From NCBI RefSeq assembly GCF_003704095.1, contig NW_020846063.1:868001-932000 (forward strand): a stretch of 64,000 nt of DNA. Reading direction: 5' to 3'. This document shows positions 1-64,000 of this stretch, piece after piece. The position numbers were made by a program, and so were the translations under genes. Position 1 is the first letter of the stretch, and every line of letters begins with the position of its first letter. This DNA is from Pocillopora damicornis (lineage: Eukaryota). A model generated the notes under the pieces. The model was given only the letters and a program-made list of their open reading frames with translations. It searched no databases and had not been told where the DNA came from.

Positions 1-7438
<7,438 letters not shown>

Positions 7439-7451
7439 CTCTTTGCTTCAA

Positions 7452-7790
7452 CAAGATGGCCGAAGTGATGAGGTAATTGCTGAAACGTTTTCACTTTCTT
7501 GCAAAAGATTCTCTCTCTTAGAACGACCTCAATTCCTCAGCGACGGTAGGAGTTCCGTGAACTCGTTAAATTCGTTTGTTTTGGTTCAGCAACTTGTCAC
7601 CTTCTCCCACGTTTTTCACGAAGGATTTAAGCGATAGAACTTTAGTTCCTTCGTCCTTCGCCGATTGAAGCGCCCCAGAAGCGCTTCTTCTACTTCACGT
7701 AGAATCTCACCTTGTATTTATAGTCCATCCGAGATATGCGGGGTGCACCCAGATTCTTCAGGGCTAACTGTTGCATTGTGGGAGTGACGT
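7452..7790 (-). promoter_or_regulatory. POLR2A core/proximal promoter (TATA box, ZNF143/Staf-like site, YY1-like site)
   Basis: On the - strand: TATAAATA at 7722-7715, TCCCACAATGCA at 7783-7772 (ZNF143/SBS-like) and CGGCCATCTT at 7461-7452 (YY1-like) in the 5'UTR. A TGACGT half-CRE lies at 7785-7790 on +. These are motif matches only. Confidence 0.6.
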
Positions 7791-8329
7791 ACCCATCACA
7801 ACCTTGCGCTGGGGGTAGGGGATAGCAATATTTTTGGCTTACTTACACGTAATTTTACTATTTTTTAAATGAAGTCATTTTGCTTTTCGTTTGTGGGAAT
7901 TTAAATTGATATAACAGCCATCAAATTTGTCAACTGAATGTTACTATTTCAATTTGATTCAGTAGTGAAGGACGTTTATTCTTCATAATTTCTTCCAGTT
8001 TTAAACAAACCATTGACATTGTCAGTAACGAGTTAAAATTTTTCCCAAAGTTTGTTCAGGATTGGCTGGGTTTCAGCACAGATGAGGAGAAACACAAACT
8101 TATGAACAACTTTAAAATAAAAGTGCTTTATTAACATTTTTCCTTATGCACAACTGTTAATGCAGCAGAGATTGATCCTTGACATGAAATTATTGTGTAT
8201 CAGCAAGAGACAAAAGCAACATCATCGCCTCATCACAAGGAATTGAGGACATTTCAAATCAAGTCCTAAATAGATTAGTATATCCACCAAAAATCCGGAC
8301 AATTCTGAATACTTTCAAAAATAACGTTG

Positions 8330-10568
8330 TCACTTCAATTTATGGAACAAATGATGTGCCACCTGTAAAAAATAATATTAAAATCATTATAAATTATGTA
8401 AATATGCAACATTGAAACATAGTGAGAAAGAAGGAAATGTAAATGCAGTACAGAACAATAAAGCCGATGAAGTGAATGTTATTTAGCTTGTAACTACATC
8501 TGATGGTCAAAGTTTAGTCTGAGTTTGATCTAGTACAATAGCTTATTTGCTTGAACTTCACTGCTAGAGGATTCAATACACCTATTCGAGGTAACAATTC
8601 ATGGATACCAGAAGAATAGATTCACTGACACTTTTAAGAGGAATGAAGGAAAGGCAGATCAGCATTTCAACTACTTACAAGTTTCTGCTTTGAAAAAACA
8701 CATTAAATTGCCTTTTAAATTAAAAAATGCATGTCTTGTTCTCATTAGGTGCCTGTTTCATTTATATAGAGATCTTAAAAAAAAAAAGGTAAATTTTCAT
8801 CATACAACTTCTGACTTAAACATTCCTGTGTTACCAGATTATATGTATGTTCCCTCCAAATTGTCTTAAGAAAGCTGGAGCAAGAGAAGTGACATAAAAC
8901 ACCCACAAGGATTAAACTCATAGATCTTTAACTTTGCTTTCTCTCTCATTCCAGACTTCTTAATGCAACTCAAAAGGAATAAAATCTGGCAGTTGTGGAA
9001 AGTTGAATCGAGAAATCCCTCTTAACCAAATCATACTTATTCTTAAAAATTTAGGCACAAAAATTTGCATGGAAGCCCCCCCCCCAAAAAGTTGAAATTG
9101 AGAGAAATGAATAAAATTTCTTCATCACTGAGCACTACTGTCTAGCTGGACATGTTCTGGTTCAAATTATCTGTTTTAGTCCAAAGTTTTAAAACTAGTT
9201 GAATTTATTTTTTATTTATCACAGATTTCCATAATAAATCTGGGACTAAGAAGAGTTGGTGTGAAAATCTTTGAATAAGAAAATTTGAACCAGAACAAAT
9301 ACAAGTTCATTTTATATTAAAGCTTGCAATCTGTAGGTGACACAATAAAATTACACAAAATGAGCTACTGGACTTGAAAGCAACCTCAACAAGACTTTCA
9401 GAAATATCCAATTTTCCACATCCCACTTACACAGTGATCTGCGCACTCCATAAAATCAAAGAGTTCTTGTACACAGGTTTCCTCTGTACTTGATTTACTG
9501 CCAACACGCTCATTACAGGTATCCAGTTCTAGTTTAGCTTTGGCACATTTTGGACTCTCATTACACCCCTCGAGAATTTTTTCCCTGGGATCCTCTAGTT
9601 CCTCCTCATCTTCTTCTTCATCATCATCATCTCCACCATCACCGGCAGGCTCTTCAGCCTCTTCGCCTTCATCTTCTGGGTCAGAATCCTCAACCTTCAT
9701 GAAAAAAAATAACAAACAAGTTATAATGCCATAGTTGCACTGATGAGAGTGGTCTTGAAAAGGACTGCAGCAAGTGCCAGCGAGAGATGTTTCAACAGCA
9801 TGATTCAGATGCCACTGTCAGAGTCAAGTGCAGAGTTGTTTGTCAGATGGTCAGTTTTAGTGTTAGCTTTTGGCTGAAAACCCAAGCCACTGAAGTCTGA
9901 ATATTTCTCATTATTATTCACCTGTCATAAAGTGTGTCAACAACAGAAATTAAATGTACTATCAAATTTTTATAACCCCCATTAGAAGGGTTTATTGTAG
10001 AGAACTCTTACTATCATCAGCTTGATCTAAGATGCCTACAAAATAACTACCCATGTCATGATTTACAACTGCTGTGTGTGATTTTCCCTGATACTATTTG
10101 AACTAAGGGCTAAAGATGGCTGAAAACCTCACTAAGTGTCTTAAGTCATATTTGACTAAAAGAGAATACTAATGCAAATCATGTTTGAGCAATAAATATC
10201 TTAAATGATGTTATGTACGACAGATACGACAAAATATAATCACCTCTTGTATGCACTGTAATCCAAGTTATGTTGTAATTAATAATCTGAACATACCCCC
10301 GTCTGAAGGCAAATTACATTCAACCATCAAATTATTGATGGCAAGATACACCCCGTTTCTGTATAATTACGAAAGATCGCAATAAAGACCATCGATACCT
10401 TTAACATTCCCGCTTTATTGGCAACATCTGATTGTGAGAAATATTGTTCTCAAAGATAAATTTTTCAAGCGAGACGAGTTAACGGATTCGCAATTTCACG
10501 AAAGCGTCTCGATTTTACCTATTAAGAGCATAAGTTCATCATGAGTTTACAGCATTGCCTCATACCAT
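8330..10568 (-). CDS. UQCRH: Cytochrome b-c1 complex subunit 6 (hinge protein)
   Basis: Exons: 10566-10568 (ATG only, then GTATG donor), 9431-9694 and 8330-8362 (VAHHLFHKLK*). Acidic N-terminus followed by DPRE..C..C..LDTCNERV..EETCVQELFDFMECADHCVAHHLF, the typical hinge signature. AATAAA on - near 8127-8132. Exon 1 is the least certain part. Confidence 0.93.
9153..9297. mobile_element. Short MITE-like element in a UQCRH intron
   Basis: Perfect 16-bp inverted termini TGTTCTGGTTCAAATT (9153-9168) and AATTTGAACCAGAACA (9282-9297). Confidence 0.6.
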
Positions 10569-11142
10569 TTTCTGACTACGTGAGGTAAGTCAAGCAAGTT
10601 GTAACTATCTGTCCATGACCAATCTTTGATCACTCCTCTTCAAGCGACTGTCGTAGTAGGGTAACCACGTTTAAACAAGCGCTGTATACCGCGTTTTGTG
10701 AGATATTTATCATTTTTAATAAAAGGAGAATATTTGGAAACTTTTTTTACCTTTTCTAAGACGACTGTGCTTCCAAGAAGCGCTTTTTCTTCGTCTAAAC
10801 CCATATTTTCACGCAATATTCTTAAACCGGTCCGCCGGGAAGCTACAATCGTGGACTCTCAAGCTTAGCAGTCGAGCCTCGTAACTTTGTAGCCACGCTG
10901 TGCCTGAAAAGAATCCTGGGAACAATCCTCAAGCGGTTTGCCTCTGAAAGGAAACAAAAACAAACTGCAGTGGCAGTTCAGACACAAATTTAAAAGTAAA
11001 TTGCCCGCTGTAGGGAGCCTCTGCGCCTGACGTTTCCAGCGTTGAACATTCGTAATAATGAATGACGCTCGAAACTTCAGCTTTAGAAACTATACGGTGG
11101 CCAATTTAAATTATCAACTCAGTTTATAAACCAAATTATTAT

Positions 11143-11370
11143 TTATAAAAACTGGATCATTGGATCTTGCCATTCAAGAGTTTTGTTTTTATTGGCTTAG
11201 CCATCATGAGTTATGAGCCATTATACCATAGGCGTGCATGAAGACGAGTTAAACCAGAACTGTTTTTGTACATTGTAACATTCCGTTTGTTCTTACAAAT
11301 TAAAGTTGGGAAGATCTATCAATATATTGGGGCGTTTCAATTATTCTACTCGTGCTTGTCGGATATGAAA
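11143..11370. repeat. Inverted copy of the 53972-54250 repeat family
   Basis: ATTCAAGAGTTTT, TGGCTTAGCCATCATG, TTGGGGCGTTT and CAATTATTCTACTCG are shared with the reverse complement of 54040-54250. Confidence 0.72.
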
Positions 11371-13110
11371 TGTGCGAAACGATTCAATCTTGAAAACTCG
11401 CCTTAGTTCCCTGTCAGATAAAGGAAATCTGATTGTATCCGCTTTTCAAATGAGCTAAAACAACACGACAAAAGATATTGTCCATGATAATACATGTTTG
11501 CTTAAAATAGACTATTCAATGTTTGAAATTTGAGAATCGTTGGCTTTAACGTAAAAAGAAATCATTAACACCAGAAAAAAAATTCAGCCAACTTTTGAAA
11601 GTAAAGGATATCTGATTCAGTTTTGTCATACTAGAAAACTGAATGAGACTCAGTTGCACAAAGAAGCTTTTAGATCTCTATCTGACAACAAAAGAAATGT
11701 GATAAAATGTGATCTCACATAATGTGTACTATTCAAACATTCGGCCTTCTCTAGTATGCGATGGTCCAAAGATATCGAGCTTGTTTGATAAATTTCACAC
11801 TTCTGGCTCTCCAAATTGTCAATTCGTGTGAATTACGAGAGAACTGCACACCTGAACAAACTTCACGCTCGCATTATAGAACGGCTCGGCGCTAGAAAGA
11901 TTTTGCCATTTTTATGAGTGTAAAAGACGTTTTGTCTGAATCGGAGAGTAAAGAAAATAAGCTGTCACTAAGGGAAGGTAAGATATGAAATTTAAACCAC
12001 AAGAATTAATATTTGTCTTTTAAAAAATATGTTTAGTGGGCTGATATCTGTCCAAAATGACCACATCGACAATTTTCTGTCCGCAAAGAACAATCTTCAC
12101 TACCTTGGAACAGAGGCGCTGGACTTATATAAAAACTGTTATTTATTGAGCAAGATGACATGTTCTTGGTTAACGGATGAGGTAAATGTTGCAATTGCAT
12201 CGCATACTAGAGAAGGCCGAATGTTTGAAAAGTTTTATTCGCTTACGCTTACCAAATGGTAGCGCGAAAAACCAAGTGTTTTCTCCTTCATACCTACAGC
12301 AGCTGACAGAGTTACAAAGACTCATGTCACAACTGGGCGCTGGAAGAATTATTGTCCCTAAAAGAGGTTGACAGAAATTGTCCATGATCTATTCACCGGC
12401 GTAAAATTTATGTAATCATTGTGTTCAAGGTAGAACTTGTCTTCTGCAATAAGGTTCTCTTGCAGGTGCAAAATTTTGAGTTAGAAAGTTTAATATATTC
12501 TTTCTTTTACTAAGGGTAAGGGATTCGATAAGACCGAGAGCTCAATATATACATCACACATAACTTAACTTAACGGAGTCAGTTAATATGAATATCTAAA
12601 ATTATCTCATTGCATTGCATGGACGAACCTGTCAAACGCACTACGTTACCATTGAGAATGAAGAGAGTTGCCATTATCTGTTTAAACCTGTATTTATTCA
12701 CGGCTACTTGCACCTACCAGGACACTCGAAAAAGTTGAAGCCATTTAATTTCAGAATATTCAACCGGTAACAACGGGAACTCAAGGTTTAGAGGAGGAGG
12801 GGAAGATAGATATACGTGGTCGCTAATATCTGCACATTAATTGAAGTCCATAACACAGAAGAGCTAACACGATAGAATTAACGAAAACTTTCGTTTGTAA
12901 TTAAACACCCCACTGGTTTATTTATACAGCTTTAGGTGCGTGCACTTAAAACTACGCCAACAAACAAGAGGGTTTTATTGGCTTTAGGATCGAAACCCTT
13001 AGAACCATCGGTCGAATCTACGCGACAGGTTATTGAGTCCATTTTGCTTAAGCTGAAAGAATACAACACTGTCAAACTCTAAGTCATCTTTTCGTTTTAT
13101 ATTTGTAGCT

Positions 13111-14554
13111 ATGCAGATAACAATACTATCCATATTACACACAGCAATCCATGTCTCGCTATGTATTATGGGAACGTCAGCTTCCCTTAAGTGCCGATCA
13201 GTCGCTTCATTTTCCGACCACGCCCTTACGGGATACACCTACAAGGCAACATCCGGGATACGCTTTGAATCTTGCGTCGCAACATGTGACGCTGACCCGC
13301 ACTGTTACAGCTTTAACTACGTCATTCGCGACAAAACTTGCGAGCTCAGTAACTCTTCGCGCTCGGCCGATTCAGAGTACTTTGTGCGCAGGTCTGGGGT
13401 GGTTTACATGGACAAACTAACAGAACCCGTGGAGCACTGCAAAACACTTCCATGCAGAAACAATGGAACTTGCCAGAAAATTCAGCGCCATCCTGGGTTT
13501 GAGTGTTTTTGTCAAGATGAGTACAGAGGGGAAAAATGCGAAAGTAAGGAACGAGCTTAATTTACTTATAAGGTCTTTGATCCGTAATCGACCGAATCCA
13601 TCTACTCATGTGAGGGATACGTAGGTTGCTAACAGTAATTTACCATTATAGATTAAAAAAAGCAAAGAGCTTGCTCTCCCGTCAATCAGAAGAAATTTCT
13701 TGGTTTGTAAGGAAACTTTCGTTCAGCCTTTGCCATTGAAATAAATTTTCACAACATTGAAAACAAGATCGTTCCGTCGATAAGCTTTTTTTCGATGGGT
13801 CCAGGATTGCTGTGAAATTCCGTACATATGAGTCTTAGACAAAAATAACAGGTATCCTCATCATTAGTTTGCAGTCCTACCGCATTGGGTCTCGGTGATA
13901 ATAAACTGCCTGATCAGAATTTCAACGCCTCCTCCAGCTTACATCCATTCAGACCCAGCGACGCTCGCCTGCATGCAGCTGGTTCGTCTTGGGTCAGCGA
14001 TGGTGTCGAAAAGGACAAATTTCTGCAGATTAGTTTCCAGCCTCACCCCAGACTCATCACAAGCGTGGCCACCGAGGGTAGCCCTGGCCATGATTGGTGG
14101 GTTGTGCTTTATAATCTTCAGTACAGCTTGGACGGTGTCACGTGGTTCTACTACGAAAATGAGAACTCCCCTGGGTCACGAAAGGTGATGCAGAAATTCC
14201 TTTCCTCGCAACTAAATATTACACTAACTTGCGCTACTGTTAGAGGTTATCCCATTTTCTGTTCTTTGAAGCGACGAAGAGTATTGCTAATCCCCCTGGA
14301 TAGGATCAACAAGTTCACCGTGGAAAATTTATAATTCGAGGTGAAATATTCAGTTGTAATGTTGCAGATGGATGTACTTGTAAATAACCTATTTTCTTTC
14401 TCAGGTTTTTAATGGTAACCAAGATAGAAATAGCGTCGTGACTAACCAGCTTCATTCCCCTATAAGAGCACTGTACCTTCGTATCTCACCCTTGTTCTGG
14501 GCTGGAAAGATCGCGCTACGAGTGGAGATCTATGGATGTAACACCTACAGCTGA
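13111..14554 (+). CDS. Secreted PAN/Apple-EGF-F5/8 type C (discoidin) protein, paralog 1
   Basis: Exons 13111-13543, 13868-14184 and 14405-14554 (intron phases 1, 0). Hydrophobic N-terminus; PAN motif (DHALTG..ESCVATC..CYSFNY..CELS); EGF (C..LPCRNNGTC..FECFC..YRGEKCE); F5/8C (CSPTALG..ASSS..ARLH..SW..FLQI..VATEG..WWV..YSLDG..VFNGNQD..IALRVEIYGC). Confidence 0.88.
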
Positions 14555-15119
14555 TTACTTAGAAGCCAGGAGACATTTCAACAGTTGGCAGAGTAATTCA
14601 AACTCAGGTTATTACCACTCATCAACAACTGTTTCTTGGACTTACGCCAGGTGGAATATTTGTTCATCGACGAAAACAAACTCCTGTGATTGTAGAAGCG
14701 CAATTAGTTCAGAAATAGTCTGGGTTGAGGCCACTCTTGAAACCATGAGCCGCCGAGCTACTTTTGAAGCAATGCGTGGAAATACCGGACGGACTTATCG
14801 TTAGAGATTGGTAAAGAGCGAGCCTCCAACTCTACCTCGTCCAAACCAGCTAACATATAAATCCAATGTCAAAGATAGGATAGGCAATGCGTCAAGCAGC
14901 CTGCAATAAATTTTGACAAAGAAACGGTCTGGACGGAAGAAGAGTGGACATAAACCGAGGAATCATGAGCCAGAGAAATTCACTCTTTATTACAAACTGT
15001 ACCTTTACTCTCTAGAGTTGCTCACTATTTACATGCGTATTTACAAAACATTTTAAAGGTGACCTCAGTAATGATGATGAAAAGTATGAACAAAGAATTT
15101 TGAACGAAAAATAAATAAT

Positions 15120-18100
15120 TTAACGACGATCCGTGCTACGACGACTGGCCGCGCTGCTCACACGGGAGGAGGCCTTGGAACCAGCCGCTGAGCCAGGCCT
15201 TGAGCTCGTTTTCTTTCCTCGCGTACTGCTTGTAGGAGAGACACCTGGAAACGAGCGAGGAAACATTTAAACAGTTATTGTAATGACTGGAGTTGGAATA
15301 ATAGTAGCAGAAGTGAACCTCTCATCTCTTTCTCGATACAGTCCTTTGATGTAAATGAATCAGCTCAATAAACTAAAAAATTGAGTTATGTTCTCTCATA
15401 ATAAAATAGCAAGCAACAATGAAATGGTTTGAATTTTTTAATAAGTGGAAAATGAAAAAAAAAAGAAAAAAACAAACAAACAAACAATAGAGAAGCCTTA
15501 TCTGTTTTAATTTTACAAGAGATAATTCGTGGGTTTGTCCTTCTGGACAAACAGTGCCCCAAGCTGCGACCCTTCAGGTCGACATGGCGACTAAGTTTGC
15601 AATCATAGTCGCAAATTCAAAGACACCTATTTGATATTTCTGGCGATCATATCATGATCTGAGGCCACCTAACGGCAAATTGAAAAGAGTTTAAGCTTGG
15701 AGCTACCTAATTTCTTAAATGTTTCATTTTGTACGTAAGCTGTACTCAAGCTGTACTCAAGCAACTTGTCCCACGGCTCATGCTCTTACCTGGCTTCGGA
15801 CTCCCCGCGCCAGTGGGGCTTGCAGCACCCGCAAGAGCCAGAGCTCCAACATCAACAGTACCAACACCTCGGCGGCTGCTAGTTGAGATATCAGATCTGT
15901 ACAAGGGAACATACAATTCAATTCAAAATTAACAAGTTGCTTCTCTACTCGAGAAAAGTTCATTCACTTTAAAACATCGAGAATAAGAAGTGTAAGTCGA
16001 ATATAGGATCCGAGGTCCCTGCAGAAATATTATGTGACAAAAGCTATTTCCCAACAGCACAATGTATGTTTTCGCTTAAACTGAACAACAAGGAGAAATG
16101 AGGAGGAAAATGATTTTAGAGCAACGGCCATTCATAGCGAATAAAACTATCACATAGAACACAAAAGTTCTAAAAGTGAAGGCTAGCAGATTTTTTGAAG
16201 CACCAACAAAAGCAAAGTCAAGAGTAGTTGACAGGGCAATGAAAAGGAAAGAAAGCTACTGCAATTCAGGATTACTTTAGATATTTATTTGAAAACTGCT
16301 CGGGAAATCGCAGTGTGATCAATTACTTTTTTACCAAGTGGTGATCATTTTTTTCATTCTGCTATTCTCCAATTTTGTATCGAAGATCCATTTACAAGCG
16401 CACAAACCCTGCCTTACTCACCGAGCAGAAGACAACGTCCCAGAACTCCGCGAGCTACGAGAAGATGTTGGCCGCGACATACCAGGACCTGGGGAAGGAG
16501 GCATTGGTAACCCTGCCTGGCTGAAATAGATCTGGACACTGGGTCCTAGATCCGGATGACTGTGTAACACCTCGCCCATTTGTTTCATGGTGCGCGTATT
16601 AAAGTCCCTCAACTCTCTCAAATCCATATCCTTTTCCTCGTGAAGTTCCCCTGAACTTTTCTTGGCACTCCTTACGGAGCGCGCAATCTTGCTAGCCTCC
16701 CGGGAAGCTCGGTCTTTCTTTGTCTTCTGATCATCCAATTCCTTCTGTAAATTTGTCGCCTTGGCCTGCTTCTCAGTGATGACCTCAACCAAGCCTTGCT
16801 CGTCCGCGGTCAAGTTTTCCAAGGTGCCCTCCATAGAGCCCAGGTCTTCCTGTAACTCACGGATTTGCCGTCGTTTGTATTTATATTTATCCATCACAGC
16901 TCGCATCTGATCCTCCAAACGCTGTTTCTCGTCATACTCTTCACTCATCTCGTCCACTTTGTTAAAACTTTTCCGGTAAGTCTCGTTCCGGCCGTTCATC
17001 AGCCGCAATGTGTTTTCCAAAGCTCTATAAATAGCGAAAAAAAAAAAGCATTTTTAGTCTGCCAAGAACCTATAATGTCAAATATATCGATATTATCTTC
17101 ACTGCTAGATATTTATTGCCTGTCTTATTTCGCTTAACCCTTACCGTATCTCTTTCTCAGCCTTTCTGATCTTAGCATCCAGTTCATCTCCCTCACGCTG
17201 CAGCTCCTCCTTCTCCTGAGCTGCCTTGATAACGTAATAGGCTTGAGACCTTTCCTCCTCCCCCTCGGGAGGCGCCATTGAGATCATCAGGATTTCATAC
17301 CTGGCGCCAACAAATAGGAAATACACTATTTAAAAAGTAATGCACACAAAATTCCCTGTTACGTTTGCAATCCAATTCATTCAATCGTTGGCTCATTTAA
17401 GTTCAAGTTTATTCACCACCATAAAGTTCACAAAAATAAAATAAGTTGTAAGGAGACTTCAAGAAACCTACAGGGTTCGTTTGCTTATTCATTCACTAAC
17501 ATACTCACTGAGTTAATCATTTAAATGATAAGCCACTGTACCTTTTCCGCAATTTGTCAATCTTAGATATCCGTTCATGTAACTCGGAGCTGCAAGAAAA
17601 TGTAAAAGAACCAGTTATTTAATCTATCAAAAGAAGAAACGACATCCGTCGCGTATTTCAATTGAAATGCTTCAATACCTGACTGTCTGTCTCTCTTCCT
17701 CTGAAGATTTAATCTGTGCTTGGAGCATGTCTTTATGAATGTTTATTTCATGGCGCCGCTGTTTCATCGCCTGCAGTAGCAGTAAGACAAAGTATTGCAG
17801 CTTTAGTATGGTTCATTTTGAAAAAAAGGAATCACCTTAAGCTTGGTCACCTTACAGCAAACATTGTACAGGATACAGAACGAATTATTACGTCGTACTT
17901 TCTCTGACAGCATTATGACAGATTTGGAAAAAATGCAACGTGAAACACGAACCGTTTCCAACTGCAGTTTCCTCTTTTCGAGGTTAAGCACATTGTCTGC
18001 TTTGTTGCTTAGAGTTTCTCTGAGGCGTTTGATTTCCAGCTTCAGAATATTCTCATCCACCATAAGATCCTACGAAAAATAGAGACAAAATAAAACGTTA

Positions 18101-21100
18101 TTGAAAAATGATTGAATCAGTCAATCTATCAATTCATAGGTCTCTAGAGCAGTCAAATTCAACCTAAAAAATTTGGACGCAGAACAAACACTTATCACGC
18201 GGTTTTGTCTCTTTGGCTTGCAAGGAAGTGAATAGTTCTGGCTAATCACTAGCGGGCTGGCCAATCAGTGCACACAAAAAGCGCTTTTCATCTGTGGGGT
18301 ACATACCGACGTATTTTATGTAAAGAACATTTCCTTGTGCGTAATAAACGGAGAAACAAAAGGAAGGCTGTAGTGCAAACCTGTTTTAATGTAACAACTT
18401 TCTTCCTCTCTCTCTCTGAGCTGTCATTATGTAGATTCAGTTCCTCTGCAAAAGAAGGAGGAGTTTGAGACATCTTTCGTTCGTTCACTTTGAAAACCAA
18501 TGTTTAGACGAAAGTTTTGTATCATGGAATCATCATGATGATAAATCACTCACCGATTTTGCTGGTGAGAGTCTTCATTTCTTCTTTTCCTTTGTTTAAG
18601 TCTCGGTTTGCACGTCTTAGATCATCCTATGGAAAATGAAAGTTCGAAAAAACAAAATAATAACTATGGCTTTTCAGAGTTACCTTTACATCTCTACACA
18701 ATTTTTTTTAAGCGACAGGTTGAGCCATTCATCAAACTTACGTTCAAGTTCTTCATTTGAGCATTGAGAAGTGCGTGAGTGGAGTTGTGTTCCTCCATCT
18801 GAGACATTAGATCCTGGAAAAAGTTAAGATAAAAGGACAATCAATAAGAACTGTCTTCATCTCCACTAAGTCAAGTGTCATAGTCAAAGTGCCATAACGT
18901 GAAATTTTCACCTCTGAACACAATGCCCATAAAAGTACAATCAACACTTGTAAACTTTATACCTTTATTCTGGCCTCAAGTTGCAGTTTCTCTTCATTAC
19001 TTCGCTCTCCCTGCATGCGGCTTATTCTTCGCTCCAACTGTTGCAGTTGAAAATCCTACAAAACCACAAACAAAGCAATTACAGTACTTCAGTTAAAACA
19101 ATATAATGTAAGACAATGCTCAAAAATCCCATACATGGACTATGAAGTCTAAATTGAATCTTCCTCTGGGTGTGATATTTAGAAGGAGATCCTAGTCTTC
19201 ACATAGATATGACTCAGAATGAAAGGTTGACAACAATCAGCTCTCACAGTAATCCTAACCTGCATATAAATAATTTCCTGTTGTTTGAGTGATTCCTGAT
19301 CAAGTTTGTGTAGTTTACTGCTCAAGTTCCTACTGGCAGCTCTTGCACCCTGGACAAAATAAGAAAATCACATAAAAAAACAATTGAAGATTGAAATTGT
19401 TAAGACATATACATCCTCCCATTGTCCCAGTCAAGAGAATTGGGATAACAGCAAACCCTAATTACCTGAATTTCAGCTGCAGTATTGTTTTCCAAAACTT
19501 TACATTCATGCAGTTCCTCTGTTTTTCTGAACTAAAAAAGGAAACATTTCATGGCAATTACTTCTCATCGTTTATTTTTATTACATTTCACAGTCTTATG
19601 TTAGTCTTGGTGTACAATTGTCCATTCTGTCCCCACCTCCCCCAAAGAAGAATAGGAGAGTCTCCACATGATTTCTTGGTAAAAAGGAGTGAGGAGAAAC
19701 AAGTTACTATAAACAGGTCGCCGGTCTGTGAACATAATAAATATATAAATTCTTAGCTTTGAATTCCAAAAATGGCTCATCAATAATAATTACTGGTAAT
19801 TAAAAAGAAAATCATGCTGCTGGTTGCTAGAATGACAATTTAATTTGACTAACAGAAAACCAAAAAAATTGCAAGTTACTAACCATAAATATAGCTATGC
19901 TGGCATTTAGAAAAGTGCATAGTAGTCAAAAAAACCCACCATGAATTGTTATTTTACTATGCCGACTATAGAAGAACCACCTTCATCTTTAAAATGTTAC
20001 CTGAGTTTCACGAAGTCTGGCAAGCTGTTTTTCCACATCATAAATACGAGTTTCTTCTTCCTTTAACAGCATGTCCATTCTTTGAGCTTTTTCTTCTGCA
20101 GTGAGAGTCTCATCGGTAACAATTTTCAGCTGATGCCGCAGATCATCTCGCTCCTTTTGCACTCTATCAAGCCTAAATGGTTCACATGACTCAGTCAGCT
20201 TAAATTTGCAATCACTGTGAGAAAGTAGCACAATGCATATACTGTGGAGACACTACTAATAAAACATACATGTTCATCAATTCACAAAGAACAGTCATAT
20301 CAAGTTATTTTTTTGTAATAGGTTCCTGGGTTCAACAACTGGTAACTGTTGGCATCACTTAGGTCATAGTGATGGGTATGTACAATATATATACCTTTCT
20401 GTTCTGTTGGTAACTTCTTTCTTGAGCAGATTATGTTTATGCCTGGCACTTTCAAGATCTCTTGCTGTCCTGTCCACAGTGTATTTCAGCGTGTCAAGCT
20501 GACAAATGCAAAGAAACACAAGAAGAATTGTTAACTAAAGAACACTTGAATAACCAAAAGCAAATTCTAGCCTAGCTTTAGTATTAGGTTTAGAAACTTA
20601 ATTAACACCGGGAGAACTGAATGCCTCTTACTAAATAAGCTTTACATGCATCTCAGCTTCAGCACCTAAATAAGTTGAACTTCACAGTTCAAAGCTGAGT
20701 TACAATTATAAGAAACAAACAATTTTCAACATTTTAGAAGGCCACTCCTTTTAAAATTAAATTTACAAAAAAATGCCTTCTCTATTTAACAATTTATACT
20801 CAATAAACATGCAGAGGTAAACAACTGAAGATTTACCTCATCTTGAAACTGTATCCTAATTTGTTCAGCATCCTGGTACTCCAGACGCAATTTGGCCGCC
20901 TGTCTTTCAGCCACTCCAACTTTCTTCTCTTTTTCTTGGTTGTTAGCAAGCTCACTCTCCAGAAATTTCTGTTATAATCAGAAACCAGGAGGAGAAAGAT
21001 TTTACTTCATAAAATCTGTCACTCCCAGGTAATTTGGAGATTGAAAACTAATAAGACATGATGGATAAGTTAAAAAACATAGAAATTACTAGGTCTGCTC

Positions 21101-23904
21101 AATAACTTTAAAATCTTTAGGCCAAATAACATCAACCGTTCAAAGTTTTTGTGGTGTATGTCCATGTCCTGTTAATGACTTTGTAAAATAAACCTGGAAT
21201 TATTGTTAGTTCAAAGGATGTTTTAACCTGTTTTTCTTGGACCTGCTCTTCTCTGTCTCTGACTTCTAGTTTAACTTCAGCAAGTTTCTGAACAAAAAAA
21301 ACAGTTATCAAAAAGAGCATCTAAGCCCTACTCCTTACATGAAAAAAGTTTCATTGAATATTTTAAACTACACTTAAAAGCTAAAAGAAGATATACAGTA
21401 CATTGTATCATCATGTTTGACCTGAATTTCCTTAATTAGTAGAACATTTGTTAAATGACTTGTAAATTTGTGTACACTGTAGAATTCATAAAAAGTTTCA
21501 AGTAAATGTTATGGACAAAGGTTACATTATGTAGTTAACACAACTTCCTCGATGATCACATGAAGTTGGAAAAATACTCACCACAGCCAGTTGATCCATC
21601 TCTCTGTCTCTTTTCTGCATCTGTTCAATAGTGTTCTCCCACTGACGCAGCAATTCTTGTCTCTCACTGTGTGCCTTGCGGAACTCTTCTGCTGTCTTGT
21701 CTAATTCAATCTTAACATTTAAGAAATTGCTCAGGTTAACAACAATGAACAGAATTTTGAAACTCCCTAAATGTTATTTTTCTGATATCATGCATTTATA
21801 ACTGGTGGTTGAAACAACATTTTAAGCAAAACAGTTACATGTTGTACACCACTTAACAAAATATACATGTATGATCTCAGATGTGACACAAGATTGATTT
21901 TTGTCTGCCTGGGTAAAAACTTAAAGTGGGATTGTTACATATTCTACATATCTTTAAACTGTTTATGACTACACATGGAAAATCATTTCGGCATGTTACT
22001 GACCTGGGCTGTCATGGTAAGAGTTAATTCATGCTCCAGTTCCCTTTTCTTCTTAGTTGCATCATCTGTCATTCTTTCCATCCTTAATGTTAATTCCTAA
22101 TAATTAGAAAGANNNNNNNNNNNNNNNNNNNNNNNNNNNNNNNNNNNNNNNNNNNNNNNNNNNNNNNNNNNNNNNNNNNNNNNNNNNNNNNNNNNNNNNN
22201 NNNNNNNNNNNNTAAAGTACAAGTGATTACCTTCAGTTATCAAAAGACAATTTTTTACTTTATCATACAGTTTGTAAGAGGAAAACTATAATTACTAAGG
22301 TAGAAAATTTTGAAAAGCTTCAGAGAGTACGTTTGGAGCTGAAGCTTGAAACGTCACCTTTTTAAAATTTGCCATTTTGATGATAGTTGCCAATAATTCA
22401 CATGAGTTTTGTATCAACCTCTCAGTTAATCAACTGAAACTACCCTTCTTCATTAGCAATACCTGATATTTTACCCTTTATACCTTATCATCTGCATGCA
22501 TTTTCCTTATACTATTCTCTATACATTTACTGAGGTGCTGACAAGGAGAATTTGTTTAACAATCAAGAGCTTCTTTGGTTGGTGATCATTTCCTTTATTC
22601 TCCTGACCTTAATGTTTGATTAAACAGCAATACTGAGAGAATAAATTAAATGCCAATCACTCTAAAGGGTTAAAGGGTTAGGTGTTTAAGAGGAAGGTAT
22701 AGACAACATATTGCCCACAGATCAGAAAAGCAGACGAAAGTTATCTTATATGACTACAACTTCCACATACCTATCTGCATCAAGTGATTTTCAGTCCCTA
22801 TCTCTCTTTTCCTTGCATTAAGCAAATCCTGTTTGTGAAATTAAAAAAGTTTATTAAGAACGTCAAGGCACTAAAAAAATAAAATATATTGGGTGGAGAA
22901 TCGAGGGCGCAAAACCTCCAGGATTACACTTACCTGTGTGTGTTGTAGTTCCTGCTGTACATTTCTGAGATGTTCACTCATAGCATAGATTCTGTCAGCA
23001 TGTTCATCGAGCTGCTCTTTGTAAGTTGTGATGTTCTTCTGGGTCTCAGTTACCTAAAGAAAATAAAAACAATGTACATGCATGAATCAAATATAATGTG
23101 GAAATGGTCTGATACTAGATTTCAAAGTAAATTTCCCCTCAGTTTTATAGATTTAGTTTTACACTGTTTCCATTTCAAAAGTTCAAGAGAGGAGGTAGCT
23201 TTACCACAGTTTGATTAATGAGAAAATTTGGCAAGGTGTTCTAGGGATCTAGCTTTGTAATAATTTAAAAAATTAATATGCATTACAAGGATAAAATCAT
23301 AAAAAATCTCACTACTACCAAAATTATGGGCAAAAATTGATACAATCAGTGCATCAAGATTTCTCTTGGTAAGGTATGAGTTCATTTGATTTTAAACATT
23401 TGCAAACTAAGCTCAACGATGTTCATGGCGATCAGGACCCGGTTGTTCAAAGGCTTGTTAGCACTAACCTACCCGTATTGTGAAATTTTGATCCAGGTTT
23501 CTCTATTTCTCTGTTCAAAGGCCTTTTTAAGATAATTTTCCTTACTCTTTTTACAGCAGCCAATCATCAAATTGTAGACAAAAATGATTGATATGGATTT
23601 TCTTTCAAAGCTTTCAGACCTAAAATCAAATTTCACCCTAACCCTGGGTTATCTTAAACCAGCTTTGAACAATCCAGTCTGGGCTATCGAAGAAACTGTC
23701 ACGTAAAACAAGTTAACAAGATCTTGAGGTCTATCTTATACCTGGCTATTAAGATTAACTAAATACGAAAACTTAACTTTCCCTAAAACTATTCATTTCT
23801 TGTATTAAGTATTTTACCTCACTTTCCAGCTGTTTATTCTCCAGATTTGCCACTGGCATCGCAATGCCTTCATCAAAGTTTAGTTCACTCACGATGTCCT
23901 CCAT
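15120..23904 (-). CDS. CCDC39: Coiled-coil domain-containing protein 39 (axonemal ruler); some middle exons probably lost in gap 22113-22212
   Basis: First exon 23818-23904 ([27 protein letters not shown]). Further exons include 22934-23053, 22771-22828, 22004-22096, 21582-21710 ([35 protein letters not shown]), ~17953-18069 ([12 protein letters not shown]), ~17145-17300 ([42 protein letters not shown]) and ~16422-17024. The last exon is ~15120-15245. These peptides are characteristic of CCDC39/FAP59. Confidence 0.93.
22470..22681. mobile_element. piggyBac-type MITE copy
   Basis: TTTACCCTTTA...TTAAAGGGTTAG; shares interior motifs (TTCTCTATACATTT, CTGACAAGGAGAATTTG) with the 60537 and 1279 copies. 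Confidence 0.7.
23433..23682. mobile_element. MITE-like element in CCDC39 intron 1
   Basis: Imperfect TIRs CCGGTTGTTCAAAG / CTTTGAACAATCCAG around a non-coding ~220-bp interior. Confidence 0.55.
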
Positions 23905-24278
23905 TTTGAACGAAAATATGCTATCAAAATATCAACAACCAGCGCTAAAATTACTCTATTTCCTTTTTTACATACACCTACACTTGTTTAGGGAACTTCT
24001 TATACCGCTTTACTTTCCCACAATCTTCCTTTGAACCCAGTGAACTGAAAATCCACTGATTCTGCTCGAGGGAAGTTGTTGTGGAAACGGCACAAACAAT
24101 CTGCGCCAACAATGCCAAGAATCTTTCTCAGCGGCATCCTTTATCTCAAGCTCCCGGATGAAATCACTCATACCCAGTCTTTCCCTGTTATAAATACCCT
24201 TATAGCTTCGCTTTGCTGATAAACACGTGAGTAAAACTAAGCGAAACCCCTCTTATCAAACCCAAAGTTAAGAGGAAA
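23905..24278. promoter_or_regulatory. Short bidirectional promoter between CCDC39 and the NOL7-like gene
   Basis: The two ATGs are 374 bp apart and head-to-head. RFX X-box-like GTTGTTGTGGAAAC at 24075-24088, TATAAATA at 24189-24196, CACGTG E-box at 24224-24229. Confidence 0.6.
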
Positions 24279-25085
24279 ATGAAAAAGAAAAGCAAAGGAA
24301 CAAAAGTTCAAGGAAAGGTAAGACAGATCAAGAAAACAGATACCGACCAGGAGGCTGAATCAATCGCAGCTGTTGACGAAAACTCGGAAGAAGATCAAAC
24401 GAGGAAGGAAAGCACTCAGATAATTGGAGAAAATGCCACCGAAACCGAGTTTAAGGACGATGACGATCGTCTTATTGCTGTAATAGACAAGAACCCAGTG
24501 AAACCTTCAAGCTGCGTGAATGATGATCAAGATGATGATGAAGATGCCCCCGTGGATGTATCTTGGAAAGCTGCCAAGGAGAGTGCGCTTCGCGAACGAA
24601 CATTGGAGAGAGAGATCGTTCTCGATACTAAGCGAAAAGAAAAACAGATGAGAATTGAGAGAGAAGAAAAGCTACGCGAACAAAAGGAAAGGAAGCGAGC
24701 AAGAGAATATTCAAGATTACCAATGGAAATTCTGCAGAAGGTTGCCCGGCAACAAGAGTCAGAGGAAACCCTTAAATCACAAACAATTGAGAGTAGAAGT
24801 CATGTGACCTTTGACAATTCAAGTGAAGATGAGCAGGATGAGAGAGAAGAACAAAAAGAGGAACAAGGAGCAGTACAGGAAGAAACAGCTGGAATCAAAG
24901 TACTTGTCTTGCCAAGGGAGACAAAGAAACCAAAAAAAATCCAGCAATCTGCTAATTTATTTTTACAGGAACGTCTGTACGGTGACAGAGTTCAGCGCAT
25001 TTCAGCTTCCAGAAGCTCAGATCTGATGAAAAAATCTCGCAACACCTTAGTTCCAGCACGGAATTTTTCAAAGAAATCTTGGTAG
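24279..25085 (+). CDS. NOL7: Nucleolar protein 7-like (NUC129 / U3 snoRNP-associated), single coding exon
   Basis: Uninterrupted 268-aa charged ORF. It has DDEDAPVDVSWKAAK followed by a K/R/E-rich helix and LPMEIL, and a C-terminal QQSANLFLQERLYG..RIS..PARNF, all resembling NOL7 motifs recalled from memory. Confidence 0.62.
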   Translation: MKKKSKGTKVQGKVRQIKKTDTDQEAESIAAVDENSEEDQTRKESTQIIGENATETEFKDDDDRLIAVIDKNPVKPSSCVNDDQDDDEDAPVDVSWKAAKESALRERTLEREIVLDTKRKEKQMRIEREEKLREQKERKRAREYSRLPMEILQKVARQQESEETLKSQTIESRSHVTFDNSSEDEQDEREEQKEEQGAVQEETAGIKVLVLPRETKKPKKIQQSANLFLQERLYGDRVQRISASRSSDLMKKSRNTLVPARNFSKKSW

Positions 25086-28000
25086 CACAGTAAATACATC
25101 ACCATGTATGTTATCGTGAAAAATATATATGTGAAAATTCTGAGCATTTTCATTTTCCTTCACCAGGGCTCCTTATCCTCATAATAAAATTTTTTGTGGG
25201 TGTCTGAGTCATATGAACCATTCAGATTGGCTGAAAAAAATAGTTTGTTATAAACTGCAAGGTGGTTAAGGTAGGAAACTTGCTGTGGTGAATTCAGAGA
25301 TGCTTCTGTTTTAAGCGTTAGCAACCCTGGTACATCTTAGTATTTTTTTTGCTGACGAAGCCCAAAAGTTTCTTCATAGTCCAATTTTGCTAAATATTTT
25401 GTATTTGGTGAAAATAGGGGAAATGGAGAGAAGTTGTTAGGTACATTAGACCTCACCCCCGCTTAGTATATAGAACCATTATTGAATGTTTTCTCTGCCA
25501 CTGTATTTCTATAAAGGAATATTTTTGGATAATCTAGCTCTAAGGGAAACGTACAAAGATGATTGTTTGAAATACACAAGTACATGAATGAAATGTGCCA
25601 ATTTTTATTTGTGTAACCACTGCTATAAAAATTTTATCCCTTAAATTCAAGTTTCATAGTATGCACTGAAGAACTCATCGCCATCAGTAATGTGGAATAT
25701 ATATTTGTTACAACATGGCCATCTCTGAAATGATATAACAATTTTTCCCAAAAGTGATATTGTGCAGTATCATGCAGTGCAGTTTGGCATATGAAGGGTC
25801 AAATAGATTTTTCAATGACTGGCTTGCACCACAACAGAAATTGAATGAGGATGATGACAATAACTATACTTCAGAAGAGGGACAGATTTTTTTAGGAGCA
25901 AGCCAACCTCTTCCATGTTTAGAGCACAAGCAGTACCTTCCAGTCCCTTCTGAGCAAAAAAATCAGCAGAAAAAAAATAATGATTTTTACATACCATGTA
26001 GAACTCTTGATGGATTCAAGTCTCATAATTTACTTACGCAACATTTTTGGTAGCCGTTAGCTACCATATTCTGATGTTTGCCAATAACCTTGGTTGCAGA
26101 TATCAATAATAATATTAATAATAATGTTTTTTCTTATGGTCAAATATGCAGCAGTGACATCAGCTGTGCAAGTTACAAATACTGCAGAGCGGAGTAGAGT
26201 ATCTTGAAGAAACTAGAAATTGGATTCTACTTACTAAGACTCCTTGGCTGTAATCAACAGACTTGAACTGGAATTTGAACAATAAATTTTGCAGAAATTT
26301 AGGTAGTCTATGTAGGGATTTTGTGGAAGAATGGCCAAAAAAAATAAAGATCGAAAGAGCGGTCTAATTGATTTGGAAAGTATCGTAATTCCTTTGAGTT
26401 CTTACCAAAGGTCTTGGCGAAGATCAAACTACTAGGCAGAATTCCTCTTCATCGAAAAAAAGAATGAAGAGGATCTAACATCTCATTAAAAATCATGTAA
26501 ACAACGATGAAAACATTGCGATCTGATCCTTAAAATGATTTACTTCTTACATTATTTCAATGAGTACCATGGAACGTTGCAGTAGCCGATCGTAAATCTT
26601 TGACTTCTCTCACTGAAGAATTTTCCATTATCGTTTACTCGAAGAGAAATTTACCTGATCAAGACCACAATCACGCATATGCCAAATTTAATTATTGTTT
26701 GTGCCTAATGCATGCGATATGGATACAAACCGTTGTCAATTGGATATCATAAATACAGGCGAAAATTTTGAGGCCGCCATTAAAGAAAGTGGTTACCTCG
26801 GGTATTTAGGAAAGTAGTTTAACTTTTGCCAGGTGTTATAACTGACCGAAACGTTTTTACCAATCAGGTGTTTTCATTGAGAATTTAGATTTCGCTTTTG
26901 CGGGAGACTAAATTGCTAAATGTATTTTTTTCTTAGAGAAAAAACTTGTGTGTAGTATCGTGGACGAACTGAGCCAGTTTTATTTTTGCCACGTATAACA
27001 CATTATACGTTTTGTGACACATATCTTAAGACTCGGATCTTTTCGCTGAGAATTTCGATTTGACATTCGCGGGAGGTCACGGTAGATAATTATTTTTAAT
27101 TTGAGATGAAACCGATGGATGAGCAGAAAACAGTTTCACTCTTTCCCAATACAACACTTAATTTATTGCGTGCCACCTATCCTATCAATCAGGTGTTTTC
27201 GTTGAATCTTTTCAGTTTGGCATACGTACGTGAGAAGCGTAAAGATCAATATTTATTTGAGAGGAAACCTGTGTGTCGTACAGTGAACGCTCTCCACAAA
27301 TAATAGCTTCACGAAAGAACTTCACCTGGGACGAATGCGGGAAGAGCAGGCAAACATGTCGACACAAGTGACGGACGTTTCAAATGTTAGTGAAGTAGAA
27401 GTTGAGGCAGAAATACAAATGTTGAGCGTTGGAGAACGACGAGAAACGTTACGTAGTTTCGTCCCTGGTATTGCTTCAAGTCGAGCTGCGGGTGCAGACT
27501 TCATCAGGATGAGAAGCAAAGGTAACCTGTTATAGTTTTTTAACAACCGAGGATCTGCTTTGTTTCATTTTTATTGTCACGACTAATTCTACACTTTCAT
27601 GTCATGTAACTTGAAGAGTATAACATCTCAGTAACACCATCCATAAAAAACTGAGATTTAACATTTTGCCATACCGGGACACTGAGCCACCCAAGAGAAT
27701 ATTAGACTGATCTCAAATAGTTTAATTTGATAATACAGGTTACTTTCTTAACCTTCCATTGCAGAAGTGGCAATTTCGGAAAACTCAAATTGAACCACTC
27801 CTTTCTTAATCGAGATATCAACTAGAGGAAATTAAAAAGAATATTTCATGCTGTGCATTATGTCAAGGATTAAAATTTTCAAAAATAATTTCCGATACTA
27901 AAATCGAGGTAGTTGTTAGTAGTATCATTGATGTATACGTCAAACATTGTCATTTTAGAGAGATAAAAACACCACAATGTATTTTGCTTTTAAATGTCGA

Positions 28001-28789
28001 CATCAAATTATATTTAAAGAGGTCAGTTTCATTTCCATGTTTGGCACGATAAGAGATTTCGTTGTCACTCGAAAGGATAAATGTTTAAACTGAATGTGCC
28101 TCCAGTCTTTTAAGATAAATAACAAAGGGAAATACTTCCTTAGAAAAAAATACTACCATGTTGTGCGAGTTGTATTTAACATTAAACATCTATGTGTTGT
28201 AATTCAATATCGTTCTGGGCAATTTTTTAATTCAAAAATCTTTTCTTGGCGTAAAAAGACTATCGTGATCGTAATATTCGTTTCAGGCGATTATAGGGCA
28301 CAAGTTCATGTTGATAAATAATACATTAGAATCATCGAATGGTGCAACTTCCTTCAATAAACAAATTGAACCTGTTGATCAATAATTAATGCAAGCTCTT
28401 AAACTGTTCTCAATGATAACTCAAAGCGAGGAGAAGACATTAAGGTGTCAGTGTGTTTTGCGGCCTGAAAAAAATTAAGGAAGTGTATTTAAATTAAAAG
28501 AAGAAGATAACTTAACATTTATGCGAGAAAGCAGATCAAAAAACACTACAAGTCATGTTTGTTTTGCTCGATTCTTATATGTTTTTTTTTATTAATTAAA
28601 CCCCACCCCTTAGTATACAGGGCGACGTTGGTCAGTTTTAGGAAGTTAGGTTATCAAGAGATGGGCTACAGACCAGTGCGACATACAATTAATATTAATT
28701 TATTCAAAATTGGTATTGACCATGGAAATAGACGTGTATTTTGTTTCGGGTCTTTTTTGTCAGTTGCAGATAATCTTGAATCACCATTT

Positions 28790-30029
28790 ATGTCAATCCA
28801 CAAAACTGTCGTCTTTTTGATTCTGAGTGTGTCTTCATTGGGAAAGACCGCTGGGCAACTTCCTTGTCGTACGACCAGGTCAGTACCAGACCATGCCCTA
28901 AAAGGTCACGTGATTTCATCACCAGAAGGAAAGCGGCTCGAGAGCTGTGTAGCTGTTTGTGACAGCATTGACAATTGTTTCAGTATTAACTATTACATCT
29001 CATCGAAGAAATGTGAGTTGAACAATAAAACGGCAAAGTGGTACGCCAACGATCTGAGAGTAACACCTGGAGCAGTCTACCTAGATATCTTGTCACGTGA
29101 CTATACTCCGTGTGTCGATCGAAATCCGCCATGTTCTGCAGGAAAATGTGTCCCCATCCCTGGATCCTTAGCGACACGGTGTTTATGTGACGGAAATGCT
29201 GCTGCCTGTCATAATCAACGTAAGTCTTCGCCTAAAATGGAAGAAAATTGAGACGCAACCTTACATTAGACCTGATATTTAATGTGGATGGTGTTGTTTA
29301 TGAGTAAAATCCTAGAATTATTTGAAATTTTTGGTGTAAAATTTGGTCTTGAAAGAAAGTACTGGAACTCGTTTTATGTGATTGACATAACTCCTCAGAA
29401 ATCTTCTCTAGAGATGGAAAGGAAATTATATCCCCTCCTTGCAATCTCAATCATCTTTTTTTAATGTTTTCGAGCAGCCTGTATTTCCAAGCCATTAGGA
29501 ATGGAAGATGGTTCAATAGCGGACAATCAACTCACAGCATCATCAACGCACCCCACAGTTCAGCTGGGCTGGGGTCGACTGCACGACACGCGAGGAAGCT
29601 GGTCTGCAAACACAGATTCTGGTACCCAGTGGTTCCAAGTGAGCTTTTTACCAAACGTGAAACGCATAACAGACATCGCAACTCAAGGAAATGGAAAGAG
29701 CTGGTGGTGGGTTAAAACATATTACGTCATGTACGGGAAGGGGGGAGAGCCCCTTAGAAATTATGAGGAAAATAATCAACGCGTGGTGAGTAATGTTTTG
29801 AATTATTAACAACAAGCTATATTCCAGGTCGCCTCGTGTCACCGCATTACCGAACCCGTTATTTTCACGCACTTAATTTCAGGTTTTTCAAGGAAATACT
29901 GACAAGGATGGTGTAGTGAAGAAAAAGATAAACAATCCCTTCGAGGCGGATTCTGTCCGGCTAACATCTCTGGGCTATTCTGGAAAGGTTGCTCTGCGAA
30001 TTGAACTGTATGGTTGTGATGTAATTTAG
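28790..30029 (+). CDS. Secreted PAN/Apple-EGF-F5/8C protein, paralog 2
   Basis: Exons 28790-29219, 29478-29785 and 29883-30029. Signal-like MSIHKTVVFLILSVSSLG; PAN DHALKGH..ESCVAVC..CFSINY..CELN; EGF-like; F5/8C CISKPLGMEDG..LTASS..GRLH..WFQV..IATQG..WWWVKTY..VFQGNTD..VALRIELYGC. Intron positions and phases match paralog 1. Confidence 0.88.
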
Positions 30030-33000
30030 AATTACGTTTAACTCAAACAACTGAGCGAATGCAATGAAGAAAAATGTCTAAATAAATTTTAAGTGGCAAC
30101 GCACGATCCAAAAGACTTGTATATCGACCATGGTGTCAAAGACATATAACAATTCGTTGTTTCAGAGCTAATATATCTAACAGTTCCAGAACTTTAGTGT
30201 TTTTGCGATTCCCAGATGGCTTCCACATCTTTAGAGGAGTGTTTTGTAAGTCTGGTCAGTGCAGTGGTAATCACCTTTTAAGATTGGACATATACTAATA
30301 GACATGTTTATACTAAACTTAAATGCGTAGTATTCGAAGGAACACTTAGGAAAGTTTTAAGCATGTGCAAAGTAAAATTAGTTTAAACTTGAAATTATAT
30401 TCCTTTGGGACACCGCATCTCGTCAAATTGTCTTCAACTTCAACGCACTATTTAAGGTTAGGGGCTTTAAACTTCTAAAGAGGAATTATTTCTTCATATA
30501 TAAGCTATGTCTAATAGCTCTAACTGAAAAAAATTCGTCTTGGACAAAACTTTCCATTTTTCTTTACAACCAGTTGTCTTCATTGCACTCTTCTCACCAA
30601 AAGTCTTCCTTTGCACGAGATTGTTTTCCTAAAACTTAAATTAGATCTTCGTGGCGGCAGTTGTATCATCTTTACGATTTCTATTATCAGTTTGGCAGAT
30701 GCCTTGTTCCTGTTCCATAAAATTTTAATTGTAGTCAATTTAGAAACAGTCAGATCTGTATCTGGGCGAGCCCATTTCAATACACTAGGTCTAACTGTTT
30801 TCTTTGGCCTTAGCCCTTGAAACCGGCAAATTGACGGATGTGCATGAAAATTGTGAGAGCTCGCAAATAAGTTTTAGGTTATCGATATAGTTCATTCTAG
30901 CCTTGCAGCATTTTACAGTGGTTGGATAAATTAAAAAAAAAAAAAGACTGAACATACGCACAAAAAAACATTGACTAACAGTGTTACTGACACGAAAATG
31001 AGAGGGTGGCTAATGATGTATCGCAAGAGATTTTATATCGCGATTTTCTTCACTGAAGCCGGAACTGTGTTACTTCACAAGTGAAGCTGCTTGAGGTAAG
31101 ATGAATGTCATGCGCTCTTAAGTCATGTTATATAGGCGCACGCGGCTAAGTGTAACTGTAATGGAAAAAAGCTGGTTGTAATAATACTTCTTTCAAAGAA
31201 AGTGAAACAGTAACATAAAATGAGCTATTTATTTGGAGAGGAATCTTTCACTCTCCATGGACTGGGTTAGTAAGGACATGAATATTTCACACGTTATCCT
31301 GATAATGCGAAAGCAAGAAAGATTGTAGTGTCCATATGGTGTGAGTATGTCGTTGCAGGGAAGCAGGATCTAAAGTGCGCAGTCGCAGTCATAACGATGT
31401 GTATCTATTTACTACACTTAAATCAATTGACGCACCAGTTACAAAATATTGCGATTTAATTATGCCTTTCAAAGAAAGCGCAGATATCGTTGTTAGAGTG
31501 TTTAGCAAGCCTCATAAATGTCCCGGCCAAATCATCACCTAAGTCATAATTATTATTATTGTTTTTAAATATGATTGTGATCCACATTTAACTGGACCCA
31601 AAGCTTTGTAAGGATGGTGATCGAAACTTCTTTATTAATGCTTTTTGCAGAGTTTCTCCAAACATAAGACTGCATGTTAAATTTTTCACCATTTTCGTAA
31701 TTTAAGGACGAAAATATTTTTGAATCTGACGCTACTTCTTCGGTGTTAAGAGACAGCAAAACAAATTTTCTTCATGATAATGAATCTATAGTCAAGAAAT
31801 AATTAAGCAAATTCACTGTAACCGGTTTGCTCTGAGGGGGTACGAATCGTCAGCCCGTAGGACTCCAGACTTTAAGTGAAATCATTCTACCTTCGAGGCA
31901 AACAATAAAAACAAATATACTCGGGTAAAATTTTAACTATATGAATGAAACGTTCGCTGGAATATAAACAATTTTTTGGAAGTAAGCTGGTAAAGCATTC
32001 ACTTCTATTCAGTCCTCCAAACATTTTCTTGTTTCAGTTCAACATAATAATAATTTTGACCCTCATCTAGAAATGTGTCAAAAAAAACTAATTTCAATCG
32101 TAAACAACTCTTGTTTAATTATTTTGCACCAAAGTCGATCATCACAACTGTAGGCAACAGTTTATTTTCAAACTATTGATAGATCTTGAATTGAAGTTTG
32201 AAATTCTATCCACAAATGACTTAATCTTGCTCACTGGATGCAGATTTTTAATTTTGCCATTTTTTTTTCTTTTTTTGCCGGAAGCAATTTAAATATGGAG
32301 ACCGAGGGATAGCTATGTTTAATTTAAGTTTCATTTTATTAATTTGATCGTTTCGATATTTTTTCCGCGAACTTCTCGTCAATTTGCAAAACAGCATGCA
32401 GAGGTACCGGGAATTTAATTTTTTTAACTTTTCACCGTAAATGTCAGTTTGAATTGTTATTTTCTTATACAATACGAAACTCTCCCGTTACCTCAATCAA
32501 AACCCGTCAATCTTTCATAGTTTGAAGAAGTAACATTTAATAAAACCGCTCCACTTCTGTACACAAACGTATTGACAAGATACGAATTACGAACACTCAC
32601 GCGGATAAATTTCTCTTGTTGTTGATAAGTAACAAGACTTCAACTCGCACAGCATCAAAACCACAAATGTCCTAAACATTATAAAATGAAGTTCACGAAA
32701 GGCTGAATATTGTCAGCTGAATTTTCACATTGCCGAGAAAAAAACATGCACACCAAGTCTTCAAAAACGGTGAGAGAGAACAAATATTGATTATTTTTCT
32801 GTTGCATGACTCTATCACTAACCCAGAACAAAAAGGCGATACATTGTTTGTAGCAAATTCTCGATTTTTTTTTTATTTGAAGTCGCCAGCTGAAACGGAT
32901 AATTGCACGGTTTGGATTGCAATTACTGACATGCAATGTTCACAGCACCAAGGTTGAATTCATCAAAAGTGTTACAATCAGAAAAATTCAAATTAGTTTT

Positions 33001-34090
33001 TCGGAAAAGCTTCTCATGCCTGGAAATATCGTTAATGACATAGGTTCGACATGTGTACTGAATGGCTTTCATCTGTGGAACTCATGGAGCACAATTTATT
33101 CTTTTATGGATGTTATTGTTTGTACCTATGACACATTTCGTCCAAAATCTATTAAAATAATAACGAACGGAATAATTGAAAACAGTCCGGGCTTCAAAAA
33201 ATCGTGTACCACTGGCAAATCTTTGTATGTTGTTCTCATGAGTACCGCAGAGTTGGATACAAAAAACATTTATGAAGACTAAAAATTTTCAACTTAAAAC
33301 AGATTAAGATAGCAGAAACTGGTTCTCGAGGTATGATTTCAGTTTTTTTCATTTCTTTGCGCGCATTATCTACTTTGAAGAGCTTTTTATTCCAAAGGTC
33401 AACCTGTATATCACCAGAATGGAAACTTCTATGCTAACTGATCGAAATTTGTCCAAGGCATACCTGGATTTCCTTCAAAATTCTCTGGAAGCATCAGCAC
33501 ATAAAAAAGACTGCTACAGACTGTTACTATGTTCGATGAAAATCAAAAATTTTTAACTAATTCCTGTCTTCAAATGTCGTCCATAGCTCGCGGCATTAAG
33601 GGTAGCTCTTCAAAGCGGTGTCAATGCAATGCTTGCGTCTCCTTCCCGGGTTTTCTGAACATAAACTTTAAGGATCTTGTGAGTAACTTGCTAACAGCTG
33701 TGCTCAGTCTGCTAGAATATGAGTACCTACGCTTAGCCACTTAACAAATTTTATCCAATGTATCAATAATGCTCCTATTCATGTACGGGAATATTTTGCA
33801 TCTATTCAAAAGCCATTACCTTTGAACAAAAGAATCGTCTAAACACGTTGGTAAAATTTTCCAATCTCCACGACTTTTCCCGATATGTACATATTTGATC
33901 GACCAGTAAATAAAGTGTTAGATTTTTATCTAAAACTCCATTGACCTTCACTAAAAGCAATAAATTTATACATGGTATAAATATACAAAAAATATCGGTG
34001 ATGATGATAATAAACAATGAATGATGTCATTTATCAATTAATGTCTCAAATAATTATATTCCCTTTAACCGATATAATCTATTACAGAAG

Positions 34091-35469
34091 ATGTCAGCGT
34101 TAGTCACTCTCCTGGTCCTTCTTACCATCCATTCCGCTGAGACATGTGACACTTTCAAACCAATCAAAAACTACGTGCTGACTGGTCACGTAATTAAAAC
34201 CATCCGAGACGTCAACTTCGAGAAATGTACATATCGCTGTGAGCTTGAAGCCAAATGTTTCAGTATTAATCTTTACACAAAGACCAGCAAGTGTGAATTG
34301 AACCATGGCAGTAAGGAAATGTTTCCAAGTGATTTCAAGGAGGAACTGGATGCTCTTTATATTCATAATATCAGAAAGGACACCGGTGATCCGTGTAATG
34401 CGCTGTACTGCTTGCACGGCGGCTCTTGCAATCCGTTTCCACAGCCAAACTGCATGTGCCCCGTGGGATTCGTGGGATCGATCTGCCAAAACATTAGTAA
34501 GGACTGAATTATTCATTGATTTATAATTTTTAATAACACTTCTATATTAAATTTTAAGCATCGGCAAAACTTGTCAGCTCGCTAATACATTTTCCTGTAG
34601 CTTTATCCCTAGAGGCCATTGGAATCCAAGACGATGATATTATCTTTGACGATAAACTTACGTCCAGTACAGCCGCTGTTGGCCATGAAGCATGGCGGGG
34701 CAGGCTACATGGTAAGGGCAGCTGGAAACCAGTTTTAAGTGACTCGGACCCACGCTTCGAAATCGGCACTTTCAATCCAGCTGTGAACATAAGTTACATT
34801 GCAACTCAAGGAGCTCCTGATCAAGACTGCTGGCCAACTTCCTTCGCGTTGCGATACGAAACCGCTGGCCAATCAAAAGAATACCCCCAGGTAAGTAAGA
34901 CAATTTCGAATTAGGAATTTATCGCATGCAGTTATCCAAAAAAGAAAAATTGTATTTATTTCTTTTTCAATTGTATAGCAAATCAAAGGTCTACCTCGAT
35001 ATAAGCGGTTACAGTGACCGCTAGTGCTATTACGGTAAGCGTCCACCAAATTAAGCAATTTTGACGAAAACATCCCAAGTCGCCAATTTAAATAGAAACT
35101 TAACCTGGGTTTGAGCGAGTCTGCAAAAAAACCTGCCTTCTGTACTCAAAAGTTGGTTAGATTGTATCATTTTCACAAAACCGAGAAACGCACGCGCAGT
35201 GTTATTAAGTGAGAGCGTGAAAACCTGATATTTCTTGAGTTTCAGAGGCAAATTTAAGTCGCACAGACAAAAGTGTTAGGGTTCCAAATCGACCTCATAT
35301 TTATTTTCATTGAAAACCTTTCTACTTTCAGATCTTTGCAGGCAACATTGACAGAAATACAGTGATATATAACCCCTTGAAACCGGCTCTTGGCAACGTG
35401 TCGAAATTAGTTATCAGACCAGTTTCCACGAATGGCTGCATAGGTCTTAGATTAGAGCTTTATAAATGA
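34091..35469 (+). CDS. Secreted PAN/Apple-EGF-F5/8C protein, paralog 3
   Basis: Exons 34091-34496, 34601-34890 and 35332-35469. Signal MSALVTLLVLLTIHSA; PAN NYVLTGHVI..EKCTYRC..CFSIN..CELN; EGF DPC..CLHGGSC..CMCPVGFVGSIC; F5/8C IG..LTSS..GRLHG..SW..IATQG..IFAGNID..IGLRLELYK*. Confidence 0.86.
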
Positions 35470-35949
35470 TGCTGTGTTGGAGACGTATGATAAAAGAAAC
35501 AAAGCCATCTAAACAGGGATTGAAAAACGGAGATGTCTGTCATCTGGAAATGGACGAGCTCAAAACCAAATCTAAAACTTTCTTTCTTTCCTCATCAGGT
35601 GATGAAATGTTTGTAAGAGCTCAAGATTTGCGCTGAAATTTTATCTGTTCTTACGGCAAATACATGACACAAAGTTTATAGAAACCTCATCCGAGCTATT
35701 AACCAGACATTTGTCGTAATTTAAGCTTCAATGAAACATTATATTTAATGGTACTTGATAAAACTGTTTCTGTCAAGCTGATTTTCTAAAAGTGGTGACT
35801 TCACTGAGTTTACTCGGTATCACTTCGAGTAATCGGTAATTTATCTATATAACTTATTAAAGCTGTCAAGAAATTCAAATCACAATGGTATTATTCCATT
35901 TCTGGTGCGAATGAAGCTGTTCGCTTATCTATCAAGTGCTGAAATAAAC

Positions 35950-36462
35950 CAAATTTCTTCCACATCGCAGCCCTTTTCACTAATTAACGTGCCTCTAGAA
36001 GAAACTATTCAGATTTTAGCATAGAAAGCATTCAATGGGAACTGGTTTAACAACATACACAACCTTAACATCTTCGAGGGCGACCCTAATCAAGCTGCTT
36101 ACAATTGCAACTAAAGACCAGCTTTTCCAGTTTAACGGTGATTTGTACAAACAAATAGACGGCGTTGCCATGGGCTCACCACTAGGACCACTAACGGTTA
36201 ACACCTTTATGTGCCCCATTGAGGAGAAACTTGCACATGAAAACAAGCTTCCCGATTTCTACAAAAGATACGTCGAAGACACCTTCGCTTTGGTACCCGA
36301 CCTTGCCGCTGCTACTGATTTCCTTTCAGTTCTGAATGATGCTCACCCAGCAATCCAATTTACAATGGAAACAACAGTCAACAGCAGCTTACCTTTCGTA
36401 GGCATGGTAATCAACAAGATCGATTACCGTCTCAACACCTGTGTCTACAGAAAAAAAGACCA
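35950..36462 (+). mobile_element. Decayed Penelope-like retroelement reverse transcriptase fragment (truncated by gap)
   Basis: LFTN/VPLEETI, FQFNGDLYKQIDGVAMGSPLGP, RYVEDTF (degenerate YVDD), IQFTME..LPF..VYRK is the PLE-type RT motif series. There is an in-frame stop and frameshifts near 35985-36085. Confidence 0.85.
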
Positions 36463-36590
36463 NNNNNNNNNNNNNNNNNNNNNNNNNNNNNNNNNNNNNN
36501 NNNNNNNNNNNNNNNNNNNNNNNNNNNNNNNNNNNNNNNNNNNNNNNNNNNNNNNNNNNNNNTATTGGTGCTAGCTTTCCAATTTCTTAC

Positions 36591-37017
36591 TTTGACAGCG
36601 ACGCCCAGTGTAACCATCAAGACAATTGCAATTCAAGGTCGGACCCATGACACATGTGCTTCCATTTTCACAGGGCATACTTTCACAAGTATCACGATCA
36701 TGGTAATACTGGCGGATCACCATGTCCAAATAAACTGCTCCCTTCTGTTTCATAACATCTTTTGGGAAAGAATCCTTGGTTGCTCTGTTGAGTTGACAGG
36801 TTCCTCGCGATGGCATGAAGTTGATACTGAAACACTTTGGCTCAATTTCGCAAGAAAATGTGTAGCTCTCAAAAGTCTTGTGGTTTAGAGTCCGTATCAC
36901 GTGACCAGTGAGAACGTGATTGGTATCTCGGAAACTGGAGCGGCAGACGTTAGAGCCAGCGGTGATCTTTGAAAACAGGAGGGTATGGAGTAAAACGAAC
37001 TCCAAATATGGAGACAT
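36591..37017 (-). CDS. PAN/Apple-EGF paralog 4, first coding exon only (inverted; possibly a pseudogene; remainder in gap or lost)
   Basis: Signal MSPYLEFVLLHTLLFSKITAG; PAN NHVLTGHVI..FESYTFSC..CFSINF..CQLN; EGF C..MPCENGSTC..CNCLDGYTGRRCQ. Ends at the same phase-1 donor (GTAAGA, 36590) as the paralogs. An acceptor lies just upstream of the ATG (~37029). Confidence 0.8.
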
Positions 37018-40000
37018 CTCTTACGTGACCTGTAAAATAAATAAGGTATAAATTCATTTGCGTTTCCAATTTCGGACCGAGGCTAGGGTGTGGTAAATTT
37101 GGTTAATTTAAGCAGTAACAAAGGGTACGTCATGAGTACCATGGTTTGATGCAGATAGAAGCACCTATCTTGAAAACCAAGCCGATTCGCATACTATATG
37201 TCATTTTCAGCCTTAGCCCCATGGAGGATCTCTTGTATACTCCATTTAAGCAGACTGATTACATAACTTCCTTTTAAAAGGGGCCTTCGCTGTATAAGGT
37301 TTCATTAACTTGCAGCATACCAAGTGCAAAATTTGAGGGGGAGATTTTTCAGCCCCCTAGAGTATATTTCATCTATTTGTATTTTTCCTTGAATAAATGA
37401 CAACGTTTTTATACACGAGATTTGTTGCAAATGTTATTACTTAAATAAAACTGCTTAAGATATGAAAAAAAAAACTTCCATCCAATCAATGATACCCCCT
37501 CGCGCCGACAGGTAACTTAAATTACTCTAAAATGAAACCGTAAACAAACTTTTACAGCGCTATTTTTCTAACTGAAACAAATCTGATTTGACTGGCTTCT
37601 CAGTGACAGCGGGGAACCGGGAAAGTATTTGATCAATCCGGTAAAATGGTGCGCCTCGCACTAAATTACAATTTTCCTAACAGACCTAAAATAGTGTCTT
37701 TTTCGATTCTTTTGTACTATGACGAGTTTATCAAAGGTAAGACTCATTTAAACTAATCAACCATCCTGATCATTTCTATTTAACATAAAACGAAAACCGA
37801 ATCGAGGTTTTACTCGATCAGTCGTTCACCACAAATATCTTCAGCTAATTAGAAATGTGCCTCATTCAGGCTTGACATCCAGAGGTTTGAAGTACAAATA
37901 TGCCGGGTTCGTTTTCATTCTTGATATGGAAGTTGGAGTCAAAATAATCCTTTCTTTAAGTGCTAGCGGCCAATTCGTTATTCTTGTCATTAACTCCAAT
38001 CCCCGATAAAATAAAAAAACATGTTCGAAAAGCGGGTTTATACGAAAAAGAAAATGACAATTTAAAACCTAAAACATAAAAAAAAAGGGAAACACTGGAC
38101 ACTTTACCTGTTCCGGTCCTTTCGAGTTCTTTGCGACATCAAAATCCTTGCCACTATTTTTTTCTGCTTTTTTTTAATAAAAAAATATCCTGAATTTTTC
38201 ATAATTTGCCAAATTTGACAGAATGAATTCATACTTCAATGCAGAGATTGACTTTTTCAATAGCTGTTAACGTGAAAAGAAAACAAGCTGAATAACTCTC
38301 GTTATTAAGTTTTCACCGCGCTTGCGTTGGCAATTGTTACAATTTACTCATGGCACTCTTTATTTAGCTACTGACAATATCGAGTCGTTCTTCGTGATTC
38401 AAATCAGACTGTTCATGCCTGTGTCCATTTGAAAAGTTAACATTGGTTGATGGAAAAATTATTGATATTGGTTGATTGATGAAATTATTGAGCCTGTCAG
38501 TATCATTAAATATTACTTTCGTTACGATTCGATAAATTCTCCAGCAGCTTTTTAAATAATGTAAATTTGGGAAAGCATGGGTAATTGAGAGGAGGTTTCT
38601 CAGTTGCCATCTGCATTCGTGGCAAAGATATACATTGAGGAAGTTCCTTAAATATTGAACTAACTGCACTACTGTTTGTTTAGATAATTGTGATGAAAGA
38701 ATCAGAGGGTATACTGCTACTGAAACAATGCTTGTATGACAACGAATTAAGGACTTAATGTTTCTACACTTTGCAGTAATTCTACACTTTGTATCGGATC
38801 TCATCAATAAACGAGCATAAAAACTATTTTAAAATGCGGGATTTTTAAAAAGCGACTTGTCTCACCCCCAACCAAGTCCAGTGATACAAATCAAGAGAAT
38901 ATCAGCCGTTGTTATTCTCTTGTACAAATCATATATCAAATTGCTACTTCCAGCTACCGCAAAATGTACCATGGACCAATGGAATAACGCGCGTGATTAG
39001 TGCCAGTGTGGGCATAAATGGGCTAAGTTTAACCCATCATGTCTGTTAAACAAGAGCGGTGACCTATCTTTCTTATTGTATTTTTCGAAACAGACATTGG
39101 TAGGGAACATACCCATAGCATACTACGGGTTGAGGTTATTTTGAGAGAATACAAGCCCTATGCGTTACAATCCTTGCCAAGCAAATACATTAAATGGAAA
39201 CCTCACAAAACCATATATATTCATAAACAGCATTAAATTCTTTTTCATATAAGGTGCAGATATTATAGGATATATGAGATCACATGACATCACGGCGTGT
39301 ATAATTTGAATAATTATGGAAATTTTCTAAAGACAATGAAAAATTCCTTTCAAATCCGTAATGTTGCAACAATTGATTATTCGCAAGTTATAACTCAAAA
39401 GATAACATGCAGCAAAAGTGTCCTCCAACTTAACAGTTTGCAAATTAGTGCCTAAATAAGCTACCTTTTTACATGTGAAAAAATAAAAATATATAAATCT
39501 GACAAGGGAAACAGTTTTTACCTTAACTTAGTAAAATGTTTAAGACCTCAATGGAGATCAGTGACCGGCCTGGGCGCGAATAAGGTATGTTTGGTATATG
39601 ATACTCATACTTCTAAAAGTCCCCTCGAAGAGGAGAACGAGTTCACCGCTCTTTGCTTATCAACTCCTGAGTTACTACAGTTTGCGCGATGAGATAAAAC
39701 GTATGAAAAAAGATAATTACTGCAGAGTCTATGTATTTAGCATCTCTGTTCAAATTGTCGCCTCTGAAAATGTATCAACAAATAGAGTAAACAGATGGAA
39801 AATCAGGGAAAGTACCGCCCACTACTCTATTATTTGTTTAGAGTCACGCAAGATTTTAGCTTCCTCATACTGGACCTGAACTTGGGAGGTCAAGGTTAAG
39901 AATTACAGCCCCTCGAGCCACTTGGCCTCAGGCACGTCACCAACGCCTTTGAAAAACGTGAATAAACCTGTTTGGATAAAGTCTTATCCAGATCTGTTTC

Positions 40001-43000
40001 ATGATCCTGTTCACAGCAGTATAACCTGCGAGATTCGGACTGCAAACATTTTAATTGATACATGCATGTTCTAGCCATTACTAGGAGAAGTAATTATAAT
40101 GGATTTCTGACATTACATATATTCTAATCTAACAGGGCTAAATGCTTACCCTCTCCTACTCTCTTCGACCCTTCATTCATTTCTCTGAAAAAATCCAGCG
40201 GTTGTAAGGTAGATTTAAAAGTTGTAAAGTTATTCAGATGCCGTTTTAGGGTTCGGACGCGTTGGCGAAATATTCGTGCAACAGATCTCTGCAGCATACC
40301 TAAACCTGCTTCGAGCGTATTGTTTCAAAAACAAGTCACTATGAAATAGTTTTAGACACGACTTTTGACAATTCTTTTTTCGCAGGATCAAATATCTGTG
40401 CGATAATTTTCCATGTCAAACAACGTGATTTATCCCCGCCACATATTCCTCAGACTAATCCCGCGGTCCTAGCAACTTACGACCCCTCAACAGGTCATAA
40501 ATTTCCAATTTCGACATCCAGAATAAATCAATAATGGATGTCATTCATCACATCATGCATGTCATTTTACGAGCGCGGGTAAAACCGTCTCTTCCTGCCA
40601 TTTAGCTTTAGAAACAACTGATCTTTCGCCTTTATTAAACTATATGCCACTTGTGATTTGACTAAATTATTACAAAGAGCCATTACAGTGCGCGAAAATG
40701 GGTCGTTCTAGATTAGCATGATAAAGCGCCATATGTGAATCAAGTATGGCTAAACCGGGACATAATTATCATAAATTAAAATTATTTAATTACTCAAAGC
40801 AATCCAAAGAGAATGATTCAAACAAATTTTCAGCATATTTGTCGAGCTAATGTCACACAAAGGCGAGAAATATGTACTGCGAATGCAACAGATTACTATG
40901 GTTTGACAATGGTTTAGCACTTTCATGAAGAGTACTTCAAAACAGGGCGCGTTTCCAGTGGAGTTATTCCCTAGAGTGGTGAAAATGACAGATTCATGGT
41001 AAGTTACACGACTGCAAGCAAGAGTAAAGTTACATAAGGGGAAACGGGAAGCCAAATTTTGGGACTCGAAAGTATTAATGTTCTAACCAACAATTTTTTT
41101 ATGATAATATTGAGAAAATGTTTTACGTTCATTCCTGTTTAGAGTTTTCATTAGACTGAATGGTCAGTGCATTTGCATCTATTAGCCAGTTCCCTGTTGC
41201 ACCGAATATAAATAATAACACAACTTCTCAAGTTCAGGCGAATCTACTTCAGAAACTGTTTGATATTAATTCCAAAAGTTATCACGCATTTCTGCCGCAT
41301 CGTCATATACTGGCTTTACATTCATCCAAAGAGTCAGCTATGTTTGATAATAGTAGAATACCTCATGGGAAAGACACTTGCCTTCTTTCCACATAGGTTA
41401 ACCAGGTTCGTGCATTGTAAAGGACTCCCCATATACAGTAAATATGCGAAAAGTTTCTGATAATGTGATGCAGTTTAGTAGCGTAGTGTCAAAAACGTTG
41501 ACCTACTAGATGATATCTTGAGAGCAACTTTAATATTCACATTCGTCTCTCTTCATTCGGATCTAATTTTTCCCTCCTCTGATCTCTCTCTGATCCAGCA
41601 ATAACCGTCAGCCCATTAAACCATAATTTTCCAGAAATATAATGAAAAATGCCCGTGGATAAATTTTGGGAAGTTTAGGCAGTATTGAGGGAAATATTTA
41701 TGGCTCAGCAAGAAATGAGGGTGAACGTCCGAATGAAANNNNNNNNNNNNNNNNNNNNNNNNNNNNNNNNNNNNNNNNNNNNNNNNNNNNNNNNNNNNNN
41801 NNNNNNNNNNNNNNNNNNNNNNNNNNNNNNNNNNNNNNAATTTTACTCGTTGTTTGTATCCAAACCCACCACCTTAAAACTCTCTTAGCGAGGATTTTTG
41901 ACACTTGACTCTATATTCTTTTAATTAAATTTTTCTCTTCGTTTCTAGACAAGGTTTTTATCTGTAAACATTTTCTCTGTGGTAATATATTCGTTGCAGT
42001 TCAGCTGGTTTTATTGTGGCCCATTAAACCATGTAACTAGCCAATTTCCCAAAACGTCTAGTACACAAAAGCAAAGTGAATCTAGAGGTAACTCTGTGAT
42101 TTTTTTTGTTTCTCCGTTATAGCTGTATACGAGCTCCCTAAGCTGTCCTTCAATTTTATATAGATAAAATCTTTCACGATGAGCTCGAATCAAATATATT
42201 TTAACCAAAATTTCGATAGTTTGAGGTCGTTTGCCAGTCCCGAAAATGATTTAATTAGCATAGTTGTCGAAATGTGATGTTCACCTAAGCGTAATAAACC
42301 ACCATAACTGTAACTTTTGGAAGAGAAATGCATTATACAGTAAAAATTTATTCAGTTTACAATCAATTCAGTCTGTCTCTAACTCACCAATGTATTATCA
42401 ATTTTAAGCATTTTTACCATTTTTATGTCGCATGATAGGTTGTTTAATTCTGTTACGTATTTATTTAGTTAGTTATCATTTATTTTTTTATTTTAATCAT
42501 TTTTTTATTTGATTGTCTCCTGTGTTAAGCTGTGTAAAACTTAATTGAAAAGTGCTTGAGGCCTCGAAGATTCTTTGTCTCTGTTTTTAATTGCCGTCTG
42601 ATGGTTTACATCTTTCTTTCCTCCCTCTGCTTTTTCTTAAGAATAGTAAAATTTTCTGTATTCAGATAAACAAATATAACAGGAACAAACCAACACCATA
42701 AAATTGTGGAAATTTTCATGGTCATGCATCTGCACATTTCTATTAAGTGGAAAGAAAAAGCAGACTAATCTTTAATCATAACCATTACAATTTCCACCAA
42801 TATGATTGGTGCATTAGCTGCTTTATTTTTCACTAATCATTCTGTAGAACTACAACCAGACAGTTGGCTGTAATTGGACAGTTGAAGTAGTTATTCATAC
42901 TAAGTCCACTCAGCCAAATCCACCAATCACAGAATTAAACACAATAACCATAGCAAAAGCCACTTATCCTACAAAAAATTTAGGAATTTCCAAAATGGAG

Positions 43001-43089
43001 AAATTTTTTTTAATTTAGACATTGTCTCAACCGGGGATATTAGACCTAAATGTATTAATTATTTTTGGAAATTGAAATGGTTATGATTA

Positions 43090-43612
43090 ATTAGTAATAG
43101 GACTTCTTGTTGTCCAATTCTGTCGGCAATCATACTTGTGATTAACAAATTAGACTCCCACTCTGCGGTCATCCAATTTTGTTTGTCACTGGTATGATTA
43201 CAGAGCAAATTGGACTCCACTCAGTCCTATTATGATTACTAATCAAAACTATAACAAAACTATCAAACGTAATTAATTATCACCAGCCCAATTTTAACAC
43301 TGATAGGACAGGGTGGGCGTCATGCCTGTGTGACTAGTCAGTAAGTGTCTATCGTGCACGCTGTAGTTGCACATTTCCCCGAGTTAACTATTTTTTTTTT
43401 TTAAGAAAATGTTTAACAGATGTCTAGTTTCTTTCTCAACTTTTGTTTTGGTTTAGATTAATTGGTAACAGGACAGTGTGTTCAATTCTGTCTGTAATCA
43501 TACACATATTATTAACAAATCAGTCTCCCACTTTATGGTTGTTCTCTTTTGTTAATAACTTGTATGATTGCAGACTGAATTGGACTTCACTCAGTCCTAT
43601 TAATGTTATAAA
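43090..43612. repeat. Two copies of a ~150-bp palindromic MITE-like repeat (~43090-43242, ~43460-43612)
   Basis: Both have (AAT/AAC)AGGAC..CAATTCTGTC..AATCATAC..ATTAACAAAT..GTATGATT..AATTGGACT..CACTCAGTCCTATT with self-complementary arms. Confidence 0.7.
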
Positions 43613-43878
43613 TCATGGTGAATGTCAAATAAACAACACTTTTGTTTGTTAATCTGAAAACTGAAATTGGAAAAGAAAAAAGGAAATTAAAAGTAATGAA
43701 AAACTGCACATGTAGTCTTGAAAATGATGAAGTAAACATCAAATTTAAAGTTTAGGTATTTGTAAATAATGACTTTTTGAAAATTTATGTATTCACACAA
43801 AATTTCCACTCTTAATACATGTATGTTCACTCAATGACATGCAACGTCAATAAGTAACATGACTTTATTTTGTTACAG

Positions 43879-46800
43879 ATGACATTTCACTAAGCCAGAG
43901 ATTCAAATCCTTGCAAATGGAGGCTAAGGAATGGTTTGATAAGTTTTGCCAACAAGTAGAATTGGAAGGAAAATGCAAAGAGAAGGCTTGGAACATTTGG
44001 GTGTCTGTTTCCTCAAAAATAAAAGAAAAATCTGAGGTATATGAAAATTCAGAGGCTCATTTGCTTTTTAGTTTATTCAAAGAAGCAAATTTTAATTTGC
44101 ATCAAGATTGTGGTATAAATAATGATTTCAGATTCTGTGTTTTCTTACCTTCTTCAATGTGGATGTTTCAAACTCTTCCTCCATTATGTGTTTGAAATAG
44201 GCATTTTCACATCAAGATAAATGGAAAAATTTTGACTATTTCTATGAAATCAGATTTGTTAATTCTGTTAAATATTGTAAGACTTCAATTTAAAAACCAT
44301 TCCTAGACTTATCAAAGCCTTAAAGTAATCTTTTAACTCTAGAATCAGTTTCAACTAGAATGCTGAAACTTCATGTTGAGTCTTTAATTAAATGTGGCAA
44401 TTAAATCTTACTTTGTTTCCCTTGCAGAATACTTTAATTCCGTGGTTTATATGTGCCATATATGTTGCAAATTATGACACAAGGTCAGTATGCAGCTGAC
44501 ATGTAGAAGAATAGCTGTGAAATGAAAATCACCCATAATGAAAGAGTTACCCATACAACCCTTTTTCTGATATTCAGATTTAATAGCGTTCAAGATTCAG
44601 GTGCCACTAAAACTACCTGTTCATTGAGCAAGCTATTGAAGGAAGCTAAAATAAGGTAAGGCAAAACTGTTATAGACTAAGGTACATTAGTTTTATGAAT
44701 TTTTTGTGTGGTTTTTCTTTGTTATCATTTATGGCTGTACTCTTTTGAGGTTATATCATCATACAGTTATAGACAGAAAAATATTTTATACAAGTGAGGT
44801 TCATACTGTATGTTAGTGCAATGATATTTTCTTTCTGGCAGCATTGTGGAATTCTTCCAGAAGATGAAAAAGTTCAGTTCAGTTTGGGAAGTTGGTGCTC
44901 CTGTTACAGATCACCTTACTGAAGTAAAGAAAACATTTTGTATATCTGCAGCTCTGTTCCACAAGTTTCAAAGGTACATAACTTATTTATAGTCTTAGTT
45001 AACAATTTTTCCTTGATCAAGAAGGATGATATCTGACACAAATTTAGATTTAATTTTTTACTGCATCAGTAAAATTCTACCCCCATTGGTTCCATGGAAT
45101 CATAAAAAGTCTTTATTGTCCCATATGATATTTGTGATCCCATGTGACATCCTAAAACTTAACTTACAATTATAGTGTTGCAAATATATTTCCTAATGAC
45201 TGTAGTTATGGTGTCTGAGGCTGATGTTGATAATTAAACTTTATGTAATATTTTCATTGTTGCAGAGTAATGCCTGTGCTTTTTAAAGGTTGTCAAGACT
45301 TATGTGACAGGTATTAAAGAATTTTCCTTTTTTAGTAAGTTTATCATCATTTAAGTTACAACTTTTGTCATAACATGTTATAGCTGCTATGGTGCCGCTC
45401 CCCATGACAGGCACCATAAAAGGTAACAGGTATAGAGCTCTCTACATAATTCCTTTTCTTTTGTTTTCATGTTAATCAGCCTTCTTACCCCTGTCAATAT
45501 CTGTAAAAATAATGGAATTTTTGCTGAAAAACAAGACCAAGAACTCTGAATTGTATGCAATTTAAAGAATGACAAAGAGGCCCAAAAGTTAAACAAGAAG
45601 TCTTTGCAGGTTTTACAGAACAGAGGAAGCTACTACAGAAATGAAATGATGTGGTGTATTTGAATGATTTTGAGTTGACTGATTTTATTTTGACAGTGAA
45701 GAGAGAACAGAAACTATAAAAAAAACATGCTGGCTTTTATATCTAGTCTACAAAGGTACAGTGCTTCATTTTTTGTCATAATCTACATCTGCTTTTATCA
45801 TTAATAGTTTGATTGAATATAATCAAATTAGTTGGACTCGGTGTATTAATTTATATTATTATGTACTCATTTGTTTTAAAACCCTCTCTTTGCATTGCAT
45901 TCATCCATAAGTTGACTTTCTTTATAATTATTATCCATTGTGAAATACCGTAAACGTCCATGTATAAGCTGCATCCAAAGGGAGAAGTGTAACTTTTTTA
46001 GCCTCTTGTTTATGTTTTGTGATCATTTTTGTACCAGCTTGCTTAATATTGTCTCTTACTGATTTTAGGTCACAGTAGTTTGCTGATTTTCTTTTCTCTG
46101 ATAATCCATTTGCTGAAATTAATTTTGGGAATGCCCCCACCTGGAAAAAGAAAATAAAACAAAAAACAAACAAACAAACAAATGGTTAGCTCAAACTGGG
46201 TTTCTGCATTCTCCGGTTTGTATTTTCTGTAGGCTGGAATTCTAACCAGGTGAAAGAATTAATGACGGCATTCAATCTCTTGTTGTGCTGTGTGGATCAT
46301 GTACACAATAGATTTGGCCAACAGCTGCAGACAGGTGAAGGTAAAGTTTTCACTTAATTCAAAGTGGAGGACTCCAACTTCTGATTAATTTTAATCAGGA
46401 GTGATTTTGATATGCATACTTCATTTGTCAATTATCCACACCATTATATATCAATACTGACACTGTTCCTCATTGTTGACATATTTAGTTCTCTCTGGGA
46501 CAAATATCCGGGAAAGTGTGGTAAGTCAACATTTTTACTTAAAGTGAAATTAGAATCCTGTTTCTGCTGTGTAGGTCCTTAAAGTACTGTTAAAAATCAC
46601 TCACTCAAACTCTGTAACCTAAGCTTCCCACTGATGTGAACTGAAAGCTATTAGTTTAATTCATGACTCAGGCTTGGAGAGCATATGATCTGGTCTATCA
46701 GCTGGCTCAAACTCCCTGTGTCTTAAACTGATTTGTATTTTCCAGCAGGGTTGTCCTATACATTTGTCATACTTAAATCTTTAAAGTAAATATGTTTATA

Positions 46801-49800
46801 CTTGTACTTTTCTGTGTGCTAATCAAATTCTTTGACTCTCTTGAATTTAGCATGATGGAATCCTTCCCAATCTATGTGAGGAATTGAGTGTACCTCTTTC
46901 AAATGTATGTATTAAAAAGATATAATTTGTAGTTGAAGGAAATGATACATTTCATCCTGTTTCTGGTTGTCCGAATGAAGCATTAAGAAATGAAAATGTC
47001 AGTGGTTTACATCATGGAATTTAATCATCACAATTCACTGACTTCTGCCTCTGTTAGCAAGTAAAATCTCTTTTTGTGCTGTTTCTTTTTTAGGTCGCAT
47101 TAATCTACTCACAACACTTTAAACCATTTTTGGAGAAGTTAATTGAGGTACAAGTAACTTTGTTGATTACATATATCTTTTATTAACAAAGTAATGTCAC
47201 AAAACTGTTATCATGAACAAACTTGCTGCACAAGTTCTTGTTGAGCAAGAGCTCAAACAACATTAATTCCCTGTACTGTACATCAACACTGAACAAACTT
47301 TGCCTTAACTGTTTAATCACATTTTGTTCATATGAATGATTTTCTTCCCTTTGTTACTTTGCTTTGTTACTTTCCACAGCAAAATGCAAGAAACTTGTTG
47401 AAAGTAAGTAATAGAGTCAAGAGAGCTTGGATTGGTCATGTTGTTGCTAATCCAATTTGTTAAATCATGATATGTTTATTAACAACTCTGGTATTGACCC
47501 TCAAACCCCTAAGAGTGACTAGCATCTAATTATCCTTATAATATCACCACTGAATCACACTTTGATGTCATGAGAATAGATGAAATAATCACCAACTAAA
47601 GAAACTCTTGATTGTTAGACAAATTTGCCGTAGTTAATTTACAGAGAACAGTATGGAGAATGTGGATACTGATGTTAGGGTGTAAAGGGTTAAGATTGAC
47701 TTGAAAAGAGGTGCTAGACAGTGAGAGGCCACCTCAGGTTAAATTTACTGTGTTGTTCAAATAAGCACTCCAAAATATATTAAATATATTAAATATATGA
47801 TATAGATTTAAAAGTGATCACACTGGTGGTGTTAGGTATCACTCTGTAAATTATCCAATTTTGACAATCTCTGTCTGCAGATTGGCGATTTAAATTCCAT
47901 CTATGAAGAAGTCTGTGCAAGATCTGGAGATGTTGATGAGAGAGACTTCTTTGACAAAAATGGCTATTTATGGATTCCTTTCAATGAAGAACCCAGTGAA
48001 GTGGGACATGGCAGGTACAAAAGATCTCATATTTACCCAACTAGTAATTTTTTTACAAAATGTGAGACTAGCTGTATTTGATTTATTCAATTTAGTGCTG
48101 GAACTATTAGTGGTGTAACTACCAATACTGCGATCCATGATGAATGATGAAATGTGAGACTAGCTGTATTTGATTTATTCAATTTAGTGCTGGAACTATT
48201 AGTGGTGGAACTACCAATACTGCGATCCATGATGAATTTCAACCTGTTTTGGTAACCCTAACAGCTGATTTAGAATCAAGGTGCAGTATATATATGTACA
48301 TCTTCAGCTCTAATTCTTTTTCTTGTTCTTCCTCTGGTTTGGGGTTATGTATGGATATTTCCTTCAGAGGGAACATAATCAGTGATCAAAATTACAACTG
48401 AGTTGTAATACCTTCTTCTCTGCTTGGTTTCTTTTCCATGTACAGTAGAAGGTCCTACCCACCAAGCTCATCATCATTTACTGATTTAAGAGCTACACTT
48501 GAAGAAAGAAGGTACTATATTTCCAAAGGGAATATGTAAATCAATTATACAATTCACAGTGAGGTCTTTTAAAATTTTATGTTATGCAAATTAACAAGAA
48601 TATGTACCCTTTTAAGATAACTTAACCTTTGTTCTTTACTGTCACATTGTCATTCCATTGAATGCCAAATACTGTATAGAGGGTAAAATAAGCAGTTCAC
48701 TTTTATACTTACTCATAACTCAGTAATACATGTACATAACACAATCTTATTTTTGGAGAGGTGGACTAACACAGTCCACTTGCACACTCAAGCTACTGAT
48801 CACAACAGCCAAGTATAAATATACTCAGTCTGGTTAGTCAACATTAAAAGTATCGTTTGGAGTATGAAATGACATAATGTAGCTCTCGACACGTACTGAT
48901 TGCAGGAAATCTTATTTGATAAATTATATATTTTTTGTTTAGCCATTTGCCAGGTCAAGAACTGATAAGGTTTTGGGAAGTAAGTATGTGTAAACAACAT
49001 ACCAGTATAATGTATTGCATTAAAAATGTATAATAGGAGCTTGAGGCTGAGGTAGAGAAATCCTGCTAACAGAATCATTGAAGATTCCATTCCAGATCCT
49101 TGTCACTCTTAAATGCCAGCCTTAAGCTTTTGTATGGGATAATTTTTTACTTACTTTGGCTTGAAATCCAACGCCAGAGCCAAATTAATTTAAAACATAT
49201 TGGCATCAATACTGAATTCTAAAAATTAAAAAGATGAAAATCATAGTCCTTATCTCAATATTTGTTCATTAGCCTGAGAAAAGTCTTACTTCAGTCAAAC
49301 ATGAAGTTACAAATATTGGTATCATAGGTCATAAGTTTATGTTTCAAGTCTCTTCACTCAGCAAGGAATTTTTTCATGTGGGATTTAATATATAAATGAC
49401 TTATTTTCTCCTTTTAGTCTTGTGGAAGAAATCCTAGAAATCTCATACAATCCAAATTAACAGGTGAGAAGTGACTTTTTTTTTTACTTTGAATTATTTA
49501 GAATATACGTAAGAAATAAATGAACATTATAATTCTCTTTTACTATTGGATAGGATCTGACAAGTATTTGATGATTACATTTGTTGGTTGACTTAATTAA
49601 AATTTTTAGCCGTTCAGGACGGTTTCCTGAAAGGATTTGATGACACTGCAGTTTGTGAAGGGGACTATAATATTTCAATTCAGGTAATTTGCTTTTATAT
49701 GGTTATTGACTATATCGTTTTAACCATTTCACTCCCAAGATCTCGTTTGGTAATTCTCTTTACTGTCTGCCGTACAGTTCTAATAATGTTTGTTCTGAGA

Positions 49801-52800
49801 AGTTGGTATTAAATCACCATCTGGATCAACTGATGTTTTCTTTGTTCTCATCACTTGTCTGTATGATAGAAGAGATGAAGGAAGGTGATAAATTGTGATA
49901 TCTTTTTTCTTTGATGACTGGACTCAAAATTAACCTTTTCTAAAATCTGTTTTAATGTAATATCTTTTGTGTTTGTTGCAGATTTTTGTCCTGGCAAAGA
50001 AACTTTATTATAGAGTTATGGAGGCTATGCTGTTGGCAGTGAGTTAATTTCTTTTTCACACTTGTTAGCCACAACAACATCTGTTTAACTTGCAGTTAAA
50101 CTTATTTTATCTTATTTCATACTGTATACTTCATACACAGGAAGGTCTTCCACATATTCCTTAATAGAAAGAAAGCTATGCTTACTGCAACTTAGAGAAA
50201 AAGTGAAGCAAGCCACAAATTATTTTTTAACAAGAATTATTTCTTTGTCTTTCAGGAAGAGAAAAGATTATCTTATAGTGATTTCAGGTAGTTACTGTCT
50301 CCAAGATTTGTCCTTTACAACTATAAAGATGTTTTTTAACAGGAATTTTACATTTTTGGAAAAAGGTGGAATGCATTGTATTTTCTGAATCAATCACTAA
50401 TTGTTTGTTTTCATGTTGTCAGTGCTCTACTGAATAGTGAAACATTCCATGTTTCGCTTTTGGCCTGTTCCCTTGAAGTTGTTATGGCTGACAAAGGATT
50501 GTCATGTACGTAATACTTTTATTGGATTGTTCCTTTATCATATGTTATGTAAGAACTTCAATCACCCAACATTTACTTCAAACCACCTGCATCCATTGGA
50601 TAATGTTATCATCCAGGGTTAGATATCCCTTGGATGTCTGTCAGAGTAGTGCTCAGTACTTCTCATTTCTGATACAATAATTTCCAGGGCCAACTCTAGC
50701 ATTTCCTTGGATTCTTGGCATTCTGAAGCTGGAGGTAATACACTGAAGTTAATGTTATTCAGCATCTACAGTTTGTGTCAACATTTTTGTCTCCTCAATC
50801 TGTTATGGAAATAGTATCAACTGATTCAAAGTTGTGAATTAACCCTTTCACTTCCAAGAGTAATCAAAATATAATTTTTGTCCTTAAAATATTTTCAAGA
50901 CAGTGAGACAGGTGATGAGAAAACAAGAAAAACATCAACAGGATGATATTGTTAACACTAAATTTTCAGAGCTTAAATACTTTGCAATATGTGACAGACA
51001 AAGTGAAAAATTTATGCTTGAAACTTAGAAATGAAAGGGTTTGATCTAAAATGGTATTTTGTTTTCTCTGCATCACCAATAACGATTGAAATGCAAAACT
51101 TAAGTAGCTGTATTTTGAACCTCAGAGTTTGCATGTTATTGATTGTGAAAGTTCTTTTGCATTTTAGGCATTTGATTTTTTCAAAGTCACTGAAAGTTTC
51201 ATTCTTCATGAGCCACTTCTTAGTAGCAGTTTAATTAAGGTAAAGAATGTACCAATGACCTACATGGTGTTTGAAACTTTTGGCAGAAACTGGAAAATTA
51301 TTTTGATCATCAGTAATTAAGCAATGATGCTAACTTGTTTTTTGTTTTGTTTTGTTTTACTTTCTTTTTGTCAGCATGTAAATCGAATAGAGGAACAAGT
51401 GTTGGAGAATTTGGCATGGAAAACGGTGAGTGCAGATCAGCAATTATTTAGAGGGCCTCCACCTTGGCAAACCTTCAAGGGAGTTGAGATACCAAAAACT
51501 TCGTTACAAGGATAATACTGTTTATTGTCCTGTTGTCTTGAGCAATCGTATTTCACTGTTGTTTCTGACTCTCTCTTTTCCAGGGTTCACCTCTATTAAA
51601 AGCAATGGAAACCTATCATCCACACTCTGACCCAGCAACAGTGTAAGTATTTGTGAAAGGATGCTGCCACTTAGCTATAAAAGCGCTTCAAAGGGATAAC
51701 CGGAAACCTATATTTGGCAGACCAAATTTCTATTATTGACGAGGAAGAGCTCGAAACCACTATATCTGTAGTGATTTGTTTGTTGGACATAATTTTTCAT
51801 TCTTATCAGTTAACTTTGTTTGTCTTAGAGGCTCTGTTCAGCAGCAAAAGAAGTCGCAGTCTCTAAATTTGTTTTTGAGGAGAGGTTAGTGCTAAGATTT
51901 TTCTGGCCTTTCACTCCAAGTTGTGAGAGTTTTTACAATCTTGTCATACTTTTGATACTCAGTCAGGGGAAAGGTAATGTTACAATATATAACTCAAACG
52001 ACAGTGTTTTCATGTAACACGTGTGTTAACAGGCCAACTTGCGAAGAACTTTTTCAAAATGTAACCTACGCTTTTTTTTATTATTTTTTTTTAATGTCTG
52101 CAGTGAACCAGTTGTCCTACCATCGTTTAACAACGCTTTGTGATAAACTTGAAGTCAGTGACACGCTGGTAAGTATGACATGTGCAGTATTGTGGTCCTG
52201 ACCATAATGGCCTCTCGAACCTAGAACTAAAACAGACGCTAAATTGAGCGCGAAGGTTTCAATCGGGGTGTGTGCGTGGATCTCAATTTATGATATGAAA
52301 ACCTTAAAGTCTAACCCATTTTGTTACCATGTTTTACAAGAATTTCAATTAATCTCTCCAGACGTAAACGCACCACGTAAACGTAAACGTGAATTGTGTT
52401 ATTCTTCTCCAAGATTGAAACAACATCATAAACACTTTACATCTTGACGGGTTCTACTATTGGAAACAATTTGAAAAATAAGATCAAGTTTCTCGAAATT
52501 AGTTTTAATTAAAAAAGAAAAAAAAAAACGAAAAAAAAAGTTGTCGTCAAGAATAGTTAATGCCACTGTGCCGGCTTTTCTACAACCCTCAGTTACACCT
52601 AAATAATAAAAGCTGTTTTCTCTCTCAAGAAAGGCCTCTAAACCAGTAGTATATCTTTGTTCAGACGTGCTTAAAATTCTCATGTCAGGTCAGTCACATG
52701 TGGACGTGCTTGGAACATTCACTGAGATTGCATTGGCAGTTGATGGTTGACCGTCACTTGGACCAGGTTCATGTACAAAGCGTTGCATTTATGTTGGCTT

Positions 52801-55800
52801 CATCCTTTCACTCTCAGGAGACACCCAAAAGAACATTCTCCTTAAATTTTCAACTAGAGTATATCGTTTGATGTAACATTAAGCGTAAATTATGGGAATT
52901 GTATGGCAGGCAGCACGGAAAATTGATATAAATATTGAATGAGAGAGAGTATTAAAGACACTTCGGTACTCCAGAGCTTTCACTTATCTGATCTGATTCT
53001 GAGCAGCCCGGGCCAGCCAGCGACCGCTCGTGCGAAGGGCCTTTCTTGTCCGATTTCTCGCTTGCGTACTTCTAGAGCATGTCTTTCACAGAGCACCGGC
53101 TACACGGGCTATTTCACCTAAAAAATCCAAATTTAGCGGCAGTAATTTAATCTTTCACTTTCACGTTCAAAATTTGAATCATACATACACAATCGGGGAT
53201 TGAGATCATTGAAATCTTTTTCTTATGATTGTATTTTAAGACCATGAGAAATAATTACTTTATCTCCCCTACAGATGCTTTTGTGTGCAGTGTACGCCAT
53301 TTCTAAGGTGGTCGGAAAAGAAATTCAATTTAAACAGATTGTCACCGTCTACAAAGGATTGCCATTTGCATCGGCACAGGTAAGTTTCTGAAAGGAATTT
53401 GTTTACTCAATTAACCCTTAAAGGAATTTGTTTACTCAGTTAACCCTTTAACTCCGGTGAGTGACCAAGACAGAATATTTCCTTACTGTATCAATACATT
53501 ATCATGCAAACAAGTGATGAGAATAAAGAAAAATATCAACTATAGGATTACTAATTGTCCGATACCACATTCTCCCAACTAACATAACGAGAATCGTTTG
53601 GCAGACAGTAAGGAGAATTACTAATGAGATCTTGGGGGTTAAAGGGTTAAGCTCCCGCTTAGTTAAGCTCTCGCTCAGTCATCTATGCATGCGTTCGTTT
53701 ATTCATTTATTTTTGTTGTCAATCTCTGACAGAAAGTGATAAAGAATGTAGAAAGTGCTGTCTTGGAAAGGAGAATTTTTCTTGAAATCAATTTTTTCCT
53801 AAGACAACTTCAGTCGATAAGTCAAAACTATTAATAAAAGTTTCATGCTTAAAACTTTACCAGTGAGTTTTCTTTGGTCACAATACTCTGGGCTTCCTTG
53901 ATAGATTAGGAGCCTCGAATCATTTTACCCCGTAGTAAGCTATGAATGGGGGTACATCGTTGTAGAATAATAAGCAATTGTTCCACGAGCGCGCGTGAAG
54001 ATTATAGATAGCCAACGAGGACCGTAGGGCGGAGTTGGCTATAATCATCTCATATCCAGCAAATGCGAGTAGAATAATTGTTTAATTAAAAACGCCCCAA
54101 AATATAGATCAATCTTCCTAACTTTTATTATGTAAGGACAAAAAACACTAACCATATTTTTAGAGCAAGGTTTGATGGGTCATAACCCATGATGACTAAG
54201 CCAGTTAAAACTCTTGAATCGAATCATCCGATAATCCAGCTTTAATAATAGAGAATATTGACAATTACTTGAGAATTTTAGTTACGTTGTTCTATTAATT
54301 CCACCAGGTGTACAAGGGAACCTCCGGCAGAGAACAAGAATCAATCATTGGATTCTACAACAAGGTGTACATGGTTGCAATGAAGTCCACCATTCTTCAG
54401 TTTGCACCAAACAAGGTAAGTGAACCTTTTTTTTTTCATTGTTAATGGGAGTCTGTACACGAATCAAGTAGCCTTATCTTGGTGTCCACAGCATGAAGTG
54501 ACTAGGAGTGTTCCTTTTTCTCATTGTTGGTTACTCTGCCCCCCTCCCCCTCCCCCTCCCAGCATCTTCTCAGTTTTTCCAGGGAGACGCTTTGTGAGAG
54601 TTAAGTGTCTCTCCCTTGAACTCAACACATTGATTTGGCCAGGCCTCGAACGCGGACCTTTCGACCCGGAGTCCACATTCTTTCATCATCCTACTTATCA
54701 TGGGTTGCACTCTTCCTTTCACACGATCCAACAGATGTGATATTTAGTGAATTCCATGTCCGAAAAATACTCGCGGTTTTTACTCGAATATCGTTCTCTA
54801 ACATAACGTAACTTGAATAATCATGGCTTCAAGCTGATATGTAATGTGCAGTTTAACTTTAGTTTGTTGAAGGGTTCATGTATTTTTTTTTCCCGCACAG
54901 GACGCTCCTGTTTCACCCGCTCCCAAAAGCGCAGTGAGGTGCATTGTCATTTTGTTCCATGTAATTGTACGTGTGTTCTAAGACTAATCGGTTGATACGA
55001 TTTGTTAATGACACTTATGTGTTAAGATCCCCGATAAACATTCTCGGCCATTTGGTGTGCCCTTTCACCATGTATATCTTCATGTTTTTGGCTTAAAATA
55101 CTATTGTCGGTTTGTAGGGTTCCAGGGAAGAATAATTTTTATCTATCTCCACTACGAAGCTCTCCAAGCGAAACTTTAACTCCAAAACCAAGGTAAGTAA
55201 CAAATGAAAGAAATAACAAAGGAACATGACTTAATTCACTCAAGACCTTTCATTTTAGTAACAAGTGATGGGGAACTAGAAAAGCTTTCTCTCGTCTTCA
55301 ATGTTGAAAATACATTTCATAGTACTTGGTTTTTCTAATTAGTTACTCGTTTATTTCGTAGGTCATCATTCAGCTTCGGGGAGTCCCCAGGGGTAAGTTT
55401 GTATGAAATTCCCACACAGTCTCCGCCCCCAATCACCCCAGATGTTATTGTGGTATTTTAACAAGGCGACTCCGGAAGTGAAAGGGAACGACAAGTCCAA
55501 AGACTCGCGTGTATACGTCACCCCGGGAGTTGGGAGGTTGCGGAAGGGGGTAGGGTGGATTGTCAATGTTTCATGCCCTCTAAGGAATCGCGTTTTTTTT
55601 TTCATAATGTAGTTGTTCTATTTGTAAGACTTCTTTGTATTACTATTTACCTTTAGTCCGCTGACCGTGAGAGCCTGTCAAGAATAAATGCCTCCGTACG
55701 AGCAGCGGTGCATAGTCAACTCAAGGTACCACAGAAGAGATTGCGCTTTGACGACTGTGACCAAACTGAACCAGGCCCTGTTCTCACGAACGGCCACTCG

Positions 55801-55881
55801 ACAGAAAAGGAGACTGGGCCACATTTGCATGGGAGGAATGCTTCGAAAGAAGAGGAAGAGAAAGGGGATGAAAGTTATTAA
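43879..55881 (+). CDS. RB1: Retinoblastoma-associated protein (RB1-type pocket protein), ~30 short exons; first exon not found (possibly in gap 41739-41838)
   Basis: Representative exons: 43879-44036, 44428-44483 (WFICAIYVA), 44842-44973, 47881-48013 (SGDVDERDF), 49982-50038 (LYYRVMEAML), ~50423-50505 (FHVSLLACSLEVV), ~51169-51239 (AFDFFKVTESFI), ~51376-51425 (EQVLENLAW), 51829-51884 (KSQSLNLFLRR), 52689-52766 (LMVDRHLDQ), 53275-53379 (LCAVYAISKV), ~54308-54414 (SIIGFYNKVYM), 55657-55881 (PQKRLRFD, stop TAA). There is no p107/p130-type B-box insert, so RB1-like. Confidence 0.88.
47494..47693. mobile_element. piggyBac-type MITE copy
   Basis: TTGACCCT...TAAAGGGTTAA; the interior is the reverse complement of the 22470, 60537 and 1279 copies. 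Confidence 0.72.
48059..48237. repeat. Near-perfect tandem duplication, period 92 bp, in an RB1 intron
   Basis: AATGTGAGACTAGCTG...GATCCATGATGAAT occurs at 48059 and 48151 with one visible mismatch. Confidence 0.9.
49720..49865. mobile_element. Partial piggyBac-type MITE
   Basis: TTAACCATTTCACTCCCAAGATCTC..TAATTCTCTTTACTGTCTGCC is the reverse complement of the right half of the 53440 copy. Confidence 0.6.
50839..51043. mobile_element. piggyBac-type MITE copy
   Basis: TTAACCCTTTCA...TGAAAGGGTTTG; interior related to the 53440 copy. Confidence 0.65.
53440..53650. mobile_element. piggyBac-type MITE (~200 bp), best-preserved copy
   Basis: TTAA-CCCTTTAAC...GTTAAAGGG-TTAA: TTAA target-site duplication plus CCC-starting TIRs, non-coding interior. 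A ~29-bp local duplication (53391-53448) sits at the left end. Confidence 0.8.
53972..54250. repeat. Interspersed repeat with palindromic head
   Basis: CAATTGTTCCAC..ATAGCCAAC..GTTGGCTAT..GTAGAATAATTG palindrome (53972-54082). The stretch 54040-54250 aligns by eye with the reverse complement of 11143-11370. Confidence 0.75.
54465..54678 (-). mobile_element. tRNA-derived SINE remnant
   Basis: On -: TGGACTCCGGGTCGAAAGGTCCGCGTTCGAGGCCTGG (tRNA-like head with B-box), then GACACTTAACTCTCAC core and CTCCTAGTCACTTCATGCT tail, typical of conserved-core metazoan SINEs. A related tail fragment lies at ~14265-14305. Confidence 0.65.
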
Positions 55882-57269
55882 AAAATGGGAATATCGCCCA
55901 GGGGAAGGGTAAGGGGTACACCCAGGAATTCTTGTTGAGGCTGTGCCTCTTGGTTTTCCTCTTGGCCCTTTGAAGGACATAACCATGAAATTCCTTCAGC
56001 CTCTTTCTGACCTTGCCAAGTGAAGTGAACACAATGCTTAAGAATTTCAATTATTTATTTGCTGTAAAAGTACTTTGAGATGATGAAAAGTTTTTAACGC
56101 GCAAACTTATAGACCAGAGCGAGTTGCCTCGTTCAGGCGTCATGGCTATAGCATCCACGTATATATGTACTTCTTAACCCTTTAAATTCTCTTCGACTTC
56201 AGTGGTCAATACCGGATTTCAGGTGGGGTGGGGTGGGTTGTGGTAGCACATACCTACACGGCTATAAAGGGGAGTATCCCTTATTTATAAGGGAGGANNN
56301 NNNNNNNTTGTGTCCTAATTTACGCAGGTTTAAACGTATTTGTCGTTAAATTAAGTTTCGTCGTGGTTTTTTTTTCTTCTTTTTTCGCTCCCAGAGTACT
56401 ATGTAGAGGTATTTGAAAGAAAATATCTAGTCACTTAAGCATGCGTCTTCTCCGATGACAAGAAAATTTATGTCTATATTAGGGCGGTTTAATGCCGGAA
56501 ATTCTTTTGTTGGCAAAGACAGAAAACAGGCCATGTTAGCCGGGGATGAATCCTTCATTAAGTTTTATTGTTGATTGTTCACTGGCGTGAAAACTAAACG
56601 AGGCGTTCCGTTATGTCAACAATTTCATTTCTTCGGTCTTCGGGATTCTGCTGCCAAATTAGGATATTGAAAGATTTAGCCCTGAAACATCCAGAAATTA
56701 CGGTGTATTTTTTCTTGGTATTTAATCTGACTGGATTTTAATGAATTGAACTTTATAAGGATGGAGTATTCTGCAAGTAGAATGTATGCTGTGAAAGGTT
56801 ACTGCTGCATACGTATATCAGTGCGTTGAAAATACGATCATGGACTACAGATCGCTTAATGTTCCAATTCTATTCTAATTTTGGCCCGGAATTTTTGGCA
56901 AGACCTCAAGTCACGTTTTATTTTGAGCGAGGTGAATTCACAAATTATCCAGAAAACATTTTAATTAACCCACATCTTACTTGAGTAGATTACACGTTGA
57001 TTAATGTAAAAAAGATGAGCTTCATTATGGAATATCCAATGTATTTATGCATCATGGCCATTAGTCTTTTCCTGAGACTAAATTGGTCATATTCCTGTAA
57101 AAATCCTCCAATTATATATATTATTTATTATCACATCCTGTTGCAATCATACGTATCCTGTCTTGCTCATAAATAGCTTGTCCGTTAGTACGGTTGAACA
57201 GGCATGAAATCTACTTTGGCGAGGTTTAGCAACTGTCCGTCACGTAACATGTACAATCGACTTTCAGGC

Positions 57270-57477
57270 TTAACCCCTTAACTCTTCGATAAAACATGTA
57301 ATTTCTCCCTTTGATATCTATACGTTTTCTAGTAAACAGGTAACAAGAATACTCAAACTTACCAGGAAGAAGTTTTTAATTTGATCTTACACCAAATTCT
57401 TTGAACTAATTTACAAGGAATTGTGTAGCAGGAAGTGGAGAGAATTAACAATCAGATCTTGAAAGTTAGAGGATTGA
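57270..57477. mobile_element. piggyBac-type MITE copy
   Basis: TTAACCCCTTAACTC...GAGAATTAACAATCAGATCTTGAAAGTTAGAGGATTGA; interior related to the 53440 copy. Confidence 0.62.
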
Positions 57478-59742
57478 TATCAGCGTGCTAAGTTCATCGC
57501 TCAAAGGATTCACTTGCACGTAATCGATGGGTTAAAGCTTTGACATTAGAACAAAAACAAGAGGTAAGACAAACGCAGGGACGTGAGGTGAACAGGCCGT
57601 CAAATACCTTTTTCTGAATATTTGTTACACTTACAATCGTTATTGTTTTTGTTTTTTTTCGTCTGGCTTGAGTCCGGCCCACAACTCTCCTGAAGGAACC
57701 TTTCCCCCCTTAATGAATTTAGTGCTAATATCTTCATCTTATCTCGCAATTTAAAACAAACGGAGAAAGATTAAAAAAAAAAACAAAAATAAATTGAAAA
57801 AATGAAAAAAAGCCGGCCGCAACACTGATCCCAAGCAAGACTCGTTTAACCTCCCGCAATGTGTTATCGATTCGTTTGCACATGTTTTTTTTTTGTCCTT
57901 ATCAAGGTGCTTGTTTCTAAAAAGTGTCGTTGACGACCCACGGGGGAAATCCAAAGGCACATGTTTCAGAGGGAGAAAGTTATAGATAACACTAGTTCTG
58001 TGACAGGCGGCCGTGTAGGTTAAAGCTCTTAAATTTATTAAGTTTATTTAAATTTATTAAGTTTTGCCCTGTGCTTAGAGAATGTTCGGTGAGTCAATTA
58101 CTTGCTTTCCCCAAATGACCTCGCAGCATCCCATTTTAGCCTATGATTTTACGAACCCATCAATCTGAAGAAGCGGAATCAAACCTTAATTTTCCACATA
58201 GGTACGGGTTGTTAAGAAAGTTGATCTCAAAATTAGTTTTTGCCAATTTAACTGTAATTAAAAACCGTCTGATGAACGTAGTTCTAAAGATAGAGAGCGT
58301 TGATAAGCGCCAAATCCTTCTCATCCTTCGCGTAATGGAGACGAGCCTTCCGTTTTGAATTGCAATGTAATCCCCTGTTGAAGGTTGCTCTTATTGTGTT
58401 ATTTAAAGATGGATTATTTTTCTCAGCAGTTCCTGTCCAGAATTAGATTGATGGATCATTTTGTCACCAAGGTTATGCCTTGATTTTAAGGTTATTGGTT
58501 AAAATCAGGAGAGACAGACTTGTTCCTACAAATTATGTTATTTTTAAAGAATTGAGCCACATGCCCTGTTAGATTTGCCTTGTATTTCTGACAACATGTC
58601 ATCAAAATAACGCATTCAAATTGGCAACCTCCAAATGTTGATTAAGCATTAAACATCAGCCACTATTAGTTTACCAGCGTGATAAGCCATGCAGGAGGTT
58701 TATGGAACACGAGAAAAGTTTGTAAACCACCAGCCAAGAACCTTTTATGAAGCAACGTCACAGCATTTCAGTTTCTGAAGAGAACCTTATAATACGATGT
58801 GTTTTTGATCAATCAGGACGCGCGTACTACAATATACCTTGTGTTTCAGACCAATCGGGACGCTCGTAGTATCTTCTTTTTTTAAAACATAAACAACATA
58901 TGTTTAGCTCTATTATGCAATGTTGAAACTTTAAAGGTCTTACTTTGTGGGAATTTGCCTATCGACAACGACAAGCTCACGAAGAAAAAATTCCTGCCAA
59001 ATTAAACGCCGCAAAATATGATTTACGTCAAAAATCTGAGAAAGAAAACTCCTGCTTTCCATATCAGACGCTTTAAAAGTTAAACCAAATACGTCAATGA
59101 ACAGTCGGGGCTGATTGGGACAAATAGTATGACAATTTATCTGTAATTGCATTAACGATCGAGGCGATTGCACAGTTTAGTTTGTGGTCGTGGAGTATTT
59201 CGGAAAAAGATTAATTAGGGTTACGGCATGTGTTGTCAGCGTCCTCTATGCTTTTAGAAATATTTTAAGTGTGTGGCAACGGGCTCTTGAAGTCTTGACA
59301 GTTTTTCTCTCCTAGTCCTTAAACATAGAACGTCGTCTACTAAAAGGATTACGTAAGGAAGTTTAAAAAACTTTCAAGAAGGAAGGACTCTTGGGTTCGA
59401 ACCACTGTAAAATATCGCAGGCATTTTTTTAACCTAAATTTAATTTACTTAACTCATTGCCAATCTTGATTTTTGCAACGAACGATCTCATGCGCTTTTT
59501 GACGTGGCCTGATGTTGTTGAACTAAGTGGCTTTGTAGAAACGCATTAGTTAAGGGGGTCACATAGTTTCAATTAAAACTGTGAAATGTCACGGAAATGT
59601 CTCCTGATAGTTATTTAGACAAAGCCGTATGCACTTTTAGATCAGGCGGGCCATTTTACCCAGCTAGCGAACGCCCACGCCAAGAGCACATTCGCTGTTC
59701 TAAAGGGGGCTGCGACGTATTTCAAGGAGCAGAGGGCTAAAA

Positions 59743-62700
59743 ATGAAATTTCTCGTGTTCGTTTGGTTTGGAATTTTTCTCGCTATCTGCAGAGCCAGAA
59801 AAGGTGAGGTGAACAGAAAATTAGTTTCCAATTGTGTTCAACCAGCCACATTTAATTTGCCGTAACAGAGGTCTCCGTAACTCCGTGAAGGTGGATCAGT
59901 TTCCTTAGGATGTTTTACTGAAAGTTTTCATGTAGGACTGTCGAAAGCACTTTTCCTCAAGGTTAATATATCTAACAGAGAAAACGCCACCGTGTAAGGG
60001 ATTTTATTTTCTTAAATTGAAATGATCGCGACCGAACAAACCAAGTTTGATTAAGCCAAGTTTTTTCTGAAGACACCTTTTCGGGAACGATAGGTTTGCC
60101 CTAGCATGCCGACACATAAAGCTTACACAATATATAAAGTTTATTGGGTATTTCATGTGACACCCAGCTTACGTGAAAATGGAACAAAGTTTGTCACGCT
60201 CTCAACGCGTGTATTTATTTAAAGACAAAATAAATCGTATTTCAGTCAAAATCCTGATAAGAAGACAAACGTGTCTACGGCTAAAAGCAAATGTGTCAAA
60301 TACTTCTTGTCATCATTTACAGGTAACTCAATCTCATTGTCTTTAGAGTGAAAATAAATGCCAAATATTTGCCTTCGAGGTCAGTTTCTTTATTAAAAAT
60401 TGTTGCAATCACTTTCAATGATTTCCCAATCTTACAAAGTTGTCTGAAAATTGCCTCCGGAATGCTGTTACCAGACTTTGCATTTTCGTGCAACAATTTA
60501 CGACGAGCCAATGTAAACAAACGTTACATAATTTGTTTTACCTTTTATACCCTAAATTCAGTATACATCTTCTCCAAACTGTTCTCTATACATTTCCTAG
60601 GGTACTGACAACGATATTTTATTGAACAAACGAGAGCTTTTTTAATTTGTGATAATTTCCTCTATTCTTGTGATCACAATGTGTGATTCAGGGGTGGTGT
60701 CGAGAAATTACATGCTGGTCACTCTCATGGGCCAAAGGTTTGAAGCCAATCACGGCCCAAATTTTTGACTGATATGCTTGTTTTGAAGTAAGTGCTTGTT
60801 GTTTGGTAAACATGAGCTAATTCTGCTTTGCAAAAGATCTGACTGCTCTCAATTGGCTTTTGGATGGAAAGATAACATGGTGCAAAGCTAATACAAACCT
60901 GCTATTTGCAAAGCCGTAAAGAGGCTTTTTTCTTTGTTTAATCTTCCAAAGAAAAAGCCTGTCTTATACATTGTTAAATTTTTCAATAACAACGTGCATT
61001 TGAATTGGCAACTTAGTTTCTTTTGCTAGCTGTGACTTAAGAATCACGTAAAAAAAGAAAAAAAAGAATTTTAACTTACTAAATCACTGCTCAAAGTCCT
61101 ACAAGGCGTACAACATCTCCCGCAAAGAATTGACATAGGATCTCATGAATAGTTCTAGCGCACACCCAAGTTAAATTTTGATCAATCAATACTTTTTTTT
61201 ATCTGTCCAGGGGGTATTATGGTAAGGGTAGATATTTTCGGGATTGCAGTATTTCTTTTCTTTTTACCACAATTCTCTTCGTTTGGGGCATCCACAAAGA
61301 TCGGTACTCTGTCGGTATCGTAAACCAACGTTGATTAATTTCAACGTAAAACGAGATTATATAATACCATTGCTTTGTACATCCGTTTTAAAGAAAGTGT
61401 ACAATAAGACATTCACAAAAGATACCACTTGCTCCGCTTGACAATCGGTTGAGCTGTGAACGTGTTATGACATGGGATTTAGATGGAAAACTGTGATTGT
61501 TTCACTTGCTGACGTTCACTTTCATACATTCTGTTGTTTTTTAAAATTCTGTAGGGACAAGAAGCACCCCTATAAAGCTTAGAGTAGACGCTTCATCTCC
61601 TACTTCTCTGAGACTATCATGGGACCTGCCCATGGTTGGGCCGGATTCTCTGGCGGGCTACAGCCTTGTCTTCGTCCCAGTTCAAGCTCAACACAAGAGA
61701 AGAATCCACGTTGAACTTTTTGTAAGTTACTTTTTACTTTGCTGACACACAACAATTTTTATAACTTCAGTTTTAATTAATGGTGTTACTCTGTATCAGT
61801 TGATAATATACATACCGATCGGGTAATATGTACATGATTACCATCACGAAAATAGAACACGTTCAATACAAAGTAAGTGCAGAGTATGTCGCTCAACTAG
61901 CACAGTCTTTGGGATCAGTGTGGTCAGTGTGGTCAGTGTGATCAGTGTGATCAGTGTGGTCAGTGTGGTCAGTGTGATCACTGTGTGGTCTCGCTATATA
62001 GTGAGTGTAGTCACATCAGTCCTGGCGTTCGCTTCAGTTGACGTGGTTCTGCGCAGTTCAGTTGGTTTCGTTTGGCGTTGTTGCTGTAGTTCGTTGCATT
62101 TCAGTAGGTGTAGTTTGGTGTGGTTGGTGTAGTTCAGTGTAGTTTGTGTAGCTTGGTATTTGGCGCAGCTATAGTTTGCTGTAGTTACTGAGGTTCGGTA
62201 TAATTTGCCTCAGTTGTTGTAGTTTGCTGTTATTGGTGTAATTTTTCTGTAGCTAGTGTAACTGATATAGTTTGGTGTAAACGAAGTGGTCGGTGACGTT
62301 AGGCGAAATTGAGTTAGTTTGAAGTGGTGGATGCTTTTTTTTGGTAGTTGGTAAAATTTTGAGAAGTTTGGCGAGGCTGGTGTAGTTGCTGTAGTTCGTT
62401 ATAGTTTGCTGAAGTTGTCCTAGTTTCATGTAGTTGATGGTACGTGTACCAAGTAAATCAGTTACACCAACTTCACGAGATGCACCGATCTAACCTGAGT
62501 GCACCCAACGGAACGAACTACACCAATAGCGCCGAGCTATACCTACAGAAAATACAGGGATTACACTCACTACAAAGACCACACGGGCTACAAAACTGTA
62601 CTAAATGAACAACGTACTCTGCTTTTACTTTGCATACGGTTTATAAATTGTGTAAACCTGTTTTTGAACCACAGATGAACCAGTATAACCTGACCAACCT

Positions 62701-64000
62701 TAGGCCAGGGACACGATACAGGGTAAAAATTGCGCCATTAATGAACGATGGAAAATTAAGAGGAGTTTACTCCAGCTGGGTAAAAGTAAGGACTCTGCCA
62801 GGTAAGTGTCTAATAAGCAAGTATCGTGTTCTACTCGACCCGACCCTTTCTCCCTCGTTTTTCACTCCTCTGCTACAATAACGCAGTTTACTATCGCGCT
62901 TCGTTCTATTAACTGAAAATTTGGGGCAGGTTAGGTTTTCAGGGGAGACCGGAGGGGAGATTAGTCGTTGCCAACAGAGTATAAAGGGACTACAAAAAAT
63001 TGACTGCCAATTACTTCCACTTAGGGGGGAAATCATCAGAATATTAAAGAGCATTATGGGGTTATCGGGTGATTTTTTTTTCATGACACAACCAAAATCC
63101 TCCACACCCCCTCCCCCAGGTGATAAATAATGATCGGTCAACATGCTTATTGTCCATCTGTGCTTTTATAGACATCAAGAACGCTTCAAGCCAAAACAAT
63201 GATTTGACAGCTCAGTCACCGAACTTGTCTCAAGTCCCCGGTCACTGCACACGCATCCCCAACGTGTGTGAAAATGTCGGTTACAACTACACGCAGCTGC
63301 CGAACAATTTCAATCAGAGGAACCACGAAGATGCTGGGCACGAGTTTTCGCAGTTCACTCGTATGATCCAATCAAACTGCTCAACAGTTCTTCACGTGTT
63401 TTTGTGTTCATTGTATTTCACACCATGCGCCTATGACGCTAACGCTGTCACGCCCCCATGCCGCTCGGTATGTCGCGCGGCTCAACGTGACTGTGAGCCT
63501 TGGCTGAAGAAGACTGGGTTTGGTTGGCCTTACAAATTCAAATGCAGTTTATTTCCTGATCCCAGCGATAAGACCTGTGTTAGCGAAGATGGCACCATAA
63601 ACCACGGTAACAAGTCATTTGCTTAACGCGCACGAATCTGTTCAATTTGACTTGTACATAGATTCTGAGGAAAAAAGATAATTGGGAGGCATTCTTCCAG
63701 GAAGGATGTAAACGTTCAAATAGTTGGTGGGGTATCAGCTAGGACCTTTTTATCTTACTTCTAGCATAAATTTTCCCTCCGAAAGCTTTCGCTAAAAATG
63801 CACCTCTCTGTCTCTGATACTTCATTAAGCGCCAGCGAGGATCCTGACTCTCAGCGCGTGAACTCTTATAGGGTAATGGCTCTTAAAGAGTTTTCTCCCT
63901 TTTCTTCATAGTAGTAGAACCAATTGTGGTACCAAAGCAGTGTTATGCACTCAACACCGATATGTGTAAAGACCTGGGCTACACCCTTGTTCAGATGCCA
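59743..64000 (+). CDS. Signal peptide-FN3-Frizzled CRD-Frizzled CRD protein, 5' part (continues beyond right edge)
   Basis: Phase-compatible exons: 59743-59803 (MKFLVFVWFGIFLAICRARK), 61555-61721 (PIKLRV..SPTSLRLSWDLP..GYSL), 62675-62801 (YNLTNLRPGTRYRVKI..S..VRTLP), 63172-63606 (10-Cys Fz CRD with GYNYTQLPN, FLCSLYFTPC, PPCRSVC, FGWP) and ~63912-64000 (CYALNTDMCKDLGYTLVQMP, start of a second CRD). Confidence 0.82.
60537..60743. mobile_element. piggyBac-type MITE copy (degenerate)
   Basis: TTTACCTTTTATACCCTAA..CTGTTCTCTATACATTTCCT..AAAGGTTTGA; homologous to the 22470 copy. Confidence 0.65.
61860..62640. mobile_element. Foldback-like element with long imperfect inverted arms and internal tandem sub-repeats
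   Basis: The reverse complement of 61870-61912 (CAAAGACTGTGCTAGTTGAGCGACATACTCTGCACTTACTTTG) matches 62591-62632 (CAAAACTGTACTAAATGAACAACGTACTCTGCTTTTACTTTG). The reverse complement of ~61983-62012 matches ~62559-62586. A 9-bp array (G[A/G]TCAGTGT)n lies at ~61913-61985 and GTAGTT-rich repeats at ~62040-62440. Confidence 0.7.

What the first reader, a model, noticed from the sequence alone, without database searches (positions are those of the whole stretch)
13111..37017. Dispersed family of four highly diverged secreted PAN-EGF-discoidin proteins interleaved with housekeeping genes
Seen: the three complete genes (13111, 28790, 34091) share one architecture, signal peptide + PAN/Apple + EGF (one exon) + F5/8C (two exons), with identical intron phases (1, 0). 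The fourth (37017, inverted) shows the same first coding exon and phase-1 donor. All four have an acceptor just upstream of the ATG, yet they differ strongly in sequence. One copy is separated from the others by CCDC39/NOL7. Established: PAN and F5/8C domains bind glycans, proteins or phospholipids. Paralogs 1 and 2 carry Trp-rich segments (DWWV, SWWWV). Inference: a small (~280-290 aa) secreted two-headed lectin or bridging-protein family under diversification, a candidate for mucus, innate recognition, symbiont or gamete recognition, or venom accessory roles. I know no named protein with exactly this minimal architecture.
Basis: partly seen in the sequence, partly recalled or inferred. Interest (0 to 1): 0.72.

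Follow-up and report, generated by a model that had tools for sequence, protein, structure and literature searches.

The report
Ancient coral secreted PAN-EGF-discoidin family
Four real, spliced coral genes encode small, predicted-secreted proteins that likely bridge two binding partners outside the cell; they are old, conserved members of an unstudied coral and sea-anemone family that databases mislabel as lactadherin, not a fast-diversifying novelty.

Summary
Genes 1-3 (299, 294, 277 aa) are signal peptide + PAN + EGF + F5/8C with intron phases 1 and 0. RNA contigs confirm 5 of their 6 coding introns. Gene 4 is also transcribed; its F5/8C exons are missing at an assembly gap. 'Under diversification' fails where it could be tested. 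Each paralog (27-35% identical to the others) has its own counterpart in other corals at 63-81%. Gene 1 orthologs give dN/dS 0.12-0.52 in 28 of 28 pairs. The architecture also occurs in sea anemones and matches a 290-member cnidarian cluster auto-named 'lactadherin-like'. Eight copies lie on this scaffold over 710 kb. They are not lactadherin: none has RGD, and gene 1 lacks factor VIII's membrane-inserting spikes. The 'Trp-rich' motifs match the usual aromatic pair of discoidin domains. One new detail: the branch holding gene 3 swaps the terminal cysteine pair for a covarying internal pair (disulfide inferred). No ligand, tissue or function is shown, and my searches found no paper on the family. 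The scan's earlier notes hold nothing on it.

The parts
13111..13543 (+). gene 1 coding exon 1: predicted signal peptide, PAN, EGF
   Evidence: (X3 record 7)
13868..14184 (+). gene 1 exon 2: F5/8C, N-terminal two thirds
14405..14554 (+). gene 1 exon 3: end of F5/8C and stop; 3' end faces the 3' end of CCDC39
15139..23053 (-). CCDC39 (neighbour, approximate extent); tail-to-tail with gene 1 here and in L031
24279..25082 (+). single-exon NOL7-like gene (NUC129 domain, just under the Pfam cut-off); neighbour
27287..27521 (+). candidate upstream exon of gene 2 with an open frame that could join in frame; splicing not shown
   Evidence: (P0203 begins with the same junction residues)
28790..29219 (+). 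gene 2 exon 1: predicted signal peptide, PAN, divergent EGF
29478..29785 (+). gene 2 exon 2: F5/8C
29883..30029 (+). gene 2 exon 3: end of F5/8C; intron predicted, not seen in RNA
34091..34496 (+). gene 3 exon 1: predicted signal peptide, PAN, EGF
34601..34890 (+). gene 3 exon 2: divergent F5/8C; no N-terminal Cys, internal Cys at the g1-W221 position
35332..35469 (+). gene 3 exon 3: internal Cys at the g1-K285 position, no C-terminal Cys
36020..36460 (+). reverse-transcriptase-like fragment next to the gap (weak RVT_1 hit, under the cut-off)
36463..36562 (.). 100-N assembly gap; the likely place of gene 4's missing F5/8C exons
36591..37017 (-). gene 4 coding exon 1: predicted signal peptide, PAN, EGF; the window's allele has Tyr at a PAN Cys position (36863) where three other runs read Cys
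38108..38185 (-). 5' untranslated exon of gene 4; an in-frame stop lies two codons before the ATG

Best explanation
These are four old paralogs of a coral and sea-anemone family of small, predicted-secreted proteins, each of which likely acts as a two-ended adaptor outside the cell, with the PAN head and the discoidin head predicted to bind different glycan or protein partners. Shown: the gene structures; splicing of all four in RNA; one-to-one counterparts in other corals; purifying selection on gene 1; the same architecture in anemones; eight copies on one scaffold. Inferred: secretion (hydrophobic N-termini, disulfide-rich domains, N-glycosylation sites); two binding ends separated by an EGF spacer; a fixed, paralog-specific ligand, because the discoidin loops differ sharply between paralogs while the paralogs themselves have been kept across coral lineages. 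Also inferred: the window genes do not dock on phosphatidylserine membranes as lactadherin does, and the family spread by ancient local duplication followed by dispersal along one chromosome. The ligands are untested; surface or matrix glycoconjugates are my first guess.
For: Architecture and folds: PAN Z 10-11 to plasminogen, HGF, factor XI/kallikrein apples and the lectins SML-2 and MIC4; F5/8C TM about 0.8 to neuropilin b1 and to factor VIII and lactadherin C2. Transcripts. Orthologs: g1-Oculina 181 of 284, g3-Stylophora 205 of 276, g3-Orbicella 173 of 276, g4 exon 1-Stylophora 108 of 142, g2-Stylophora 81% over 247. dN/dS is below 1 in 28 of 28 pairs. The g1 orthogroup has support 100/99 in both exon trees. 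No RGD in 27 of 27 sequences. The factor VIII C2 spike residues have no counterpart in g1. g1 and CCDC39 are tail-to-tail in another coral.
Against: No binding, localisation or cell-type data. The PAN fold is tied between glycan binders and protein binders, so ligand class cannot be read from it. Gene 1 evolves about six times faster than CCDC39 (dN 0.26 vs 0.04). Its loops run at about twice the domain's dN, with dN above dS in 1 of 3 close pairs (9 vs 2 changes). Oculina has at least four copies of the g4/428k branch, so some turnover does occur. dN/dS was tested for gene 1 only. Gene 2 may carry an N-terminal extension.
Confidence: 0.55

Rival explanations
1. Lactadherin-like opsonins: the discoidin head would insert into phosphatidylserine on dying cells or vesicles, and PAN would replace RGD as the phagocyte-binding end.
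For: EGF + F5/8C layout and database names. The paralog at C2698:193k and its anemone counterparts keep a long aromatic first spike. A coral genome paper links lactadherin-like expansions to clearance of dead cells (PMC6208414, passage).
Against: g1 lacks the residues matching both factor VIII C2 spikes. g1-g3 have short first spikes and near-neutral F5/8C charge (0, +2, -2). There is no RGD and only one C domain.
Confidence: 0.15
2. A recognition family under diversifying selection (symbiont, microbe or gamete specificity).
For: Paralogs are only 27-35% identical. dN/dS of 0.25-0.5 is high for a conserved gene. Loops evolve faster. Oculina shows a lineage expansion. Gene 4 differs from one RNA run by 6 nonsynonymous and 4 synonymous changes (10 of 11 differences listed).
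Against: Orthologs are kept one-to-one across coral families. 28 of 28 pairs have dN/dS below 1. Copies occur in Nematostella, Actinia and Desmophyllum, which lack algal symbionts (recalled). Paralog divergence is explained by age.
Confidence: 0.12
3. Structural or adhesive components of mesoglea, skeletal matrix or pedal glue rather than recognition adaptors.
For: Discoidin- and PAN-containing proteins are listed in the Nematostella matrisome, some detected in mesoglea (PMC12549020, supplement rows). Purifying selection fits this reading.
Against: No collagen, vWA or repeat modules are present, and the proteins are small. None of the rows that I saw is named PAN + EGF + discoidin, and I could not map the ids.
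Confidence: 0.12
4. Venom accessory proteins.
For: One Stylophora member carries the automatic name 'venom prothrombin activator non-catalytic subunit'.
Against: That name most likely comes from the shared F5/8C domain: members of the same family are also named lactadherin, EDIL3, retinoschisin, neuropilin-2, factor V and CNTNAP5. No protease partner or expression evidence was found.
Confidence: 0.04

Closest known systems
Cnidarian 'lactadherin-like' PAN + F5/8C proteins (ESM Atlas cluster of 290; e.g. Nematostella XP_032230489, Stylophora XP_022792931, Pocillopora XP_027048686)
   Same: Same size and architecture. The Pocillopora record matches gene 1 over 299 of 299 residues.
   Different: Only automatically named and, by my searches, never described or tested. 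One GenBank model fuses genes 2 and 3 (PFX34046).
Lactadherin (MFG-E8) and EDIL3/DEL-1
   Same: Secreted, with EGF followed by an F5/8C domain; next-nearest Atlas clusters at 0.86; fold match to lactadherin C2.
   Different: PAN at the N-terminus, one EGF, one C domain, no RGD, short spikes in the window genes.
Neuropilin b1, factor V/VIII C domains, retinoschisin, discoidin I/II N-domain
   Same: Same F5/8C fold and motifs; the WWV motif aligns with YYV of neuropilin-2 b1 and MYV of factor VIII C2.
   Different: Loops 1 and 3 are shorter; the gene 3 branch lacks the terminal Cys pair and has an internal pair instead.
PAN/apple lectins and adhesins (Sarcocystis SML-2, Toxoplasma MIC4) and PAN domains of plasminogen, HGF and factor XI
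   Same: Same PAN fold, Z 9.9-11.0, rmsd 1.9-2.8 over 69-77 residues.
   Different: 10-23% identity; the matches are tied, so no ligand can be transferred.
Cnidarian Polydom
   Same: Holds a PAN/Apple next to FA58C in its core (PMC12549020, passage).
   Different: A large matrix protein with vWFA, sushi, pentraxin and CUB domains; not this gene.

Membership tests
Cnidarian PAN-EGF-F5/8C ('lactadherin-like') family | PAN, one EGF and one F5/8C in a protein of about 280-300 aa | tested here: met
   g3's F5/8C rests on PDB hits of P0188; g4's on a transcript loose end and its Stylophora ortholog
Cnidarian PAN-EGF-F5/8C ('lactadherin-like') family | stand-alone spliced transcript with a stop after F5/8C | tested here: met
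   g1. g3: both introns and the 3' end covered by separate contigs. g2: first intron only.
Cnidarian PAN-EGF-F5/8C ('lactadherin-like') family | cleaved signal peptide and secretion | tested here: inconclusive
   Hydrophobic N-termini; upstream in-frame stops in g4 and in the L031 ortholog of g1. No signal-peptide predictor was available. g2 has a possible in-frame extension.
Lactadherin / EDIL3 | RGD motif in an EGF domain (recalled) | tested here: not met
   absent in 27 of 27 sequences
Lactadherin / EDIL3 | two tandem C domains and two or three EGFs, no PAN (recalled) | tested here: not met
   one EGF, one F5/8C, one PAN
Lactadherin / factor V/VIII C2 membrane binders | long hydrophobic spikes 1 and 3 | tested here: not met
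   g1 has gaps of 4 and 2 residues at the factor VIII C2 spike tips; g2 and g3 spikes are equally short. The 193k paralog outside the window keeps a long aromatic spike 1.
Lactadherin / factor V/VIII C2 membrane binders | phosphatidylserine binding | not testable with these tools
   needs a liposome assay
Apple-domain galactose lectins (SML-2, MIC4) | PAN/apple fold | tested here: met
   Z 10.1
Apple-domain galactose lectins (SML-2, MIC4) | galactose-site residues and glycan binding | not tested
   the fold search gives no residue alignment, and non-lectin PAN domains score the same
Canonical F5/8C domain | disulfide between the N- and C-terminal Cys | tested here: inconclusive
   Both Cys are present in g1 and g2 and absent in g3 and 17 further rows of its branch. 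Bonding was not observed.
Rapidly diversifying recognition families | dN/dS above 1 or loss of one-to-one orthology | tested here: not met
   28 of 28 gene 1 pairs below 1; orthologs found for g1-g4. Site models and genes 2-4 were not tested.

The most novel reading that the evidence does not exclude
An overlooked family of secreted two-headed recognition adaptors, older than the split of corals and sea anemones and kept on one chromosome, in which each paralog reads a different surface ligand. One branch has rebuilt its discoidin domain by trading the terminal disulfide for one that clamps the ligand pocket, and another keeps lactadherin-like membrane spikes. Together they would form a fixed extracellular recognition code for mucus, microbes or symbionts.
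Probability: 0.15. Interest if true: 0.65.

Novelty: new variant of a known kind. Interest (0 to 1): 0.3.

Why it matters
Mainly as a correction and a tidy target set. Coral transcriptome studies read these genes as lactadherin, EDIL3, neuropilin, retinoschisin or even a venom prothrombin activator and draw functions from those names; the anatomy supports none of them. A small, stable set of paralogs with orthologs in Nematostella and Exaiptasia can be knocked out and assayed. If they bind symbiont or microbial glycans, they would add a cnidarian-specific recognition layer. As it stands this is a domain-shuffled, uncharacterised family of a familiar kind.

Tried and rejected
(1) Exons of larger multidomain genes: rejected for g1 and g3 by transcripts with stops. 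The 510-aa double model PFX34046 is a g2+g3 fusion that lacks g2's last exon and holds g3's signal peptide internally. (2) Gene 4 as a pseudogene: rejected; it is spliced into an F5/8C start, its PAN Cys is intact in 3 of 3 runs that cover it, and Stylophora has a full-length ortholog. (3) Locating g4's missing exons in G000: a pattern search and a protein search found none. No DNA contig among the pieces shown bridges the gap (233 pieces not shown), so g4's inverted orientation is unverified. (4) Type II membrane topology from the upstream acceptors: rejected for g4 and for the g1 ortholog L031; open for g2. (5) Trp-rich motifs as special: W222 is present in 27 of 27 rows and W221 in 7 of 27. 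(6) Deep relationships among paralogs are unresolved in both trees. (7) RNA depth was not used to rank genes, since all runs are contigs. (8) Sanderia P0086 looks PAN-like at its N-terminus but Pfam did not score PAN or EGF, so I do not claim the family for jellyfish. (9) The profile search of solved structures was swamped by EGF hits, and the representative search by multi-F5/8C proteins (best 150 of 4318 listed), so range outside Cnidaria is poorly tested. (10) Full spliced models of the seven copies outside the window were not built; they rest on exon-level hits. (11) No complex was predicted. (12) The scan's earlier notes held nothing relevant.
Full report
1. Observation. Pfam scores PAN_1 in 4 of 4 first exons, EGF in 3 of 4 and F5/8C in genes 1 and 2. 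Gene 3's C-terminal half is not scored by Pfam, but its 95%-identical relative P0188 matches discoidin II, discoidin I and the CASPR2 discoidin domain. Paralog identity is 34.5, 26.9 and 28.1%. AlphaFold models of the gene 1 product (mean pLDDT 80.9) and of its first exon (87.3) match F5/8C domains at TM about 0.8 and PAN domains at Z 10-11.

2. Transcription. One contig of run X3 (RNA by the tool's guess) joins all three gene 1 exons at the predicted sites. A database protein from a 1936-base contig gives the same 299-aa product at 98% identity. Run X6 shows intron 1 of gene 2, both introns of gene 3 and a 1078-base 5' intron of gene 4: 5 of the 6 coding introns of genes 1-3 are seen. The acceptors just before the ATG are 5' UTR introns in gene 4 (in-frame stop two codons upstream) and in the gene 1 ortholog L031. 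For gene 2, an upstream open exon at 27287-27521 could add some 60-70 residues in frame; its splicing is not shown.

3. Gene 4. Its exon ends 28 bases from a 100-N gap that is flanked by a reverse-transcriptase-like fragment. The X6 contig runs on for 117 bases that lie nowhere in the stretch. Its first 30 bases, translated by hand, read as the start of an F5/8C domain (LQALGM), as in the Stylophora and Oculina homologs. Neither that pattern nor a related protein finds these exons in G000, so they are most likely lost in the gap. The window's Tyr at a PAN cysteine reads Cys in 3 of 3 runs that cover it.

4. Size of the family. A search with gene 4's exon gave 94 matches (150 of 498 candidates scored; PAN and EGF exons mixed). 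The eight that span PAN and EGF in one exon are all on this scaffold, from 192.6 to 905.0 kb; a second query returned the same eight. Seven of the eight have F5/8C exons downstream. Three copies checked on C1362 also have F5/8C, with a shorter Cys-rich linker. Most other PAN exons that I fetched show no F5/8C hit within the 10 kb taken.

5. Age and conservation. The genes are 98-100% identical to Pocillopora records. Gene 1 has orthologs in Oculina (181 of 284 identical), Desmophyllum and unnamed corals, with support 100/99 in both exon trees. Gene 3 matches Stylophora (205 of 276) and Orbicella (173 of 276), and gene 4's exon matches Stylophora (108 of 142). Gene 2 matches Stylophora at 81% over 247 residues. 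Nematostella, Exaiptasia and Actinostola proteins have the same layout, and Actinia has PAN and F5/8C with a reduced EGF. The Nematostella and Exaiptasia proteins group with the 193k copy (91/84 and 84/90, not starred), so at least one paralog likely predates the coral-anemone split. Arrangement is kept too. Gene 1's ortholog is tail-to-tail with CCDC39 in the transcript contig L031. In Stylophora, genes 2 and 3 are fused in one model whose accession is consecutive with gene 4's. Five Oculina members share one 34-Mb sequence. The ESM Atlas puts gene 1 next to a 290-member cnidarian cluster with PAN and F5/8C (score 0.94, 200 of 256 features).

6. Selection. Nei-Gojobori dN/dS among gene 1 and seven coral orthologs is 0.12-0.52 in 28 of 28 pairs, and 0.25-0.40 in the six pairs of 230 codons or more (the pairs are not independent). 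Against a fully conservative reading: dN is 0.26 against 0.04 for CCDC39 in the same species pair, where CCDC39's dS is saturated. Forty hand-picked loop codons have about twice the domain's dN, with dN above dS in 1 of 3 close pairs (9 vs 2 changes) and about 0.45 in the other two. Oculina has at least four copies of the gene 4/428k branch. Genes 2-4 were not tested for lack of ortholog DNA.

7. Binding anatomy. Against factor VIII C2, gene 1 has gaps exactly at the two spike tips (four and two residues), the known membrane-inserting residues (recalled). Genes 2 and 3 have equally short spikes and near-neutral charge; RGD is absent in 27 of 27 sequences. DWWV and SWWWV align with MYV of factor VIII and YYV of neuropilin-2 b1. 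The second Trp is present in 27 of 27 rows and the first in 7 of 27; gene 2's Stylophora ortholog has lost the run. The first Trp position lines the ligand pocket in neuropilin-1 (recalled), so it may still matter for specificity. The 193k copy and its anemone relatives keep a long aromatic first spike. Cysteine swap: 8 of 27 rows have both terminal F5/8C cysteines, 1 is truncated and 18 lack both. Of those 18, 17 have Cys at the positions of gene 1 W221 and K285, and the exception (P0183, the gene 4 ortholog) lacks both. The rows are related and partly redundant, and no coordinates were available, so the internal disulfide is inferred. The 661k copy has a Cys at the first position without one at the second, which does not fit neatly.

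8. Mechanism. Most likely (0.55) these are secreted bivalent adaptors: PAN at one end, a non-membrane-inserting discoidin pocket at the other, and EGF as spacer, each paralog with its own long-kept ligand. Structure, splicing, orthology and purifying selection are shown; secretion, bivalence and ligand class are inferred. Rivals are a phosphatidylserine opsonin (0.15), a diversifying recognition family (0.12), a matrix component (0.12) and a venom accessory (0.04).

9. Literature. Eight full-text searches (0 papers; 30: 0; 45: 6; 49: 105, 30 listed; 70: 182, 25 listed; 84: 2; 85: 7, 6 listed; 86: 21, 19 listed) showed no title or abstract start on this family. PMC6208414 (passages) lists genes similar to lactadherin among coral-diversified families; its supplement was not seen, so whether that is this family is open. 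PMC6010850 (passages) uses the same names for VWA-TSR proteins. PMC12549020 (passages; supplement searches, first 11-15 places per term, one file too large to read) lists lactadherin-like, PAN-EGF and discoidin proteins, none named with all three domains in the rows seen. PMC8162421 was seen as a listing only; the paper reader was closed before its supplements could be read, and they may hold the cell-type expression. Subscription journals are not covered.

10. Verdict. A real, expressed, ancient and conserved cnidarian family, mislabelled in databases and apparently unstudied. It is a new variant of a known kind, built from familiar domains. Interest 0.3.

Noticed in passing
window 14403-15243; L031 991-2256: Gene 1 and CCDC39 are convergent, and single RNA contigs run across both 3' ends here and in another coral, which suggests a conserved overlap of 3' UTRs (unstranded contigs).
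   Followed up: partly
G000:C2698:192599-195000 (L014): This paralog has a long Trp/Leu/Phe/Tyr-rich first spike like membrane-binding C2 domains and groups with the Nematostella and Exaiptasia proteins; it is the best candidate for true lactadherin-like lipid binding.
   Followed up: partly
G000:C1362:416000-453500 (L016, L023, L024): A younger tandem set of PAN + short Cys linker + F5/8C genes, with a fragmentary further copy in L024 at 6440-7699.
   Followed up: partly
G000, many contigs (C54, C1574, C1472, C1462, C3440 and others): A large superfamily of genes that begin with a signal-PAN exon, often in tandem, followed by other modules; L015 and L025 have EGF plus a long unidentified domain.
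   Followed up: no
window 27287-27521: An open upstream exon that could give gene 2 an in-frame N-terminal extension; the Stylophora model keeps the junction residues.
   Followed up: partly
window 22533-22621 and 39060-39110: Short repeated elements that draw many contigs from the runs laid; the first lies in a CCDC39 intron.
   Followed up: no
window 36020-36460: Reverse-transcriptase-like fragment ending at the assembly gap; it may be the repeat that broke the assembly inside gene 4.
   Followed up: no
gene 1 vs L031: Synonymous distance is 0.85 for gene 1 but saturated for the CCDC39 exon in the same species pair; unexplained, and it would inflate gene 1's dN/dS.
   Followed up: no
window 62609-63623: A fibronectin-III-like piece followed by a strong Frizzled cysteine-rich domain at the end of the window.
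   Followed up: no
database records P0202, P0184, P0204, P0179: Annotation errors around this family: a fused two-gene model, a venom-derived name, and models with wrong acceptors or missing first exons.
   Followed up: partly
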